Positions 1 to 64,000 of a stretch of DNA of 64,000 nucleotides are shown here, piece by piece. Both the position numbers and the translations under genes were made by a program. The stretch spans positions 32,001 through 96,000 of the forward strand of contig CAVQNG010000005.1 of assembly GCA_963713825.1 (NCBI GenBank), given 5' to 3'. This DNA comes from an uncultured Acidobacteriota bacterium (lineage in GTDB: Bacteria; Acidobacteriota; Thermoanaerobaculia; Multivoradales; JAHEKO01). Below the pieces are notes generated by a model. The model was given only the letters and a program-made list of their open reading frames with translations. It was not told where the DNA came from and did no database searches. How positions within the stretch are numbered: position 1 is the first letter of the stretch; the number at the start of each line of letters is the position of its first letter.

Positions 1-588
1 ACGCGTTCGGTTGTCGAGGCGTTGCCCGATACTTCCCGCGACTGGGGCCATTGGGCCTGGTACTGGCAGGACGTTTTCGAAGGAGAATACAGCGCCGCAC
101 TCGTCGGTCTCGAGACAAGCACCGACGAATGGATCCGGATCAAGATGGTGGCCCGGCCCAATGCCCTGTTCATGGCCCAGGCCTACCACTGGCTCGGGGA
201 GGTGGAGAAGGCGTCTTCAGCGTACGAGAAATCGAGGCGGCTCCTGGAGCCCGAGGTGGAGGCCTCACCCGGAGATCCACGGCTTCGTAGCTCTTTGGGG
301 TTGGCCTACGCGGCGCTTGGACGCAAAGAGGACGCCATCCGCGAGGGACTCCGCGCAACCGAGTTGCTGACCCAGGAAGAAGACGGTTTCTACTACCTCC
401 CGTACGCGATGGATCTAGCGCACATCTACACGATCCTCGGTGAGGACGACCTGGCCCTCGACCAGATCGAGAACCTGCTCACCAACCCTTCGTGGTTGTC
501 CCCCGCGTGGCTGCAGATGGACCCGCGCTGGGCGCCCTTGAGGGACCTACCGCGCTACCAGGCGTTGATCGAAAAGCACGCGACCTAG
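1..588 (+). CDS. C-terminal TPR region of a protein starting before the window; probably another kinase-TPR protein (5' partial)
   Basis: Frame 1 is open from base 1. TPR-like helices (LGLAYAALGRKEDAIREG). The tail 'LQMDPRWAPLRDLPRYQALI' resembles the ends of the kinase-TPR proteins K8, K13 and K14. Confidence 0.75.
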   Translation, partial: TRSVVEALPDTSRDWGHWAWYWQDVFEGEYSAALVGLETSTDEWIRIKMVARPNALFMAQAYHWLGEVEKASSAYEKSRRLLEPEVEASPGDPRLRSSLGLAYAALGRKEDAIREGLRATELLTQEEDGFYYLPYAMDLAHIYTILGEDDLALDQIENLLTNPSWLSPAWLQMDPRWAPLRDLPRYQALIEKHAT

Positions 589-635
589 GCCTTGAGGGTC
601 GAGGTGGGCCTGGGCGGATTCTCGAAGGAGGTCCG

Positions 636-699
636 TCCTGGAGGACCCCAGGGGGCTTTCCTCCCTTCCGCTGCAAGAACCCCCTGGAGTCCTCCAGGA
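636..699. repeat. GC-rich inverted repeat (~20 bp stem); REP-like element or terminator
   Basis: tcctggaggaccccaggggg (636-655) pairs with ccccctggagtcctccagga (680-699), 19/20; intergenic. Confidence 0.7.
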
Positions 700-785
700 A
701 CGAACCCCCAAGACCTGTTGCTGCCGACAATCGCGAGGAACATCGGGTAGGGGCTGACCCAACTCACCCTGATATCTTGCAGCCG

Positions 786-2021
786 ATGCCTCACCGCGAG
801 CCTGGGAGCAAGGCGCTGCTGTTCATCCTGGTCACCGTGTTGATCGACACGATGGGCATGGGCGTGATCATTCCGGTGATCCCAGAGCTGATCATGGAGC
901 TCACTGGCGAGGGTCTGAGTCGGGCCGCGGTCTACGGTGGATGGCTCGGCTTCGTCTACGCCGGCTTGCAGTTCGTGTTCGCCCCGATTCTGGGCAATCT
1001 GAGTGATCGGTTCGGACGTCGCCCAGTCATTCTGTACGCGTTGGGCTCGCTCGGCATCGACTACATCGTCATGGGGTTGGCGCCAACGATCCGGTGGTTG
1101 TTCATCGGACGTGCCATCGCCGGCATCGCTGGGGCCTCGTTCACGCCGGCGCACGCCTACATCGCGGACGTGACTTCTCCGGAGAAGCGGGCCCAGAGTT
1201 TCGGCATGATGGGGGCGGCCTTCGGAGCCGGCTTCATCCTCGGCCCGGCGCTGGGTGGGTTGCTCGGTGAGCTCGGCCCCAGGGCGCCGTTCTTCGCTGC
1301 CGCAGCTCTGAGTCTGGTCAACGTCATCTACGGCTTCTTCGTTCTCCCCGAAAGCCTCGAGCCCGAGCGGCGCAGGCCCTTCGATTGGCGGCGCGCCAAT
1401 CCGGTCGGGGCACTGCTCCAAATTCGTCAGCACCCCCTGGTCTTGGGTCTCTTGGCGTCTTTGTTTCTCTGGCAGGTGGCGCACCAAGCCATGACGAGCA
1501 CCTGGTCGTTTTACACGATGTACAAGTTCGGCTGGACCGAAGCGATGGTGGGTGGCTCGCTCGCCTTCGTGGGGGCCATCATGGTGATGGGGCAGAGCAC
1601 GCTGCCGAGAGTCCTCATTCCGAGCCTGGGCGAGCGGCGTACGGCGCTGATCGGTTTCGTCGCGGGCGGCACCGGCTATCTCGGCTATGCCTTCGCCACT
1701 CGAGGCTGGATGATGTTCGCTTGGCTTCTCACCTGGCTACTGGGCGCCCTCGTGATGCCATCTATTCAGTCGCTGATGTCCCATCGTGTCGCTGCCGACG
1801 CCCAGGGCGAGCTGCAGGGCGCCGTTGGAAGCCTGTACGGTTTGAGCTCCTTCATTGCGCCACCGGTGATGACGCAGCTCTTCCGTCGCTTTTCGGCCGA
1901 CGATGCACCGATTCACTTTCCAGGCGCCGCCTTCGTCCTGGCAGCGATTCTCGTCGCGGCCAGCATGACCCTCCTCTTGAACGCCACTCGTCAGTCACCT
2001 GAATCGGCTGGCGCCCCCTGA
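786..2021 (+). CDS. MFS efflux transporter, TCR/Tet (TetA-like) family
   Basis: Motif A '[12 protein letters not shown]', motif C '[13 protein letters not shown]', ~12 hydrophobic segments. ATG at 786 ([26 protein letters not shown]). Confidence 0.9.
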
Positions 2022-2074
2022 AAAGTGGCTGGCACCTGGTTTGAAGCGAGGTCGTCGGCTCGGAATGCGTCTGG

Positions 2075-2118
2075 TTGACTGGAGGCATTTCAATGTTTAG
2101 ACTAGTCGTAGACTAGTC
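2075..2118 (+). promoter_or_regulatory. sigma70-type promoter and operator of TA module 1
   Basis: TTGACT(2075-2080)-17 bp-TAGACT(2098-2103); two copies of the palindrome GACTAGTC at 2100-2107 and 2111-2118. Confidence 0.7.
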
Positions 2119-2131
2119 GGAGACGGGATTG

Positions 2132-2368
2132 ATGAGCGAAGTCGGCGCCTACGAAGCGAAGACGCACCTACCGAAGCTCTTGGAGCGGGTGAGGCAAGGG
2201 GAGCGGATCACAATTACGCGGCATGGAGTTCCTGTAGCGCACCTCGTGCCGGTTTCGGGCTCCCAGAGCGAGCCTGTCGCTCGGATCATCCAGGAGCTGC
2301 GCGAGTTTCGACGTGGTAGGCACCTTGGCGGCGCAGTCAAGGAGTTGATCGAGGAGGGCCGATCGTGA
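2132..2368 (+). CDS. Phd/YefM family antitoxin
   Basis: 'VGAYEAKTHLPKLLERVRQGERITITRHGVPVAHLVP' Phd signature; GTGA overlap with the PIN toxin. Confidence 0.9.
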   Translation: MSEVGAYEAKTHLPKLLERVRQGERITITRHGVPVAHLVPVSGSQSEPVARIIQELREFRRGRHLGGAVKELIEEGRS

Positions 2369-2772
2369 GCCTGGTGCTCGACTGTTCGGTGGCCATGGCG
2401 TGGTGTTTCGAGGAAGAGACTGGTGACTATGGCGATCGCGTGCTGGATGCCTTGGAGCTGGAAGAGGCTCTCGTGCCCTCGGTCTGGTCTCTGGAAGTGG
2501 CCAATGTTCTGGTGATTGCGGAGAGAAGGGGGCGCCTCAAAGTAGGAGAGTCGGCCCGGTTCCTCGAGCTGCTGCAATCGCTACCGATCTTCGTGGAGGA
2601 AGTCTCGCTACCCCGGGCCACCGGTGCTGTTCTGTCTCTCGCCCGCGAGCTCGATCTGTCCGCCTACGACGCTTCCTACCTGGAGCTGGCAATGAGATCG
2701 GGCGTCCCTCTGGCGACCCACGACCAGGCCCTGATCCAAGCCGCGGGCACCGTAGGCGTACCTCGATTCTGA
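2365..2772 (+). CDS. vapC: VapC (PIN domain) toxin
   Basis: 'LVLDCSVAMAW', 'LEVAN', 'LSAYDASYLELA', 'LATHD' PIN acidic residues. Confidence 0.9.
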   Translation: MSLVLDCSVAMAWCFEEETGDYGDRVLDALELEEALVPSVWSLEVANVLVIAERRGRLKVGESARFLELLQSLPIFVEEVSLPRATGAVLSLARELDLSAYDASYLELAMRSGVPLATHDQALIQAAGTVGVPRF

Positions 2773-2927
2773 AGGCCTCTGAGTCACCAGGGTCGTTGGC
2801 CCTCGTTGCAGATGCCGGGTTGCCCCTGCACCCATGCAGTAGAATCCAGATCGATCGATTCAACCAGCAGGATCGAGGTCGCAGGCTGAGCCGCGACCGC
2901 AAAGGGTGGCCTCGCTAGGGCACGTTC

Positions 2928-5666
2928 ATGATCGGCACGACCCTTTCCCACTATCGCATTCTCGCCAAGCTCGGTGAGGGCGGGATGGGTGAGGTGTACC
3001 GGGCCGAGGACCTCAATCTCAAGCGCCACGTTGCTCTCAAGGTGCTGCCGCCCGAAGTCGAAGGCAGCCAGGACAAGTTGGAGCGATTCCAGAGAGAGGC
3101 GGAGACGCTAGCGGCCCTCGACCATCCCAATATCGTCACGCTGTACAGCATCGAGGAGACTGATGGACAGCGCTTCCTCACGATGCAACTGGTCGAGGGC
3201 AAGCCGCTTGCCGACTTGATCACCGCCGAGGGCATGTCGGTCGCCAGGGTCCTCAAGATCGCCATCTCCCTGACTGAGGCCCTGAGGGTGGCGCATGACA
3301 AGGGTGTCGTCCACCGCGACCTCAAGCCGGCCAACGTGATGATCGATCAGGAGGGGCGTGTCAAGGTCCTGGACTTCGGCCTCGCCAAGCTGCGTCGGAC
3401 GGACTTCGACGCAGGAACCAGCTTGATGGCGACCGAAGCGATGACACAGGAAGGGGTCATCCTGGGGACGATTCCCTACATGTCGCCCGAGCAGATCCAA
3501 GGTGAGCAAGTGGATCACCGCACCGACATCTTCTCGCTGGGAATCATGCTCCACGAGATGCTCTGTGGAAGACGACCTTTCGAAGCGCCGAATACCGCCG
3601 CGCTGATGTCGAGCATACTGCGTGACCCCCCGACCCCGGTACGCGAGATCAAGCCCGAGCTGCCCGAGAAGATCGAAGAGATACTGCAGCGGTGTCTGGA
3701 GAAGGACCCGCTGCTGCGCTACCAATCAGCGGACCAGATCTGGCTCGAGCTGCGGGACGCCCAAAACAAGATCGGGGGCGCCGCCTCGGAGGAGATCGAA
3801 GCCGCTGTCGAGCGAGTCCTGGCCAAGGTCCCGACCGGGGCGTTGCCGACCTCGACCCCTGCGGCCGAAGTGACGCCAGAGGTAAGCGGTGCAGCTCCAG
3901 CGCGCCAGAGCCGGTGGTCCTACTGGTTGGCCGGGCTCGGGATGGTGTGGGGGATGGTCTTCGCCGTGTACTACGTGTTCTTCGACGGTGGAGAACCAGA
4001 CAGGCCCAGTGCTCCCCCGCCTACGAATCTGAGCCACAAGCAGCTGACGTCTCAGCCTGGTGTCGAGCAGATACCCAGCCTATCGCCCGATGGGGAATGG
4101 ATCGTCTATTCCGGCCAGGGCCCGGAGCATCAGGACATCTTTCTGCAAAGCGTCGGAGGCCAAACCCCATTCAACCTCACCGAGGACTCGGGTGCGGACA
4201 ACCTGCAGCCGGCGTTCTCTCCCGATGGTGAGAGGATCGCCTTCCGCTCGAGTCGCGACGGTGGTGGCCTCTTCGTCATGGGCCGTACGGGTGAGGCAGT
4301 CCGACGGGTGACTCGGGAGGGTTTCAATCCTTCGTGGTCTCCTGACGGCACCCAATTGGTCTACTCGACCGAGAGCGAGGGCCTCAATCCTCTCAATTGG
4401 GAAGGGCGAAGCTCGATCTGGGTGGCAGCGGTCGCGACCGGCGAGTCTCGCCAGTTGGTCGAAGAGGACGGTGTGGTTCCGAAATGGTCGCCGAACGGTG
4501 ACCGGATTGCGTTCGTGTCACGGATGGGCGACATGACCCAGATGGACATCGTGACGGTACCTGCCGACGGAGGAGAGAAGGTCGCTGTTACCCTCGACAA
4601 GGCCACGGACTGGGGGCCGGCCTGGTCACCGGATGGGCGGTACATCTACTTCGCCAGTGACCGCAGTGGAAGCATGAATCTCTGGCGAGTCGAAGTTGAC
4701 GAAAAGTCCGGCAAGGCCAGGGGTGAGCCCGAGCCGCTGACGACGCCCGCAACCTACCTGGCGCACCCGACCCTGTCCGGCAATGGGGACCGACTCGCGT
4801 ACACGTCGGTCCTGATGACGCAGAACGTCCAGAGGCTGGTCTTGGACCCAGAGACTGCGCAGCCGGAGGACCGGCCCGAATGGGTCACCAGTGGGTCTAT
4901 TCAGTTCTCGTCGGTCGATATCTCTGCAGATGGTGAATGGGTGGTCTTCTATACCCGCGCTCGCCCGGAGGGCGATCTCTATGTCGCTCGTGTCGATGGC
5001 TCGAGCCTGCGTCAGCTGACGAGCGACGAGGCGATGGATCGGGTGCCTCGGTGGTCGCCGGACGGTGAATGGGTGGCCTTCTTCTCGGACCGTAGCGGAT
5101 CGCTCCAGATCTGGAAGATTCGCCGGGACGGAAGCGACCTCCAGCAGCTCACGGATTCCACCCCCAATGTCGGTCTGCTTGCTTGGTCTCCTGATGGTGA
5201 GCGCATCGCGGCCATGAGGGGACTGAACGAGGACAATCGCACCGTCGTATTCGACCCGAATCGTGCCTGGACGGAGCAGGACGCCGAGTTCTTGCCGCAG
5301 ATCGAGGACGGTGGTCCTCAGATGGTCGTCACCTCCTGGTCACCGGACGGCACGATGTTGGCGGGCCAGGCCGGCTTCCCGGGAGTCGGCGTGATGGTGT
5401 ACTCGTTCGATTCGGGTTCCTACGAGCGGCTGACGGACTTCGGTGAGTGGCCGGTCTGGCTGCCCGACAGCCGTCGACTGATCTTCGTCTACGAGGGCAA
5501 GCGATTCTTCGTCGTCGACTCGGAAACGAAGGAGACTCAGGAGATCTTCTCCGTCCCCCGAGATGTCATCGGCCCGCCCCGCATCTCTGGTGACGGCACC
5601 CAGGTCGTCTTCAGCCGCCGGGTCACCGAAGCCGATATCTGGCTGCTGACCTTCAGCAGCGAGTAG
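2928..5666 (+). CDS. K1: Ser/Thr protein kinase + TM + PD40/TolB-like beta-propeller
   Basis: [26 protein letters not shown]; TM 'WLAGLGMVWGMVFAVYYVFF'; repeated WSPDG motifs. Confidence 0.95.
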   Translation: MIGTTLSHYRILAKLGEGGMGEVYRAEDLNLKRHVALKVLPPEVEGSQDKLERFQREAETLAALDHPNIVTLYSIEETDGQRFLTMQLVEGKPLADLITAEGMSVARVLKIAISLTEALRVAHDKGVVHRDLKPANVMIDQEGRVKVLDFGLAKLRRTDFDAGTSLMATEAMTQEGVILGTIPYMSPEQIQGEQVDHRTDIFSLGIMLHEMLCGRRPFEAPNTAALMSSILRDPPTPVREIKPELPEKIEEILQRCLEKDPLLRYQSADQIWLELRDAQNKIGGAASEEIEAAVERVLAKVPTGALPTSTPAAEVTPEVSGAAPARQSRWSYWLAGLGMVWGMVFAVYYVFFDGGEPDRPSAPPPTNLSHKQLTSQPGVEQIPSLSPDGEWIVYSGQGPEHQDIFLQSVGGQTPFNLTEDSGADNLQPAFSPDGERIAFRSSRDGGGLFVMGRTGEAVRRVTREGFNPSWSPDGTQLVYSTESEGLNPLNWEGRSSIWVAAVATGESRQLVEEDGVVPKWSPNGDRIAFVSRMGDMTQMDIVTVPADGGEKVAVTLDKATDWGPAWSPDGRYIYFASDRSGSMNLWRVEVDEKSGKARGEPEPLTTPATYLAHPTLSGNGDRLAYTSVLMTQNVQRLVLDPETAQPEDRPEWVTSGSIQFSSVDISADGEWVVFYTRARPEGDLYVARVDGSSLRQLTSDEAMDRVPRWSPDGEWVAFFSDRSGSLQIWKIRRDGSDLQQLTDSTPNVGLLAWSPDGERIAAMRGLNEDNRTVVFDPNRAWTEQDAEFLPQIEDGGPQMVVTSWSPDGTMLAGQAGFPGVGVMVYSFDSGSYERLTDFGEWPVWLPDSRRLIFVYEGKRFFVVDSETKETQEIFSVPRDVIGPPRISGDGTQVVFSRRVTEADIWLLTFSSE

Positions 5667-5780
5667 CCAAGGGGCGGGCTTGCCCCCGGCCCAGTAGCTT
5701 CTCCCCGGGGTCGCAAGAAAGTCTGCTTGGATTCCGACTCCATTGACGTGTACTAGGTCACCGCGCTGTGCTTGAAGCGC

Positions 5781-5816
5781 TTGCAAGAGATGCCTGCAAT
5801 GCCTACACTCGATGCA
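5781..5816 (+). promoter_or_regulatory. promoter of TA module 2; probably leaderless transcript
   Basis: TTGCAA(5781-5786)-17 bp-TACACT(5804-5809); ATG 7 nt downstream with no SD; ATGCCT repeated in the spacer. Confidence 0.55.
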
Positions 5817-6058
5817 TGCAGTACACGATTCGAAACATCCCGGGGGCGCTGGATGCCATGCTGAGAGACCGAGCCAAGAGGGAAGGCAAGAGTCTCAACG
5901 AAGTGGTGATCGAGGCGTTGGCGCGAGCCATGGGCTTTTCCAGGGAGCCCGTCCGCCAAAGGGATCTGAGCCGTATCGCGGGGACCTGGATCGACGACCT
6001 CGAGTTCGATCGCGCAATCGAAGACCAGGATCAGATCGATGAGGATCTCTGGCGGTGA
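5816..6058 (+). CDS. ribbon-helix-helix (FitA/VapB-like) antitoxin
   Basis: 'MQYTIRNIPGALDAMLRDRAKREGKSLNEVVIEAL'; GTGA overlap with the PIN toxin. Confidence 0.85.
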   Translation: MQYTIRNIPGALDAMLRDRAKREGKSLNEVVIEALARAMGFSREPVRQRDLSRIAGTWIDDLEFDRAIEDQDQIDEDLWR

Positions 6059-6447
6059 GGATCGCCCTCGACACCAACAGCTACTCCGATCTGTGTCGGG
6101 GAGTGCCAGAGGTCCGCGAGCGGTGCGAGTCCGCAGACTCGATCTACCTACCTCTGGTTGTTGTGGGTGAGCTCCGCGCTGGCTTTGCCGTGGGGAAGCA
6201 CGGCTCGGAGAACGAGGGGGTTCTGCAGCAGTTCCTGATTCAGCCCGGTGTCGAGGTCCTACTAGCCGACGAAGCAACGACCTTCCACTACGCGGCCGTC
6301 TACCGGCAGCTGAGATCCCAGGGTTCCCCCATTCCGACCAACGACATGTGGATCGCCGCCCTTGTGATCCAACACGGTCTCGTCCTGCTGCACCGCGATC
6401 GGCACTTCGACCAGCTGCCTCAGTTGGCGACGATTCAATCGGCCTGA
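6055..6447 (+). CDS. vapC: VapC (PIN domain) toxin
   Basis: 'IALDTNSY', 'VVGELRAG', 'PIPTNDMWIAA', 'RDRHF'. Confidence 0.9.
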   Translation: MRIALDTNSYSDLCRGVPEVRERCESADSIYLPLVVVGELRAGFAVGKHGSENEGVLQQFLIQPGVEVLLADEATTFHYAAVYRQLRSQGSPIPTNDMWIAALVIQHGLVLLHRDRHFDQLPQLATIQSA

Positions 6448-6460
6448 CGAAACTCGAGCG

Positions 6461-7267
6461 CTACTGCCCCACGATGGACGACCACCCGTCGAAAGCGCCG
6501 GTCTCGAAATCGCTGGCGAAGACGTTCGACGGGTCGTAGATGACCTTCAGGTCCACCCCCTGCGTAGGCGACTCGAAGAGACCGTTGAAGTAGCGGGTGT
6601 AGCCAGCTGAGCCCGTCGCGTCCTCAACCCCGACAGTCACCCCGAGGCCTAGGATCTCATCGAGACTGCCGTAGACTATCCAGACATTGTCGGTTCCCAG
6701 TTCGATCCAGATTTGGAACGTATATTTCTTTCCTGGTACGAACGCCGCTTCGACCGCATGCCACTCGATAACGCTGTAAATCGTCGATCCGCCGAGGAAG
6801 TTCCCCGTTCCCGCATAGATCTCGCCTGCGCCGGGGTCCCCTACGGCGGTGCCCTTCAAGTCCAGATCTCCCCAGAACGGTGCGATGACGTTGTTCGGCG
6901 GGGTCAAATCGGGAACCCACTGGTTGACACCAGATATCGATGTCGGGTCACCGGCATTGACGGGGATCGCGTAGCCGTTCGTGGTGACGTAGATACTGTC
7001 GTACTCGACGCCACCATAGAAGAAGGTATCGCCAGGAGGTGGACCGAATCCGATCGTCCAGGCCGCCTCGTTGCAATCGCTTGTACAGGTCAGGGGCGCC
7101 AGGATCGCCGACAGATCCACATAGCCTCCAGGTGAAGGTGAGGCTTTGAGTGTCCAGGTCGTCCATGGGCCGCTGGGCTCGAGGCCCGGGTCTTTAGCGA
7201 CGGCCATGACGGCGAACAGCGAGATGCAGCACGAGATGACTACAGCCGATCGAAACCGATTCCGCAT
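6461..7267 (-). CDS. secreted protein, nidogen(NIDO)-like domain, C-terminal 'FASDFETGAFDGWS' motif
   Basis: Signal peptide; 'FFYGGVEYDSIYVTTNGY' and 'NNVIAPFWGDL' motifs; SD GGGAGGAG upstream. Confidence 0.7.
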   Translation of the reverse strand: MRNRFRSAVVISCCISLFAVMAVAKDPGLEPSGPWTTWTLKASPSPGGYVDLSAILAPLTCTSDCNEAAWTIGFGPPPGDTFFYGGVEYDSIYVTTNGYAIPVNAGDPTSISGVNQWVPDLTPPNNVIAPFWGDLDLKGTAVGDPGAGEIYAGTGNFLGGSTIYSVIEWHAVEAAFVPGKKYTFQIWIELGTDNVWIVYGSLDEILGLGVTVGVEDATGSAGYTRYFNGLFESPTQGVDLKVIYDPSNVFASDFETGAFDGWSSIVGQ

Positions 7268-7495
7268 GGGGCTCCTCCCTTCGAGTTGGTTCCTCGAAGC
7301 TCAACCCACTTCGCCGTCAGGCGTTGCGCTGGCTGGTCAGTATCAAGTGGCGCGGAAAACCGCAGCACTCCACCTTCGGAAGGTGGGCCCTCGTCGAGAC
7401 AAACCCCACACTACTCCTCCGATGCAAGCCAGGCAAGGCTCGGAGAGGTGGGGAAGGGCGCCGAGCTACCACACAGGCAGCGGCCGGGGTCAGGT

Positions 7496-10198
<2,703 letters not shown>

Positions 10199-10427
10199 CG
10201 GTTCACCCAACCTAGCGGCCTCATCCAATGTCGGCCGAAGTCTGCTCGCGAAACGTGAGGGAATTGTATACGTGAATTGTCACGGGGGAGCCTTCGATCT
10301 GGGAGACCCATCGAGTGGCGTCAGCGGAGAAGGTAGCAGCTGTCCTGAGACTGGAGAACTAGGCGAGATCGGCCCTCCATTCTTCGTCTCTACGAATGGC
10401 GAGAGTAGGAAATAGGGAACTGGCCTC

Positions 10428-10465
10428 TTGTTGAATGATTATGAGGAGATTACAATGTAATTACA
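10428..10465 (+). promoter_or_regulatory. promoter and alternating-palindrome operator of the mazEF-like module
   Basis: TTGTTG(10428-10433)-17 bp-TACAAT(10451-10456); overlapping palindromes ATTACAATGTAAT and TGTAATTACA. Confidence 0.65.
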
Positions 10466-10502
10466 CTGTGACCAGCGCATTGGCGCTGACTCGGGAAACG
10501 AG

Positions 10503-10757
10503 ATGAAAGCCAAAATCGTCAGGATCGGTAACTCGCAGGGTTTGCGCATCCCGAAACCACTGCTGGAGCAGACGGGTCTCGAGGGGGAGGTGGAGATCAG
10601 GGTCGAGGATCAGTCGATTGTCATCTCGCCCCTCCATGACCGACGGTCGAACTGGGAGCTGGCCTTCGAAGCAATGGCTGCAACGGGCGACGATCGGTTG
10701 CTCGACGAGGCATGGGTTCTCACCGAGTGGGATGAGGCGGACTGGGAATGGAAGTAG
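10503..10757 (+). CDS. mazE: AbrB/MazE family antitoxin
   Basis: 'KIVRIGNSQGLRIPKPLLEQTGL' AbrB signature. Confidence 0.9.
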   Translation: MKAKIVRIGNSQGLRIPKPLLEQTGLEGEVEIRVEDQSIVISPLHDRRSNWELAFEAMAATGDDRLLDEAWVLTEWDEADWEWK

Positions 10758-11071
10758 GTCGCTTCGACGTCTTCCTGGTGAGCCTCGATCCAACGCTCGG
10801 TAGCGAGATCCAGAAGACCCGGCCCTGCCTGGTGGTCTCACCAGATGAGATGAACCGGCACATCCGAACCGTGATCGTGGCACCGATGACCACCCGTGGT
10901 CGCGCCTATCCCACGCGCATCGAATGTCGATTCCAAAGGAAATCGGGCCAGGTCGTGCTCGATCAGATTCGGACGGTGGACAAACGCCGCCTCGTCCGTC
11001 GCCTGGGGAAGCTCGACCGCAGAGCTGCCGCCAAGGTACTCGACACTCTGGCGGAAATGTTCGCCCCCTGA
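10748..11071 (+). CDS. mazF: PemK/MazF family endoribonuclease toxin
   Basis: 'LDPTLGSEIQKTRPCLVVSPDEMN', 'VAPMTT', 'DQIRTVDKRRL'. Confidence 0.92.
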   Translation: MEVGRFDVFLVSLDPTLGSEIQKTRPCLVVSPDEMNRHIRTVIVAPMTTRGRAYPTRIECRFQRKSGQVVLDQIRTVDKRRLVRRLGKLDRRAAAKVLDTLAEMFAP

Positions 11072-11182
11072 AGCGGCCGGCGCGGTAGCCAGCCGAAGTC
11101 GGCAATTGAAGCGACCGGCGCCTCTGCCGGCTTGAGACAGTGATTGAAGCGGCCGGCGCCTCTGCCGGCCGGGGCGAGTGGG
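11069..11182. repeat. three tandem 38-bp units with a palindromic core TGAAGCGGCCGG-N8-CCGGC
   Basis: Units start at 11069, 11107 and 11145; ~25 conserved plus ~13 variable bp each. Confidence 0.75.
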
Positions 11183-11186
11183 GGAT

Positions 11187-11208
11187 GTAGGAGCGGGCTT
11201 GCCCCGCC
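11187..11208 (+). repeat. GTAG-type REP element
   Basis: GTAGGAGCGGGCTTGCCCCGCC; related copies at ~5671-5689, ~25213-25240 and 39253-39276 (reverse). Confidence 0.7.
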
Positions 11209-11212
11209 TTCA

Positions 11213-11234
11213 AGACGTTTCCGCGGAAACGTCT
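11213..11234. repeat. 22-bp perfect palindrome AGACGTTTCCGCGGAAACGTCT (second copy at 11736-11757, inside the HNH gene)
   Basis: Two exact copies read directly from the sequence. Confidence 0.85.
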
Positions 11235-11240
11235 GACTCG

Positions 11241-12563
11241 CTACATCTGCCGGTAGCCCTGGACCGCCCAGTTGAGGTCGAGTCGCTCTCCCTGCCAGCG
11301 CGGAAACCCTGTGTGGGAGTCGATCGAGATGTCCTCCTCCTCGAGCAGGCTCTCGAGCTCCGCCAAGGGGTCCTCGACCAGGGGTGGTGGCGGCGGCACG
11401 GTCGGAATCTCCCAGCCTTGGGGCCGGAAGAAGCGCAGCTCACCATCTGTGGTGTGTTCGATGCGGTATCCCTCTTCGTGGACGGCCCGATGATGACGGC
11501 GACACAGTAGAACCAGGTTGTCGAGACTCGTTACCCCTCCGTTGGCCCAGTGTTTCAGGTGATGAGCCTCGCAATGCTTCAATCCGCAGCCCGGAAACTG
11601 GCAGCCTTCGTCCCTGGCGGTCAGAGCGCGGCGAATCGGGGTGGGAATCGTGCGAGTGCGGCGGCCGACATCGAGGACGTTGCCCTCGGAGTCGTGTTTC
11701 ATGATCACTTTGCCCGCATCACAGGCGAGCCGCCGAGACGTTTCCGCGGAAACGTCTGTGCCGTCCTCCAGCATGGACACTCCGGGCGCATCGGGGTCCT
11801 CGAGCACTTGGCTCTCGACATGCACCACCACCTGTAGACGCTCGGCCCGGGTGCCCTTGTCGATTCCACCGGCCAGCGCACTCTCCGCCACCAGGCCCAA
11901 GGCATCTGCTCGTCGCTGGCGGACCGGGACTCCATCGCCTCGCTCGTCCTTGGTCTCCCTCTCTCTGTCATAGAGCACCTGCTCGGCTGCCTCCAGAGCT
12001 TTCAGCAGAGCGGCTCCCACTTCCGGCTCCAATCGTGCCCGTAGCACGATCATGCCGTCGTAATCCGTGGTGGCCGCCAGGTAGCGGCTGGCGTGACGTA
12101 GATTCTCTCGGTGGACCTCGTCCTGCCGATCGACACGGCGCCAGGCCCGCACCAGCTTCTCCACATGGGCGGCCGTTCCAGCCCGAGCGAATTCGAGGAG
12201 CTCCGCCTCGTTCTCAGGGGTCGCCACTCGGGTCAGGGCCCTGACCTTGGAGTAGGAGAGCTCCCCACAACCCATCGCCTCGGAAAGAAGCGGCAACTCG
12301 CCCAGGGCCTTGGCCACTCGTACCTTCTCCCGGGCCGCGCCCAGGTCGAGCCCAGTGCGCCAGTTGAGCCAATGGGCACAGGAGCGAAAGCCGGTGTTCC
12401 AACCGCTCTTCTCGTCGAACTCCCGGATCAGGACCAGCAGGTGGTAAGTGGCAGCCTGGATCTGGGCCGAGAGCTCGGCGATTCGCTCACCGAGCTGGTC
12501 GACCTCCGAGGTTCTGGGACCAAGCTGAGAGTGAGAATTCGGGGAGGCAATAGGTTCGATCAT
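11241..12563 (-). CDS. DUF222 (13E12-repeat family) + HNH endonuclease protein
   Basis: 'AHWLNWRTGL...AREKVRVAKAL' DUF222; 'RDEGCQFPGC...EAHHLKHWANGG.TSLDNLVLLCRRHHRAVH' HNH; SD GGAGG before ATG 12563. Confidence 0.9.
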   Translation of the reverse strand: MIEPIASPNSHSQLGPRTSEVDQLGERIAELSAQIQAATYHLLVLIREFDEKSGWNTGFRSCAHWLNWRTGLDLGAAREKVRVAKALGELPLLSEAMGCGELSYSKVRALTRVATPENEAELLEFARAGTAAHVEKLVRAWRRVDRQDEVHRENLRHASRYLAATTDYDGMIVLRARLEPEVGAALLKALEAAEQVLYDRERETKDERGDGVPVRQRRADALGLVAESALAGGIDKGTRAERLQVVVHVESQVLEDPDAPGVSMLEDGTDVSAETSRRLACDAGKVIMKHDSEGNVLDVGRRTRTIPTPIRRALTARDEGCQFPGCGLKHCEAHHLKHWANGGVTSLDNLVLLCRRHHRAVHEEGYRIEHTTDGELRFFRPQGWEIPTVPPPPPLVEDPLAELESLLEEEDISIDSHTGFPRWQGERLDLNWAVQGYRQM

Positions 12564-12857
12564 GGCGTTCCCTCCAGGAGTCACGCACCTATTATAAACC
12601 CCGTATTTTCAACGCTTTAGCTTGCCCACTGGCGCACGATCGAGGGGCCTAGAGGCATCTTCGTTACGCTTCTCGAGGTACGCCACGCAGGGAGCAACCC
12701 AGGGCCACACAGACCCTTTCAAAGGTCGATCTCAGAGGCTCCGAAAATTGACGCGAAAATCCTGTCAAGTCTTTTCTTCGATCTTTTCGATCAATCTGTG
12801 TGTTACTCGACCATCGACCGACTGGCTCCTCCTGAAGTCAGTGGAGTAGCTGAAGCC

Positions 12858-15626
12858 CTATCTGCCGTCGCCCGAGATCTGTTGCGACCAGTTGAGGAGG
12901 AACTCGATGCGGGCGCGGGCCGATTCGTCTCGATCGAGCTCGATGAAGAGGAATTGGCTGCCGGAAGATGCGGCGCCCCAGTTTCTCTGGGGTGCGGTCG
13001 TGGTCGTGAACCGGCTGGTGTCGGGAATGATCTCGATCGGTGGTCCAGTGCGAAATGCGCCGCCCGGCTCGATGTCGACTTTCATCAGAGACCGTCTGGC
13101 GTCTTGGATACGCAGGTAGAACAACTCCCGTCCGTTGCCCGACCAGAAGGGGTAGCCACCGGGACCGGGACTGACCTGCCACTTACCCTCTCCCTCGACG
13201 GGACGCACGAAGACGGAGGAGGTGCCGCTCCCGGGTGAGGCATAGGCGATCCAGCGACCATCGGGGGAGAAGCAGGGCGAGCTGGCATCTTTCTGGAAGA
13301 AAACCGGCTCTTCTCCGGGGCTCAAGAAATAGACATCGGGAGTGGCTCCGACGAAGGTATAGGCGAGAGTCTTGCCGTCCGGGCTCCAGGATTCCGGTAG
13401 CGCCACATCCAGGCCGGGGGGGCTGATGAGCTCTTCACTACCGCTGCCGTCGACCGGCTTGCGATAGATGCCCCGCTCTCCGGAGCCTCGCAGAAACGTG
13501 ACCCAGCGATTGTCGGGTGTGAACAGGGGATAGAGGTCATTGCCGCCGAAGGTGAACCGATTGAGCGCTTGCGTGTCGAGCGAATAGATCCAGACGTCAC
13601 CTGCCGTACCGGTAGCCCCCTCACCGATTGTGAAGGCAATCTGTTTGCCGTCCGGGGACATCCGAGGGTGGTGGAGTGGCTGAGGCGGCAATGGCAGTCC
13701 TGTCACTTCGCCGTCGCGATCCACGATGGCCAGGTGAGCCTTGCCCTGAGTAACGGCTCTCGGAACATAGGCCAGGCTGCCGTTGGGAGCCGCGGCAAAA
13801 AAGGAGACGCCGCTGGTGGTATCGCCACCCAGGTCTTCGATAACCGGAGTCGGGTCTCCGTCAACGCTCATGGTGTCGAGGTCGATGGCAACGCCGTAGA
13901 GCGTGCCGCGACGGGCGAAGAGTAGCCGATCGGGTGGTACGAATCGCGCCATGCTAGCGCCTTCGATAAGAACCCAGCGCTCACCCGTATCCAGAGAGTA
14001 CGCAACGATCTGAGCGTCGTCGTAGTTGTTCGGGCTGCGGGTGGTGCCGACTGTGAAGATCACCTTTCGGCCGCCGGGGAGCAGGTCGGGCCAACGATAG
14101 GTTCGCTCGCCTTGCTCGGCATCGGGCTCGACGATGGCCTCGGGCTCGCCTCCTAGAGCGGGGATGCGCTGAATTCCAGCTACATATCCGGGTGAATAGA
14201 GGATCGAGCCATCCGGACCCCAGACAAGTCCACGGGGATTGGAGGTCTCCGCCAGACCGATGGACTTGCCTCCAGCGACCGGAATTCGACGCACCTCGCC
14301 GTCGGCGAAGAAGGCCAGTTGCTGGCCATCGGGGGAGAAGGCCGGATTGGTGGCGCCCTCGGTTCCAGGAACAGGTCGCGCTTCGACTTGATCCAGAGCG
14401 CGAATGTAGATCTCCTGCTTGGAGGTTTCCGGATCGATGGCCGCGAAGGCGAGAGAGCGACCGTCAGGAGCAAAGGACAGCATGGGCTCGTCGCCATAGC
14501 CGAGTCGAAACCCCTCCGGCAGTGTGAGATCGAAGCGGATCGCGGGGTTCTCGGGTGGGGGATCGGCCGGCCGGAGGGCAAGGAAGAGCGCCGAACCTAT
14601 GCCGAGGATCGCCGCCGTCCAGGCGAGCAGCTCGCGCCAGCGTGATCGGGGTGGCGCAACCTGTTGCGTCTCCTCGTGGGTCGAAAGGGCCTCTTGAGAC
14701 TTGGCTTCCTCGAGCTCGATGCGGGCATCGCCGATGTCGCGCAGGCGATGCGCCGGGTCGCGCTGCAGGCAGCGGCGCAACAACCGGACTACCGACGGCG
14801 GCGTGTCTGCTGGCAGCAGTGCCAGATCGGGTTCGGTCTTCAGCACCTCGGCCAGGGTGTCGGAGACCGTGTCGCCGGCGAAGAGCTGCTTCTGGGTCAG
14901 CATCTCCCACAGCACGACGCCGAAGGCCCAGATGTCGGCCTGCTTGTCGGCCTCCTGTCCCCGTGCCTGCTCGGGACTCATGTAGGCGGCGGTGCCCATC
15001 AGCACTCCCGCCTGGGTCATCTGGGCGGTGAGCGTCGGCGACATCGACAGACCCTGACGGGTGGCTCCCGACTCCTGGGGATCGAGCGCCTTGGCAAGGC
15101 CGAAGTCGAGTACCTTGACCTTGCCGCCGGGGGTGACCTTGACGTTGGCGGGCTTGAGATCCCGGTGGACGATCCCCTGACCATGGGCCTCTTCGAGAGC
15201 ATCAGCCACCTGCGCCGCCATCTCGAGAGCATCGTCCATCGGCACACCTCGAGCAATGAGCTCTTGAAGAGTGTCGCCATCGACGAGCTCCATGACGAGG
15301 AAGTGGATAGAGGGTCCTGGGTCCTGGGGCTTGGGTCCTGGGGATTCCCCCGCCCCGTCTTTTTTGAAGCGGCCGGACCCTGTGCCGGCCGTCGCGCGTT
15401 CAAACGAGTAGATCGCAGCGATGTTCGGGTGATTGAGCGAAGCAAGGACCTTCGCTTCGCGCTCGAAGCGTGCGAGGCGTTCGGGATCGGAGGCTACGGC
15501 CTCGGGCAGGACCTTGATCGCCACCTCACGGCCGAGCTTCGTGTCCTCGGCCAGGTAAACCTCACCCATGCCGCCTTCGCCGAGCTTGGCGGTGATCTTG
15601 AAGTGGGAAAGCGAGGATCCAATCAT
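12858..15626 (-). CDS. K3: Ser/Thr kinase + TM + PD40 beta-propeller; 31-aa repeat-derived N-lobe loop
   Basis: All catalytic motifs; TM '[19 protein letters not shown]'; start overlaps the K4 stop (ATGA). Confidence 0.95.
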
Positions 15627-18374
15627 TTCGGGCCTGCGAATTCGGTGGTCCAGTTCTGGACCAGGATAAAGGGTTCCTCGGTGGGCTGCTCGGCGACGCG
15701 GTTGAGCAGGAACCGTTGACCGTCGAGGGAGGCATCGAATTCCAGTCCCCAGCTACCGATGTTGCGGAGACGCGCCTGGAAGAGCGCCTGCGGCTCGCCG
15801 ACCTCGGGATGCTCCGACAAGCGGATTGGAACCGCGGTTACATGACCATCGGCAGACCAGTAGTAGAGCTCCTGGCCGTCGGATCGCCAGAGCGGCATGG
15901 TGCCGCCGTTGTCGGTGATGGGGATCTTCTCGCGCCTCTCCGGAAAGCTCTGCAGGTAGATCTCGAACCTGCCGGATTCGTTGGAGGTGTAGGCCAACCA
16001 GCGGCCATCGGGCGAGAAGCGCCCGTCCCGCTCCGAAAAGGACGTTGCGAGCCAGGGCTGAGCGGTACCATCGTCCAGGTCGTGGATCCAGAGGTCATTG
16101 ACCATCTCCGACTCGAGCGTGCGATCCCGGCGAAAGAGCAGGTAGCTCCCGTCGGGGGATACGTCGCACGGTGAGCCGTCGCCTACGACCAGGCGCGGCT
16201 CCGCGCCGCCCGAGAGGCTCTTGACGTAGATGTCGTTGCGCTCCTCGACCCGCACGTAGTAGACCTCACTGTCGTCGCGTGACCAGACGGGAAGTGTCTC
16301 GTCGACCTCGCTGTAGGTGAACCGGTTGGGTACGGCACGCGCCAGGTCGAAGACCCACAGGTCGGCGAGAGGGAGGCTCTGGTCCACGACAACCCTCCGG
16401 CCGTCGTGCGAGATGCGGGGATAGTAGAACTCGCTAGGTGGGGCCACAGTCTCTTTGAAGATCCCAGCTCGGTCGACCCACACGAGATCGGTCGTCGCCA
16501 CGGCGGCGTCACCGGGCAGGTAGGCCAGCAACCCGCTGCCGGATATCGCGAAGAAGCCGTTGACAGGCCAGTTCGCGCGCACCCGGTCGGCCACTCGGAA
16601 GATCTCGTCTCCCAGAGTCATACTCTCGACATCGAAAGTGCGGGCACGCAGGGACCCACTCTCCCAGAAGATCAGGTAGCCCGGCGCGGCGTAGGCAGCA
16701 TGCAGTCCGTTGTCGGCCGTCAGAAGGCGAACCTCTGAGGAGTCCAGCGAACCCACATAGATTCCAGTGAGCGTCTCGCCCTGATCGAGTACCGAGAACA
16801 GAAAACGACGGCCGTCTGGAAGAAAGGACGGGCGCATGTGGTAGTCGCGGAGAACACCTGGTGCGACCTCGGCGGCCTCGGTCACGGCGCCACCCGTGGA
16901 GTCGACGCGCTTGATTCCCTGGCCCCAATCTCCGGGTGCGAAGACGATCACGCCGTCCTGGTTCCAACTGCCTCCCTCGGGGACAGGCGCGTCGGCTAGA
17001 ACTTCGGGCTCGCCACCCTCGAGGTCGACTCGTTTGAGCTTCCCATTGGCGAAGAAGCCGAGAGCGCTCCCATCGGGAGACCAGAACGGGGAAGTCGCTC
17101 CTTCGGTGCCTTGTAGGATCCTGACGGTCGAGCTGTCGAGCGATCGCACCGCGAGCAACGCCGTGCCGTCCGTATCGACGGCGACAAAGGCCAGGCGGCT
17201 ACCGTCGGCCGAGAAGGCCATGGGTCCCCGCGAGGTGCTGTAGGCGAGCTCCTCTGGGGCCGGGAGTGCCGACACCAGTCGCGAGGCCACCGAGGGGTCC
17301 TCGGCCGATGGGTTTCTGAGACCGACTACCAGCGCGAAGGTTACGGCCGCCGCCGCCAAGCCCCAGGGCAGCCATCGCTGCCAGGCTGGGATCGTCTGTC
17401 CTGGCTCTGCAGTCGATTCCTCGTTTTCCGGTTCCGCCTGCGATTGACGAATCTGGATGCGGGCTTCGCCGATGTCGCGCAAGCGGTTCATCGGGTCCCG
17501 ATCGACACAGCGCACCAGCAACCTGCGAATCGAGTCGGGGGTCTCGGGTGGTAGCGCATCGAAATCGATGTCCGCGCGGACCACCGCTGCGAGAACGTCG
17601 GTTACCGAGGGGCCGGCGAAGAGCTGGCGACCGGCCAGGAGCTCGAAGAGCAGGACTCCGAAGGCCCAGATATCGCACCGCTTGTCGACCTCCTGGCCTC
17701 GGGCCTGCTCGGGAGCCATGTAGGCCGCGGTACCGAGAAGCATCCCAGGCTGGGTCATCTGGGCGGTGAGCGTCGGTGACATCGACAGTGGGGACTGGAT
17801 CGGATCTCGATCCGTTCCTGTCCCCGTTTCGAGCGCCTTGGCAAGGCCGAAGTCGAGTACCTTGACCTTGCCGCCGGGGGTGACCTTGACGTTGGCGGGC
17901 TTGAGATCCCGGTGGACGATCCCCTGACCATGGGCCTCTTCGAGAGCATCAGCCACCTGCGCCGCCATCTCGAGAGCATCGTCCATCGGCACACCTCGAG
18001 CAATGAGCTCTTGAAGAGTGTCGCCATCGACGAGCTCCATGACGAGGAAGTGGATAGAGGGTCCTGGGTCCTGGGGCTTGGGTCCTGGGGTTTTCCCCCG
18101 CCCCGTCTTTTTTGAAGCGGCCGGACCCTGTGCCGGCCGTCGCGCGTTCGAACGAGTAGATCGCAGCGATGTTCGGGTGATTGAGCGAAGCAAGGACCTT
18201 CGCTTCGCGCTCGAAGCGGGCCAGGCGCTCGGGATCGGAGGCCACTGCATCGGGCAGGACCTTGATTGCGACCTCACGCCCCAGCTTGGTGTCCTCGGCC
18301 AGGTAAACCTCACCCATGCCGCCCTCGCCGAGCTTGGCGGTGATCTTGAAATGCGCGAGGGTGGATCCGATCAT
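15623..18374 (-). CDS. K4: Ser/Thr kinase + TM + PD40 beta-propeller; +1 frameshift at ~18091-18094
   Basis: N-terminus in ORF 17949..18374, remainder in ORF 15623..18313. Reads GGGG-TTTT-CCCCC where paralogue K3 has GGGG-ATT-CCCCC. Confidence 0.88.
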
Positions 18375-18378
18375 GGTC

Positions 18379-18408
18379 TGGTCCTGGGGCTTGGGTCCTG
18401 GGTCCTGG
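18379..18408. repeat. STRR-like heptamer tandem repeat (GGTCCTG / GGGCTTG) immediately upstream of the K4 start
   Basis: tggtcctggggcttgggtcctgggtcctgg; the same units occur in the K3, K4 and K12 coding inserts. Confidence 0.7.
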
Positions 18409-18506
18409 AAACGACTTTCAGCCTACAAACCTCGGAGGTCCTCCGATTTACACCGACCCCTTGCCCTCAACTGGTTGAGCGGGGCAGATTCTACTGCAAG
18501 GCGCTC

Positions 18507-20876
18507 CTAGGGCAGCCCGAGCCTCTCCAAGGCTTCGCGAATGCGATCATCGGCGATGATGTCTTCCTGCTCGCAGAAGGCCCGCGTCCAGGCGAAGAGG
18601 GTGTCGTGCTCGGCGTGGGCGCGTTCGGCCCAGCGGATTGCTTCGTCGGTGTTACCGCGGGCGATCTCGATCACGGTTCGGCCCGTCGGCGTAACATAGG
18701 TCGTCTCCGAAAGCTTGTCGAGCTTGGCGATATATCGCTCGCCCATCTCCGATTCACCGAAGTGGAAGTGCATGGCCGCGAGGATGCAGTTGAACCAAGG
18801 CACCTCCCCCCCAGTGAGCTCGTTGCCCTTCTCCATGTTGGTGATCGCCGCCTCGCGGTCCCGCCGCTTCCAGTTGATGTAGGACAGCATGTAGAAGTTG
18901 AACCAGTAGTCTGGGAACAGCTCCTGAGCCTTGCGGGCAGCGATCTCGGCTTCATCGTTGCGTCCGGCATAGAAGAGCATCAGCGAGTCATGCGCCACGA
19001 CGATCGGGTTCAGGGGGTCGAGCTCGAGGGCGGGGAGAAACGCCGCGACCATCTCTTCGTCTCGCCGCATGGTCGCCAAAATGCCGGCATGGAAGAAGTG
19101 GGACCATGCGTACTGAGGGTTCTTCTGGATTCCGAGGCGAACCTCTGCCAAGGCGTTCTCCCAGTCGAAGTCGTGCCAGGCAAGGTAGATCGCGAGACTA
19201 GGATGTGCCTCTCCCAGCTGCGGGTCGAGCTCGAGAGCTCGCTCCGCAGAGGCGCGCATTCGGGGCATGGCCTCGGCTCCCGGAAGGCTTCCGAAGATTG
19301 AGCGGTAGAGGTAGTTCTCCGCCATGACCGCGTAGGCCTGGGCGTAGTTGGGATCGAGCTCGATCGCCTCCTCGAGACACTCGTGGGCGGCGACGAGTCC
19401 GGGCTCCCAGAAATCGGTCATGTGGTGACGGGCCTTGAGGAGCAGGTGGTAGGCCTCGAGGTTGCCGGTGCTGGGGCGGATGAGTGGCCCCTCGGACTCG
19501 GCTCGAAGCTCGACGTGAAGTTGCTCGACAATGGCCTGGGCGATCTCGTCCTGGGTGTCGAAGATGTCCTTCATCTCGCCATCGAAACGCTCGGCCCACA
19601 GCTTGTAGCCATCCGCGCAGTTGACGAGCTCGGTAGTGATGCGCAGACGGTTTCCGGCGATGCGTACACTGCCCTCCAGAACGACCTCCACGTCGAGCTT
19701 CTGACCGACCTCGCGCACATCGAGCTCCTGTCCGCGGAATTGGAAGGCAGAGCTCCGAGCCGTGACCCGGAGACCAGGGAGCTTGCTCAGCGCGTTGATC
19801 AGCTCCTCCGACAAGCCGTCGCAGAAGTAGTCGTCATCCTCCTTGCCACTACGGTTGACGAACGGTAGGACCGCGATCGACCTCTCACGCAAAGCTTCTG
19901 CAATCGTGGACACCCCGGAGACCGAAGTGTCCCGAGAGCCAGAACCGGAGCTTGGCACGGGGGAGGGTGCTGTGACCGGTGATGGTGCGGAGGCAGGAGC
20001 CTCTTGGACGGTGACGCTGGTGTCTGACTCGTACTCTTTGCGGAAGCTCTCCAGCTCGTAGGCCAGATCGCTCGCCGACGAGTAGCGGCGCTGCGGGTCC
20101 TTCTCCAGGCACCGAGTGAGAATCCGCCCCAGGTGCCTGGGTAGATCGGTCCGGATCTCGACCACAGGTTGGGGAACGTCCTTCAGGATGGAAGACATCA
20201 GTGCCGGAGAGGTGTCGCCTTGAAACGGACGGTCGCCGGTGACCATCTCGAAGAACAGCACACCGAGCGAGAAGATGTCCGTGCGGGCGTCGACCCGCTT
20301 CCCCTCGACCTGTTCGGGCGACATGTAGGGGATCGTTCCGATCACCAGACCTTCCTGCGTCAGCGCCTCGGTCGGCATCTGGGTCATCTCGGGCGCCACC
20401 GGTTCCTCGGTCAGCTTCGCGAGGCCGAAGTCGAGCACCTTGACCTGGCCTTCCCGGTTCACCATGACGTTGGCGGGCTTCAGGTCTCGATGAGCGATGC
20501 CCTTGGCGTGAGCCGACGCGAGAGCCTTGGTCATGGCGATGGCCAGCTCGAAGAAGCGGCCGAGCTCGAGCCCTCCGGGAGGGATCACCTGGTTGAGCGT
20601 GTGGCCTTCGACGAGCTCCATGGTGATGAAATGGGTAGCGTTGTCTTCCTCGACCGAGTAGATCGTGACGATGTTGGGGTGGTTCAGAGCCGCGACCGCT
20701 CGTGCTTCTCGCTGGAATCGCTCCAGGCGCGTTGGATCTCCCGCCATTTCCGCTGGGAGGACCTTGATCGCAACATCCCTTCCGAGCTTCGTGTCCTCGG
20801 CCAGGTAAACCTCACCCATGCCGCCCTCGCCGAGCTTGGCGGTGATCTTGAAGTGGGAAAGGGTGGTGCCAATCAT
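18507..20876 (-). CDS. K5: Ser/Thr kinase + TolB-N-like (SIAVLPF) + TPR; no TM helix
   Basis: Catalytic motifs; Ser/Pro-rich linker without a hydrophobic stretch; 'SIAVLPFVN...DGLSEELINALS...VLEGSVR'; TPRs. Confidence 0.93.
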   Translation of the reverse strand: MIGTTLSHFKITAKLGEGGMGEVYLAEDTKLGRDVAIKVLPAEMAGDPTRLERFQREARAVAALNHPNIVTIYSVEEDNATHFITMELVEGHTLNQVIPPGGLELGRFFELAIAMTKALASAHAKGIAHRDLKPANVMVNREGQVKVLDFGLAKLTEEPVAPEMTQMPTEALTQEGLVIGTIPYMSPEQVEGKRVDARTDIFSLGVLFFEMVTGDRPFQGDTSPALMSSILKDVPQPVVEIRTDLPRHLGRILTRCLEKDPQRRYSSASDLAYELESFRKEYESDTSVTVQEAPASAPSPVTAPSPVPSSGSGSRDTSVSGVSTIAEALRERSIAVLPFVNRSGKEDDDYFCDGLSEELINALSKLPGLRVTARSSAFQFRGQELDVREVGQKLDVEVVLEGSVRIAGNRLRITTELVNCADGYKLWAERFDGEMKDIFDTQDEIAQAIVEQLHVELRAESEGPLIRPSTGNLEAYHLLLKARHHMTDFWEPGLVAAHECLEEAIELDPNYAQAYAVMAENYLYRSIFGSLPGAEAMPRMRASAERALELDPQLGEAHPSLAIYLAWHDFDWENALAEVRLGIQKNPQYAWSHFFHAGILATMRRDEEMVAAFLPALELDPLNPIVVAHDSLMLFYAGRNDEAEIAARKAQELFPDYWFNFYMLSYINWKRRDREAAITNMEKGNELTGGEVPWFNCILAAMHFHFGESEMGERYIAKLDKLSETTYVTPTGRTVIEIARGNTDEAIRWAERAHAEHDTLFAWTRAFCEQEDIIADDRIREALERLGLP

Positions 20877-20987
20877 CTCAGTCTCCCGCCAGCAGAAGTG
20901 CCGGCCGCGTCACAAGATTCGTGGCTCGTGCCAATGACGGAATGCCGGTGATTCTACACGGCATTGAGGACTTCGGTTGTTGACGAC

Positions 20988-22592
20988 TCAGGGCTTGACG
21001 GCCGACCACTGAGAAAGGTCGCCTGATTCGAATCCGTCCTCGAATACCACAGGGGGACCATCCGAGACGAAGAGAATCGAGTCTGCCACCGTCACGTTGC
21101 GGTCTGAGTCCATGGCACCCATTCTTATGGTGAGCTGGTCCTCGAGGAGAATTCCGCCAGCAGGCTTCCCTTCGGTGGAGAACACCCCGTCGCCAGCGGC
21201 CGTATCAGGGTAGGCGCCGTCGTCATGAGCGGGGAGATTGAAGTACATGGGGAGGATGTTGGAGTTGTTCTCGAGCATGCCGTCGAGCAGCTCGTCCGTG
21301 GCGGTTTCCACAACGTCTCCCAAGCCCTGGGGATCGGAGACTTGCGAGGTCAGGATCACCCGTGCAGACGGATCGTCATCGACCATGTACGACGGGTCGA
21401 ACACCATGTTGTGAATGACCGGCGCAGGTGAAACCGGAGCGGCAGGGTTCAGATCACCCACGTAAAGGCTGAGGAAGTCGTGGCGAAAGCACACCCTCGA
21501 CCCATCGTCGCTGACGACCGGGTCCCAGGTCGATGCGATGGCAATATTGTTGACGTCCCACGCGGGGAAGAGATCGAGACCGCCGGTGCCGTCGGTTCGG
21601 GTCAGCCTGCCGCCTCCTGCTTCGGTGTCGTAGTAGAACATCCGGTCGCCCAACAGGGTCATGGTGTTGCCACCGACATTGAACCCACGGGGCTCGAGCT
21701 CGGTCAGGTCGCTGCCGTCGGGGTCAATCGAGAACCAGTTGGCTCCGTTGGAGAACGCAATCGTGCTGCCGTCGCCACTGATCGCAGGGTAGTCCTCGAT
21801 TTCGTTGTTCAGGGTCAACTGGCACTGGTCACCCATGCCGCAATCCTGGCCGTCCGCCTTGGCGAAAAGGTCGGCGATGGTCACCAGGCCTCCAGGGGGG
21901 GGCTCCCAATAGCCCATGAGGGTGAAGGTCAACTGACTGCCGTCGTCGGACACGTCGAACGTGGCCACGGCCCAGCCCTTGAGCCCACCGTTGCGCAGCA
22001 CGGCCTCGTCGTCCACGATCAGCGACGGTGCACCGCCGCTGTGGTGCACTCGCCAGATATCCTGGCGATCTTCCTTGAAGAAGACGTACTGACCGTCCCA
22101 TGTTGTGCGCACAAGAGGTATGGCAACGCTGGGAGTGATGTCCGCCCAGTCATCTGCGTCCAGGATCTCGGTGATCGTTCCGCTTTCGACCTTGTAGATG
22201 CGGTGTTGATACCAAGGAGTGACGAAGAAAGCTCTCGAACCATCACGACTGATAGCGAGGTCGGCCGGCGTGATTTGCTCCGCTGCGTTTTGCGGATCGA
22301 TCGGCAGCAGGATGCTGGTGAGATTCGAGCCATCGGCATCCACCAGGTAGATCTTCTTCTCGTTGGTATCCGACTGACGGCCGTAGAAGACGACGGTGGA
22401 TCCATCCCCGCTCATGGTCGCGTCCTCGATTACCAGGTCGCTTCCAGGACCGAAGAAATCGTCGCCATCGACGATCCGGATGTAGCTCGCTCTGAACTGG
22501 ATGCCAGCGGACAGGCTGGTGGGTTCACAAAGGACTGAGGCCAACGGCGTGACTACCCAGACGCACAACACAACAAGGCGACGTGTCAACAT
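20988..22592 (-). CDS. secreted TolB-like beta-propeller protein with a choice-of-anchor-X-like motif and C-terminal 'FEDGFESGDLSQWS'
   Basis: Signal peptide; 'SGDGS/SDDGS' blade repeats; 'HDDGAYPDTAAGDGVFS'. Confidence 0.8.
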   Translation of the reverse strand: MLTRRLVVLCVWVVTPLASVLCEPTSLSAGIQFRASYIRIVDGDDFFGPGSDLVIEDATMSGDGSTVVFYGRQSDTNEKKIYLVDADGSNLTSILLPIDPQNAAEQITPADLAISRDGSRAFFVTPWYQHRIYKVESGTITEILDADDWADITPSVAIPLVRTTWDGQYVFFKEDRQDIWRVHHSGGAPSLIVDDEAVLRNGGLKGWAVATFDVSDDGSQLTFTLMGYWEPPPGGLVTIADLFAKADGQDCGMGDQCQLTLNNEIEDYPAISGDGSTIAFSNGANWFSIDPDGSDLTELEPRGFNVGGNTMTLLGDRMFYYDTEAGGGRLTRTDGTGGLDLFPAWDVNNIAIASTWDPVVSDDGSRVCFRHDFLSLYVGDLNPAAPVSPAPVIHNMVFDPSYMVDDDPSARVILTSQVSDPQGLGDVVETATDELLDGMLENNSNILPMYFNLPAHDDGAYPDTAAGDGVFSTEGKPAGGILLEDQLTIRMGAMDSDRNVTVADSILFVSDGPPVVFEDGFESGDLSQWSAVKP

Positions 22593-22742
22593 GCCACCTC
22601 CTAGAGGGGAGCCGGGCCGATACTGAGATTATGAAGATCCCTTGCCCGCGATGCAATAGCAGGAAGGGTGGAAGGGGTTGTGCCGGTTATCGATTCTCAG
22701 AACGAAGCGGCCGACGCCCCTGCAGGCCGATGGGCGAGTGGG

Positions 22743-25478
22743 TCATCGATTCGGGAGCTCCGCTGGCCAATTGACGACGAGATTCACCACGGTCTCGGAG
22801 TTTCGCTGCTTGTTGGACCAGACGAGGAGCCTTTCGCCATCAGGGGCCAGGGCGAAGCTGGTTCCATCGGGTCTGGGAGGCTGAATCTGAAACAGCGGCT
22901 GAAGCTTGCCCGGTTGCAGGGATTCGGAACCGAAGGCGATCTCCGCCGCCACCAGCTGACCGTTCTGCTGCGTGAAGACGATCTCGCGGCCATCCGACCG
23001 CCACTGGGGGAAGAGCCCACCCTCTTGTGACACCTGCCAGCGGCGCCCTGCCTCCGGAAAAGGGGCCACGTAGATCTCATAGCGTCCCGACTCATTGGAG
23101 GAATACGCCACCCATCGGCCGTCGGGCGAGAAGGAGCCACAGCGTTCGTCGGCTTCCGTTTGCCGGAACGGTTTCGACTCGCCTCCTGCGCCTAGGTCCA
23201 ACACCATGAGGTCCCTGCTAGTGCCGGGCAGGGTCTGGTGGACCAACAGGGACCGCTCGTCTGGCGACACGCTGCACAGGATCATGTCTTCTTCTCGATC
23301 GACCAGGAGCTCTGTGTCACCGACTCCACCGACAGCCTTGCGATTGATTACGAAACGGTTGTTGTGCAACGCGCTGAAGATTACGCTGTCGCCATTCTCC
23401 GACCAGTCCAGGCCGAAGTTCGACATCGTTTCGAACGTGAAACGGCTGCGAAGACCGGTCTCGACATCGGTTAGCCAGAGATTACTGAGGCCCCCAGGGT
23501 CGAAGATGTCGGAGATCGCCTGCCTGCCATCCGGAGACAGTGCGATGGGCCCGAAGTTGGCCGGCTCGCCGACCGTATTCAGAACGTTGCCGGTGCGGTC
23601 TCTCCATTCGAGGGGCACCTCCGGATTGAGCACCCCAGTGTTGTAGGCGAGTAACCCGGAGTCGGAAGTGGAGAAGATCCCTAGTGCGGCGCCCGAAACG
23701 GTCAGGATCCCTTCCACCAGAGGAGTCGCCTCTCCCGTCAGCTCGAGTCGATCGGGGTCGAACCGCTGCGCCATCAGGGTACTGCCGCGGCTGAAGAGCA
23801 GCCAGCCCGCCGAATACTGTGCATTCGTGGGAGTTCTCAGGACCTCTCGACTGACGGGATCTTCGAGGGAGCCCAGCATCAGAGCGCTCTCCTCTTCCGT
23901 AGGACCGCGTGCCAGGTAGAGGAAGTGGCGTCCATCAGGGAGGAAGCGTGGGTGGCGGTGGGAGTTGTGAATCCCAGCCTCGATCTCTGTAACCACCACC
24001 GGCTCGCCACCCGCTGCTGCGACCTTGTGGATCGGCGAGTCAGCCCGGGGTGCGAAGAGGATCTCCCCGTCGCGATTCCACGTACCTCCCTTGCCATTCT
24101 CTGCGGCGCACACCGTAACGGGAGGTCCGCCCACGGTGTCGATCTTCTTCAGGGTCTGATCGACGTCGGTGAAGAAGCCGAGCCATCTCGAGTCTGGCGA
24201 CCAGAATGGATAGGCGGCACTCTCTGTTTCCGGCAGAGCCTCCGCAGCCCCGGTATCGAGAGCCTGGACGTAGAGGCGCACCGTGCCGCTTTCGTCCTGA
24301 ACCGAGAATGCGAGCTTCGTACCATCCGGTGACACCGCGACAGGGCCCGGGTTCCAGGCAGACAAATAGAAGACGCCCTCTTCCGGCGGGAGGATTGCGG
24401 CTCTCAGAACCGGAGTAGGGGAGGCCGGTTCGGAGCGAGACTGCACCCAGACCGCCAACAGTGCGACGGCTGTCAAGCCGAGGAGTGCCCAGGGCAGATT
24501 TTGCTTCCAGCCGGAAACCGGGGCTGGTGCGATTGTGGTCTTGGTGGTTTCGAAGCTGGTGGGATCTTCCAGGTAGTCCTGAATCAGGATCCTGGCGTCG
24601 CCGATGGCCTGCAGTCGTTGCGTCGGCTCTTTGCGAAGGCAGTGCTGCAGAAGGTCCAGGACCTGGGCTGGCGTGTTGGCCGGCAAAAGGTCCCAGTTGG
24701 GCTCCTCTTTGAGCACCGCCGCAAGGACGTGGGAGGCTGTCTTGCCGGCGAACTGCTGGCGTCCGGTCAACATCTCGGCCATGACAACTCCGAACGCCCA
24801 GATGTCTGCCCGCCGATCCGCTGGTTCGCCCGCAGCCTGTTCGGGGCTCATGTACGCTGCAGTGCCGAGCAGCACACCTGCCTGGGTCATCTGAGCGGTG
24901 AGCGTTGGTGACATCGACAGCGGGGACTGGCTCAGATCTCGATCCGTGCCTGTTCCCGGCTCGGGGTCCAGTGCCTTGGCCAGGCCGAAGTCCAGCACCT
25001 TGACCTGGCCACTCGGAGTCACCTTGATATTGGCCGGCTTGAGATCGCGGTGAATGACGCCGATCTCGTGAGCCGCTTCCAGCGCCTGGGAGATTTGCAG
25101 CCCGATCGGCATCGCTTCATCGAGCGGGACCGACCCTCGGTCGATACGCTCCTTGAGGTCTTCGCCCTCGACGAGCTCCATGACGAGAAAGTGGACGGAG
25201 GGGCGTAGGGGCGTAGGGGCTTGGGGGCTTGCCCCCTCCCGTTGCGCTGATTCAAACGAGTAGATGGCGGCGATGTTCGGGTGGTTAAGAGAGGCGAGGA
25301 CCTTGGCCTCACGCTCGAAACGCGCCAGGCGTTCTGGGTCTGCAGCTACGGCCTCGGGTAGCACCTTGATGGCCACTTCACGCCCCAGCTTCGTGTCCTC
25401 GGCGCGGTAGACCTCACCCATGCCGCCTTCGCCCAGCTTGGCGGTGACACGGAAGTGAGAGAGGGTAGTGCCGATCAT
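22743..25478 (-). CDS. K6: Ser/Thr kinase + TM + PD40 beta-propeller; 19-aa REP-derived loop
   Basis: Catalytic motifs; TM 'LPWALLGLTAVALLAVWV'; SPDG repeats. Confidence 0.95.
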   Translation of the reverse strand: MIGTTLSHFRVTAKLGEGGMGEVYRAEDTKLGREVAIKVLPEAVAADPERLARFEREAKVLASLNHPNIAAIYSFESAQREGASPQAPTPLRPSVHFLVMELVEGEDLKERIDRGSVPLDEAMPIGLQISQALEAAHEIGVIHRDLKPANIKVTPSGQVKVLDFGLAKALDPEPGTGTDRDLSQSPLSMSPTLTAQMTQAGVLLGTAAYMSPEQAAGEPADRRADIWAFGVVMAEMLTGRQQFAGKTASHVLAAVLKEEPNWDLLPANTPAQVLDLLQHCLRKEPTQRLQAIGDARILIQDYLEDPTSFETTKTTIAPAPVSGWKQNLPWALLGLTAVALLAVWVQSRSEPASPTPVLRAAILPPEEGVFYLSAWNPGPVAVSPDGTKLAFSVQDESGTVRLYVQALDTGAAEALPETESAAYPFWSPDSRWLGFFTDVDQTLKKIDTVGGPPVTVCAAENGKGGTWNRDGEILFAPRADSPIHKVAAAGGEPVVVTEIEAGIHNSHRHPRFLPDGRHFLYLARGPTEEESALMLGSLEDPVSREVLRTPTNAQYSAGWLLFSRGSTLMAQRFDPDRLELTGEATPLVEGILTVSGAALGIFSTSDSGLLAYNTGVLNPEVPLEWRDRTGNVLNTVGEPANFGPIALSPDGRQAISDIFDPGGLSNLWLTDVETGLRSRFTFETMSNFGLDWSENGDSVIFSALHNNRFVINRKAVGGVGDTELLVDREEDMILCSVSPDERSLLVHQTLPGTSRDLMVLDLGAGGESKPFRQTEADERCGSFSPDGRWVAYSSNESGRYEIYVAPFPEAGRRWQVSQEGGLFPQWRSDGREIVFTQQNGQLVAAEIAFGSESLQPGKLQPLFQIQPPRPDGTSFALAPDGERLLVWSNKQRNSETVVNLVVNWPAELPNR

Positions 25479-25540
25479 CGGTCGTTGCGGCCGGCACGGG
25501 GTCCGGCCGCTTCCTGTTGCTTGTGGGTGGCGCCGATCAT
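25475..25540 (-). other. 21-codon bridge mini-ORF MIGATHKQQEAAGPRAGRNDR linking the K7 stop to the K6 start
   Basis: ATGA overlaps at both ends; contains the hairpin GCGGCCGG-N8-CCGGCCGC. Confidence 0.7.
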
Positions 25541-28245
25541 CTGGAGGCGAGCTTCTCCGTCCAATTTAAGACCAGAGATGCTCTCGTCGAACCCAAGTTG
25601 TCTTCCGGTTGCAGGACCAGGAACCTGCTTCCATCTGCAGAGACGTCAAAGGTGAAGTCGCCTGTCAGGAAGGGGCGATACGAGAACAGCGTTGTCTCTT
25701 GCCCGCCTCGGAAACCGTCCTCGGAAGTTTCGACGGGTGCCGCTTTCATCTCTCCTGAAGGGGAGAGGTAGAAGATCTCTTTGCCGTCGCCACGCCACTG
25801 TGCGTAGTCACCGCCCGCGCTCGAGACCTGCCATTTCCCTTCGAGGTCGGGAAACGAGGTCACGAAGACCTCGCGGATTCCCGACTCGTCGGAGGTATAG
25901 GCGAGCCAGCGGTTGTCGGGTGAGAAGGCGCAAGGCCACTCATTGAAGTCGCCGCCACGCAGTTCGACCGGCTCGGTCGAGTTTCCCCTCATCCTCAGCC
26001 CCAAGAGCTGTTCTCCTTCGACCTCCGAGCGTCCGTAGCACAGCCACTCGCCGTCAGAGGACCAATCATAGACCCACAGATCCCTGGTGTCGGAGGCGAT
26101 CAGCTCTTCCGTAGCGGTGCCGCTGACCGCCTTCTTGTAGATATCAAAGGAACCAGTTCGATTGTCACTATAGGCGATGGTACGACCATCCGGAGACCAG
26201 GCTGCGTTGCCAGTGTCCAGGCCGTCATCTGTGCTGGAGCTGAAGGTGAAGCGCGTTTTGACTCCTCGGTCCAGATCGAGAAGCCAGAGGTCTGCGCCTC
26301 CGCTCTTGGTATCTGCGATGGATATGGAAGCCGTACCTCCATCCGGTGACAGTCGAATCGACTGATAGGTCGCGGGCTCGCCTACGACCTCGACCGTTTT
26401 TCCCTCCCGATCCATCCAAACGATCGAGGCCGCCATGTTGATCAAGCCTCCAGGGTGAAAGGCCAGGACGCCGTTCGACGAGGCCGAGAAGGTCCCCATG
26501 GTGAAGGCGGAGTCGAAGAGTACGTTCTCTAACAACGGGATGGGATCGCCAGTGGTTTCCAAGCGGTCGGTATCGAAAGGCTGCGCGATGAGAGTCGACT
26601 CACGCATGTAGAGCAGGTGACCGGAGGCATAGGCAGCATTGGAAGCCATGTCGAGAACCCGCTTTCGCTCGCCGGTATCGATATCGACAGCAAAAACGCC
26701 CGGGTCGATTCCGGCTCCTCCAGATGTCGAGCGGGCGAGAAAGAGAACATTCCGGCCATCGGGAAGAAAATGGGGATATCGGTGGGTCTGCTCACTGCGC
26801 TCGGCGTCGAGTTGTGTGACCTGCTTGGGCTCGCCGCCGCCCTCGGGAATGCCCATCAACGGGCCTGTGAGATTGGGGGCGTAGACGATCGTGCCGCCCG
26901 ATCCCCAGGTGCCGCCGCGAGTATCGTTGACTTCGGTCAGAGCGATGGGCGGTCCACCCAGAACCGAGATCCGTTTCAAACGGGAACCCGCGAAGAAGCC
27001 GAGGTGTTGGGAGTCTGGTGACCAGAAGGGTCTGATGGCACCCTCCGTACCTGGAAGAGGGCTACCCATCGATTGATCGAGAGATCGGTGCCACAGCTGC
27101 TGGTTGCCTGCCTCGTCGATAGCCGAAAACGCCAGACGGGTGCCGTCGGGAGATACGACTACAGGTCCGGCGGTGAAGCCCGCTGGAACAAGAAGCACTC
27201 CCTCCGGCATCACGACGCTGGCGTTGACAAGAGGCATCGGTGTAGGAGATCTCTTGAAATAGGCGAGTCCGAAACCTGTGGCAGCCAAGCCAGCCAGGGC
27301 GAATGCAATCCAGGGAACCGCTCGCTTCCAGGTAGGCGGTCCGGGATCGGCGGGAGATCCGGTCGCCGGAGCAAAGGCATCCTCGCCGTTGGTCAGGAAC
27401 GTGCGGATCGCGATTCGAGCCTCGCCGATATCGCGCAGTCGCTCTTGTGGGTCGCGAGTCAGGCAGCGGCGCAGCAGCCGGGTGACCGACACCGGTGTCG
27501 TTTCCGGCAGCAGCGCCAGGTCGGGCTCGGTCTTGAGGACCTCGGCCAGGGTGTCGGAGACGGTATCGCCGGCAAAAAGTTGTTTCCTTGTGAGCATCTC
27601 CCACAAGACCACACCGAAAGCCCAGATGTCGGCCCTCTTGTCGGCCTCCTGGCCACGTGCCTGCTCGGGCGACATGTAGGCTGCCGTTCCCATCAGGACA
27701 CCAACCTGGGTCATCTGTGCGGTGAGCGTGGGAGATAGGGATAGGCCCTGGGGTCCTGGGGTCTTGAGGTCTTGGGGGTCCAGTGCCTTGGCAAGGCCGA
27801 AGTCGAGGACCTTGACGGTGCCGTTTGGCGTGACCTTGACGTTGGCGGGCTTGAGATCCCGATGGACAACCCCTTGCTCATGGGCCTCCTCGAGGGCGCT
27901 CGCCACTTGCGCCGCCATCTCCAGGGCGTTCTCGGGTGAAACGCCCTGTTCGATGAGCTCCTGCAGGGTCTCGCCGTCAATGAGCTCGAGTACAAGGAAC
28001 CGTTTGTCGTCGGCTTCTTCGAGACCGTAGATGGCTCCGATGTTCGGGTGGTTGAGCGAGGCGAGAACTTTGGCCTCACGCTCAAAGCGGGCCAGACGCT
28101 CCGGATCGCTGGCAACGGCCTCGGGTAGCACCTTGATCGCCACCTCGCGACCGAGCTTTGTGTCCTCGGCTCGGTACACCTCACCCATGCCGCCTTCGCC
28201 GAGCTTGGCGGTGATTTTGAAGTGAGAAAGAGTGGTGCCGATCAC
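25537..28245 (-). CDS. K7: Ser/Thr kinase + TM + PD40 beta-propeller
   Basis: GTG start (VIGTTLSHF) at 28245; catalytic motifs; TM 'VPWIAFALAGLAATGFGLAYF'. Confidence 0.95.
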   Translation of the reverse strand: MIGTTLSHFKITAKLGEGGMGEVYRAEDTKLGREVAIKVLPEAVASDPERLARFEREAKVLASLNHPNIGAIYGLEEADDKRFLVLELIDGETLQELIEQGVSPENALEMAAQVASALEEAHEQGVVHRDLKPANVKVTPNGTVKVLDFGLAKALDPQDLKTPGPQGLSLSPTLTAQMTQVGVLMGTAAYMSPEQARGQEADKRADIWAFGVVLWEMLTRKQLFAGDTVSDTLAEVLKTEPDLALLPETTPVSVTRLLRRCLTRDPQERLRDIGEARIAIRTFLTNGEDAFAPATGSPADPGPPTWKRAVPWIAFALAGLAATGFGLAYFKRSPTPMPLVNASVVMPEGVLLVPAGFTAGPVVVSPDGTRLAFSAIDEAGNQQLWHRSLDQSMGSPLPGTEGAIRPFWSPDSQHLGFFAGSRLKRISVLGGPPIALTEVNDTRGGTWGSGGTIVYAPNLTGPLMGIPEGGGEPKQVTQLDAERSEQTHRYPHFLPDGRNVLFLARSTSGGAGIDPGVFAVDIDTGERKRVLDMASNAAYASGHLLYMRESTLIAQPFDTDRLETTGDPIPLLENVLFDSAFTMGTFSASSNGVLAFHPGGLINMAASIVWMDREGKTVEVVGEPATYQSIRLSPDGGTASISIADTKSGGADLWLLDLDRGVKTRFTFSSSTDDGLDTGNAAWSPDGRTIAYSDNRTGSFDIYKKAVSGTATEELIASDTRDLWVYDWSSDGEWLCYGRSEVEGEQLLGLRMRGNSTEPVELRGGDFNEWPCAFSPDNRWLAYTSDESGIREVFVTSFPDLEGKWQVSSAGGDYAQWRGDGKEIFYLSPSGEMKAAPVETSEDGFRGGQETTLFSYRPFLTGDFTFDVSADGSRFLVLQPEDNLGSTRASLVLNWTEKLASR

Positions 28246-28258
28246 GAAGATCCCTCGG

Positions 28259-30646
28259 CTATCCTCTGGCCGCCATGCGATCCACCAGTTCCTGAAATCG
28301 GGGATCGTCACGGATGTTGTCGAGATCGCTGTCCTGGCGTAACCACTCGACGTCGGTCTTGCCGGCCGCGACCGATTTCTCCATGGCGTCGATGGCCAGG
28401 TCGACCTCCCCGGCCAGCGAGTAGAAGCAGGCCACGTTGTAAAGCAGCAATCCGTCGTCGGCTGCACTGTCGAGCACCATCTCGACCGCAGCAAACGCTT
28501 TGTCGCGCTGACCTAGGGCCAGCAACCCGGTCGCAGCAGTGAGGCGAACATTCAGATCGTCGGGGTAGAGCTCCAGATGACGAGTCGCCCACTCGAACAT
28601 TCGTCCATAGGCTCTCAGTGCGTCCTCTTCACGGCCCAGACTCGTGTAGACCTGAGGCAAGATGTTGATCGCACTCCGAGTCTCGGGGTCCAACTCGATC
28701 GACTTCTCCCACAGCTCTGCCGCCCTCTCCAGATCACCTTGCCTGTAGAGGAGAGACCCGTAGGCGACGTAATTTGCGGAGCTAGTCGGATCGAGCCGGA
28801 TGGCCTGCTGCAGCTCGGCCTCTGCGCCGGTAAGTTCGTCAGCTCTTTGAAGGTAGAGTGCCCGAGCGCGGTGGGCCTCGGCAAGGTCGGGGGCCAGGGC
28901 CAAGGCCTCGGCACTGGCCTGGCCGGCTGCCTCGAGATTGGCCGGGTCGGCTCCGGCGAAGTGGTAGAGGCTCTCGTGGGCCTTGGTCAGGCCCACCCAG
29001 GCCAACGCATATCCGGGATCGACCTCCGCAGCCCGCTCGTACATCTGAAGGGCGAACTCCCTCGCCTCGGGGGTACCCTGTCTCCGATACTGCTCGCCAC
29101 GCAGATAGAAGTCGTAGGCTTGGGTGTTGTCGGTGCCGCCAAGCTCGACGACGGTTTGGGCGTCGGGTGCCAACTCCAGCCGGAGCGCATCCGCGATACT
29201 GCCAGCGATCTCGTCTTGAACCGCGAAGACATCCTCCAGCTCGCGGTCATAGGTCTCCGACCACAGCTTGAAACCGTCGCTGACCTGGACCAGCTGGGTC
29301 GAGATACGCAACCGATTGCCGGCCTTGCGAACGCTACCTTCGAGGACGGTTTCCACCCCGAGTCGGTCGCCCACCCTTTGAATATCGAGATCCTTGCCCT
29401 TGAGCGCAAAGATCGCCGTGCGCGATGGCACCTTGAGTCCCTCGATCGTACCCAGAGCCTGGAGGAGCTCCTCGGTCATGCCGTCAGTGAAATACTCCTG
29501 GTCCTTTTCTGGGCTGAGATCCGCGAAGGGCAGAACTGCCACCGAGGGGGCGGCGGAAACAGGCGTCCGGGGGGACTCCGTCTCGACAGTCTGTTCCTTT
29601 CTGCCACGTCCGATCCACCAAGTCGCTGCCGCGACCAGGAACAGGGCTGCCCCGATCAGGGCCCACTTGCCGAGCTGTCCTCTCGCAGGTACTGGCATCG
29701 CCGCGGAGGAAACCGCGGAGCTCGGTGCCGAGCTGGCAGCTGGCATGGATTGATCCGTTAGCTGGGAGGTGCTGGTCGCAACCACCGAATCGGACTGAAC
29801 TTCGTCGCGCAGGCCATCCAGCTCGTTGCGGATGTCCTTCGCCGATTGGTAGCGCCGTTCGGGATCCTTCTCGAGGCAGCGTTGGATGATGCGACCCAAA
29901 TGACGCGGCAGATCGGCTCGCACCTCGGTTACTACCGCGGGAGTCTCACGAAGGATTCTCGACGCCAGATCGATACCGCTCTCGCCCTGGAAGGGGCGCT
30001 GGCCGGTGGTCATCTCATAGAGCACAACACCGAGCGAGAAGATGTCGGTCCGGTCATCGACCACCTTGCCCTGAAGCTGCTCTGGAGACATGTAGGGAGC
30101 AGTGCCCATGACCGTACCTTCCTTGGTCAGGGTCGCGGCTTCGGTGGCAGCTTCCTCGGTCGGGGCCTGGGCCTCGGTCGCCAGCTTGGCCAGCCCGAAG
30201 TCCAACATCTTGACCCGGCCATCGGAGGTGACCATGACATTTGCGGGCTTCAGGTCCCGATGGACGATGCCCTTCTCGTGCGCTGCGGCGAGTGCATCGG
30301 CCATCGGGATGGCGATGTCGAAAACCTTCGCCAGCGGCATACCCTGGGGCGGCACGAGTTGGTCGAGGCTCTCGCCCTCGACGAGCTCCATGATCAGAAA
30401 GCGTTGCCCGCTGTCCTCTTCGATGCTGTAGATGGCGACGATGCTCGGATGATTGAGCGCGGCCACTGCCTTGGCCTCGCGGCGAAAGCGCTCCAGGCGC
30501 TCAGGGTGGTCGGCCATCGCCGCCGGCAGCACCTTGAGAGCGACCTTGCGGTCGAGCTCGGTGTCCTCGGCCAGATACACCTCACCCATTCCACCTGCGC
30601 CGAGCTTGGCGGTGACTCGGAAGTGAGAGAGGGTAGTGCCGATCAT
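28259..30646 (-). CDS. K8: Ser/Thr kinase + TM + TolB-N-like + TPR
   Basis: Catalytic motifs; TM 'WALIGAALFLVAAATWWIG'; 'SVAVLPFADLS'; TPRs. Confidence 0.95.
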   Translation of the reverse strand: MIGTTLSHFRVTAKLGAGGMGEVYLAEDTELDRKVALKVLPAAMADHPERLERFRREAKAVAALNHPSIVAIYSIEEDSGQRFLIMELVEGESLDQLVPPQGMPLAKVFDIAIPMADALAAAHEKGIVHRDLKPANVMVTSDGRVKMLDFGLAKLATEAQAPTEEAATEAATLTKEGTVMGTAPYMSPEQLQGKVVDDRTDIFSLGVVLYEMTTGQRPFQGESGIDLASRILRETPAVVTEVRADLPRHLGRIIQRCLEKDPERRYQSAKDIRNELDGLRDEVQSDSVVATSTSQLTDQSMPAASSAPSSAVSSAAMPVPARGQLGKWALIGAALFLVAAATWWIGRGRKEQTVETESPRTPVSAAPSVAVLPFADLSPEKDQEYFTDGMTEELLQALGTIEGLKVPSRTAIFALKGKDLDIQRVGDRLGVETVLEGSVRKAGNRLRISTQLVQVSDGFKLWSETYDRELEDVFAVQDEIAGSIADALRLELAPDAQTVVELGGTDNTQAYDFYLRGEQYRRQGTPEAREFALQMYERAAEVDPGYALAWVGLTKAHESLYHFAGADPANLEAAGQASAEALALAPDLAEAHRARALYLQRADELTGAEAELQQAIRLDPTSSANYVAYGSLLYRQGDLERAAELWEKSIELDPETRSAINILPQVYTSLGREEDALRAYGRMFEWATRHLELYPDDLNVRLTAATGLLALGQRDKAFAAVEMVLDSAADDGLLLYNVACFYSLAGEVDLAIDAMEKSVAAGKTDVEWLRQDSDLDNIRDDPRFQELVDRMAARG

Positions 30647-30708
30647 CGGTCGTTGCGGCCGGCACGGGGTCCGGCCGCTTCAGGCTCCTTATGGGTAGTG
30701 CCGATCAT
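30643..30708 (-). other. 21-codon bridge mini-ORF MIGTTHKEPEAAGPRAGRNDR linking the K9 stop to the K8 start
   Basis: ATGA overlaps at both ends; 16-bp direct repeat ATGATCGGCACTACCC at 30693-30708 and 30631-30646. Confidence 0.72.
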
Positions 30709-33425
30709 GGGGTGGCCGTGAACATCTGCTCGAGCTCGTCGAACCAGTTGGTGACCATGACGACGTGATCGATCGTATCCGCGCTGTTGGATCCCTGGAA
30801 CATCACCAGGTATTCGGCGCCAGGTGCGACATCGTAGTCCAGGCTCGGGAACAGATCGATAAACCGGGTCTCGAAGAGAGTCTCGGGCCGCTTGGCTCGA
30901 AAGGTGTCTCCCGCGGTCTCGACCGAGGCCGTCGAAATGCCCAAGGCCGTTCGATAGAAGATCTGCTTCTGATCCGACGACCACGTTGGGTAGGTGGCCC
31001 GTTCACCGCCGGCAGAGATCTGCCACTCGCCTCGCCCTGAAGGGAACGGCCGCACGTAAGCCTCGAATCCCCCTGACTCGTTGGAGCCGTAGGTGATCCA
31101 GTTGCCATCGGGGGAAATTCTGCCACCGTACTCGATGAACTTCGTGGTGAGGAACATCTCGGGTTCCCCTTCGCCTTCGAGCTCCATGGTCATGATGTCC
31201 CAGTTGCTCTCTGGGTTGATTTGACTGAAGACGAGTGTTTTGCCATCGGGGGTAAGAGAACTGGGAGCCTGATCAAGATCGGTTTCGGTCAGTCGAACGG
31301 GCTGCTCAGAGCCATCGGCTGCGACGCGGAAGATGTCGTAAGAGTTTCCCCGGTCGGACTGGAAGTAGATCCACTCGCCGTCTGGAGACCAGACAGGTCC
31401 GGTGTCGTCGCCTTCGTCGAAGGTCAATCGGGTGTGAATGCCCCGGTCGAGATCTTCGACCCAGATGTCACCGTTGCCGCTCTCCGAAGCGATGTCGAGG
31501 GCGAGCCGGCGACCATCGGGTGAGAAGGCCGGGGTCCAGAACGTGCCGGAATCTTCGAGAAGTGGAGACACGAGGCCGTCCAGATCGACCCGCACCGCAT
31601 CGTAGGCGGCCGCACTCGCGGCACCCTGCATATAGACCAACTTGCCGTTGTCAGAAACGGCGTAGTGAGCCGTGCCGTAGGCACCCTCGTTGGTCGTCAG
31701 GGACTCGATGACCGGACCGGGAGAGCCTTGGAGCTCCAGGGTGACGGGGTCCATCGGTACCGCGTAGAGCGTTCCCTCACGAGCGTAGAGTAGATGTCCC
31801 GAGTTGGCCCAACGCGGGTAGGTACCGCCCTGGATCAGCACCTTTCTTTCGCCCGACTCCAGATCGAGGACCTCGATCGTGGCCTCTGCAAAACGGGCAT
31901 TCTCGGTGTGGGACACGAAGAGGACGGCCTTGCCATTGGGCAGAACATGCGGCCAACGATGGGTGATCTCTCCCTTCTCCTCATCGAGTGTCGTCAGCTG
32001 CTCGGGCTCACCACCGACCGCGGGAATGCGAAAGAGTGGGGCCTGCTGCCCGGGAGTGAAGATGATGTGGTCGTCCGGTGTCCAGGTTGCACCACGGCAG
32101 AAATCCACCGTGGCGATGGTCAGTGGCGTGCCGCCTGAGACGGACACCTTCTTGAGCTCGTTGGGGGTCACGAAGGCGATCCACTCGCCGTCAGGCGAGA
32201 AGAACGGCAGGTAGGCGAGGTCGCCACCCGAAACCATTCTTCCCTCGAGTTGATCCAAAGATCGCAGATGTAGGGCGCGAGTGGCCGGGTTGCCCGATAC
32301 ATAGGCCAGGTGCGTGCCGTCCGGCGAGATCACGACGCTGCTGCCAATCTGAGTCAACAAGGTGTCCTCGACGGGGATCTCGACATTGAGCCACATGGTT
32401 TCCGCCTGCGACCGATCTGGCGATCGGGTCCAGCCGACAATGGCGGCGGCTCCCGCAACTGCAGCCAGTGCCAGCGCGGCCCACGGCAGAACGCGGCGCC
32501 AGGTGGGTAGCGGAGCGTAGTTGGCTGTGGCGGCTTGGGCCTTGGCAGCCTCAGGATCGGCCAGATAGCCGGCGATGGCGATTCGAGCCTCGCCGATGGC
32601 CTGGAGCCGATCGTTGATCTCCTTCTGGAGACAGCGGTCGAGCAGGTTGCGGACGACCGGAGGCACGTCGGCGGGTAGCGCCTCCCATTCGGGCTCGCGG
32701 GCCAGGATTCCGGCCAGGGTGTCGGAGATGGTCTTGCCGGCGTAGACGGTCTGCCCGGTCAGCATCTCCATGACAACGGCACCAAAGGCCCAGATGTCGG
32801 CTCGGCGGTCGGCGGCTTCGCCGCGGGCCTGCTCGGGGCTCATATAGGCAGCAGTGCCCAGCAACACCCCGGCTCCAGTGTTCATCTGCGCAGTCAGGGT
32901 AGGCGACAGGGAGAGAGAGGGGTGGCTCGGATCCGAGTCCGAACCGGCTCCGGACTCGAGAGCCTTGGCGAGGCCGAAGTCGAGAACCTTGATCTTGCCG
33001 CTTTCGGTGAAGTTGATGTTGGCCGGTTTGAGGTCCCGGTGCACGATGCCTCGGTCGTGGGCCGTTTCCAGGGCTTCGGTGATCTGCAAGGCAATGGTCA
33101 TGGCTTCATCGAGGGACAATCGACCCCGCTTGATCCTCTCAGCGAGAGTCTCGCCCTCCACCAGCTCCATGACCAGGAAGTTGTGATCGTCGTCGTGCTC
33201 GACCTGGTAGATCGCGGCGATGTTGGGGTGATTCAGCGATGCCAGCACCTGGGCCTCGCGGCTGAAGCGAGCCATGCGCTCGGCATCCTGCGCGAAGAGC
33301 TCGGGCAGCACCTTGATCGCCACCTCGCGTCCGAGCTTGGTGTCCTCGGCACGGTACACCTCGCCCATGCCGCCCTCGCCCAGCTTGCCGGTTATCTTGA
33401 AATGAGCCAGAGTCTCACCAATCAT
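30705..33425 (-). CDS. K9: Ser/Thr kinase + TM + PD40 beta-propeller
   Basis: Catalytic motifs; TM 'VLPWAALALAAVAGAAAIVGW'; SD GAGGAG. Confidence 0.95.
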   Translation of the reverse strand: MIGETLAHFKITGKLGEGGMGEVYRAEDTKLGREVAIKVLPELFAQDAERMARFSREAQVLASLNHPNIAAIYQVEHDDDHNFLVMELVEGETLAERIKRGRLSLDEAMTIALQITEALETAHDRGIVHRDLKPANINFTESGKIKVLDFGLAKALESGAGSDSDPSHPSLSLSPTLTAQMNTGAGVLLGTAAYMSPEQARGEAADRRADIWAFGAVVMEMLTGQTVYAGKTISDTLAGILAREPEWEALPADVPPVVRNLLDRCLQKEINDRLQAIGEARIAIAGYLADPEAAKAQAATANYAPLPTWRRVLPWAALALAAVAGAAAIVGWTRSPDRSQAETMWLNVEIPVEDTLLTQIGSSVVISPDGTHLAYVSGNPATRALHLRSLDQLEGRMVSGGDLAYLPFFSPDGEWIAFVTPNELKKVSVSGGTPLTIATVDFCRGATWTPDDHIIFTPGQQAPLFRIPAVGGEPEQLTTLDEEKGEITHRWPHVLPNGKAVLFVSHTENARFAEATIEVLDLESGERKVLIQGGTYPRWANSGHLLYAREGTLYAVPMDPVTLELQGSPGPVIESLTTNEGAYGTAHYAVSDNGKLVYMQGAASAAAYDAVRVDLDGLVSPLLEDSGTFWTPAFSPDGRRLALDIASESGNGDIWVEDLDRGIHTRLTFDEGDDTGPVWSPDGEWIYFQSDRGNSYDIFRVAADGSEQPVRLTETDLDQAPSSLTPDGKTLVFSQINPESNWDIMTMELEGEGEPEMFLTTKFIEYGGRISPDGNWITYGSNESGGFEAYVRPFPSGRGEWQISAGGERATYPTWSSDQKQIFYRTALGISTASVETAGDTFRAKRPETLFETRFIDLFPSLDYDVAPGAEYLVMFQGSNSADTIDHVVMVTNWFDELEQMFTATP

Positions 33426-33524
33426 TCGTCAACTCCTCGAGCCGGCGGATGTCTTCACAATCCGCACGTTGAGCTCCGATCGCAGGATGTAACGGAACTT
33501 GTTGGCGCCTATTGTATGACGGAA
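32494..33524. repeat. ~1.03 kb direct repeat, copy 1 (promoter region + kinase domain of K9)
   Basis: Aligns to 35457-36487 at constant offset 2963; about 8 mismatches by eye. Confidence 0.92.
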
Positions 33525-33548
33525 TGGCCGGCGGGGAGATCGACCGAC

Positions 33549-33692
33549 TCACAACTGCGATCGGCGGATTGAATCTGCTGTGGCGTGCTCGACGCGGCCG
33601 AGCTTGGTGTCCTCGGCTCGGTACACCTCACCCATGCCGCCTTCACCCAGCTTGGCGGTGATTCGGAAGTGGGAGAGGGTTGTGCCGATCAC
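33549..33692 (-). pseudogene. orphan kinase 5' stub: [33 protein letters not shown] + 14 unrelated codons
   Basis: GTG overlaps the K10 stop (GTGA); 33 codons of kinase N-terminus, then homology breaks at ~33594. Confidence 0.85.
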
Positions 33693-36388
33693 GGTCGCCT
33701 GAGATCGTTCTGCCAGTTGAGAACGAGGGCCATGGGCTGTTGGTTCTGTTGCTCTTTCTGCTCGGTCTGCTTGACGACCAGGAATCGCTGACCGTCGGCG
33801 GTCACATCGTAGTCGAAGCCGTCGTTGAAGGGTCCGAGCTCGAAAAGTGTTTCGGTGGCACCGACCTGGAAGGTGTCGCCCGAGCCGTCGACTTTGGTGG
33901 CCATCAGGGTGCCTTCGGCGGTCAGATAGAAGATCTCGCTGCCATCGCGGCTCCAGCGTGGCCAGTCACCGCCGTCCGAGATCTGCCATTTGCGTCCGCC
34001 GCCAGGGAACGGGGTGACATAGATCTCCCATTGCCCGGAATCGTCTCCCGCCCAGGCGAGCCACTGGCCGTCCGGAGAGACCATCGGGACCGTGTCGTTG
34101 AACTTCGTAGGCTGGAGGGGGATGGGCTCGCCCTCACCCTGGACATCCCAGGCGAACATGTCTTCGCTGGTGCCGGTGTTGACTTGATAGATCAGGTAGC
34201 GACCGTCGGGGCTCCAGCTGGAGGGATAGCTCGTGCCTTCTTGTTCGCGCAGGAGCTGCTCTTCGCCACCGCCGGTCATGGATTTCGCATAGAGCTGGAA
34301 CGAGCCGGATCGGTTGGAGCTGAAGGCGATCGTATTCCCATCCGGGGACCAGGCGACAAAGTAGTCTGCGCCGGTTTCGAAGGTGAAACGCGTCTCCAGC
34401 TCGCGATCGAGATCGAGCTGCCAGAGATCGGTGTTGCCGCTTTCGAAGTCGGCTTTGCTGACGATGGCCTGATTGCCCACGGGTGACAGCTGCACCTCGA
34501 TGTAGGAGTCGGGAGCGCCGATTTCGGAGAGGATCTCGCCCGAGCGGGACCTCCACTGCAGATTCGCCAGTACCGACTCACGGGCAGAACCCATCTGGTA
34601 GGCCAGGGTCCCCTGGTCGCTGACGGAAAATGAGCCGAGAACCGCTCCCATGTCGACATAGATGTTCTCGGCGAGTGGGAAGGCGTCGCCGGTAGTTTGT
34701 CGAGTCTCGGCATCGAAGGGTCGGGCCATCAACGTCTGATCGAAGACGTAGAGGAGATGTCCCGCGGCATACTCGACGTTGGAGGTCGCCGGCATCAGCT
34801 CACTGACTTCGCCCGCCAACGAGCCGATCTTGATGCTGCTGTTCGAACCGGCTCCACCGCCCCCGGCCCGGGCCACGAATAGGAAGTGGTCGCCATTGGG
34901 CAGGAAGCGGGGGTGACGATGGCTGTCCTCTCCGAGCTTGGCGTCGAACTCGGTGAGCTCGACCGACTCTCCTCCTGCCGCGCTGACCTTGTGCAAAGGA
35001 GAGTTGTGGCTCGGCGCAAAGACGATGGTGCCGGCATCGTTCCAGGCGCCGCCTTTGCCGTTGGACGCCTCGCACAGGGCCATGGCCGGTCCACCGGTCG
35101 CCTCGATCTTCTTCAGCTTGCCGCCGGCGAAGAAGCCGATGTGTCGACTGTCGGGGGACCAGAACGGGTAGAGGGCACCTTCGGTTCCAGTCAACGGCCT
35201 GGATTCCAGCTCGTCGAGGTCGCGGATCCAAAGCCGTTCGACCCCATCCTCACCGCGGATGCCGAAGGCCAAGGTGCGCCCATCGGGGGAAACCGCCACC
35301 GGGGCAGGGTAGTCCGAGCCCAGATTGAACTCTCCCCCTGGCGGAGCCGGAATGGACGCCCGCGTCGTTGGCTGCGGAGGAACTGGGTCTTGCGGCCAGA
35401 AGGCGATGGTCGCGGCCCCAACGATGGCCGATGCGGCGACTGCCCAGGGGAGTAGCCGGCGCCAGGTGGGTAGCGGAGCGTAGTTGGCTGTGGCGGCTTG
35501 GGCCTTGGCAGCCTCAGGATCGGCCAGATAGCCGGCGATGGCGATTCGAGCCTCGCCGATGGCTTGGAGCCGATCGTTGATCTCCTTCTGGAGACAGCGG
35601 TCTAGCAGGTTGCGGACAACTGGAGGCACGTCGGCGGGTAGCGCCTCCCATTCGGGCTCGCGGGCCAGGATTCCGGCCAGGGTGTCGGAGATGGTCTTGC
35701 CGGCGTAGACGGTCTGCCCCGTCAGCATCTCCATGACAACGGCACCAAAGGCCCAGATGTCGGCTCGGCGGTCGGCGGCTTCGCCGCGGGCCTGCTCGGG
35801 GCTCATATAGGCAGCAGTGCCCAGCAACACCCCGGCTCCAGTGTTCATCTGCGCAGTCAGGGTAGGCGACAGGGAGAGAGAGGGGTGGCTCGGATCCGAG
35901 TCCGAACCGGCTCCGGACTCGAGAGCCTTGGCGAGGCCGAAGTCGAGAACCTTGATCTTGCCGCTTTCGGTGAAGTTGATGTTGGCCGGTTTGAGGTCCC
36001 GGTGCACGATGCCTCGGTCGTGGGCCGTTTCCAGGGCTTCGGCGATCTGCAAGGCAATGGTCATGGCTTCATCGAGGGACAATCGGCCTCGCTTGATCCT
36101 CTCAGCGAGAGTCTCGCCCTCCACCAGCTCCATGACCAGGAAGTTGTGATCGTCGTCGTGCTCGACCTGGTAGATCGCGGCGATGTTGGGGTGATTCAGC
36201 GATGCCAGCACCTGGGCCTCGCGGCTGAAGCGAGCCATGCGCTCGGCATCCTGCGCGAAGAGCTCGGGCAGCACCTTGATCGCCACCTCGCGTCCGAGCT
36301 TGGTGTCCTCGGCACGGTACACCTCGCCCATGCCGCCCTCGCCCAGCTTGCCGGTTATCTTGAAATGAGCCAGAGTCTCACCAATCAT
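33689..36388 (-). CDS. K10: Ser/Thr kinase + TM + PD40 beta-propeller
   Basis: Catalytic motifs; kinase domain nearly identical to K9; TM '[20 protein letters not shown]'. Confidence 0.95.
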
Positions 36389-36487
36389 TCGTCAACTCCT
36401 CGAGCCGGCGGATGTCTTCACAATCCGCACGTTGAGCTCCGATCGCAGGATGTAACGGAACTTGTTGGCGCCTATTGTATGACGGAA
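35457..36487. repeat. ~1.03 kb direct repeat, copy 2 (promoter region + kinase domain of K10)
   Basis: Aligns to 32494-33524 at constant offset 2963. Confidence 0.92.
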
Positions 36488-36535
36488 CGGTTGTAACGGG
36501 GGCCGTCCGCATTGGCGAGCGAGCGAGTCGAGGTT

Positions 36536-38779
<2,244 letters not shown>

Positions 38780-39013
38780 TGGTATTCCGCTCCAAGCGGC
38801 CGGGTTCTCTCGAGTCCGATCATCGAAAATTCAGCTCGCCCCGTTGTCGTTTCGTCGCTCTTGGCGGTGCTACTGGATTGTACTTCACTCCGAGGCGACC
38901 ATCGTTGCAGCCTGCGTTGGAGTAGAATGCCTCAAATTCTGCGACAGCGACGCAAGAGGTTCGGTCGCCACGGCGGTCCGTCGGCATGACGGCCGTTTCA
39001 AGAGGAGTCACGC

Positions 39014-41812
39014 ATGATCGGAACGACATTGGCGCATTTCAAGATCACCGGCAAGCTCGGTGAGGGTGGCATGGGTGAGGTCTATCGAGCTGAAGACAGC
39101 AAGTTGGGTCGGGAAGTGGCGATCAAGGTGCTACCAGAGTTGGTGGCCGGTGACGCCGAGCGCATGGCTCGTTTCGAGCGTGAAGCCAAGCTCCTCGCGG
39201 CCCTCAACCACCCCAACATCGGCGCGATCTATTCCCTTGAATCTGCCGGACAGGCGGGGGCAAGCCCCGCTCCTACAGAGACCGATGCCGATGTAGGGGC
39301 GCCCCTTCCGGGCGCCCGGGAGGGGGCGAGCCCAGGACCCAAGGCCCAAGACCCAGGTCTCCCGATCCACTTTCTCGTCCTGGAGCTCATCGAAGGCGAA
39401 TCCCTCGCCGAGATCCTGGCGCGGGGCCCTCTCGGTCTCGAGAAGGCGATGCAGGTCGGGCAGCAGGTGGCCCTGGCCTTGGAGTCGGCCCACGACAAGG
39501 GGGTCATTCATCGTGACCTGAAACCGGCCAACGTCATGCTGACCCAGAATGGAAGCGTCAAGGTGCTGGATTTCGGTCTGGCCAAGGCCTGGGACGTAGA
39601 AGAGACCTCGGGCAGCGCTCCGCTGATCAGCCGTTCGCCAACCCTTACGCAAGGGATGACCGAGGTCGGCGTGCTGCTCGGTACCGCGGCCTACATGAGC
39701 CCGGAGCAGGCGCGCGGCAAGCCGGTCGACAAGCGATCGGACATCTGGGCCTTCGGCGCCGTGCTGCTCGAGACCCTGACCGGGCGCAAGGCCTTCGGCG
39801 GCGACACGATCACCGACATGATCGCTGCGGTCGTAGCGCGAGAGCCAGAGTGGGAGAGGCTACCGGCCGGTACTCCAAAAGCAGTGACTCGCCTGCTACG
39901 CCGCTGCCTCGAGAAAGACCAGGAGCAGCGCTTACGTGACATTGGCGATGCGCGGTTGGAGCTCGAGGAGATGCTGGCCAATCCAGAAAGTCTGCACGCC
40001 GAGCCCGAGGTTGTGGCAGCATCTTCCAAGACCAGCCTGCTGTGGAAGGTTGGCGTCGCGGCACTGGCATTGCTGACAATGGGTCTGGGCTTTGCGCTGT
40101 GGCGTGCCAGTCAATCGGAACCGCAGCAGATCACCCGCGCCTTCATCCCGGCCCCGACTGGAGGGGATTACGACCTGGCCACCGACTATCCTGCCCCTGT
40201 GGCCGTCTCTCCGGATGGCCGTACTCTGGTTTTCGGGGTGCAGGAGGAAGAGATCAAGAGCCTTTGGGTGCGTGACCTCGACGACCTCGAGGCTCGCCCG
40301 CTGGCTGGAACCGAGGGGGCCATGTATCCGTTCTGGTCACCTGACAATCGCCACATCGGTTTCTTCGCTCAAGGCAAGCTCAAGAAGATCGAAGTCGCCG
40401 GCGGTCCAGCGATGAGCCTCTGCGATGCTCCCAACGGCAAGGGAGGCAGTTGGAACGCAGATGGGATCATCGTCTTCGCGCCAGCCCACACCACAAACCT
40501 GCAGAGTGTGTCGTCCGCCGGAGGTGAGCCTACGGATGTCACCTCGGTCGACCCTGAGAAGGGTGAAGACAGCCACCGGCATCCGCGGTTTCTACCGGAT
40601 GGGGAGCATTTCCTCTACGCCGCCCGTGTCGGTTTTGGAGGTTCGAGTGAAAACAGCCGGTTGATGATCGGTTCGCTGTCAGGCGAGTCCCGGGAGTTGA
40701 TGCCCGGCTCCTCCAACGTCGAGTTCGCAGCCGGACATCTCCTCTACGTGTACGAGCGAACCCTGATGGCGCGGCCTTTCGATGCCAGTCAACTCGAGCT
40801 CACGGGGGATGCCTTTCCAATCGCCGAGGAGGTCTGGGGCGACCAGGGAGCCTTGCTGGGAGTCTTTTCAGCTAGCGAGAACGGAGTTCTCGCCTACCAG
40901 ACCGGCACACCGCGCGAAGACGTGAACTCGCAACTGCAGTGGTTCGATCGCTCGGGCCAGATGCTGGGTGAGGTAGGAACTCCGGACCCCTACGCCGAAG
41001 TGAGCATCTCGCCGGATGGAACTACGGCGGTGGTCAACAAGAGGGATCCAGGGAGCTCCAATCGGGACCTCTGGCTGGTGGACCTGGAACGGCAGCTCAA
41101 GACGCGGTTCACCTTCGATCCGGCTCAGGATTGGATCGGTGTTTGGTCGCCGGACGGAGCCCGGATCGCGTTCAGCTCTGAGCGCAGCGGCACCGGGGAC
41201 CTCTACGTCAAGTCGGTCACAGGTGGAGGTGAAGCGGAGCTGCTCTACGACGACGACACGCAGAAGTACCCGGCCTCCTGGAGCGGGGATGGACGGTATC
41301 TGTTCTACGAATCGTGGGGCTCCGGTGGGGAGTCCAACCTGTTCGCCCTCGATCTCGAAGAAGGCGGCGAGCCAATGGCGATTCAGGCCTCCAACTTCTC
41401 CCAGAGAGTCCCAGTAATCTCACCCAATGGTCGATGGCTCGCCTACTCCAGCAACGAATCGGGACACAACGAGATCTATGTCACCGCCTTTCCTGAAGGT
41501 GGCAGAAAGTGGCAGGTCTCCACGCAGGAAACCGGGTACGCACGCTGGGGAAGCGACGAGGACCTCTTCCTGATGGGCCCCACGGGTGAGCTGCGGATTG
41601 CTGAGGTCGACGGCTCGAGCGAGACGTTTCGGATAGGCCCTATTCGGAAGATCGCCGACTTCAGGCTCCAGACTCTCGGTTTCGACTTCGACCCTTCTCC
41701 CGACGGTCAGCGAATCTTGATTTCGCAAGTCCTCGAAGAGGAGGGGCAGGGTGCCAAGATGAATCCCATGACCCTCGTTATGGGCTGGACCGCGGACCTC
41801 GAACGGCCTTAG
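39014..41812 (+). CDS. K12: Ser/Thr kinase + TM + PD40 beta-propeller; 42-aa REP-derived N-lobe loop
   Basis: Catalytic motifs; SD GAGGAG; TM 'VGVAALALLTMGLGFALW'. Confidence 0.95.
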   Translation: MIGTTLAHFKITGKLGEGGMGEVYRAEDSKLGREVAIKVLPELVAGDAERMARFEREAKLLAALNHPNIGAIYSLESAGQAGASPAPTETDADVGAPLPGAREGASPGPKAQDPGLPIHFLVLELIEGESLAEILARGPLGLEKAMQVGQQVALALESAHDKGVIHRDLKPANVMLTQNGSVKVLDFGLAKAWDVEETSGSAPLISRSPTLTQGMTEVGVLLGTAAYMSPEQARGKPVDKRSDIWAFGAVLLETLTGRKAFGGDTITDMIAAVVAREPEWERLPAGTPKAVTRLLRRCLEKDQEQRLRDIGDARLELEEMLANPESLHAEPEVVAASSKTSLLWKVGVAALALLTMGLGFALWRASQSEPQQITRAFIPAPTGGDYDLATDYPAPVAVSPDGRTLVFGVQEEEIKSLWVRDLDDLEARPLAGTEGAMYPFWSPDNRHIGFFAQGKLKKIEVAGGPAMSLCDAPNGKGGSWNADGIIVFAPAHTTNLQSVSSAGGEPTDVTSVDPEKGEDSHRHPRFLPDGEHFLYAARVGFGGSSENSRLMIGSLSGESRELMPGSSNVEFAAGHLLYVYERTLMARPFDASQLELTGDAFPIAEEVWGDQGALLGVFSASENGVLAYQTGTPREDVNSQLQWFDRSGQMLGEVGTPDPYAEVSISPDGTTAVVNKRDPGSSNRDLWLVDLERQLKTRFTFDPAQDWIGVWSPDGARIAFSSERSGTGDLYVKSVTGGGEAELLYDDDTQKYPASWSGDGRYLFYESWGSGGESNLFALDLEEGGEPMAIQASNFSQRVPVISPNGRWLAYSSNESGHNEIYVTAFPEGGRKWQVSTQETGYARWGSDEDLFLMGPTGELRIAEVDGSSETFRIGPIRKIADFRLQTLGFDFDPSPDGQRILISQVLEEEGQGAKMNPMTLVMGWTADLERP
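39253..39358. repeat. GTAG-REP pair plus heptamer repeats inside the K12 coding sequence
   Basis: ggcgggggcaagccccgctcctac (39253-39276), gtaggggcgccccttccgggcgccc (39293-39317), CCCAGGA/CCCAAGG/CCCAAGA/CCCAGGT (39331-39358). Confidence 0.8.
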
Positions 41813-41914
41813 AGGCCGCCTTCTTTCGGGGCCGTGCTTGAAGGGCCGGGGCTGGGCCCTGCGTGCTAAAGTTGCGCCAGTTCTAAGAACCGAAGGAATG
41901 GAAGGAGGAGCGGT

Positions 41915-42370
41915 ATGACTGCTGCCGATGGGATTGGGACTGGGACTCGCCCCAAAGCACCGATGCACCTGTGGATCGTTGGCGTACTGGCCTTGCTATG
42001 GAACTTCATGGGCGCCTTCGACTATCTGGCCACCCAGCTGAAGCTGGAGTCCTACATGGGCAACTTCTCCGAGGAACAGCTGGAGTACTTCTACGGCATA
42101 CCCGCCTGGGCCGTGTCGGGCTGGGCCATCGCCGTTTGGATCGGCCTCGTCGGCACGGTGGGACTCCTCCTGCGCCGCAAGTGGTCGGTCATGGCGTTCG
42201 CCATCTCCCTGGCCGGTCTCGCCATCAGCTCGATCTACACGCTTTTCCTGTCGAATGGGCTCGAGATCAACGGCACGACAGGGATCATCATGACTGTGGT
42301 CATCTTCGTCGTGTCGATCTTTCTGGTCTGGTACTCCAAGCAGCAGGCGAAGGCTGGAATTCTCACCTAG
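41915..42370 (+). CDS. conserved 4-TM membrane protein
   Basis: SD GGAGG; hydrophobic helices; 'LWIVGVLALLWNFMGAFDYL', 'GLLLRRKWS'. Confidence 0.8.
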   Translation: MTAADGIGTGTRPKAPMHLWIVGVLALLWNFMGAFDYLATQLKLESYMGNFSEEQLEYFYGIPAWAVSGWAIAVWIGLVGTVGLLLRRKWSVMAFAISLAGLAISSIYTLFLSNGLEINGTTGIIMTVVIFVVSIFLVWYSKQQAKAGILT

Positions 42371-42377
42371 TCGGGCA

Positions 42378-42857
42378 GTGAGCCGGTCGAGTCTCGTTGT
42401 CGCGGTCGCGCTGGTCTGCGTGGTTGCCGGCAGCATCGCAGCCGGTAGGGAGCTTCTTGCTATGAACGATTTCGCAGAACGCTACACGGCTGCGTGGTGC
42501 AGCCAGGATCCGGCCGCCGTGGCGGTGTTTTTCTCTGACGATGGCTCTTTGACCGTCAACGGTGGTGAGCCGGCGACAGGGCGAGAGTCCATCACCGAGG
42601 TGGTCCGAGGGTACATGACGGGCTTCCCAGACCACGTGCTGCTGTTCGACAAGCTAGAGGAACGCGATGGGCGGATCCACTTCCACTGGACCTTCGAGGG
42701 CACCAACACCGGACCCGGAGGCACGGGCAACCGGGTCCGTTTCAGCGGCTACGAAGCCTGGCTGATCGGTGAAGACGGCCTGATCCAGGATTCACAGGGT
42801 AGTTACGACGAGGCCGACTATCAACGCCAGCTCCAGGCCGACCCGGGAACGGATTAG
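42378..42857 (+). CDS. SnoaL/NTF2-like (ester cyclase family) protein
   Basis: 'YTAAWCSQDPAAVA.FF', 'HWTFEGTNTGPGGTGNRVRFSGYEAW'; start may be ATG 42462. Confidence 0.85.
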   Translation: MSRSSLVVAVALVCVVAGSIAAGRELLAMNDFAERYTAAWCSQDPAAVAVFFSDDGSLTVNGGEPATGRESITEVVRGYMTGFPDHVLLFDKLEERDGRIHFHWTFEGTNTGPGGTGNRVRFSGYEAWLIGEDGLIQDSQGSYDEADYQRQLQADPGTD

Positions 42858-42894
42858 AGAAGATCGGTTCTATCGGGCGCGCAGCGTCGGAAGG

Positions 42895-43401
42895 TCACTC
42901 GTCCTCGTCGGCAGAGGGACCGTAGAGCGCCGGCAGCGGCAGGTCGTTGAGGCGCAGATACACCGTCAGCTGACCGCGATGATGAATCATGTGATTCATG
43001 ATGAAGCTGCGGAGGACGGCTACCTTCGGAAACGTCAGGACCTCCTCGCCGGCCTTGAGCAGGGACCAGGAGGCCATGAGGGTTTCATCGCTGGCGTTGG
43101 CGATGGCTTCGCGAGCCGCCGCAACGTTGGCGTCGAACATCTCGAGGGCACCCTCGACCGTCTCCACCGGTTCTTCCTTGATCGGCTCCTCGCCCTCCGG
43201 CGCCATGTCGAAGCTGGACTCGTTGATGGTCATCACGGACCACTTCGGCATGTTGGCCATGTGCGTCAGCATGCCGCGCAGATCGAACGACTTCTCATGC
43301 GGTCGCCAATCGAGCTTGTCGTTGGGGATCCGTTCCAGGGCCTTGCGGGTGTTGGCCATCTCGTGGTCGAACTCGGGCAGTAGGGCTTGGGCTATCGTCA
43401 T
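42895..43401 (-). CDS. DinB/YfiT family protein
   Basis: 'WRPHEKS', 'HMIHHRGQLTVYLR' metal-binding His motif; SD AGGAGG before ATG 43401. Confidence 0.9.
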   Translation of the reverse strand: MTIAQALLPEFDHEMANTRKALERIPNDKLDWRPHEKSFDLRGMLTHMANMPKWSVMTINESSFDMAPEGEEPIKEEPVETVEGALEMFDANVAAAREAIANASDETLMASWSLLKAGEEVLTFPKVAVLRSFIMNHMIHHRGQLTVYLRLNDLPLPALYGPSADEDE

Positions 43402-43535
43402 GGGAACCTCCTTGTTTGTTGGGTGGGCAAGGCTAGCACTTTTCGAATGTGGCAACGGGGCCTGCTGTTGCACGGGAGCTAGTGCGGTATCCTGTGGCGC
43501 GCATCCTGTTACCTACGTTGGAAGGGATCAGGCGG

Positions 43536-45833
43536 ATGATTGGCTCGACACTTTCGCACTTTCGAATTACCTCCAAGCTCGGTGAAGGCGGGATGGGTGT
43601 GGTTTGGGGAGCAGAGGACACCGATCTGCATCGACCTGTTGCTTTGAAGGTGCTCTCGGACGAGACGCTGGCCCGCGAGGACATGCGGGCCCGATTCATG
43701 CGAGAGGCACGCACGGCGGCGGCCCTCAATCACCCCAACATCTGCACGATATACGAGGTCGGCGAAGTCGACCGGGTGCCCTTCATCGCCATGGAGCTCA
43801 TCGAGGGATCGAGTCTCGAGAAGCGTCTGAGCGAGAGGCAACTGGCTCTGTCTGAGCTCCTCCGGATCGCGACTCAGATCGCTGAAGCCATGGCGGCGGC
43901 CCACGCCGGTGGAATCGTGCACCGGGATCTGAAGCCAGGCAACGTCATGCTGACTGGAGACGGGCAGGTCAAGATCCTCGACTTCGGCCTCGCCAAGCCG
44001 CAGACGGCGCTGCTGGGTGGGGAAGGAGACGAGACCCTAGCCCAGCCCATATCGGCCGAGATGACGCAGCAAGGGACGATTCTCGGCACGGTTTCCTACA
44101 TGTCTCCGGAGCAGGCCGCGGGAAGAGACGTGGATTCACGATCGGACATCTTCTCGTTCGGAGTCCTGCTCTACCAGATGACGACAGGTCAGCTACCGTT
44201 CCGCGGTGACACTTCGACCTCGACCCTGGCCAAGATCCTCGAGACCGAGCCGGAATCGATTTCGGTTGTGCGCCAGGGATTGCCACCGGATCTCGAGAGG
44301 GTCGTTCGACGTTGTCTGCAGAAACAGCCGGACGCTCGATACAACGACACACGCGACCTGGTGGCTGAGCTGCGCGATCTCCAAACCACGGGTGAGAGCC
44401 AGGCGGCTGCACCGGTCGAGCAAAAAGGCGAGAGCAAGAAGATCCCAGCATGGATCTGGGGTGCAGCACTGGCTATCTTGGTGGCCGCTGTGGTCTTCCT
44501 TGCGGGGCCGTTTCGCGAGAGCGCCGTGGAGCCGGCGGCCCCCGAAGTGGTTGCCGTCGCAGAGATACCCTCGGTGGCTGTCCTGCCTTTCCACAATCTG
44601 AGCGCCGACGAAGACAACGCCTACTTCAGCGCCGGCATCACCGAGGAGATCATCAGCAAGCTCTCCCGCATCGATGGGTTGGAGGTCGCCTCCCGTAGCT
44701 CAGTTGCAGCGTTCACCGATACCGCCCGCGATGTGCAGCAGATCGGTCGAGATCTGGGCGTGCAGTATCTCCTCGACGGGAGCGTTCGACGCGCCGGCGA
44801 TCAGGTTCGGGTCTCGGCGCAACTGGTCGACGGTTCGACCGGGCGCAATCTCTGGTCGGAGGATTTCGACGGTAACCTCGAGGACGTCTTCGCCATGCAG
44901 GAGAAGACCGCGCTCAAGATCGCCGAGCGATTGGATCTCGAGCTCAGCCCCGAAGAACAGCGCGACGTGCAACGCCATTTGACCGACAACGTGGCGGCTT
45001 ATGACGCCTTTCTCAGAGGAATGTCACTGTCGCGCAGTTGGGGCGATCGAGAGAGCCTGCAGCAGGCGGCGGAGCACTTCGCTCTGGCCCTGGAGCAGGA
45101 CCCTGACTTTGCCGCCGCCATGGCAGGCTGGGCCTTCGTCGAGTCCGACATCTATCGAAACTTCGACACCACCGAAGACCGTATCCAGCATGCCGAGAGG
45201 CTGGCGGAAAGGGCTGTGGAGCTCGATCCCACGATGCCGGATGCCAGCCATGCCCTCGGACTCATCGCGGGCAACCGCTTCGACTACGAGCGGGCGTCGC
45301 GACTGCTCCGAGAGGCCGTGCGGCTAGATCCCAAGGAAGCCCGTTTCTGGGACAATCTCTCCTGGGCACTGGCATACGAGACGCCGCCCGATGGAGATGG
45401 AGCGGTCCAGGCGGCACGCGAGGCGGTTCGCCTGCAGCCGATCTTCCCCGGTGCCTACTATCACCTGGGCCGCGGTCTAATCGCCCAGGGGAAGTACGAA
45501 GAGGCGCGACAGGCCTTCGAGACGTCTCTCGAGCAGAATCCCAGATTCAGCTCTGGGCACTTGGGGCTGGCCCAGGTCCATTTGGCTCTCGGAGAGTGGG
45601 ACGCTGCGTTGGCCGAGATCGAGAAGGGTGGCCTGAAGGACACGGCCATCGTTGCCTACTATGAGACTGCGGCCTTCGCCGGAAAGGGCGAGCTCGACGA
45701 GGCCTTGCAGTCTCTGGAGAGGACGCTCGAGCTCGACTACCGTGACTTCGCAAATCTCAACGCCAGCCCCTACTTCGCGGCCCTTCGGGAAGACCCGCGC
45801 TTTTCTGAGCTCGTTGAGCGCTACCAGGGCTGA
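43536..45833 (+). CDS. K13: Ser/Thr kinase + TM + TolB-N-like + TPR
   Basis: MIGSTLSHF start; HRDLKPGN, DFG; TM 'WIWGAALAILVAAVVFLAG'; 'SVAVLPFHNLS'; TPRs. Confidence 0.95.
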   Translation: MIGSTLSHFRITSKLGEGGMGVVWGAEDTDLHRPVALKVLSDETLAREDMRARFMREARTAAALNHPNICTIYEVGEVDRVPFIAMELIEGSSLEKRLSERQLALSELLRIATQIAEAMAAAHAGGIVHRDLKPGNVMLTGDGQVKILDFGLAKPQTALLGGEGDETLAQPISAEMTQQGTILGTVSYMSPEQAAGRDVDSRSDIFSFGVLLYQMTTGQLPFRGDTSTSTLAKILETEPESISVVRQGLPPDLERVVRRCLQKQPDARYNDTRDLVAELRDLQTTGESQAAAPVEQKGESKKIPAWIWGAALAILVAAVVFLAGPFRESAVEPAAPEVVAVAEIPSVAVLPFHNLSADEDNAYFSAGITEEIISKLSRIDGLEVASRSSVAAFTDTARDVQQIGRDLGVQYLLDGSVRRAGDQVRVSAQLVDGSTGRNLWSEDFDGNLEDVFAMQEKTALKIAERLDLELSPEEQRDVQRHLTDNVAAYDAFLRGMSLSRSWGDRESLQQAAEHFALALEQDPDFAAAMAGWAFVESDIYRNFDTTEDRIQHAERLAERAVELDPTMPDASHALGLIAGNRFDYERASRLLREAVRLDPKEARFWDNLSWALAYETPPDGDGAVQAAREAVRLQPIFPGAYYHLGRGLIAQGKYEEARQAFETSLEQNPRFSSGHLGLAQVHLALGEWDAALAEIEKGGLKDTAIVAYYETAAFAGKGELDEALQSLERTLELDYRDFANLNASPYFAALREDPRFSELVERYQG

Positions 45834-45905
45834 ACCAGGCTGACTTGTCGTTGGATTTTGGATTCGCTGGCGCTGGGAACCGCGCCAGACACCTGGTCCG
45901 GGAAC

Positions 45906-48212
45906 TCACCCTGCTCGATCGATGTGTGGGATGTTCGCCTTTTCCAGCAGCGCTTTGAACCTGGGCTCGGAGCGCAGGTTGTCGAGGAGCGGCCAGTTGA
46001 GGAACGAGATCAGCGGGTTGCGCTCGTCGTAGGCCTTCTCCAGCCAGCCGAGCGCGGCCTCCTTATCGCCCAGGCCGGCGTGACCCCAGGCGAAGAACAT
46101 GGCCGAGACGTACTGACCCGCGGCTCGCGCCTCGAGCTCGGCGAGAATCTCTTCGGCAAGGCCACGCTCCCCGGCGGCACCATAGGTATAGGCCAACCAT
46201 CCCAGGTAGTAGGAGCCTCTCCCCGATAGAGAAGTCGCCCGCTCCATCGTCGCGATGGCTTCGTCGTGCCGACCGCTCTTCGAGTAGGCGCCGCCGAGAA
46301 CCCAATGGGTGAAGAGGAAATCGCTCTCCATCTCGAGGGCTCGACCGAGCGCCGGCAGGGCCTCCTCGTTCTTGCCGGCCACGAAGTGTGCCAGGCCCAA
46401 GCAGGTGTTGGCATAGGGTGAGAGTGGATCGATTTCGAGTGCCTCTGTAATCATCGACACGGCCTCGTCGTATCGATGGGCAAAGCTGAGCAGGAAGCTG
46501 TACCAGCACCTGGCCAGCGCCGCTTCGGCATTGACCTCGATCGAGCGTTGGAGGCTCGACTCGGCCCTTTCGAAGTCCCACTCGAGCCAGAGCTGGATGA
46601 GCGCCCTGGCGGCGTGAAGCTCGGCTAGGTCGGGCTCGAGCTCGGTTGCGCGGTCGATGGCGGCCTGCGCCTTGGCGAGTGCGACGCCTGGATCGAGTCC
46701 GTAGAAACCCAGGCTGCTGTACGCGTTGGCCAGTCCGGCGTAGGCAAGGGTGTAGGAGGGATCCTTCCGGGTCGCCTGCTCGAAGAAGGCCGCGGCCTTC
46801 TCGAGCGAGCCAACCTCACGCCGGTACCAGTTGTGTTGTCCCTTGAGATACAGATGATAGGCCTCGAGGTTGTGGGTTTGACGCTTGCTGGGCTTGGTAT
46901 CGGCCGCACCACCTACCTGTCCCCGGAGGACCTCGGCGATGCTCTCGGAGATCTCGTCCTGGACGGCGAAGACGTCCTTCATGTTGCGGTCGTAGCGTTC
47001 CGACCAGATGTTGAATCCGTCCTCGACGTTGATGAGTTGGGCGGTGACGCGCAATTGGTCGCCAGCGGTCTTGACGCTGCCATCGAGGAGCATCGTGACG
47101 TTGAGAGCCTGCCCGACATGCCGGGTGTCGTGGGCCTGATCCTTGAAATGGAACGCCGAGCTGCGGGAGGCGACCCGTAGACCTCCGATCTGGGTCATGG
47201 CATTGAGGATCTCCTCGGCCATGCCTTCACAGAAATACTCCTGGTCCCGCTTGGGGCTCAAATCGCGGAAGGGTAGGACGGCGATGGAAGGTGCGACGTC
47301 AACCCCACCTATCGGCTCCGTTGGCGGCGGGGATGCCGAGGGCTCGTCCGGCCGGCTGTCCGAGATGGCCTCCAAAGCGAACGACAGATCTCGCACCGAT
47401 TGAAAACGCTCACCGACGTCCTTTTCCAGGCACCGGCGGACGATGCTCTCCAGGACCTGCGGCACCGAGGAGTTCGAGCTCGGGGGCATTGCCGGATCCT
47501 CACGCAGGATCGCACTGAGAATGTCCGCCGAGGAATCGCCGGGAAAGGCCCGGGTTCCGTAAAGCATCTCGTGGAGGAGGGTGCCGAAAGAGAAGATGTC
47601 GGAGCGGTGGTCGGATTCGTGCCCCCGGGCCTGCTCGGGAGACATGTACCCTATCGTTCCCATGACCGAACCGGGTTGGGTGTGCTGGGTGAGTGTCGCA
47701 AGCGTCGCGCCATCGCCAGTTGATGCTCGACGGTCGCTCCACTTCGCCAATCCGAAATCGAGGATCTTGGCGCGACCGTCCCGAGTGACGAAGATGTTCT
47801 CGGGCTTGAGGTCTCGGTGCACGATGCCCTTGTCGTGGGCCGCGGCCAGCCCGTGCGCAATCTCGACAGCAAGGCCGAGCGCTCTGCTGGTGGTCAAGCT
47901 GTCGGACTCGAGCCGCTCTCGGAGAGTCTGGCCTTCCAGTAGCTCGGTGACGGCATACCCAAGACCCTCTTCGTTGCCGATGTCGTAGAGCGCCAGGATG
48001 TTGGGATGGGCGAGAGCCGCGACCGCCCTCGCCTCGAGCTCGAATCGCTCGAGCGCCCTTGGCTCCTGAGCCACCTTGGCAGGCAGCACTTTGACCGCGA
48101 CTTCACGCCCCAGACGGGTATCGCGGGCCCGATAGACCTCGCCCATGCCGCCCGCACCGAGGGAGTCGAGAACCTCGTAGGGTCCCAGTCGTGTACCTGC
48201 TGCCAGTGCCAT
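45906..48212 (-). CDS. K14: Ser/Thr kinase + TolB-N-like + TPR; no TM helix
   Basis: MALAAGTRLGPYEV start; HRDLKPEN, DFG; 'SIAVLPFRDLS'; TPRs. Confidence 0.93.
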   Translation of the reverse strand: MALAAGTRLGPYEVLDSLGAGGMGEVYRARDTRLGREVAVKVLPAKVAQEPRALERFELEARAVAALAHPNILALYDIGNEEGLGYAVTELLEGQTLRERLESDSLTTSRALGLAVEIAHGLAAAHDKGIVHRDLKPENIFVTRDGRAKILDFGLAKWSDRRASTGDGATLATLTQHTQPGSVMGTIGYMSPEQARGHESDHRSDIFSFGTLLHEMLYGTRAFPGDSSADILSAILREDPAMPPSSNSSVPQVLESIVRRCLEKDVGERFQSVRDLSFALEAISDSRPDEPSASPPPTEPIGGVDVAPSIAVLPFRDLSPKRDQEYFCEGMAEEILNAMTQIGGLRVASRSSAFHFKDQAHDTRHVGQALNVTMLLDGSVKTAGDQLRVTAQLINVEDGFNIWSERYDRNMKDVFAVQDEISESIAEVLRGQVGGAADTKPSKRQTHNLEAYHLYLKGQHNWYRREVGSLEKAAAFFEQATRKDPSYTLAYAGLANAYSSLGFYGLDPGVALAKAQAAIDRATELEPDLAELHAARALIQLWLEWDFERAESSLQRSIEVNAEAALARCWYSFLLSFAHRYDEAVSMITEALEIDPLSPYANTCLGLAHFVAGKNEEALPALGRALEMESDFLFTHWVLGGAYSKSGRHDEAIATMERATSLSGRGSYYLGWLAYTYGAAGERGLAEEILAELEARAAGQYVSAMFFAWGHAGLGDKEAALGWLEKAYDERNPLISFLNWPLLDNLRSEPRFKALLEKANIPHIDRAG

Positions 48213-48390
48213 TGTGCGGCCTAGTCTAGCGCAGGCTCTTGGGTTGCATGAACCAGGGGAGTACTGACGGAACCTGACACACGTTTGGTGCACCATGGGC
48301 TCGAGGCTGGAAGGTGCCACCCTTTTTTCGTTGGCAATCCGAGGCGTGCCTGGCACCTATGACGGGTCGAGAGGCCGGAGAGGAGGTCCC

Positions 48391-49392
48391 ATGGAAGCGC
48401 AAGGCATGGTGGGCACAGTTGGGTCGGCGAAGCAGTGGCTTCGGACGGTGACGATCGGAGCGGGGATGCACAGCAAGAATCTGACGGTTTTTCCGCTCTA
48501 CTGGAGGGGTGACGAAGCGATCGCAGAGCCACGAACCGCCGCCTAGTTGGGGAGACGATGCAGCAGCGATGGCAAGAAGGGCCGTTACCAGCTGCTCGCC
48601 GACGCCATCGAAGCGAAGCAGGCGATGGTGGAGGAGATGAGCGATTCGGGAGAGGTGCCGCTGCTGGCGGTACGAAATGACGGCGCGATGCCGTTCTGAT
48701 TCCCGAAGGAGAGATCCTGATCGGCGCCAAGCAGAATCGCACCGTCAATCTGACGCTACTTGTTGCCGCGAAGACCCAGATGTCGATGCCGGTGAGCTGT
48801 GTCGAGGCTGGGCGGTGGAGCCGAAAATCACGCCACTTCGAGGCCAAGGCGTGGGCACATCCCAAGCTGCGTGAGCTCAAGGTGCGAAGCGCCCAGTTCT
48901 ACCGGAGTAAGACGGGAGAGGCGAGGAGTGATCAGGGTGCTGTCTGGAATGAGATCAACGAACATCTCGAGGACTGCGACATACCGGCTTCGACTCGAGA
49001 CCTGGCGATGAGCTTCGAGGGTGCTGAGGGCCGCGTGCGAGTACCGAGAGCGAATCGAGCTGCCCAAGGAGGCCTGCGGATTCCTGGCAGCTCGCGGTGA
49101 TGAGGTAGTTGGGCTGGATCTGTTCGATGCGCCGGAGACCCTGCACAAGCTCTGGCGGCGGATGTCGGATGCCTACTTTGTGGAATCTACCCGCGAGCGA
49201 CAGCACAAGAAGAGGACTCCAAGAAAGGTAGCAGAGGAGTTCCTGGGAGCCGTCGAAGAACACCTGGCACCGGCGGACAAGCAACCCCAGCTCGGCTTCG
49301 AGATGGAGTTGGTCAACGGCGCCTTGTCTGGCTCCGCCCTCTGGTACGACGGCGCCATCTGCCACCTTTCGGCCTTCAGCGCAAATAACTAG
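48391..49392 (+). pseudogene. ARPP-1/DUF6569-like protein, interrupted (in-frame TAG at 48544, frameshifts at ~48693 and ~49030)
   Basis: SD AGGAGG; 'NLTVFPL', 'GEVPLLAVRN', 'GEILIGAKQNRTVN', 'PVSCVEAGRW', 'DQGAVW', 'GLDLFDAPETL' spread across frames; the breaks may be sequencing errors. Confidence 0.7.
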
Positions 49393-49732
49393 CCCGCGTT
49401 TCGTCCGTTCTGGGCCACGATTTCGATGAGGTCCGTCCGGGTGGTTCGCCTGGGGGACGGCGTGGGCTATTCGGACTTAAGGGCGGGGCGTAGGGCACGT
49501 CACCGTGCCGGAGTCTCTGGTGCTCTTGTTGCTCTGGAATCAACAAACGGTGCAAGGCCGCGAACGAGGTCTCCAGCCGGACGCCCAGGACACGGGGGAC
49601 AGCTCGGGCGTGGCCTGTTGCGCCATACGATTCAGGCCCCCAAGACCTCAAGGAACGACCTCGCGCAGCGCAGGTCGGCTTCAACCCCCAGAGCCTCAAC
49701 GGCCGGCGAGGGGCGCCGGCCACCTCAACCCG

Positions 49733-51199
49733 TCACCGCACTTTCGTTTCCCAGTTGCTGTGCTGCAGAAATCGGGTGACGTTGCCGGCGTCGTCGACTT
49801 CGAAGAAGAACTCCTCGCCCAGGGATTTGTCGTCTTTGCGCACTCGGCGGAAGGTGTGATCACCGACCTTCTCGAGCTCGAAGAGGCTCTTCTTTGGGTC
49901 GCGGGTTCCCAATCCGAGGACGGCGAGCCCATCTTTCCATCGCAGGATCGCAGTCTGGCCCCAGGCGGAGTCGTAGACGCCAACATAGCGGGCCAGATCC
50001 GGGTCCCAATCGGGTATGTCGTCGGGACTTTCTGTTGCGGCCTCGATCGCTGGAACGATGAGGTCCGCCGCTTTCTCGGCGTAGAAGGTCACGGGCGTGC
50101 CGATGGCACTGGCCAGGACGATGACGCCCAGCTTGTTCTTGGGCACGAGTAGGAACTGGCTGTAGTAACCGGGGCACCCACCGCTGTGGCCAACGAAGAC
50201 GTGGCCGTTGCTCTTCCAGGTGCCGAAGCCGAGGCCGCGTTTCGTTTCCCAGTCGGGGTCCATCCACTGGACGCGTTGCATCTCACGCAAAGTGGAGGAG
50301 CGGAGGATTTCCTGGGTGTCGCTCCCCAAAAGCCGAAACTGCCACGACGCGAAGCTGGCGAGGTCCGGGACGGTCGAGGCGAAGCCGGCCGCTGGCGCGA
50401 TACCGTGGGTCTGGAACATGGGTAGGCGGCGGCGCGAGCCGTCCCGTTGCAGATAGCTGTGCCCCACCGCCATACGTTCACCCCATTCAGCCTCGGGGAT
50501 GTCGGTGAAGGTGTCTTCCATCTCCAGGGGATCGAGAATCTGGGACTGAATCCGGTCGTGGTAGGCCTGGCCGGACACCTCCGCCACGATTTCGCCCACC
50601 AGGGTAAGCCCCAGGTTCGAATACTGGAAGTAGCGCGAGGATGGGTAGAGCGTCGATTGGTTGGACAGCTGCTGGACGATCTGGTCGTGGGTTGGAAAGA
50701 CGAAATCGGGATCCGACCAGTAGGGGAAGTCCGATTCTCGCGGCAGGCCCGAGGAGTGACTCAGCAGTCGACGAACTGTAATGGCCTCGTCGTTGGGATG
50801 AGCGTCCTGGAGCGTGAACCAACTCAGATACTCGGAGACCGGAGCATCGAGGCGAACTCGATCCTGGTCGCGCAGCTGCATGAAGGCGACCGAGGTGAAG
50901 AGCTTCGAGATCGAGCAGATGCTGTAGATGGTCTCTGCAGTGGCTGGCGTGCCGGTGTCGGGGTTCGCCAGTCCGAAGCCGCGTGCTGTCAACAGTTCTT
51001 GATCGAGGACGACGCCGATCGATGCGGCCGGCACGCGGCTGATGCCCAGCTGGTACTCGACCCAGGCTTCCCAGGCAGCGACCGCATCGGCAACGCGCGG
51101 ATCGTCACCCAGCGACCGGGAGGCGGGTTCATCATCGGAGGCGATGACAGGTGTGACAGCAATCAGAACCAGCAGTACGATCGACATGAATCGATGCAT
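49733..51199 (-). CDS. secreted serine hydrolase, beta-lactamase class C/PBP family
   Basis: Signal peptide; SISK (SxxK), 'YSN', 'GHSGG', 'LLSHSSGL'. Confidence 0.92.
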   Translation of the reverse strand: MHRFMSIVLLVLIAVTPVIASDDEPASRSLGDDPRVADAVAAWEAWVEYQLGISRVPAASIGVVLDQELLTARGFGLANPDTGTPATAETIYSICSISKLFTSVAFMQLRDQDRVRLDAPVSEYLSWFTLQDAHPNDEAITVRRLLSHSSGLPRESDFPYWSDPDFVFPTHDQIVQQLSNQSTLYPSSRYFQYSNLGLTLVGEIVAEVSGQAYHDRIQSQILDPLEMEDTFTDIPEAEWGERMAVGHSYLQRDGSRRRLPMFQTHGIAPAAGFASTVPDLASFASWQFRLLGSDTQEILRSSTLREMQRVQWMDPDWETKRGLGFGTWKSNGHVFVGHSGGCPGYYSQFLLVPKNKLGVIVLASAIGTPVTFYAEKAADLIVPAIEAATESPDDIPDWDPDLARYVGVYDSAWGQTAILRWKDGLAVLGLGTRDPKKSLFELEKVGDHTFRRVRKDDKSLGEEFFFEVDDAGNVTRFLQHSNWETKVR

Positions 51200-51301
51200 G
51201 ATTTCCCTCGCTAGTGAACTGGTGGGTCAGGACTTCTCCCACGGCTGGCAGTTGATGTGGGGAAGGGGCTTGCCCCTCTCCTGATCAGGTCGAGTCGATC
51301 C

Positions 51302-53608
51302 TCATGCCTTCGGGTGCAGCCAGTAGGCCAGGGCAGGTAGGAGAACGATTGCGCCAAGCATGTTGAGCAGGAACATGAACGTCAACAGGATGCCCATATC
51401 AGCCTGGAACTTCAACGGCGAGAAGATCCAGGTGGCCACTCCAACCGCCAGCGTGAAGCCAGTGAAGATCACCCCGCTGCCCGTCAGCTTCAGCGTTTCG
51501 CGGTAGGCCCCCTGCAAAGGGGTGCCCTGGGCCAGGATGCTGCGCAGACGAGCGTAGATGTAGATCCCGTAGTCGACACCGATTCCAACGCCGAGAGCGA
51601 CTACCGGCAAGGTGGAGATCTTGAGTCCGATCTCGAGTGTCGACATCAGGGCATAGGCGAGGATCGATACCAGAGCGAGCGGGATAACGATGCAGAGGGT
51701 GGCGCGGAGCGACCGGAAAGTGATCAGGCACAGCACGATGATGGCCGCGAAGATCCACATCAGCATCGGAAATTGAGCCGCGGAGACGGTCTCATTGGTG
51801 GCCGCCATGACGCCAACATTGCCCGTGGCGAGCCGGAACCGGATCTCATCGGAGCCGTGCAGCGCCCGGTATGCCTTGACCGCTGAGACGATCCCTTCGA
51901 TGGTCTCGGCCTTGTGGTCCTGCGAGTAGATGTAGACCGGCATCACACTGCAGTCGGAGTTGAGCAGCCCCGTGCTGGTGTCGATATAGGTCACCGCCTG
52001 GGCCATGGTCGACGGGTTGCGGGGCAGGATTCGCCACTTGAGGCTGCCCTCGTTCCAACCGGCGTTGATGATCTTGGCCACAGTGCCGATGCCAAGCACC
52101 GACTGCACGCCAGGCACGTTACGCATGTGCCATTCGAAGCGGTCGATGGTGGTCATGATGTCGTGCCGGGTGCAGGCCTCGGGCTCGGACTCCACAATGA
52201 CAGTAATGACGTCCACGCCGATGGAGAAGTGTTTGGTGATCACCTCGGTGTCGATGTTGTATTGGGAGTCGGCTCGCAGCTCCGGCACGCCGGGATGCAG
52301 GTCGCCGATCTTGATCTGGGTTGCCTTCCAGCCGCCGACTGCGAAGAGGACAGCCGCCACAAGACGATGATTGCGGCGTTGCGGGGCACCGTGACCCGGG
52401 CCAGGGCTGTCCAGAGATGATCCAATTTGTCGGCCCGCTTCCGCAGCCTGGCCTCGTATTTCTCGTCGAGCTTGACGTAGGACAGGAGCACCGGTACCAG
52501 GATCAGGTCGGTGAGGATGATCACGGCCACGCCGAGGCTGGCGGTGATGGCCATCTCCTGGATCATGCGGATCTTGATCAGCATGATGGTGATGAAGCCG
52601 ATGGTGTCGCTCAACAGGGCGATGCTTCCCGGAACGATCAACCTGCGGAAGCCGATCTGGGCCGCTTCCAGGCTGTTCGCACCCTCGTAGACCTCGGCTC
52701 GGAAGGCGCTCACCATCTGCACGCCGTGACTCACCCCGATGGCGAAGATCAGGAACGGCACGAGGATCGACATCGGGTCGATGCCGAATCCGAGCATCGG
52801 CAGCAGACCCAACTGCCAGATCACCGCGATCAGCGAGCAGCCGACGACGATCAGGGTGAGCTTGGCGCTCTGGGAGTAGAGGTAGACGAAAACAACCGTG
52901 ATGAAGAAGGCCACCAGAAAGAACAGCACGACTCGTGCTACTCCGGCGGCGATGTCACCGATGACCTTGGCAAAGCCGATGATGTGATAGTCGAACTCGA
53001 CTCCCACATCGTGGTTGCTGTATTTCTGGCGGACCTCCTCCAACTGGTCGGCCACGTACAGGTAGTCGAGGCGCTCGCCGGTGGTGGGATCGATCTCCAG
53101 GAGCGGCGCGACGACAAGGCGGAGCTGAAATCGTTGGCCACGAGGCGGCCGACATAGGCCGATTTGAGGAGGTTTTCGCGGACCTTGGCGATCCCTTCTC
53201 GGTCATTGCGAAGTCGTCAGGAATGACGTTGCCACCTGAAATGCCATCCTCCACTACTTCCGTGAAGCGGACATTGGGCGTGAAGAGGGACATCACCCGT
53301 GTCCGGTCGACGCCGGGAATGAAGAAGACGTCATCGGTGACCTCTTGCAGCACCTCGAAGAACTTCGGTGTGAAGATGTCCCCTTCTCTCGCCTTGATGG
53401 CGATGACGACCCGATTGGCGCCGCCGAACGCCTCGCGATACTCAACGTAGGTCTGCATATACTCGTGCTTCAGGGGCAGGAGCTTCGCGAAACCCGCGTC
53501 GATTTTCAGATGACTGGCGTGATACGCCATGAAGACGGTCAGCACGGCAAAGATGCCCAACACCAGGCGACGGTTGCCAAAGATCAGGTTCTCGAGCCGG
53601 GAGATCAT
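51302..53608 (-). CDS. RND/MMPL family transporter (frameshifted at ~52360 and ~53100-53200)
   Basis: 'GIDPMSILVPFLIFAIGVSHGVQ', 'GVGIGVDYGIY', 'LKFQADMGILLTFM' over three ORF pieces. Confidence 0.85.
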
Positions 53609-53625
53609 CGCGAAGTCCTTTCCGC

Positions 53626-54627
53626 TCACTTCGCCAGGCCGTGAGCTCTGGCTGCTGCTTGACGCCGAACTCGCCCACCAACAGTGGCTGTCCTCGCCGT
53701 CTCCACCAGCGCCGAGATCCCCCGCCGACTGGGTTGCTGTCGCAGTCGAAGGTCAGTCCAGCGTCGGATGAAACGAGCTCGCTCCGCCCAGACCAATGAC
53801 GACGATGGTGCCATCCTCGAGACGAGCTCCGTCGGTGAGCATGGCCACGGTACCGGTGTCGACCTCGCCCAGGTCTCTCCGGAATCGTCGCTCCGAAAGA
53901 GATGCCCACGAAGCCCAAAAACCAGCACCGAGTCGTCGTCAACGGCAGCGCGGAGAAGAAGGACCCCCGTAGGCACGGCGCTCCAGCCAGCTGGCGCCGT
54001 CGTCGTCGGACCGGTAGATCATCCCCGCCTCGGCTGCCATGTAGAGCTTCCCGGTGCTGGATCGAGACGGATGGTGCAGATGATAGTCGTATTCGCCGAT
54101 AGGATCCGACAGTTCCCTCCTGTCGTGCCTCCAGGAAGTGGGTAGAAGCCCGTAGGCCCCGATGCGAAGCCGTGTCAGCATCGAAGAAAAACACATCCAT
54201 CAACGGGCGCTCCTCCTCCGGGGCGCAGTGGACGTCTCCAAGATGACACCGCCGTCCGCGGTTCGGAGGATCACTGCGTCGTGTCCCACGACCCGGCCCA
54301 GGTCGATCGTTGAGGAAGACGCCGGTCAGGGTCGCTGGGGTCGGGACCTCGGCCTGCTCCCAGGAGCTTCCCATGTCGGGGGAGACCAGGATGTGACCCC
54401 GCTCCCCCACCACCACGAGCCTACCGAGGCGGCCCATCCAGGAAGAGTGACTTGCGGCGAGGCGGGCTGGCTGCCGGTAGTGCTCGATCTCTCCTGGTCG
54501 GCGTCCTGCCCGACGACGCCGGCCCCGCCAGGGCCGGCAGACGAGAGTGAGGTGCTGCCAGAGGCCGTTGGAGAAAGAGAGATCTGACCGCGCCGGCGTG
54601 CGAAGCTTTTGGGACCTGAGCCGTCAT
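53626..54627 (-). CDS. YCF48/BNR-repeat beta-propeller protein (multiple frameshifts; ends approximate)
   Basis: 'VVGERGHILVSPDMGSSW', 'EAGMIYRSDDDGASW', 'GLRGHLFRSDDSGETW' Asp-box repeats in different frames. Confidence 0.75.
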
Positions 54628-54718
54628 CCGCTCGGCCAGGTACCTCCTCCGTCCATCGCCCCCCTGAAAATCACGACGGCCGGGCCGTTTTGGCCCACCG
54701 TATGGTGAGAACGATTCG

Positions 54719-56050
54719 CTACCGCTCCCCGGAGCGTCGCAGCGCCGCCGGAGTGTAATCCTCCAGGGTCCGTTCGATGGTGAAGTCGTACATCGGCACC
54801 TCATTGTCCAGACCGATGGCGAGGTACCGCCCGGCCTGAAGGTCGGTGTGCACCTCCAGGGTGGTCCAGAACACGGCACGTCGTAGTAGTTGATGACGTG
54901 TCCTTCGGAGACCCGCCAGAGCTGGTCGCGGTTGTCGTACTGGTCCACGGCCAGGATCTGCCAGCTGTCCTCGTCCACGTAGAAGGTCCGACGCTTGTAG
55001 ACGTGCTGGCGCCTTCCTTCAGCGTCGCATCCACCACCCAGACCCGGTGCAGCTCGTAGCGGCGAAGTCCGGGTTGATGTGCAGCGGAGTCAGGATGTCC
55101 TTGACGTGAATGTCGCTGTGCAGCTCGTAGGAGTTGTACGGAACGTACATCTCCTTCTTGCCCACCAGCTTCCAGTCGTAGCGGTCGACGGCGCCGTTGA
55201 ACATGTCGAACTGGTCCGACGTCCGCATGCCGTCGGCAGCGGTGCCCGGGTTGTCGTAGGCCACGTTGGGGGCGCGGCGGACCCGCCGCTGACCCGGGTT
55301 GTAGAGCCAGGCGCTGCTGTGCTCCTTGACCTGGTTCAGGGTCTCGTGGACCAGGAGAATGCCGCCGGCCAGGCGGGCCGGGGCCGTGACTTCCTGCTTG
55401 AAGAACAGGATCTTGTTGCTCAGCTCCTCCTCGGTCATGCCCTCGTTGCTGTAGAGCATGTAGAACTCGTCGGAGAACTGAACCAGGGTGTACCTGCCGC
55501 CCGTGTAGGAGCGGCCTGCCCGATCTGCGGGCCGCATCGCCCCGGTAGCGCAGCAGGTGGTTCCAGATCACCTCCAGCCCGCTCTTCGGGATCGGGAAGG
55601 GATGCCGTTGATCGCACCTTCGACCCCGTACCCGTTCTCCACCAGGTGGGCGGTGGAGGCCACCTCCTTGGTCTTGTCGTAGATCCGCTGCGGGAACGAG
55701 GCGCTCCGCTGCGTCGGGTAGACGTTCATCTTGAAGCTCGGATAGGTGGACACGCCTGGAAGCCCGGTGTGAGCTTCTCGGCGTACTCGGCCATATTCGC
55801 CGCGGTGATGGTGAACGACCTCGTCACCGGCGAACGGATCCGGGTGATGCTCCGGGTGTGTAGCCCTCGGGAGGCGTGTGATCCCACCGTCCCAGGCCGG
55901 AATGGACCCGTCCTCGTTCCCGGCCTTCTCGGCGCCGAGGGGAGTGAGATCGGCCCCAGATGGGCGATCTCCTCCGCCGACAGCTCGGCCTGGGCCGGGG
56001 CAAACCGGGGAGGACAGCGCGCAACGAAGAGGATCATTGGTCTATATATG
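54719..56050 (-). CDS. DUF1329 family (LolA-like) periplasmic protein (multiple frameshifts; start approximate)
   Basis: 'AWLYNPGQRRVRRAPNVAYDNP', 'DQFDMFNGAVDRYDWKLVGKKEMYVPYN', 'DEDSWQILAVDQYD'. Confidence 0.85.
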
Positions 56051-56068
56051 TCTCCCTTACTCCTTCCC

Positions 56069-57991
56069 CTAGAACGAGTACTTCACGCTGGTGCCGATGA
56101 AGTCCCGATCGTTGATCAGGTTGTAGCGGCCGGCCCCCTCGTAGATGGTGTAGCTCAGGTCGATCTCCCAGCTTTGGACTGGTAGAAGCCCAGCCCCAGG
56201 GTGAAAGCCTTGCGCCCTTCGATGAAATTCCCACCAGGACCCGGAGAGACGCCGGCGACGTCATGCTGCCAGCCGAACCGGGGCTGGAGGTTCCAGGCGC
56301 CGATGGCGCCGAGGAAGTCCATCCGTCCAACCAGCCGGTAGCCCCAGGACGTGGCATCGGCAAAGGCCTTTCCTACTCGAACTCTTGCCCTGGTGGGCGC
56401 CGTAGATAGATTGGAAGGGGTTGCCAGTGGTGAAGGTACCGGGACCTTCCATGCGAAGCACATCTTGGCCGGATACCGGAAACATGGACACCGCCGCCTC
56501 CAACAGAAGGAGCGACTGGTCCGCGCCCAGCCCCGGTCCAAAGACCTTGGTGGCCGTGGCCTGCACCTGGGTCGAGTCTCGATCAGGTAGCCCGGGATCA
56601 TGTCCTCGGGAGGCCCACGCCGTCCGGGGAATCTCGCTGGTAGACTTGAACACCGGGTTGAGTCGGTGTCAGGGCGGCAAAGAAGAGCTCCACGTCATCC
56701 ACCGCATACGGCGCATCCTGTTTGTAGGATGCTTCACCCTGGAGGGCGATGCCCGTGGTTCCCATTTGGGTGTTGAAGCTCAAGCCGTAGAGTTTAATGT
56801 CCTCCGGGTACACCACCTGGTAGCGGGCCGTGGAGGAATAGAAATCGGTGGCTGCGGCCTGGCCCGCCTGAGCGGCAATGGCATCCACGGTGGGGCTGGC
56901 CCCCGGAGGCACACCGAAGGAGGTAGACGTTGCCCGCAGCCGCCGCACCAGCTGGACCGGCCCCCAGCAGCCCCTGAAGGGACCCGCTGATACCGTTCAG
57001 GGGGGGAGCCGGCTGTGGTAGTTGATGAAGTAGAAACCGAGCTCGGTCTCGCCGAACGGAACCACCGAAGGGCCAGGCCATATTGGCCGCCGTCCTCGGG
57101 CTCGATAGTGGCGGCCCGGGGGACCCCAGGAAAGGGTCGGTCCAAGGCGGCTGAATGAAGAAGGGGGAGGCGGCATACATGGAAGGAGTTCCGAAACCCA
57201 ACCCCACTAACGGGCCCCCCCCACCGGCGAAGTCGTTGGTGGAGAAGTAGGTCCCCGGAGGATCGATGACGGTCTCGTCCCAGCCGTACTGGTAGAAGGC
57301 CTCGATGGTCAGGGTATCGGAGAGGCCGAACGAGGCCCAGACCGTTCCGACGGGCGAAACGCCTCGCGGAGCTCGGCACCGGGTACCCGTAGGGCGGCCA
57401 CATCCACCGGATTGATGAGCTGATGCCGCCCTGGATGAAGGTGCTCTCACCCCAGTTCATAACCTGCTCGCCGGCCCGAAGCTGGCCCCGTCGCTCCGAG
57501 ATCGAACTGCCACCAGGCGTAAGCGTCCAGAAGCTCGAACCGGTTGCCAGCCCAATCGTGGGCCAGATCCGTCAGAGGGGTTCGGGCTCGCTATTCACCT
57601 TTGAGCTCGAAGTCGTAGAAACCAGAGGCCCGAACGAAAGCGCCGACGTTCTTATAGGCGAGGTCGATATCGGCGGTGGGCTTGACAGCGTTGCTGGCGA
57701 TGCCCTTTGTCGAAATTCAGGTTCCCGTCGTCCCCGTTGACCGAGTAGGCGGTACCCCCGCTGGCAAGCCGATGAGTCGCTGGTCCGGATCGTCGAGCCG
57801 GGAGCGGATGCCATACGACAGCGTGGTGTCGACGAAGAACTGGAACTGCCCGATCGAGAGATCGGCGGGCCTTGGCCGGTGCTACAGTCAGTGCGCTCAG
57901 TACGACAGCGAGGACGATCAAACCGACGCTCCCGCCGGAGCGTACAGAGCCGAGTCAGTGGTCTTCCTGCTCATCTGCCCACTCCTCTCAT
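56069..57991 (-). CDS. DUF1302 family outer-membrane beta-barrel (many frameshifts)
   Basis: SD AAGGAG before ATG 57991; 'VNGDDGNLNFDKG', 'NWGESTFIQGGI', 'YPEDIKLYGLSFNT'; C-terminal 'YSF*'. Confidence 0.82.
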
Positions 57992-58177
57992 GGTTGTCTC
58001 CTTCCAATCTTCCCTTCGGTGAAGGGAGACGAAAATGGCCGGGTGCGGCCTCTGGCCACTAAGTGACCTTGAGTCAAACAACCCAAATATCCTGAACAGA
58101 AACCACCTGTCAGGCCTCCCCCGCGAGATAAAAAAAACCTTGAGGAATAGAGTTTCCTGCCAGTGGTTTGTTGTAGA

Positions 58178-58201
58178 CAATACCCACCCGGGTGGGTATT
58201 G
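58178..58201. promoter_or_regulatory. 24-bp perfect palindrome; candidate repressor operator in the divergent intergenic region
   Basis: CAATACCCACCCGGGTGGGTATTG. Confidence 0.7.
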
Positions 58202-58338
58202 CCTACCTGCGCGGGTGGTTATAGTGGAGGGCCGCTCGAGACTGAGGGAAAACAAATGGTCCGGTCTTGCGTCTAATGTTCTGATGCCACTCAAGACTCC
58301 GACCGAGGGGTCAAAAGATCGATGGAGACTGAGTTTTG

Positions 58339-59864
58339 ATGAGACCTCAGTGATTCTCCTGTTTGTTGCACTGCTGCTTGCACCGCTTCTCGGGAGCCCA
58401 GCCAACGCCGATGAGATGCCCTGGCCGACTTTGAAGCGGGCCCGCACGGTGTCGGGTTCCGAACCTGGATGTAACCGACTACGGGCGCACAGTCGCGCCG
58501 CGAGTCGATTGGCGAGGTGTCGAGCATCCCGGCAACAACTTCCGCCAGGTCCGGATCTCGGTCTGGTACCCGGCTGCCGTCGAGACCAAGTGCGAGCCGA
58601 TGGTGTACCGCGACTACATCGAGGCTGCCGGATTCGAAACCCCCATGGAAGGCGAGCTACTCGTCGGTATCGATGCCTATCTTGCCCATTCGACGTTCGG
58701 TGGGGCCGACAAGGAGAAGTCCGGAGAATGGTCGAAGAGACGACGACCGCCTATCGTGATGCGGCACCGCTCGAGGGCTCCTACCCAGTCATTGTCTACG
58801 CTCCGAGTTTCAGTTACGAGCCATTCGAGAACTCGGCTCTCTTCGAGTACCTGGCCAGCCACGGCTACATCGTCGGAGCGAGCCGCTCTTCTGGCCCCGA
58901 GACGAGGGAGATGTCCATGGATCTGGCGGGCGTCGAGGCCAGCGTGCGCGACATGGAGCTCATCCTCGATGCGCTCCACGATACGGGGCAAGCCAATCTC
59001 GAGCGAGTCGGTGCCGCTGGGTTCAGTTGGGGAGCTTTGAGTGCCGCCATTCTGGGCATGCGCAACTTCAACGTGCAGGCAGTGCTGGCTCTCGATGGCA
59101 CCCTGGAGCACGCTGAGATCCCTACAGTCGAGGAGAGGTACGACTTCGTACCGCGGCGGCTACGCGGCGGGTACCTCGCCATCGTTGGCGACCGTGAGCC
59201 GGTCCGGTCGTTAGGTGGCGATGCGCTGTATGCGGATGTGTTCGAGCTGCGTTATCCGGCTCTGATGCATTGGGATTTTGCCTCCGACCTCATCCGTATC
59301 CAAGTGCACAGCACCGGCGAGCCCGATCCGGAGCGCCGTGTCCTTGTCGATGACGCCTACGGGATCATTGCCTATCAGGCACGTCTGCTGTTCGATGCCT
59401 ACCTGAAGGGGAACGAGGTCAACAGAGAGGTGCTGCTCGAAGGCAATATGCGGGCGATGAATTCGGCCATCGTGATCGAGAACCGAACGGCCCGGGCCGC
59501 GCTGCCGCCACCTCCGAGTCCAGCGGAATTTGCGACCCTGCTCCGCACCGATGTCGAAGAGGCTCGCTTGGTTCTCGCTAGTGTGGAGAAGAACGATCCC
59601 GAGATCGAGCTACTCGACTGGACGCAGTTTCAGGACTCCGTCTCGGTGAGCGGGTTCGAAACCAAGCTCGCCATCCTCGAGCTGGCCCGGGAGGAGCTGG
59701 GCGAGAGCTCGATCCTCTTCAACAATTATGGCCAGGCCTGGCGACTCGAAGGCGACCCGGAGAAGGCCCTCGGCTATTTCCGCCAGGCCCTTGCCCACAA
59801 CCCCGACAGCGGCTTCGCCAAGAAGTCCATCGAGGAGCTCGAAGCGGAGTTGGCCTCGCAGTAG
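58339..59864 (+). CDS. secreted alpha/beta hydrolase (dienelactone hydrolase-like) with C-terminal TPR; compensating frameshifts in the 5' part
   Basis: Signal-like 'VILLFVALLLAPLLG'; 'GPHGVGFR' and 'ISVWYPA' out of frame; 'YPVIVYAPS', 'LASHGYIV', GFSWG nucleophile elbow; TPR at the C-terminus. Confidence 0.75.
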
Positions 59865-59924
59865 GTGAAAGGCTCTCGCCCTCCACACTTCCGAGCGCTC
59901 TTCGATCGGCATACAATGCCGAGC

Positions 59925-60833
59925 ATGCGATTACGGTTGGGAGGGGCTGCGATTCTGCTCCTCTTTCTTTCGGTCCCATTGGTTGGCCAGGAGCTCGAGC
60001 CGGCTGCCTACAAGGTGGTGCCGATCAATGTGAACCTGTTTCAGGTGGGCTACATCCTGGCGGTCGGCGATGTGAGCTTCACTCCGGCGCTACCAGCCGA
60101 GGATGTCGAGGCCACCATCAACTCAATGACCGTGATGTTGGGTCGGACCCTCGGGATCTTCGGCCGGTCGGCGAATCTCGGATTCGTGCTTCCTGTCACG
60201 GTCGGCCATCTCGAGGGGCTCTACATCGGCGAGTTCACGGAAGTGGATCGTTCGGGACTGCGCGATCCCATGTTCCGCTTGGCGGTGAATCTTTATGGCG
60301 GTCCAGCCATGGAATTGAAGGAGTTCGCCTCCTACAAGCCGAAGACCAATGTTGGAGCTAGCCTTCGAATCCTGGCACCGCTGGGGCAATACGACTCCAG
60401 CAAGATCATCAACTTGGGCACCAACCGCTGGTCTTTCAAGCCGGAGATCGGCGTGACCAGGGCCCTGGGTAAGTGGAGCCTCGAGTTCTACGCCGGAGTC
60501 TGGATCTTCACGGACAACACAAATTTCATTGGGGGTATGACCCGCGAGCAAGATCCAATCGGCTCATTCCAATTCCACACCCTCTACACCTTCAAGCCAG
60601 GAAGGTGGCTGGCACTGGACCTCAACTACTACACTGGTGGGACCACGACAGTCGATGGCTTGGAGAACTTGGACCTGCAGCAGAACTCGCGAGCCGGCCT
60701 GACCTATTCTCATCCCCTGAATCGCCGAAGCACCCTGAGGATTGCCTACAGCCGGGGTGCGCGGACGACCATCGGCGCAGCATTCGACGCCATTGCGGTG
60801 GGCTACTCGTACGTGTGGGGTGGCGGGATGTAG
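59925..60833 (+). CDS. MetA-pathway-of-phenol-degradation-like outer-membrane barrel ('transporter' family)
   Basis: Signal peptide; 'PLGQYDSSKIINLGTNRWSFKPEIG'; TACAAT 7 nt before the ATG (leaderless-like). Confidence 0.82.
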   Translation: MRLRLGGAAILLLFLSVPLVGQELEPAAYKVVPINVNLFQVGYILAVGDVSFTPALPAEDVEATINSMTVMLGRTLGIFGRSANLGFVLPVTVGHLEGLYIGEFTEVDRSGLRDPMFRLAVNLYGGPAMELKEFASYKPKTNVGASLRILAPLGQYDSSKIINLGTNRWSFKPEIGVTRALGKWSLEFYAGVWIFTDNTNFIGGMTREQDPIGSFQFHTLYTFKPGRWLALDLNYYTGGTTTVDGLENLDLQQNSRAGLTYSHPLNRRSTLRIAYSRGARTTIGAAFDAIAVGYSYVWGGGM

Positions 60834-60906
60834 TCGGCGTCGAGTGGTTTTGCTGTACACGAAGTCCGGTGGCCGGCAGAGCTATAGAAGCAGAGTGGAG
60901 GGTCTG

Positions 60907-62715
60907 GTGGCTCATTCGAAGATAGCCATAAGCCTATTAGTTGTCGCGTTTGTGCCTCTGGCCCCAGGTGCCGAGGTAGAGGCGGCAGAAGTGGGTGACT
61001 TGCAAGCTCGCATCGAGAGAGTCGAGGCAGGACTGCTGCCGAGCTTGATCCGGATGGACCTGGCCCCGCCGGTGTGGACGCTGGCGGAGCGGATGAGGCA
61101 CTATGATGCTCCGGCGGTGAGCCTGGCGGTGCTGGACGACTTCGAGATCTCCTGGGCCAAGGCCTGGGGTGTGGTGAAGATAGGTAGTGAAGCCAGGGCT
61201 ACAGCGGAGACTCTCTTCCAGTTCGGCTCGATCAGCAAACCGGTCACGGCCCTCCTGACGCTGCGACTGGTAGCCGAAGGGCGCCTCGGTCTGGACGATC
61301 CCATCAACGAGCGACTGTCATCGTGGAAGCTCCCCGACTCCGTCGCTGGCGGTGCCAAGCCCGTGCTCCTGCGCCATGTCCTCAGTCACGGCGCAGGAAT
61401 CGCTCCGTTCACGCTGCCAGTGTATGAACCGGGCGACGATTACCCCGGGGTGTTGGCACTTGTGGAGAACAAGGCGGATCGTCCTGTTCCACCGGTGGTC
61501 CGGGTGAGGCCTCCAGGCGTTCAGTTCGAATACTCGAATGCCGGGTACGCAATAGTGGAGCTCCTTCTGGAGGATGTCAGTGGGGACGAGTTTGCCCAGT
61601 TGGCGGAGAAGAAGCTGTTCGAACCCCTGGGAATGTACAGTACCTCCTTCGCCAGAAGATCTTTCCGACAAGCACTTCGAGCAGGCAGCCTGGGGACACA
61701 CAGGCAAAGAGCGGACTCCAATCGAGGGCAAGGGCCTGTTCCCTCCGGCTGCAGTGGGGGGACTCTGGTCGACACCATCGGACCTGGCGCGGCTACTCCA
61801 AGAGCTGATGCTCGCCTCCAGGGGGGACAAGGACCGTTGGTTTCCGCCGGAGCTGGCCCGCGAGATGCTCTCTCCGCAGATCCAGGGCCAGGGTCTGTCG
61901 CTCCGACTACGCGAGGGGGGACGGGGTCGGTATTTCCTCCACGGCGGCGGCATGCCAGGCTTCGTGGCCTTGTTCGTGGCATTTCCCGAGACTGGGCAAG
62001 GAGCGGTCGTCGCCATCAACGGTGGTGCCTACCCGTTGCTGGGCGAGGTACTCCGGGCGGTAGCGGCCGAGTACGATTGGCCCGGCTATCTTCCAGAGTT
62101 CGAGGCCAAGACGATTCCGGCTGAGCGCTTCGCCCAGTTCGAGGGCCGCTATGTCTTCGACCGCAGCGGCGGTACGGAGATGGAGATCTCCAGCGATGGT
62201 GGCAGGTTCTACCGCGGCCGCGCCGAGATGGTGCCGGTCGGTGAGCGGATCTTCGCCGTGCACCAGCTCGGTGACGTGCTCGAATTCCTGGTCGATCCCG
62301 ATGGCCCGGTTCGAACCTTTCGATACGGCGAGCCCGGCATCAATCAAGCCTGGGCCAGGCGAATGCCGGCGGATTTGCCGGATGCCGCGCGATTGACAAG
62401 GGAGTTGCCTACGGGGTTGTCCGCAAGTTTGTCGGTCCCTTCGGCAACCTCGAGACGAACATCTCGGAGGCCAATCTGGAGTCTCTGGGAATCGAGCGTG
62501 GCGATGCCTTCGAAGTGCGGGTCGGGGGACAACAGATGCGGGCGATGGTCGTGGAGGGCTTCGCCGAGGTTCGGGCCGGAGAGTGGGTCCTGATTCCGGG
62601 AAGAGATCCCGAGCGGCTGGTCCTGGGCCGCCACTCATCCAATGCGATGTCCGAGCTCGGCGTCCGGGCTGGCGCGCCGATCGAGGTCAGGCCGATCAAG
62701 CCCCCAGCAGAGTAG
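60907..62715 (+). CDS. serine hydrolase (beta-lactamase family), probably with a C-terminal SAM hydroxide adenosyltransferase C-like domain; frameshifts at ~61660 and ~62390
   Basis: SISK, 'YSNAGY', 'HGGG'; frame-1 tail 'FGNLETNIS...FAEVRAGE...NAMSELGVRAGAPIEV*'. Confidence 0.72.
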
Positions 62716-63712
62716 CCGCTGCCGAGAGAATGCGGTCGACATTCGGTAGGGCGTGTCGCTCGCGTCGCTGGTCGAACGGAATCGTGTTCTCGACGCAGAC
62801 TCTTGCGAACTTCGCATCGACTCCGGCCTCGAGCACAGTTGCTGCCAGTTCGCCCGAGAGCCCGAAGTCCCGGTAGTCTTCGTCGACCACCAGAAGCCGA
62901 CCGGAGCTGCCGACGGCCTCACACACCGCCCCGCGATCGAGGGGTTGGACACTGCGCAGGTCGATGACCCCGGCTTGTGTGCCGTGCTCTGTGGCGAGGC
63001 GCTCGGCAGCCTCGAGCGAACGGTGGACGCCGACTCCGACGCTGACGATCGTCAGATCGGTCCCCTCGCGCCGGGTTACCGATCGACCCAGGGGAATCGG
63101 TTCCCAGGTGTCCGGTACGGGCCCGCTCTCACCGGCTGGCGGGACGTCGTAGCTGACGGTCGGTCGCCCCCCCGATCCCAAGTAGTCACGCCAGTAGTCG
63201 GCGAGAAGCTTGTGCTCGAGGTAGATCACAGGTCCACCATCGGCAAAGGCTCCGAGCAGTAGGCCGCCAGCATCGGCAGGGGTCGAGGGAACCACGACCG
63301 AGAGCCCGGGAATGTGTGCCAGCCAGGCCCAGAGAGCCTGCTCATGCTGACCGCCATCACCGTAGCCACCGCCGCAGGCAGCTCGAACCACCATTGGCAC
63401 CCGCCACCGCCCGCCGGAAAAGGCTTCGATCTTGGCTGCCTGATTGACCAGTGCATCTGCGGCGACCGGAAGGAAATCGATGAGCATGATCTCCACGACG
63501 GGTCGCAGGCCGGCCATGGCGGCGCCGACGGCCGCCCCGAGAAAGGCCGACTCGCTGATCGGCGCCGGTCGGACTCTTCGCTCCCCGAATTGGGCGTAGA
63601 GGTTCATTCGCAGCCCTGGCACGTCCTCTCCGAACACCACGATTCGCTCGTCCTCGGCCATGGCCTGACAGAGAGCCTCCTCGATCGCTGCGGCGAAACC
63701 GAGCTCTCTCAT
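62696..63712 (-). CDS. 2-oxoacid (pyruvate/acetoin) dehydrogenase E1 beta subunit
   Basis: 'PISESAFLGAAVGAAMAGLRPVVEIM', 'YLEHKLL', 'VIDLRSVQPLD'. Confidence 0.9.
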   Translation of the reverse strand: MRELGFAAAIEEALCQAMAEDERIVVFGEDVPGLRMNLYAQFGERRVRPAPISESAFLGAAVGAAMAGLRPVVEIMLIDFLPVAADALVNQAAKIEAFSGGRWRVPMVVRAACGGGYGDGGQHEQALWAWLAHIPGLSVVVPSTPADAGGLLLGAFADGGPVIYLEHKLLADYWRDYLGSGGRPTVSYDVPPAGESGPVPDTWEPIPLGRSVTRREGTDLTIVSVGVGVHRSLEAAERLATEHGTQAGVIDLRSVQPLDRGAVCEAVGSSGRLLVVDEDYRDFGLSGELAATVLEAGVDAKFARVCVENTIPFDQRRERHALPNVDRILSAAATLLGA

Positions 63713-64000
63713 CGCGGATCCTCCTGCAGGCTGGCAATCGCGTCATCGACAGCTGCCCGCACACGAGTCTCGATCTCCTGCTCGAGGCCCTCCAGCTCGC
63801 CGCGGTCCATCTCGAGTCGCTTTCGCAGTCGGCGGATCGGGTCGTGGCCTCGCATGGCAGCAGCCTTGGAGAGCATTTTGGTGATTCCGCCGAGGCTCGC
63901 GGCGCGGCCACCGAGTCCGGCTCCTCGACCGGTGGTCGTCGACTTGAGGAGCGGGCCGAGCTTGTCTTTGAGCTCGGCAACCGGCTGGCGAACGATGCGC
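63709..64000 (-). CDS. C-terminus of the E1 alpha subunit (5' partial)
   Basis: 'HDPIRRLRKRL...LEQEIETRVRAAVDDA'; ATGA overlap with the beta subunit. Confidence 0.7.
   Translation of the reverse strand, partial: RIVRQPVAELKDKLGPLLKSTTTGRGAGLGGRAASLGGITKMLSKAAAMRGHDPIRRLRKRLEMDRGELEGLEQEIETRVRAAVDDAIASLQEDPR

Follow-up and report, generated by a model that had tools for sequence, protein, structure and literature searches.

Gene conversion limited to the kinase half in a dense array of receptor-like Ser/Thr kinase genes from an uncultured acidobacterium

Our analysis describes a dense array of receptor-like Ser/Thr kinase genes in a 64-kb stretch of acidobacterial DNA (the window), in which homologous recombination acts among the kinase-coding halves and is confined to them, and in which the sensor halves are conserved between orthologues and under purifying selection. 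Considering the domain architecture, the conversion tracts, the conflict between kinase and sensor trees, the gene-content differences between relatives and the selection on the sensors together, we propose, with a probability of about 0.75, that the array is a tandem family evolving by birth and death, in which gene conversion is limited to the kinase half; this would be ordinary gene-family evolution, not programmed shuffling or an immune system.

Composition of the array

Of the 17 large open reading frames of the window that were tested, 14 score far above the curated cut-off of the Pfam Pkinase model (109.8-184.3 bits in all 14 genes; cut-off 31.7). These searches agree with the preliminary description, which had counted 14 kinases, ten of them co-oriented, with nine PD40 and five TPR C-termini. 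PD40 repeats (PF07676, 59.5-175.2 bits; cut-off 20.9) are found in K1, K2, K3, K4, K6, K7, K9, K10 and K12, TPR repeats in K5, K8, K11, K13 and K14, and the co-oriented run comprises the ten genes from K2 to K11 on the minus strand. The dense array is real but larger than had been noted: 30 kinase genes lie at 6-172 kb of the contig (~166 kb), and the window is the densest part of this cluster. Genome-wide there are 97-98 kinase matches in 5.42 Mb; with these rounded to ~90 genes as a baseline, 0.80 kinases are expected per 48.2 kb, and the Poisson probability of at least 14 is 2.4e-13. The host, an acidobacterium, is known from metagenomes of sediment, and kinase expansions, with 20 to 180 candidates, are found throughout its order.

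By domain, motif and fold the products are identified as Hanks-type Ser/Thr kinases for which phosphotransfer is predicted, and from the sequence each gene appears to encode a cytoplasmic PknA/PknB-like kinase that is usually joined by one transmembrane (TM) helix to a domain outside the cytoplasm, either a PD40 beta-propeller (~550 aa) or TPR. All four catalytic motifs (G-loop, VA[IL]K, HRDLKPxN, DFG) are found in 13 of the 14 reading frames; in K4, HRD and DFG are in frame and the G-loop and VAIK lie in a shifted N-lobe frame, so that the earlier statement that every kinase keeps its motifs holds for the other 13. A single TM helix, defined as a 19-mer with mean Kyte-Doolittle hydropathy of at least 1.5, follows the kinase domain in 12 of the 14 proteins (helices at aa 304-341), with none in K5 or K14. 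The AF2 model of K10, the one protein modelled, has a pLDDT of 84.8, with a kinase at residues 1-298, a helix at 312-329 and an all-beta region at 342-890 that is mostly above 85; the modelled kinase matches PknA, PknB and Stk1 with TM-scores of 0.86-0.88, E-values down to 1.5e-22 and 30-37% identity.

The window opens on the plus strand with the TPR C-terminal tail (1-588; Pfam TPR) of a fifteenth kinase gene that starts upstream (G000:C5:30081-32585), followed by a type II toxin-antitoxin pair (2129-2772, plus) of Phd/YefM (2129-2368, PF02604, 7.7e-11) and a PIN toxin (2365-2772, PF01850, 1.8e-8). K1 (2928-5666, plus; kinase, TM helix, PD40 propeller) belongs to a deep PD40 subgroup, and its kinase domain groups with TPR-class kinases. 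A second PIN-type module (5812-6447, plus) consists of a 76-aa reading frame without a family hit and a PIN gene (6055-6447; Pfam 4.6e-13), the orthologue of which directly adjoins the K3 orthologue in the related genome G005; Pfam thus bears out the toxin-antitoxin modules reported within the array. The minus-strand run begins with K2 (7496-10198; kinase, TM helix, PD40), beyond which Pfam identifies a mobile-like HNH endonuclease gene with DUF222 (11241-12584, minus), which occurs twice in this genome and several times in congeners. K3 (12858-15626; kinase, TM helix, PD40) has a loop insert of ~75 nt with an imperfect heptamer tandem at 15312-15342. In K4 (15623-18374; kinase, TM helix, PD40) a 1-nt insertion at ~18094 breaks the frame, making it either a pseudogene or an assembly error, and an AGGACCC-like heptamer tandem (18380-18408, minus) lies just upstream of its ATG. 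K5 (18507-20876; kinase, TPR) has an orthologue with 87% amino-acid identity in G005. After the gene S, described below, come K6 (22743-25478) and K7 (25537-28245), both with kinase, TM helix and PD40, K8 (28259-30646; kinase, TM helix, TPR), K9 (30705-33425; kinase, TM helix, PD40), K10 (33689-36388) and K11 (36536-38779; kinase, TM helix, TPR), the last with orthologues of 79-80% amino-acid identity in the congeners G003 and G004. K12 (39014-41812, plus; kinase with loop insert, TM helix, PD40), K13 (43536-45833, plus; kinase, TM helix, TPR) and K14 (45906-48356, minus; kinase, TPR) complete the set; the start of K14 is uncertain, its kinase domain beginning at aa 60 of the reading frame.

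Between K5 and K6, S (20988-22592, minus) encodes a secreted PD40-like protein of 534 aa without a kinase (Pfam PD40 4.5e-5) and with an N-terminal hydrophobic segment. We rejected this gene as a kinase stub: it is conserved and single-copy, with congener orthologues of 85-86% amino-acid identity and a dN/dS of 0.16, and its likeness to the K1 sensor reaches only E=0.001. A true stub does exist, as the preliminary description had proposed, but it is a 100-nt remnant between K9 and K10 (33593-33692, minus) that corresponds to the first ~100 nt of a kinase gene, is 90% identical to the 5' end of K7, and has a GTG that overlaps the K10 stop codon (GTGA).

Recombination among kinase-coding halves

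K9 and K10 share a block of 1049 bp at 98.7% identity (14 mismatches), extending from about -100 to about +946 relative to the start codon. The K9 copy (32479-33527, minus) takes in ~100 nt of upstream DNA and coding nucleotides 1-946, and the K10 copy (35442-36490, minus) stops immediately ahead of the TM helix (aa 311-329), past which identity drops abruptly to 45-55%. The kinase dS of this pair is 0.032 against a sensor dS of 1.28, with sensors 36% identical, so that the near-identical kinase block on different sensors that had been described is confirmed. K10 is a mosaic of a K12-like PD40 sensor with a K9-type kinase and 5'UTR. Mosaicism, also claimed before, is equally evident in K3 and K4, which are 100% identical over nt 292-500, and in K2 and K4, which are 92-99% identical over nt 1-150; the kinase halves of K2 and K7 are 92% identical in amino acids and their sensors 33%. 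The K9/K10, K3/K4 and K2/K7 tracts are all confined to the kinase half, with sensors 33-36% identical, and the identity profiles have sharp breakpoints. A run test gave p<=0.0005 in 6 of 78 pairs, five of them involving the neighbours K2-K5, although the test assumes exchangeable sites and the short 5' runs of K2/K5, K3/K5 and K4/K5 may reflect conservation. The more general likeness of 5' ends, previously taken as homogenisation, mostly reflects conservation of the amino-acid sequence, which extends across the genome.

Between K7 and its G005 orthologue the kinase dS (0.78) exceeds the sensor dS (0.28), which indicates replacement of the kinase half since the split. Only 4 of 1952 kinase pairs genome-wide are at least 80% identical, and all four carry sensors of just 33-55% identity; the genome thus has no recently duplicated whole gene, and recent likeness is restricted to kinase halves.

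Separate trees for the two halves, a check that the preliminary description had suggested, are incongruent: the kinase tree unites K9 with K10 and the sensor tree K10 with K12, each at 100/100. AU tests reject K9+K10 (p=7e-9) and K2+K3+K4+K7 (p=0.012) for the sensors and K10+K12 (p=0.0035) for the kinases, some of these groups having been named after the trees had been viewed. The two halves of K6 are congruent, since both pair with C3_1879k. Kinase clades largely track sensor class, with 14 of the 18 PD40-class kinases in one kinase clade and the PD40 label changing 4 times on the kinase tree against 15.9 in shuffles. Orthologues of the K10 sensor in public data (76-95% identity) carry a K9-type kinase in three of five cases and another kinase in the other two; this other type is nearest to C3_1879k and K6, in agreement with the sensor tree. 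We infer that K9 was the donor of the shared block, with conversion in the direction K9 to K10.

Conserved sensors and competing explanations

Synteny with congeners highlights the gain and loss of whole genes around fixed anchors. The order is S-K6-geneX-K9-K11-K12 in G003 and S-geneX-K9-K11-K12, without K6, in G004, and S, K9, K11, K12, DinB, a beta-lactamase-like gene and MMPL are in place in both. K7, the bulk of K8, K10, K13 (which would lie between DinB and the beta-lactamase-like gene) and K14 are absent at the syntenic site (G003:C143 and G004:C87), these relatives being fragmented MAG-like assemblies, 70-100% complete, in which a missing gene could lie elsewhere in the genome. Gene content, which had been singled out for comparison, thus differs among congeners with conserved anchors. 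Kinase 5' remnants sit at the gain/loss junctions: just 42-53 aa of the 5' end of K8 are found in G003 and G004, and L020 carries the same ~100-nt remnant scar after its K10 orthologue. Sensor dN/dS is 0.08-0.19 (0.078-0.189 in nine orthologue comparisons of six genes), similar to the 0.08-0.22 of flanking genes; each value averages a whole domain over one or two orthologues for the gene, and could hide positive selection at a few ligand-contact sites.

An unlikely alternative, although the strongest competitor, is that of the preliminary description, in which the array is a selected, cassette-like repertoire for immune-like or biotic sensing, comparable to plant RLK/NLR clusters, with homologous recombination attaching a shared signalling domain to new ligand-binding domains. 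The mosaic genes with their conflicting trees, the occurrence in nature of one sensor with two kinase types, the variable gene content among congeners, the two toxin-antitoxin modules and HNH gene inside the array, and matches of the kinases to the PADLOC models PD-T4-6, mad6 and MkoA would all suit such a repertoire. The kinase halves do recombine; however, it is the conserved half that is exchanged and not the variable one, which does not supply new ligand-binding domains, and kinase clades follow sensor class far more closely than shuffling predicts. Sensor dN/dS, the per-domain measure called for earlier, is not above that of neighbouring genes, and diversifying selection is not seen at the whole-domain level. 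Silent promoterless donor cassettes are absent from the window, where each of the 14 genes is complete, with its own start, motifs and full 5' end, and where there is a single 100-nt remnant. As had been remarked from the letters, no recombinase is apparent: Pfam scans of the non-kinase reading frames found no dedicated recombinase, invertase or reverse transcriptase, nor were site-specific repeats found, and the matches are only to HNH/DUF222, PIN, Phd, MFS, SnoaL and DinB, with some frames giving no hit. The PADLOC matches stop at about aa 300 (aa 280-360 in six of six kinases scanned) and therefore cover generic kinase homology, PADLOC gave no hit in S, the HNH gene and three unknown reading frames, and the immune-like interpretation has no specific evidence in its favour. 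The three co-assembled versions of K10-K14 (C5, C21 and C22) are identical in gene content, and the kinase expansions are order-wide.

We consider still less probable a contingency locus, in which heptamer tandems (CCCAGGA-like) in the beta4-beta5 loop inserts of the kinases and upstream of their starts switch single kinases on and off by slipped-strand changes in copy number, giving stochastic expression of the repertoire. The repeats themselves are enriched, with nine exact 10-mers in the window against 0.34 expected, tandems inside the K3 and K4 loop inserts as well as upstream of K4, and 18 repeat clusters in the genome, five of which lie in four kinase genes. The frame of C5_107k breaks inside its 4-unit array, where one extra unit would restore it, and the K4 frameshift adjoins the K4 array. 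Yet the arrays are short (~4 units) and imperfect (81-83% matches), the frame of K4 is broken by a 1-nt indel instead of a change in unit number, that of K12 in C22 breaks outside any repeat, and no copy-number variation was observed; the frame breaks may be assembly errors, and the loops are low-complexity P/Q/D-rich inserts of varying length.

Least credible of all is an assembly artefact, in which the array or the K9/K10 identity derives from collapsed or chimeric joins of dispersed paralogues or strains: C21 and C22 are near-copies of 33.5-72 kb in window coordinates, the start of C22 coincides with the end of the K9 repeat block, C5 is fragmented or degraded at 51.3-58 kb where the other two are intact, K4 has its 1-nt frameshift, and in C21:1-590 a different gene runs into internal K10 sequence. 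Against this, contigs from other metagenomes cross several junctions: the K10 sensor/kinase junction is spanned by X1 record 2 (1192 nt, 3 differences; X1 may be the source sample and not independent), the junction of the K9 upstream region with the K10 3' end is bridged by X12 record 9 (350 nt, 0 differences), and the K11/K12 and K13/K14 junctions are spanned by records from X2 and X3. Full-length proteins P0001, P0003 and P0004 from other assemblies join the K10 sensor to a K9-type kinase, the order K9-K11-K12 is kept in G003 and G004, and that of K10-K14 is repeated in C21 and C22.

Relation to known systems and a model for the array

PknA, PknB and PknD of M. tuberculosis and Stk1 of S. 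aureus share the layout of an N-terminal cytoplasmic kinase with the full set of catalytic motifs, a single TM helix and a sensor outside the cytoplasm; in the array this sensor is a ~550-aa PD40 (TolB-like) domain or a TPR domain and not PASTA or NHL. The PknD sensor is a beta-propeller. M. tuberculosis has 11 dispersed STK genes, in contrast to ~90 kinase genes per 5.4-Mb genome here, with 30 in one cluster. Programmed cassette recombination systems such as pilE/pilS, vlsE, shufflons and DGRs resemble the array only superficially, in having many related sequences side by side together with recombination; unlike them, it shows no silent cassettes, no site-specific repeats and no dedicated recombinase or reverse transcriptase, and exchanges the conserved part and not the variable one. 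Plant RLK/NLR clusters are tandem paralogues with gene conversion, and diversifying selection acts on the recognition domains of plant immune clusters, in contrast to the low dN/dS of the sensors here.

Gene conversion in tandem paralogue clusters is also described, in the available parts of the reports, for S. aureus lpl (PMC2568036) and TLR1/TLR6 (PMC2077338). As in these and the plant clusters, the paralogues here are tandem and co-oriented, conversion limits the divergence of one part, and the unit of rearrangement runs from inside one reading frame, across the spacer, into the next 5' end, as judged here from the 5' remnants and from the block of 5'UTR plus kinase that K9 and K10 share. 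In Planctomycetota and Myxobacteria, STKs with periplasmic WD40 or TPR domains have undergone lineage-specific expansion (PMC11032199, citing Perez 2008), and these proteins also span the membrane with a cytoplasmic Pkinase and periplasmic repeat domains. The text of that report ascribes species-specific clades to 'duplication and/or recombination', with some duplicates adjacent, and uses kinase-domain trees only, although its supplementary tables may list tandem clusters; our analysis differs in treating the halves separately, which brings out conversion of the kinase half only and purifying selection on the sensor. The acidobacterium Ca. Solibacter usitatus also has numerous STK paralogues, as a rule less than 50% identical over their full length, for which a codon-based test gave no positive selection (PMC3174227); the available part of that report describes no dense array or domain-specific conversion.

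Our data suggest a model for the evolution of the array as a birth-and-death family. Whole units would be gained and lost through recombination within conserved 5' kinase-coding DNA, leaving 5' remnants as scars. Gene conversion between paralogues would overwrite the kinase half, together with ~100 nt upstream in the case of K9/K10, and each tract would stop close to the TM helix, at the limit of homology. Mosaic genes such as K10, with its K12-like sensor and K9 kinase, would be the outcome. We propose that conversion was not selected as a mechanism but follows passively from tandem homology; tracts that end regularly at the kinase/TM boundary and take in the 5'UTR would also be consistent with selection for the rewiring of sensors to kinases or promoters. 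With function read from domain content only, and by analogy with PknB and PknD, the proteins may be activated by ligand and phosphorylate cytoplasmic targets. The sensor halves would retain separate, conserved specificities, and the array may thus constitute a stable repertoire of periplasmic or environmental sensors.

Architecture and extent of the kinase array

Pfam scans detected a Pkinase domain in 14 of the 17 large open reading frames (ORFs) scanned, at 110-184 bits against a cut-off of 31.7, and divided these kinase genes (K1 to K14, in order) into nine with PD40 repeats (K1-K4, K6, K7, K9, K10 and K12) and five with TPR repeats (K5, K8, K11, K13 and K14), the same classes that the preliminary description had read from the bare sequence; the ten co-oriented minus-strand kinases it had counted are K2 to K11. 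Its statement that every copy keeps the catalytic motifs holds for HRDLKPxN and DFG, found in 14 of 14, but the G-loop and VA[IL]K lie in frame in only 13, the exception being K4, where a 1-nt insertion, seen against K3, puts both in another frame. A strongly hydrophobic 19-mer, one per protein, lies at aa 304-341 in 12 of the 14 kinases, and none rises above threshold in K5 and K14. An AlphaFold model of K10 (33689-36388, minus strand; mean pLDDT 84.8 from a 63-row alignment) places the kinase at residues 1-298, a helix at 312-329 after a disordered linker, and an all-beta region at 342-890. The modeled kinase superposes on PknA and PknB of M. tuberculosis and Stk1 of S. aureus at TM 0.86-0.88; in a fold search with the full-length model kinase matches dominate, and the sole match to the sensor is a generic repetitive propeller, 2ymu (TMq 0.20). 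Taken together, the hydrophobic segments, the predicted fold of K10 and its superposition on PknA, PknB and Stk1 make 'receptor-like Ser/Thr kinases' a fair label.

Among the kinases lie two toxin-antitoxin modules, as had been noted, both PIN-type, together with MFS transporter, SnoaL-family and DinB-family genes, an HNH/DUF222 endonuclease gene (11241-12584), all assigned by Pfam, and S, a gene for a 534-aa secreted PD40-like protein (20988-22592, minus strand). No recombinase had been visible in the window, and Pfam scans of the other ORFs found none. The HNH/DUF222 gene is multi-copy and mobile-like: a second copy in the source assembly (G000, C14:87197-88534) is 93% identical at the amino acid level, the congeneric genomes G004 and G003 have at least seven and two DNA matches, respectively, and a homologue with 54% identity (L020:17373-18848) lies 6 kb from another genome's K10 orthologue. 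Several kinase genes are tightly packed, the K4 stop overlapping the K3 start (15623-15626) and a 13-nt gap separating K8 from K7 (28245-28259), an arrangement that hints at co-transcription or translational coupling of some neighbors.

The cluster is dense, as first described, but it is not bounded to the window, which opens with the TPR tail of one more kinase (bases 1-588). A hidden Markov model built from the window's kinases matched 97 ORF pieces across G000 (5.42 Mb, 38 contigs, 96% complete); contig C5, which contains the window (C5:32001-96000), carries 30 kinase genes at 6-172 kb, and a looser group lies at 1.63-1.89 Mb on contig C3. Taking a rounded figure of about 90 kinase genes per genome, 0.80 would be expected per 48.2 kb, and the chance of at least 14 in such a stretch is P = 2.4e-13. 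The kinase expansion is not peculiar to this genome: Pkinase matches occur in 31 of the 31 genomes of the order searched, with 5 to 182 first-look candidates per genome. Among 8000 candidates scored, 6522 are relatives of the K10 sensor at E<=1e-10, nearly all sharing the kinase-plus-PD40 architecture, and the loci nearest to it belong to Acidobacteriota MAGs, some of them Thermoanaerobaculia. The window stretch itself occurs in metagenomes of freshwater, salt-marsh and marine sediments (13 studies, 20 runs).

Recombination restricted to the kinase half

Self-comparison and sliding identity bear out the near-identical kinase blocks joined to different sensors that had been noticed at the outset. 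K9 (30705-33425, minus strand) and K10 are 99-100% identical from about -100 to about +900, a block of 1049 bp with 14 mismatches, beyond which identity falls sharply to 45-55%. The mosaics are equally apparent, with K3 and K4 100% identical over nt 292-500 and 90-98% over nt 43-292, K2 and K4 92-99% identical over nt 1-150, and K2 and K7 80-93% identical over nt 1-790. Protein-level constraint is ruled out as the cause of the K9/K10 and K2/K7 likeness because synonymous divergence differs between the halves, dS (NG86) being 0.032 in the kinase against 1.28 in the sensor for K9/K10, and 0.675 against 1.64 for K2/K7. A Sawyer-type run test (13 kinases, 633 polymorphic sites, 2000 permutations) gave p<=0.0005 in six of 78 pairs, namely K2/K4, K3/K4, K2/K5, K3/K5, K4/K5 and K7/K11, although short 5' runs may in part reflect conserved sites.

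Across the genome, 63 full-length kinases form 1952 pairs, of which only four have kinase domains at least 80% identical: K9/K10, C3_1869k/C4_118k, K2/K7 and C5_156k/C5_153k (kinases outside the window are named by contig and kb). In all four the sensors are merely 33-55% identical; thus there are no recent whole-gene duplicates, and recent likeness is found in the kinase half only. The pair of TPR-class genes at C3:1869956-1873057 and C4:118151-121057 has kinase domains 93% identical and C-termini 42% identical, and this likeness across contigs means that kinase-half homogenization reaches beyond neighbors. The recombination is real and restricted to the kinase half.

The wider claim of homogenized 5' ends as a general conversion signal did not survive comparison between contigs (55 kinases, 1010 pairs). 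Measured as the share of identical codons among same-residue codons, likeness over codons 1-70 is 0.53 within 50 kb, 0.51 further off on the same contig and 0.495 on other contigs, and over codons 90-280 it is 0.49, 0.475 and 0.47; amino-acid identity is 0.65-0.72 in the former region against 0.47-0.49 in the latter. General 5' conversion was therefore rejected, as the 5' likeness is protein-level conservation that is equal between contigs.

Separate kinase and sensor trees of 20 PD40-class genes are incongruent. In the kinase tree K9 and K10 pair (100/100) as sister to C5_156k and C5_153k (95/99), and K2 and K7 pair (100/100) within a clade with K3 and K4 (97/96). The sensor tree instead joins K10 to K12 (100/100), beside K6 and C3_1879k, in a ten-member clade (98/96) that includes K2, K4, K6, K7, K10 and K12 and leaves K9 and K3 outside. 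With the K9/K10 group chosen beforehand from the self-comparison and some others chosen after the trees were known, AU tests rejected K9+K10 on the sensors (p=7e-9), K10+K12 on the kinases (p=0.0035) and K2+K3+K4+K7 on the sensors (p=0.012). K2+K7 was not rejected on the sensors (p=0.11); a non-sister relationship of these two sensors is thus unsupported, and they may stem from an old duplication, their kinase having been conserved or converted. Mosaicism is not universal, as K6 groups with C3_1879k in the kinase tree and the sensor tree alike. Whole-gene descent is in fact dominant: in a quick-method tree of 66 kinase domains one clade holds 14 of the 18 PD40-class genes and another 24 of the 28 TPR-class genes, and the PD40 label changes four times against 15.9 in shuffles. 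Switches of sensor class are few (K1; C5_141k/C3_1781k) and, from their deep placement in the tree, appear to be old.

Mis-assembly of dispersed paralogues is highly improbable as the source of these mosaics. There are alternative contigs for window positions 33.5-72 kb, C21 and C22, the latter starting at the exact end of K9's copy of the repeat block, and C5 is degraded at window 51.3-58 kb, where the genes of C21 and C22 are intact; the K4 frameshift may therefore be an error. Set against this, K10-K14 in C5, C21 and C22 are the same genes, 0-2.7% different, and the same K10 mosaic is encoded in other assemblies. Among public metagenome runs, record 9 of X12 spans 33495-33844 with no differences, records of X2 and X3 cross the K11/K12 and K13/K14 junctions, and record 2 of X1 spans 35296-36487 with three differences, X1 not counting as independent because it may be the source sample. 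Uncovered parts count for nothing in this comparison, joints with short sides (21-34 nt, at a 90% likeness minimum) were left out, and so was run depth per bin, which is inflated at kinase domains by the kinases of other organisms. In the degraded stretch (C5:83300-90000) an MMPL gene and its neighbors lie in pieces of 220-550 aa, with 15-25% mismatches and 40-60 gaps per kb relative to C21:17646-24779 and C22:17772-24565, where the intact ORFs are of 776, 371, about 460 and 650-765 aa; it is either poor consensus or a decayed divergent allele.

Direction of transfer and turnover of units

The K10 sensor has orthologues in five public proteins (P0001-P0005), with 76-95% identity. Three, P0001, P0003 and P0004, carry a K9/K10-type kinase (92-96.5% identity), and P0002 and P0005, the latter the most divergent of the five, carry another type whose best match in G000 is C3_1879k (74%), followed by K6 (67%). 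This is the kinase type that the sensor tree predicts for an unconverted K10, and for this reason the K9-type kinase of K10 is taken to be derived and K9 to be the probable donor. In G031, the genome of P0003, the K9 and K10 orthologues are on separate contigs with kinases 90% identical, so the first transfer is older than that split. The 98.7% identity of K9 and K10 in G000 is the product of later re-homogenization between the now-adjacent copies, which is younger than the split from the congener G004 (K9 kinase dS 0.18). K7 and its orthologue in the congener G005 differ by a dS of 0.78 in the kinase against 0.28 in the sensor, an instance of the same kinase-half process seen from another angle. 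Divergence from G004 is highly uneven along the locus, with a dS of 0.23 for K9 against 1.06 for K12 (39014-41812) and 0.82 for a beta-lactamase-like gene (49733-51199), which suggests between-species recombination or conversion affecting K9.

Gene content also varies among congeners, as two bridging contigs demonstrate. G003:C143 reads S, K6, an unrelated gene X, a 53-aa kinase 5' remnant, K9, K11 and K12, then the gene u41915, the SnoaL and DinB genes, the beta-lactamase-like gene and MMPL; the order on G004:C87 differs by the lack of K6, and both contigs are without K7, the bulk of K8, K10, K13 and K14. No K10-sensor orthologue above 66% nucleotide identity was found in G001-G005, assemblies 70-100% complete, and the absence of K10 holds for the syntenic site in G003 and G004 only. 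In G005 the K3 orthologue directly adjoins the PIN gene, from which K3 is separated in the window by K2, an ORF without assigned family and the HNH gene. Gene X, a stretch of about 1.9 kb beside K9 (G003:C143:23470-25381; G004:C87:46950-48861; 96.5% identical between the two), has its sole close G000 copy (81% aa) at the start of C21 (1-659), abutting the interior of the K10 sensor, a joint that reflects either structural variation in a co-occurring strain or a chimeric end of the contig.

The window does hold an orphan stub, but it is not the gene first taken for one. S was rejected as a kinase-less stub, having merely an E=0.001 likeness to the K1 sensor; it is single-copy, with orthologues 85-86% identical (dN/dS 0.16) in the same position in G003 and G004, and may act as a soluble partner of the array in the periplasm. 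The orphan is a 100-nt kinase 5' remnant at 33593-33692, with a GTG that overlaps the stop codon of K10 (33689-33692). Full kinase 5' ends thus number 14 in the window, beside this single orphan, and in G031 the K10 orthologue is followed by the same scar. Such remnants at junctions place the gain and loss breakpoints within the first 100-160 nt of kinase genes, which are conserved.

Conserved sensors and significance of the locus

The proposal that a signaling domain is shuffled, cassette-like, onto new ligand-binding domains finds no support in the nature of the exchange, for the exchanged part is the conserved kinase half and all copies are complete genes. The shared gene content of K10-K14 in C5, C21 and C22, the lack of a recombinase match in the Pfam scans, the protein-level basis of the 5' likeness and the finding that S does not descend from a kinase gene tell against it too. 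An immune-like repertoire fares no better. Between species, sensor dN/dS is low, at 0.078-0.189 (nine comparisons, six genes), with 0.055-0.186 for the kinases and 0.08-0.22 for S and the flanking genes; the sensors are conserved and not diversifying, at least on average. PADLOC matches (PD-T4-6, mad6, MkoA, C3a189 and PglW) were rejected as evidence of defence, as they cover the kinase domain only and end with it.

Several kinases have imperfect tandems of 7 nt (CCCAGGA-like) and 8 nt within their beta4-beta5 loop inserts, and one such tandem lies directly upstream of the K4 start (window 15312-15342, 18059-18089, 18380-18408, 25199-25228 and 27747-27777; G000:C5:107811-107848). Exact 10-mers number 146 across G000 against about 32 expected, and five of their 18 clusters fall in four kinase genes. 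The frame break of C5_107k sits in its four-unit array, where one extra unit would restore the frame; in the K3 orthologue of G005, whose loop was examined for a frame break, the contig end falls within the gene. The tandems may act as slipped-strand contingency tracts or be no more than loops of low complexity. We consider it unlikely, though worth stating, that three processes jointly make the array a locus of evolvability in the sensing of other organisms or of the cell envelope: conversion of the kinase half and promoter-proximal DNA would rewire sensor-to-kinase output, unequal crossing-over at the conserved 5' ends would swap whole sensors between strains, and heptamer tracts in kinase loops would turn single receptors on or off. 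Were all three to operate, the array would be a bacterial counterpart of plant receptor-kinase clusters.

The kinases of the window are ordinary members of the receptor-type Hanks family. Planctomycetota and Myxobacteria are described as having membrane Ser/Thr kinases (STKs) in which the kinase is cytoplasmic and WD40 or TPR domains are periplasmic, and their lineage-specific expansions, with some tandem copies, are attributed to 'duplication and/or recombination' (PMC11032199). Positive selection is reported to be absent among Solibacter STK paralogues (PMC3174227). The S. aureus lpl cluster is reported to have a similar evolving unit, made up of the 3' part of one ORF, the spacer and the next 5' end (PMC2568036). 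A literature search of limited scope found no report of kinase-half conversion or concerted evolution in bacterial STK arrays. What this locus adds is a documented example of gene conversion that stays within the kinase half, and of one sensor that occurs with alternative types of kinase.

Receptor STK families with periplasmic repeats are known in Acidobacteriota, Myxobacteria and Planctomycetota, and their diversification has mostly been inferred from kinase-domain trees. The locus is a clean, datable case of separate histories for two gene halves, in which the kinase half and its upstream DNA are homogenized among paralogues, each sensor is under purifying selection, and whole units vary between species. 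In these phyla, calls of orthology and of 'species-specific expansion' will go astray if drawn from kinase-domain trees alone, and sensor domains are the better orthology markers. The natural sensor/kinase chimeras (K10 versus P0002 and P0005) offer a handle on whether output specificity resides in the kinase half.

Follow-up and report, generated by a model that had tools for sequence, protein, structure and literature searches.

Mobile DNA is usually excluded from start codons. Mycobacterial MIRUs insert at this very place with an ORF coupled at −4 spacing, and the idea of a repeat that relays ribosomes is already published for them, as far as the account in PMC12548453 goes. Termination–reinitiation where a stop codon overlaps a start codon (ATGA) has been described, for example in PMC6728339, as have short ORFs that deliver the ribosome to the next gene (Shell et al. 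2015, as cited in PMC12548453). Here we describe a 62-nt leader cassette from an uncultured Acidobacteriota bacterium, which lies directly after nucleotide 16 of a Ser/Thr-kinase ORF within the window, that is, the whole stretch of 64,000 nucleotides analyzed.

Among known kinds of repeat, the mycobacterial MIRU (Supply et al. 1997, via PMC12548453 and PMC3184786) comes closest. As these two sources describe them, MIRUs are short repeats of 40–100 bp between co-directional genes, occur in homologous sites both filled and empty, and form tandem copies; the cassette, at 62 nt, has three such orthologous sites and is found in tandem at loci G005:C557 and L191, with tandem lengths that may be assembly artefacts since the MAGs of the relatives are fragmented, with contig breaks at these repeats. 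An internal ORF overlapping both neighbors at −4 spacing, described for MIRUs in PMC12548453, is present in the cassette at the two window junctions J1 and J2 as well as at G005:C557 and L209. The likeness is one of architecture, and the cassette belongs to another phylum. It also differs in being bound to one gene family, where MIRUs are spread over about 40–50 loci and many unrelated operons, and in carrying the first 16 nt of its host gene, where MIRUs have tetranucleotide direct repeats (as given in PMC12548453 and PMC3184786). Unlike MIRUs, it also sits behind leaderless-type and Shine-Dalgarno starts, and it shares its hairpin with a separate genome-wide repeat family. Rfam holds no model for mycobacterial MIRUs.

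Anatomy of the cassette at two kinase junctions

On the minus strand of the window, the 906-aa Ser/Thr kinase K9 (30705..33425, with a PD40 propeller) is followed by the 795-aa kinase K8 (28259..30646, with TPR repeats), and K7 (25537..28245, with PD40 repeats and a GTG start) by K6 (22743..25478, with PD40 repeats). The original prediction placed a 21-codon ORF with ATGA at each end between the members of both pairs, and both ORFs are present in the sequence. At K9>K8 (J2), the bridge ORF at 30708..30643 (−; 21 codons and a stop, MIGTTHKEPEAAGPRAGRNDR) starts on an ATG overlapping the TGA of K9 and ends on a TGA overlapping the ATG of K8. Its counterpart at K7>K6 (J1; 25540..25475, −; 21 codons and a stop, MIGATHKQQEAAGPRAGRNDR) overlaps K7 and K6 through ATGA at both ends.

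The cassette that follows the first 16 nt of the ORF consists of about 11 variable nucleotides, a 26-nt hairpin (GAAG followed by CGGCCGG–loop–CCGGCCG), a 9-nt spacer and a kinase-start copy of its own. The original start codon stays at the cell's start signals and opens the 21-codon frame, which ends in a TGA on the new kinase ATG (ATGA). At J2, these parts occupy, on the minus strand, 30708..30693 (16-mer), 30692..30682 (variable 11 nt), 30681..30656 (GAAG hairpin) and 30655..30647 (spacer), with the kinase ATG at 30646; at J1, they occupy 25540..25525 (16-mer, two mismatches), 25524..25514, 25513..25488 and 25487..25479, with the ATG at 25478. The 43-mer that spans GAAG to ATGATCGG was found exactly two times in the window, compared with none in 100 shuffles. 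J1 and J2 agree over a run of 64 identical nucleotides, with flanks on either side 74–77% identical (77% over the next 100 nt), which points to recent copying. They are copies of one sequence, counting as one observation rather than two.

A GC hairpin had been noted inside the bridges, and its 8-bp stem (GCGGCCGG-ACCCCGTG-CCGGCCGC) indeed appears in the minimum-free-energy folds of both. Whole-leader folds were no more stable than those of shuffles (z-scores −1.9 to +0.3), the 8-bp hairpin being the sole consistent feature. It is also the only inverted repeat; none lies at the termini. With a single hairpin, no terminator-like site on the coding strand and no alternative pairing in the folds, the bridges do not resemble leader-peptide attenuators of the trpL or ermCL type. 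An Rfam search over 25000–31200 with E-values up to 1 gave no match at the bridges and two sub-threshold chance matches elsewhere. Between copies, the 11-nt and 9-nt segments are merely 40–41% identical; no Shine-Dalgarno motif was seen in the 9-nt spacers, the constancy of which in part reflects selection by the search, because our pattern scans demanded this length.

The 16-nt direct repeat reported around a 46-nt core at K9>K8 is exact (16/16): the 16-mer ATGATCGGCACTACCC lies at 30693–30708 and again at 30631–30646, with 46 nt between the copies. Its interpretation as a target-site duplication did not hold up, as the repeat is the conserved kinase start itself, of which the window contains 14 matches at up to three mismatches. 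Flanking 16-mers differ at 0 (J2), 2 (J1, in the upstream copy of ATGATCGGCACTACCC), 4 (C10) and 6 (the K9 orthologue of genome G002) of 16 positions. In the last case, the upstream copy, ATGATCAGTGAGACTC, belongs to the native MIGET type of start, the downstream one, ATGATTGGCACTACCC, to the foreign MIGTT type. Such unequal 16-mers argue against a target-site duplication and indicate that the cassette brings its own kinase start. Nor is the 46-bp core the repeated unit; across the genome, only the 26-nt hairpin recurs. The identical 16-mers around a hairpin at J2 could also recall the take-off and landing contexts of a ribosome hop like that in phage T4 gene 60, which would here lead from the first ACC to its counterpart 62 nt downstream. 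We consider such bypassing barely credible, however, given that the downstream copy has its own ATG, that the two 16-mers do not match in other copies and that no stop codon follows the take-off codon.

Distribution of the cassette and its hairpin

A pattern scan for the hairpin plus 9 nt plus ATGATYGG in 45 family genomes found 15 places in seven genomes, 13 of them kinase starts, versus 0 for the reversed pattern used as a control. With a threshold of 44 bits, a covariance model (R1) matched 19 places in six genomes of two genera; its six matches in the window's own genome (G000) are all kinase starts or relics of them. Within these searches the cassette is confined to Ser/Thr-kinase starts and to two genera of one Thermoanaerobaculia family. 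Applied to 78 loci with K8 relatives from other genomes, the model returned one weak match, so that either the cassette is limited to a narrow clade or close relatives are absent from the collection. Seven of the weak covariance matches below 40 bits were read and left out of the count, being either generic hairpins with no kinase or kinase starts that carry a different hairpin. In 151 genomes of the order, a degenerate 17-nt pattern of the bridge start retrieved mostly ordinary GC-rich coding sequence; among 12 places read there was one cassette relic, in the window's own genome.

Three start contexts were seen behind the cassette: the stop codon of an upstream kinase (ATGA), a −10 box 8–12 nt upstream (leaderless type) and a Shine-Dalgarno site. 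A −10-like hexamer ending 5–12 nt upstream accompanies 6 of 51 kinase starts (0.07 expected), and the junction copies have no promoter-like site on the coding strand.

The window also holds decayed and empty forms. All kinases start with ATGATYGG, and most joints of the array lack the cassette. At K4>K3, the empty state that had been proposed is there, a direct ATGA in which the K4 stop overlaps the K3 start (15623..15626, −). The 13-nt gap between K8 and K7 has no bridge and contains GAGGGA, which we read as Shine-Dalgarno-like. A decayed cassette, preceded by a TAGAAT box, lies in the leader of K5 (18507..20876) at 20877..20938 (−; 54.8 bits with the covariance model); it has kept its length of 62 nt and remains open to the ATGA, with its start codon now GTC, a weakened hairpin and GGGAG before the ATG. 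After K6, a bridge-like relic (22687..22746, −) begins on an ATG overlapping the K6 TGA and runs for 19 codons (MTHSPIGLQGRRPLRSENR) across a REP-like hairpin in reverse orientation to a TAA on a decayed kinase start, ATAACCGGCACAACCC, with no kinase next. Hairpins of the same family lie on the plus strand inside the kinase domain of K3 (15367..15391; antisense and read in frame) and inside K4 (18115..18139), where a 1-nt frameshift within this inserted stretch splits the kinase.

The cassette hairpin is a member of a genome-wide REP-like family, with 56 regex matches in the 5.4-Mb genome, 43 of which have an AAG/CTT (GAAG) flank. By crude gene calls, 35 of the 56 lie outside ORFs, and 28 of these 35 are oriented like the upstream gene, often 6–25 nt past its stop; reading placed three copies just after tRNA 3′ ends. 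As in REP/BIME systems with their RAYT transposases, we find many short (~26-nt), GC-rich, imperfect palindromes with a fixed 5′ tetranucleotide (GAAG), in tens of copies, mostly extragenic and right after genes, in a genome that has RAYT-like ORFs. The tetranucleotide is not GTAG, however, the RAYT-like ORFs lack flanking hairpins, some hairpin copies lie in frame within kinase domains, and the kinase cassette contains more than a REP. In persisting within reading frames, as the hairpin inside K3 does, the family is reminiscent of Rickettsia palindromic elements and other repeats that are joined to genes in frame, as outlined in PMC3184786, from which the bridge copies differ in being a separate short frame that is not fused to the kinase protein. 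In the cassette, the hairpin may act as a 3′-end hairpin of the upstream gene, a role that its relatives at other sites of the genome also seem to play.

Such a distribution also bears on the suggestion that the bridges are att- or attC-like sites, at which a site-specific recombinase would exchange kinase gene cassettes. The genes of the array do share one strand, some joints have a palindrome, and the downstream kinase can vary at the same joint, a K6/K7-like kinase following K9 in G005. Yet most array joints lack such a site, members of the hairpin family also lie after tRNAs and unrelated genes, most cassettes sit behind promoters of single kinases or a Shine-Dalgarno site, and the large ORFs of the window (kinases, MFS, beta-lactamase-fold proteins and others) include no recombinase gene. 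We therefore regard this scenario as very improbable.

Filled and empty sites and the mode of spread

A comparison of filled and empty junctions had been called for, and genome comparison revealed both states at three orthologous sites. At K9>K8, G000, G005 (167 nt) and the metagenome locus L209 have the cassette, whereas G003 and G004 show the empty state; at K7>K6, G000 has it and G005 does not; and the 5′ end of K9, which in G000 is empty (a Shine-Dalgarno site followed by MIGETLAH), carries it in G002, where the kinase shares 87% identity with K9. These differences may reflect gain as well as loss.

Sequence likeness is higher between cassette copies than between their host genes, and spread by recombination between paralogues is a better reading than insertion with target-site duplication. 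Recombination or gene conversion, without a transposase, may spread the cassette among paralogous kinase genes and remove it again, the homology being provided by the 16-nt start at one end and by kinase coding sequence at the opposite end. That the cassette is a MITE-like transposable element, directed at kinase starts and leaving a 16-bp target-site duplication, strikes us as improbable. Such an element would account for the exact repeat at J2 and for the occurrence of filled as well as empty sites, and the genome has four Y1_Tnp (RAYT-like) ORFs related to REP-associated tyrosine transposases. But these reach 49–59 bits, below the REP_Tyr_transpos cut-off of 80, and no hairpin lies within 1.5 kb of any of them (3.2-kb loci); moreover, the flanking copies diverge at J1, C10 and the K9 orthologue of G002, and neither terminal inverted repeats nor a fixed short target-site duplication is seen. 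IS200/IS605-type enzymes are not known to make duplications, which likewise counts against such an element.

Ribosome relay or by-product

Taken as a whole, the data are best explained by a 62-nt kinase-start cassette that relays ribosomes and spreads by recombination or gene conversion, an account we hold to be reasonably probable; the earlier proposal of a small palindrome-bearing element at kinase start codons that keeps an ATGA-to-ATGA relay frame is supported to this extent. The overlap of stop and start is plain at J1 and J2, where downstream translation may depend on upstream translation. The cassette probably hands ribosomes on to the kinase by termination and then reinitiation. A ribosome that ends the upstream kinase, or initiates at the old start, would translate the 21 codons and melt the hairpin, and would then terminate on UGA and reinitiate on the overlapping AUG. 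With such a relay through the 21-codon frame, an insertion would cost little expression. Like described cases of termination–reinitiation, the cassette has ATGA at both ends, no Shine-Dalgarno motif before the downstream ATG and a hairpin in the upstream frame that translation would open; it differs in that the putative relay ORF is part of a repeated, movable cassette.

Somewhat unlikely, in our estimate, is that the cassette is real and spread by recombination while its 21-codon frame is an untranslated by-product, with the kinase translated independently and the hairpin a mere REP-like spacer or 3′-end hairpin. At 12 loci the frame is intact (a start codon, no interruption and a final ATGA), and the lengths found there, 62, 74, 86 and 167 nt, are all 2 mod 3. 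At 7 of 19 assessable loci, by contrast, it is broken even though the kinase start is in place (a long, open kinase ORF being confirmed for G000 C5:18561 and K5, both in G000): G000 C5:18561, G005:C52 and K5 have no start codon, G052:C21:161699 has a shifted start and a 24-nt spacer, G003:C190 has a stop directly upstream, L191 has a TAG after eight codons, and at G052:C21:155577 the chain is broken. The relay is thus not indispensable, and these loci speak for a by-product. So does the balance of length changes relative to 62 nt, about three to five frame-keeping and three frame-breaking, which is not clearly different from chance; in addition, 20 codons are frequently open by chance in GC-rich DNA. 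Because all kinases start with ATGATYGG, any frame-2 read-through must stop on ATGA, and because all 62-nt copies descend from one sequence, their common frame is inheritance and not repeated evidence.

Several features nevertheless argue for a relay and against a by-product. Independent initiation would have to cope with a 9-nt spacer devoid of a Shine-Dalgarno motif and with an 8-bp GC hairpin that ends 9 nt before the ATG, and no promoter-like site that could serve the kinase separately was found on the coding strand of the junction copies. At kinase>kinase junctions, the ORF is kept at four of five assessable loci (J1, J2, G005:C557 and L209, not G002:C97:1-136). In K5, the loss of the start goes together with the weakened hairpin and the GGGAG before the ATG, albeit as a single case. 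As for sequencing data, contigs of DNA runs X1 and X2 and RNA runs X15 and X16 on 30300–31000 were mostly short paralogous kinase pieces, none of which crossed the junction with 31 nt on each side, in a search in which half of the sampled words were reached in no run.

A bolder version of the relay account, which we put forward tentatively, sees the cassette as a gene-family parasite. It would use its copy of the 16-nt start as homology to enter any paralogous kinase start, and the 21-codon relay would keep it harmless by leading ribosomes to the displaced kinase ATG from the existing start signal, be it a stop codon, a leaderless 5′ end or a Shine-Dalgarno site; crossovers at the repeated cassettes would delete, duplicate and reshuffle the kinases of the array.

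For annotation, the finding means that 21-codon frames and true kinase starts are easily miscalled. The cassette also offers natural material for testing termination–reinitiation and leaderless upstream ORFs outside model bacteria, as well as a marker of rearrangement in large kinase arrays. What is new is its occurrence in the phylum Acidobacteriota, in a class, Thermoanaerobaculia, known only from sediment MAGs, its tie to one expanded Ser/Thr-kinase family, and the placement of one cassette behind three kinds of start signal, at each of which it must work if the relay is true. Like MIRUs, the cassette would represent a way to occupy start codons cheaply, with the ribosome passed on through a short overlapping frame.

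Bridge ORFs in the kinase array

The genome (5.42 Mb, 61% GC, 38 contigs) holds 75 kinase G-loops by motif scan, and a minus-strand array of large ORFs, all on the same strand, spans 12.8–38.8 kb of the window (contig C5:32001–96000), each ORF encoding a Pkinase domain with PD40 propeller or TPR repeats behind it. The 21-codon bridge ORFs originally described between consecutive array kinases (K3–K10) were confirmed: J2 at the K9>K8 junction (upstream > downstream gene; 30708..30643, minus strand; translation MIGTTHKEPEAAGPRAGRNDR, then stop) and J1 at K7>K6 (25540..25475, minus strand; MIGATHKQQEAAGPRAGRNDR, then stop) both begin on an ATG overlapping the upstream kinase TGA and end on a TGA overlapping the downstream kinase ATG. 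Also borne out were the GC hairpin (8 bp, present in the minimum-free-energy fold), the 16-mer ATGATCGGCACTACCC exact on both sides of the 46-nt core at K9>K8 (two mismatches to it at K7>K6), and the empty state at K4>K3, a direct ATGA. The two bridges share 64 consecutive identical nucleotides, from GAAG through kinase nucleotide 29, with identities of 20/27 over the first 27 bridge nucleotides and 77% over the next 100 kinase nucleotides; a 43-mer running from GAAG to ATGATCGG has two occurrences, as against 0 in 100 shuffles. Judged by sequence, J1 and J2 are copies of each other.

Elsewhere in the array, the 90-nt regions upstream of K9 and K10 (33426–33515 and 36389–36478, minus strand) are identical, suggesting that a tandem duplication took place recently. 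An ORF with DUF222 and an HNH endonuclease domain also lies inside the array (11241..12584, minus strand) and faintly resembles the HNH region of IscB (22.8 bits; cut-off 175). Parts of C5, the contig of the window (~65–80 kb and 101–103 kb), are repeated in contigs C21 and C22, reflecting either assembly redundancy or strain variants.

A 62-nt cassette with filled and empty sites

Scanning with the pattern hairpin + 9 nt + ATGATYGG, which demands a 9-nt spacer, returned 15 places in 7 of 45 family genomes (reversed control, 0), 13 of them preceding kinase starts. A covariance model made from nine cassette copies scored at least 44 bits at 19 places, in six genomes of two genera; among 78 loci of K8 relatives from other genomes it gave one weak match only. 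The shared plan comprises a 16-nt kinase-like start, 11 variable nucleotides, the hairpin, a 9-nt spacer and the kinase ATG, with old and new starts 62 nt apart. The upstream start occurs in three contexts: behind a –10-like box (TACAAT or TAGAAT, 8–12 nt upstream; contig C10 of this genome and, in family relatives, G003:C181, G052:C21 and G002:C456), behind a Shine-Dalgarno site (G002:C97 and G003:C130, the latter with the kinase start deleted), or on an upstream kinase stop (J1, J2, G005:C557 and the metagenome locus L209). Cassettes thus lie mostly away from gene junctions, leaving the proposed att-like junction unsupported. At plain kinase starts, a –10-like hexamer ends 5–12 nt upstream in 6 of 51 cases (0.07 expected), so leaderless-type starts are usual for these kinase genes.

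Related genomes have both filled and empty states at orthologous sites. K9>K8 is filled by the 62-nt form here and in L209, and in G005 by a form of 167 nt that contains three hairpins and has 54 nt duplicated in tandem; in G002 the copy is cut by the contig end, its ATG lost, and in G003 and G004 the site is empty (direct ATGA), the downstream kinase being truncated after ~41 codons in both. K7>K6, filled here, is a direct ATGA in G005. The 16-bp repeat had been likened to a target-site duplication, a reading that the K9 5′ end tells against. Here that end consists of a Shine-Dalgarno site and MIGETLAH. The G002 orthologue of K9 (87% identity over 919 aa) has the same Shine-Dalgarno site followed by ATGATCAGTGAGACTC, a cassette and ATGATTGGCACTACCC, and the two 16-mers differ at 6/16 positions. 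This order means that the native start was kept upstream and a foreign one came with the cassette, and it shows the unit to be 62 nt, kinase start included.

Decayed and odd copies were also seen. The K5 leader has a 62-nt cassette behind a TAGAAT box (20877–20938), with its start now GTC, a weakened hairpin and GGGAG ahead of the ATG. After K6, a relic (22687–22746) has an ATG on the K6 stop and a 19-codon frame that passes through a reverse-oriented hairpin; its TAA falls on a decayed kinase start, ATAACCGGCACAACCC, with no kinase downstream. Outside the window, at C5:11162–11705, a bridge-like start with its hairpin (C5:11635–11705; VIGTTHPILEAAGTPAGR) has no kinase after it; the gene pair behind is unrelated and leaderless-type, and its members look by eye like an antitoxin of the ribbon-helix-helix kind and a toxin of the RelE/ParE type. 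At G003:C130:6790–6868, hairpin and spacer join kinase codons ~68 onward (…NIAAIHSFES) out of frame, which looks like a deletion between a AATATCGGC-like spacer and the similar internal sequence CCGAAYATCGCC. The complex leader at G052:C21:155577–155776 has two hairpins, short frames only partly chained, and a threefold repeat in which the 9-nt spacer is joined to the 16-nt kinase start.

Hairpin repeats and a proposed relay

In whole-genome searches the motif GAAG-CGGCCGG-loop-CCGGCCG occurs at tens of sites (56 regex matches, 43 with an AAG/CTT flank), most commonly with the loop CGCCCCT. The loop ACCCCGT has three copies only in the genome (J1, J2 and C5:18571), all 9 nt before a kinase ATG. 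By crude, author-made ORF calls, 28 of 35 intergenic hairpins are oriented like the upstream gene, often 6–25 nt past its stop; three copies were read behind tRNA 3′ ends. The genome has four Y1_Tnp-domain ORFs, best matched, below cut-off, by REP-associated tyrosine transposase (49–59 bits versus 80), and their 3.2-kb loci contain no such hairpin. From its distribution the hairpin behaves like a REP, its place in a REP/RAYT system being that of a candidate only.

Four 46-nt units, each with one family hairpin, form a tandem array at C25:945078–945239, where a long open frame runs either through them or on the opposite strand. The same REP-like hairpin, flanked by GC-rich repeats, also stands antisense within the kinase domains of K3 (12858..15626, minus strand; hairpin 15367–15391, plus strand, in-frame) and K4 (15623..18374, minus strand; hairpin 18115–18139, plus strand), following IYSFE; at this loop, K6 and the kinase at 39014..41812 contain different inserts that also derive from repeats. 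K4 is broken into two frames (17949..18374 and 15623..18313, minus strand), with one base more than K3 in the inserted repeat stretch (ggggattccccc against ggggttttccccc); either the gene is a pseudogene or the sequence contains an error.

The cassette hairpin stops 9 nt short of the kinase ATG, the 9-nt spacers carry no Shine-Dalgarno motif, and no promoter-like or terminator-like site was found on the coding strand of the junctions. A ribosome that has just finished the upstream kinase, or one initiating at the old start, would translate the 21 codons, open the hairpin, terminate at UGA and reinitiate on the overlapping AUG. Such a relay by termination-reinitiation (a process reviewed in PMC12548453 and PMC6728339) strikes us as slightly more probable than its absence. 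As constraint we counted bridge ORFs intact at 12 loci (62, 74, 86 or 167 nt), including four of five assessable junction loci, and 11- and 9-nt segments that mostly keep their lengths at only 40–41% identity. Against the relay we counted seven loci with a lost start, gained stop or shifted frame; these retain kinase starts, a long open kinase ORF being confirmed at two, both in this genome. By our count, frame-keeping length changes (~3–5) show no clear excess over frame-breaking ones (three). That the pattern scans imposed a 9-nt spacer also counts against constraint.

Spread and likeness to known elements

Cassette copies resemble each other more than their host genes do, and loop types are swapped between cassettes and the generic hairpin repeat. 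The insertion point is invariably after nucleotide 16; to its left homology is confined to the 16-mer, and to its right lies long kinase homology. A transposase might have moved the cassette, but nothing supports one. The cassette probably spread between paralogues, which would copy it through recombination or gene conversion, while recombination between its two 16-mers would remove it; each polymorphic site may record either gain or loss.

A limited literature search returned no description of this cassette. Among elements described in the sources consulted, the closest known kind is the mycobacterial MIRU, for which Delihas (2011) reports lengths of 40–100 bp, ~40–50 copies, ORFs that overlap the neighbouring genes, direct repeats of four nucleotides, and sites known in both filled and empty states. 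PMC12548453 describes MIRU insertion at start codons, with an ORF coupled by –4 spacing. The original idea of a coupling-preserving element at kinase starts is largely right, although it has a precedent. The likeness lies in the way of working, the cassette's function being predicted here; unlike MIRU, the present cassette belongs to another phylum, is restricted to one gene family, brings the host gene's own start, uses three start contexts and has a hairpin common to a separate repeat family.

Follow-up and report, generated by a model that had tools for sequence, protein, structure and literature searches.

Two tandem genes for receptor Ser/Thr kinases, K9 and K10, share an almost identical block of DNA which covers their 5' leader and their kinase and juxtamembrane segment, and which ends where the predicted membrane helix begins. 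Both genes reside in a 64,000-nucleotide stretch (referred to as the window) of a contig (CAVQNG010000005.1) of an uncultured, soil-type Acidobacteriota bacterium. We consider it probable that this structure arose in two stages, i.e. by an old replacement of the K10 kinase with that of the K9 lineage, followed by a recent gene conversion between the resulting repeats.

The repeated block and its boundaries

Pairwise comparison within the window revealed, at an offset of 2963, that positions 32494-33524 and 35457-36487 (both on the minus strand) are 99.2% identical, with 8 mismatches over 1031 bp. Each copy is composed of a 99-bp 5' leader (33426-33524 at K9 and 36389-36487 at K10), the same in all 99 bases, followed by codons 1-310 and the first two bases of codon 311. 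Seven of the 8 differences are synonymous (codons 100, 101, 223, 256, 257, 262 and 275), the only non-synonymous one being T116 in K9 and A116 in K10. This identity far exceeds both chance and the paralogue background, since the next-longest matches among 106 within-window BLAST pairs are those of K3/K4 (781 bp, 89.8%) and K2/K7 (835 bp, 85.9%). At both edges the loss of identity is abrupt rather than gradual: in consecutive 50-bp windows it falls from 50/50 to 30/50 and 16/50 on the coding side, where PTWRR are the last common residues and the predicted membrane helix follows immediately, and from 50/50 to 37/50 and 10/50 on the upstream side. The remaining parts of the two proteins (membrane helix and sensor) are only 35-36% identical over about 545 aa. 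The original prediction, of a near-identical block of about 1 kb that includes 99 upstream bases, differs mostly at synonymous positions, breaks off after PTWRR and is fused to distantly related propellers, was therefore confirmed in each of these respects.

The 8 differences lie close together (9 pairs within 60 bp, p ~0.01), a clustering which one clean conversion and subsequent random mutation would not lead us to expect. Micro-conversion by a third gene was rejected as their source, because the K10 states at these codons occur in no other kinase gene of the window. When polarised by outgroups, 5-6 of them are derived on K10 and 1-2 on K9, which reflects changes that followed the event and not its direction.

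K9 (906 aa; 30705-33425, minus strand) and K10 (899 aa; 33689-36388, minus strand) have the same predicted architecture (kinase, single membrane helix, TolB-like PD40 beta-propeller), with different ectodomains. Both matched the kinase profile PF00069 (179.4 and 179.9 bits, respectively; cut-off 31.7) and the PD40 profile PF07676 (111 and 91.5 bits; cut-off 20.9), and their translations, read directly, hold the glycine-rich loop, VAIK lysine, HRDLKPxN, DFG and SPE, which we take to be the catalytic motifs of Hanks-type kinases. The only strongly hydrophobic stretch in either protein starts at residue 312, where hydropathy reaches its maximum; the predicted transmembrane segments comprise residues 312-332 of K9 (32430-32492, minus strand; mean Kyte-Doolittle value 2.2) and 312-331 of K10 (35396-35455, minus strand; mean 1.89). 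An AlphaFold2 model of K10 (mean pLDDT 82.4) contains a kinase (residues 1-290), a helix (314-329, at low pLDDT) and an all-beta region (342-890, mostly above 85). The kinase resembles PknA, PknB and Stk1 in fold (Foldseek, E about 4e-21, TM-score to target 0.84-0.88) and PknA/PknB-type kinases in sequence (phmmer, E 9e-46; range 1e-46 to 1e-39), and the ectodomain matches TolB chains (E 2e-13). By profile, motifs and fold, K9 and K10 can be classified as Hanks-type Ser/Thr kinases with predicted phosphotransfer activity, and their putative single membrane helix and TolB-like PD40 propeller ectodomain mark them as single-pass receptors.

Within 48 kb, 14 genes for receptor Ser/Thr kinases of the Hanks type form an array to which K9 and K10 belong; the closest relatives are found in metagenome-assembled genomes of the Thermoanaerobaculia (Acidobacteriota). 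The gene of a TPR-type Ser/Thr kinase, K11 (36536-38779, minus strand), lies 147 bp upstream of K10. The DNA beyond the K10 leader, comprising 48 bp of further upstream sequence and the K11 stop, aligns colinearly with what lies upstream of the K9 orthologue in each of three related loci (L001-L003).

At the extreme 5' edge of the block there is a 16-nt motif containing TACAAT (33507-33522 at K9 and 36470-36485 at K10, minus strand), so that any -35 region would fall outside the block. These are its only two matches in the window when up to 3 mismatches are allowed. The TACAAT core is kept in five of five lineages, while the remaining leader diverges (67-85% identity to orthologues; 66/99 in L001), and GAGGAG precedes the start codon. 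Upstream of both genes, a promoter scan of the coding strand gave no -35/-10 pair of the sigma-70 type. The promoter named in the original prediction is therefore a putative one. No conserved RNA structure was found in the leader with RNAalifold (5 sequences; covariation term +3, double changes in 2 of 26 pairs); a hairpin spotted by eye before the ribosome-binding site was dropped as being out of register between sequences, and an Rfam scan of the whole window matched no family.

Between K10 and K9, the DNA starts with a fragment of a third kinase gene, an orphan 5' end (33593-33692, minus strand) whose GTG start overlaps the K10 stop (GTGA). This fragment has 33 kinase codons of an N-terminal type like that of K6 and K7 (identity of 89% to the start of K6 and 90% to that of K7), after which the homology breaks off. 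The 68-bp spacer that separates it from the K9 copy of the block (33525-33592, minus strand) gave only chance-level words in a short-word BLAST against the window and loci L001-L015, and in local alignments with five upstream regions 59 to 443 of 500 shuffled sequences scored as well. The truncated kinase start and the orphan spacer probably mark an illegitimate junction. A similar 5' scar is present in the relative L003.

Mobile elements do not appear to have been involved. All long open reading frames between 28 and 42 kb encode kinases, with no transposase gene at the junctions; terminal inverted repeats are likewise absent from the junctions, the inverted repeats that are present being kinase-gene homologies with K12. 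A transposon- or IS-mediated rearrangement is not supported on these grounds. The sole nuclease-like gene seen is an HNH/DUF222 open reading frame at 11241-12584, and no anomaly of composition was detected across 29-39 kb.

Probable exchange and homogenisation of the kinase module

The K9-type sensor is consistently associated with one type of kinase, designated A. K9 orthologues in loci L001-L004 (sensor identity 87-95%) carry it in 4 of 4 cases, as do all 12 full-length proteins with a K9-type sensor (sensor identity 67-94%, kinase identity 79-97%), a set outside which stands one further partial protein lacking the kinase part. These protein relatives were drawn from a database clustered at 90%, without pairing of genes by genome. 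K10-type sensors occur with two kinases. Two relatives (P0002 and P0005) have kinase B, which is 61-63% identical to A and 85% identical between the two, and three (P0001, P0003 and P0004) have kinase A at 92-95%, with sensors diverged by 5-12% from that of the window. The sensors join A or B at the same point, the two forms becoming alike again from the W-R-x-LPW edge of the juxtamembrane segment and membrane helix onwards. The fusion junctions of K9 and of K10 both recur in independent assemblies.

In the tree of K10-type sensors, (P0005_B,(P0002_B,(P0003_A,P0004_A,(window,P0001_A)))), with SH-aLRT values of 95, 93 and 98, the A-bearing genes form one clade (SH-aLRT 93). The presence of A on all K9-type sensors, and of B on the earliest-branching K10-type relatives, argues that kinase A was donated by the K9 lineage and received by K10. 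The comparison of orthologues that had been suggested for naming donor and recipient thus points to a transfer in this direction. Since the fusion of A to the K10-type sensor is found in the clade of the diverged P0001, P0003 and P0004, joined at the same point, the swap appears to be old, and the part of the original prediction that described a recent domain swap was not borne out.

In contrast to the swap, the similarity of the two blocks seems to be of recent origin. For codons 1-311 the dS between K9 and K10 is 0.035, compared with 1.34 for the membrane helix and sensor. The dS between the K9 of the window and its orthologues is 0.18 for the kinase and 0.26 for the sensor in L001, and 0.42 and 0.70, respectively, in L002; the paralogues are therefore closer to each other than to the orthologues inside the block only. 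Following an old swap, such values require a later homogenisation, most simply explained as gene conversion between the tandem copies. The kinase tree agrees with this, as the window K10 kinase nests with that of K9: both are grouped with L001/P0121 (SH-aLRT 95) to the exclusion of the other K10-type kinases. Forcing the four K10-type A kinases together costs 44.7 lnL and their monophyly is rejected (AU p 0.008), in a test whose group was defined by sensor type but which was carried out after the tree was known; for the three K10-type A kinases from outside the window, a common origin to the exclusion of others could not be rejected (AU p 0.16). The conversion named in the original prediction is supported by these results.

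According to the history that we regard as probable, the K10-type sensor would originally have been joined to kinase B, and this kinase would have been replaced on the branch ancestral to the four A-bearing genes among the six K10-type genes known. The incoming piece would have comprised the leader, kinase and juxtamembrane segment (type A) of the K9 lineage, joined exactly before the membrane helix. Its junctions appear to be illegitimate, as the 5' edge abuts unrelated DNA, with the orphan start and 68 bases lying between K10 and K9. In a later step, the pattern of which is observed and the mechanism proposed, the 1031-bp direct repeats thus created would have been homogenised by gene conversion in the lineage of the window. 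The abrupt loss of identity at both edges would then follow, because a conversion tract cannot extend past the homology, and the 8 substitutions would have accumulated afterwards or been left unconverted. As a consequence, both receptors would possess one catalytic and juxtamembrane part (T116A apart), one leader and one ribosome-binding site, and two external signals should therefore feed one phosphorylation output. The "one output, two inputs" of the original prediction is a reasonable inference from this arrangement.

Two other paralogue pairs appear to record the same process elsewhere in the array, which supports this reading of K9/K10. Within the 781 bp that are about 90% identical between K3 and K4, a stretch of about 390 bp differs by 2 substitutions and 1 indel, and K2 and K7 are 82-93% identical over codons 1-280 and ~45% identical from codon 281, with third-position identity falling from 66% to 38% across this drop.

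The gene order in relatives argues against this history. In all three relatives with K11 on the contig (L001, L002 and L003), the K11 orthologue is directly followed by that of K9, with no K10 between them, and in L004 an unrelated neighbour lies upstream of the K9 orthologue. No K10-type sensor was found within the 20 kb examined of L001 or L002, where only a K12 orthologue (56-57%) was detected. This may mean that the tandem arose after the fusion, that K10 was lost by deletion between the direct repeats, or that the short-read assemblies skipped it.

Alternative explanations

It might be argued that K9 and K10 are ordinary old paralogues whose kinase parts have been kept alike by purifying selection alone, the more so as kinase domains are generally better conserved than sensors among the 14 paralogues. 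This explanation, to which we attach practically no probability, is refuted by the near-identity of silent sites and the identity of non-coding ones: dS is 0.035 in one part of the gene pair and 1.34 in the other, and the 99 non-coding bases are identical, yet diverge among orthologues. Moreover, the kinases of other paralogue pairs in the array are only 40-89% identical. An artefact of assembly or polishing is a more serious concern, given that the source appears to be a metagenome-type assembly, that K10 is absent from this place in relatives, and that frame changes near short homopolymer runs, suggestive of consensus errors, split the open reading frames of K4, a beta-lactamase-family protein and an MMPL protein. 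The blocks might then in reality be more different, their consensus having been homogenised by cross-mapped reads, or the K10 segment might be misplaced. However, the copies retain 8 distinct substitutions (7 of them silent), the four unique flanks can be connected linearly in no order other than that of the window, the junction at the orphan gene start and spacer is a specific one and not a repeat-induced join, and the fusion junctions are shared with independent assemblies; we thus judge an artefact to be very improbable.

A single recent event in the lineage of the window could also have produced both copies, in which case the 0.8% difference would date it and no later conversion would be needed. 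In such an event, the K9 leader and kinase might have been duplicated and a foreign sensor inserted, or a circular copy of the K10 gene might have integrated by a Campbell-type mechanism. Formally, the layout amounts to a tandem duplication of 1031 bp in which 1932 bp of other DNA separate the copies and the junctions bear scars; furthermore, K10 is missing between K11 and K9 in L001-L003, and the upstream context of the window K10 is the orthologous K9 context. This scenario is nevertheless unlikely, because the fusion carried by P0001, P0003 and P0004, with their divergent sensors and their place in one clade with the window, would require independent identical fusions or the transfer of much-diverged alleles. 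In addition, integration by crossover between blocks that had already diverged would preserve their difference.

A broader extension of the two-step history, which we put forward as a speculation with little probability, is that the array is a plug-and-play system in which a leader-plus-kinase cassette has been copied repeatedly onto different sensors (K9/K10, K3/K4, K2/K7). Recombination would be anchored by the near-invariant first 100 bp and by the juxtamembrane W-R-R/LPW edge, and selection would hold the two kinase modules identical, allowing receptors that differ in their sensors to pair with one another and with the same substrates. If true, this would mean the integration of two signals, and not merely redundancy.

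Relation to known systems

New combinations of sensor and kinase in the large signalling repertoires of bacteria have mostly been inferred from domain counts, and the molecular steps are rarely visible. The exchange between K9 and K10 can be read at the level of single bases: its exact junctions (one of them where the membrane helix begins), a scar, and the donor as well as the recipient are visible, and so is a later homogenisation by which the output module stays identical, with sensors that are about 35% alike. It provides a testable pair for the question of whether two receptors equipped with one kinase module act on common substrates or pair together. It also calls for caution, as kinase-domain trees in such families do not follow gene history. 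In the open-access literature we found no paper describing such an exchange in bacterial Hanks-type kinases or in Thermoanaerobaculia; K9 and K10 illustrate known processes and not a new principle.

In kinase sequence and fold, as well as in their arrangement (kinase, one membrane helix and extracytoplasmic sensor), K9 and K10 resemble PknA/PknB of Mycobacterium tuberculosis and Stk1/PknB of Staphylococcus aureus. Unlike in these proteins, the sensor is a TolB/PD40-like all-beta domain of roughly 550 residues and not a series of PASTA repeats, and 14 genes of this kind lie within 48 kb. PknD is another kinase whose sensor is a beta-propeller. Partial gene conversion which keeps some segments identical and others diverse is familiar from the bab/sab genes of Helicobacter and opa/pil of Neisseria, in which it serves surface variation. 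K9 and K10 share with them partial conversion between paralogues, but here the conserved part is a cytoplasmic output module.

Lineage-specific expansion and domain shuffling have been described for bacterial sensor histidine kinases (Alm, Huang and Arkin 2006; PMC1630713). The two cases have in common a large paralogous family, new sensor-kinase combinations arising within a lineage, and no transposon nearby. The differences are that shuffling of the histidine kinases was inferred from domain content, while in these Hanks-type kinases the junctions, the scar and the polarity of donor and recipient are visible at base level.

A close parallel is offered by mammalian TLR1/TLR6, tandem receptor paralogues with domain-limited gene conversion, which affects the last leucine-rich repeats, the transmembrane segment and most of the TIR domain (PMC2077338). 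In both systems the signalling-side region is closer between tandem paralogues than between orthologues, and the ligand-binding part is diverged. For TLR1/6, repeated independent conversion has been shown in several species, while among the K10-type genes the non-window A kinases are compatible with monophyly. K9 and K10 further differ in being bacterial Ser/Thr kinases, in having a tract which excludes the membrane helix and includes the 99 bp of 5' leader, and in that the converted homology would itself have been created by an earlier replacement of the module.

The kinase array and the shared block

The 64-kb window (62.7% G+C, no N), whose nearest genomic relatives are MAGs labelled Thermoanaerobaculia/Acidobacteriota, carries 14 Hanks-type Ser/Thr kinase genes (K1 to K14, in order) spread over about 48 kb, nine of them with PD40/TolB-like ectodomains and five with TPR repeats. 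Within this array, between K2 and K3, lies a DUF222 and HNH endonuclease ORF (11241-12584, minus strand). K9 (30705-33425) and K10 (33689-36388), both on the minus strand, are predicted to encode single-pass receptor Ser/Thr kinases. Both have Pkinase matches far over the cut-off and retain the catalytic motifs; the kinase part resembles PknA, PknB and Stk1 by sequence as well as by predicted fold, while the ectodomain (the sensor) matches PD40 repeats and TolB and is all-beta in a high-confidence model.

The segments 32494-33524 and 35457-36487, offset by 2963 bp throughout, differ at 8 of 1031 positions, and the edges of this block are abrupt on both sides (50-bp resolution). It comprises 99 bp located 5' of the start codon, identical at all positions, and codons 1-311, in which seven differences are synonymous and one causes a replacement at residue 116 (T in K9, A in K10). 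The block ends with PTWRR; the following 20 residues form the sole strongly hydrophobic stretch, and the AlphaFold2 model of K10 (mean pLDDT 82.4) places a helix at 314-329. Past the block the two proteins share only 35-36% identity, and dS at silent sites rises from 0.035 to 1.34 (saturated). The original observation of a block about 99% identical, with mostly synonymous differences and upstream DNA included, lost abruptly after PTWRR at the start of the membrane helix and followed by distantly related propellers, was accurate in each respect. Among 106 pairs in the window, the runners-up (781 bp at 89.8% and 835 bp at 85.9%) did not come near K9/K10, nor did any other.

A simple sigma-70 scan of the coding strand upstream of K9 and K10 revealed no site. 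The first element inside the block is a 16-nt motif with TACAAT, found in the window at these two sites only; its core is kept in all five lineages, while the remaining leader diverges. Should this motif be a -10 element, its -35 partner would be sited beyond the block edge and would not be the same for K9 and K10. Every lineage compared has GAGGAG ahead of the start codon. A conserved fold of the 99-bp leader received no support, and the leader had no match in Rfam.

Probable origin of the K10 kinase and later homogenisation

A search of one genome per species with the K9 sensor yielded four close orthologues (loci L001, 95%; L002, 90%; L003 and L004, 88% each). In the protein collection the K10 sensor has five close relatives (P0001, 95%; P0002, 89%; P0003, 88%; P0004, 89%; P0005, 76%), the next match being at 58%. 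The kinase query returned 15 proteins at 79-97% identity to the block kinase, followed by a fall to 75%. The proteins from the kinase search were sorted by sensor, and a mirror search was run with the K9 sensor. The kinase of the block (type A) is present on 12 of 12 full-length proteins with a K9-type sensor at least 67% identical, one partial K9-type protein without the kinase part being outside this set. In K9-type proteins kinase identity declines from 97% to 85% in step with sensor identity (94% to 67%). The K10-type sensors of P0001, P0003 and P0004 also carry type A; on those of P0002 and P0005 sits a different kinase (type B), which shows 61-63% identity to A and 85% between these two proteins. 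In the K10 sensor tree P0005, then P0002, branch outside the clade of four A-bearing genes (SH-aLRT 95, 93, 98), and in the alignment every A-bearing K10-type protein switches partner at one common W-R-R / LPW edge. Read most simply, A is native to the K9 lineage, K10 started out with B, and a single replacement of B by A preceded the split of the four lineages. The orthologue comparison proposed originally for naming donor and recipient thus points to the K9 lineage as donor and K10 as recipient.

Of the "recent domain swap or conversion" originally proposed, the conversion is upheld as recent and the swap is not, since the fusion predates the split of the four A-bearing K10-type lineages, whose sensors diverge by 5-12% in protein. 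Between the window K9 kinase and its orthologues in L001 and L002, dS is 0.18-0.42; blocks kept apart since the fusion should differ at least as much, yet their dS is 0.035, so later conversion is needed. The kinase tree groups window K10, window K9 and L001/P0121 (SH-aLRT 95) apart from P0001, P0003 and P0004. Constrained monophyly of the four K10-type kinases was rejected (AU p 0.008, in a test run with the tree already seen). With the window left out, monophyly of the other three was not rejected (p 0.16), and repeated homogenisation elsewhere is accordingly only a possibility. Selection as the cause of the likeness is ruled out by the silent-site identity and by the 99 identical non-coding bases, of which 66 are shared with L001. 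This leader (33426-33524) is 85% identical to that of L003 and 67% to that of L001, though L001 is closest in the coding part (95%); the leader of window K9 may have a mosaic history.

Gene conversion between tandem direct repeats is the simplest mechanism of homogenisation, and the abrupt block edges would follow from the inability of a conversion tract to pass the end of homology. With L001-L004 as outgroups, five to six of the eight differences are derived in K10 (all silent, mostly G/C to A/T) and one to two in K9, including T116. They are clustered, four within 58 bp and three within 47 bp (9 pairs at most 60 bp apart, p ~0.01). Locally their density reaches 6-7%, similar to what old copies would be expected to show, which invites the speculation that the clusters are patches left unconverted. 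Another kinase gene of the window was ruled out as their source, as none could supply them.

Locus arrangement and the artefact question

The locus has the form of a tandem duplication of 1031 bp of K9 leader and kinase, with 1932 bp between the copies, consisting of the K10 membrane helix, sensor, a truncated kinase gene 5' end (orphan start) and a spacer. The orphan start begins with a GTG overlapping the K10 stop and has 33 kinase N-terminal codons, K6/K7-like and not type A, after which homology breaks; its frame (33549-33692, minus strand) is open for 47 codons. This overlap indicates that another kinase gene once lay directly behind the K10 sensor; the sensor arrived at its present site along with the first 100 bp of its former neighbour. 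The 68 bp upstream of the K9 copy have no match in the window or in the relatives' loci compared.

We considered whether the block or the placement of K10 is an assembly artefact. Caution is warranted because several window ORFs break up close to short homopolymer runs, which may point to consensus errors; however, the copies retain eight differences, mostly silent, each of the two fusion junctions is found again in independent assemblies, and the scar (orphan start and spacer) is a specific junction. The feature is real. Among the split ORFs, a beta-lactamase-family (PF00144) gene (60742-62593, with a G-run in the overlap) and an MMPL-family gene (51302-53055) are each split into two overlapping ORFs in different frames, which may reflect frameshifts or consensus errors.

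The region upstream of window K10 (K11 stop, 48 bp, 99-bp leader) is colinear with the DNA preceding the K9 orthologues of L001-L003. In all three relatives whose contig includes a K11 orthologue, the K9 orthologue follows directly; in L001 and L002 the gap is 147 bp, the same as that 5' of window K10. L004 has an unrelated upstream neighbour. No K10-type sensor was found in the 20 kb examined of L001 or L002. The duplication could have originated by template switching during replication or by integration of a circular copy through crossover in the block. If the tandem arrangement is as old as the fusion, either the relatives deleted K10 by repeat recombination or their short-read assemblies skipped it, both leaving exactly K11-block-K9; otherwise K10 would reside elsewhere in those relatives and the window arrangement would be a later move.

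The gene content of the array varies between close relatives. Between K9 and a conserved 534-aa gene the window contains three kinase genes (K8, K7 and K6; 20988-30646); the same interval holds one 562-aa gene on the opposite strand in L001 (11720-15293), and the 562-aa gene plus one 968-aa kinase in L002 (11717-18443).

Similar events in the family and known systems

K3 and K4 are adjacent, with overlapping start and stop. About 390 bp of K4 (17829-18218) and K3 (15082-15470), spanning an atypical insert within the kinase domain, differ by two substitutions and one indel within a 781-bp match at 90%; this core suggests a second conversion tract of smaller size. K4 (15623-18374) has a normal kinase start near 18374 and changes frame at about 18090, in a run-rich stretch with a 1-bp length difference from K3, which means either that it is a pseudogene or that the consensus is wrong there. 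The kinase parts of K2 (9364-10197) and K7 (27411-28244), 18 kb apart, are 86% identical in DNA and 89% in protein; identity is 82-93% over codons 1-280 and falls sharply at codon 281 to about 45% (third positions 66% vs 38%; sensors 33%). This pair suggests that an event of the K9/K10 kind also took place earlier, in contrast to K10 and K12, with sensors at 56% and kinases at 57%. At the K9 orthologue of L003 (3252-3330), a 21-codon leftover with a type-A-like start, whose stop overlaps a second start of the other N-terminal type, is a separate scar of 5'-end replacement. Across the family, kinase histories are decoupled from sensor histories.

The K9/K10 pair is best described as an old replacement of a kinase module, from the K9 lineage to K10, held near-identical by recent gene conversion. 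Both processes are of a known kind. In the open-access literature we found no account of it for bacterial Hanks-type kinases or Thermoanaerobaculia. For bacterial histidine kinases, one report describes family expansion with domain shuffling, leaving the mechanism open (PMC1630713), and domain-limited conversion between tandem receptor paralogues has already been described for TLR1/TLR6 (PMC2077338).
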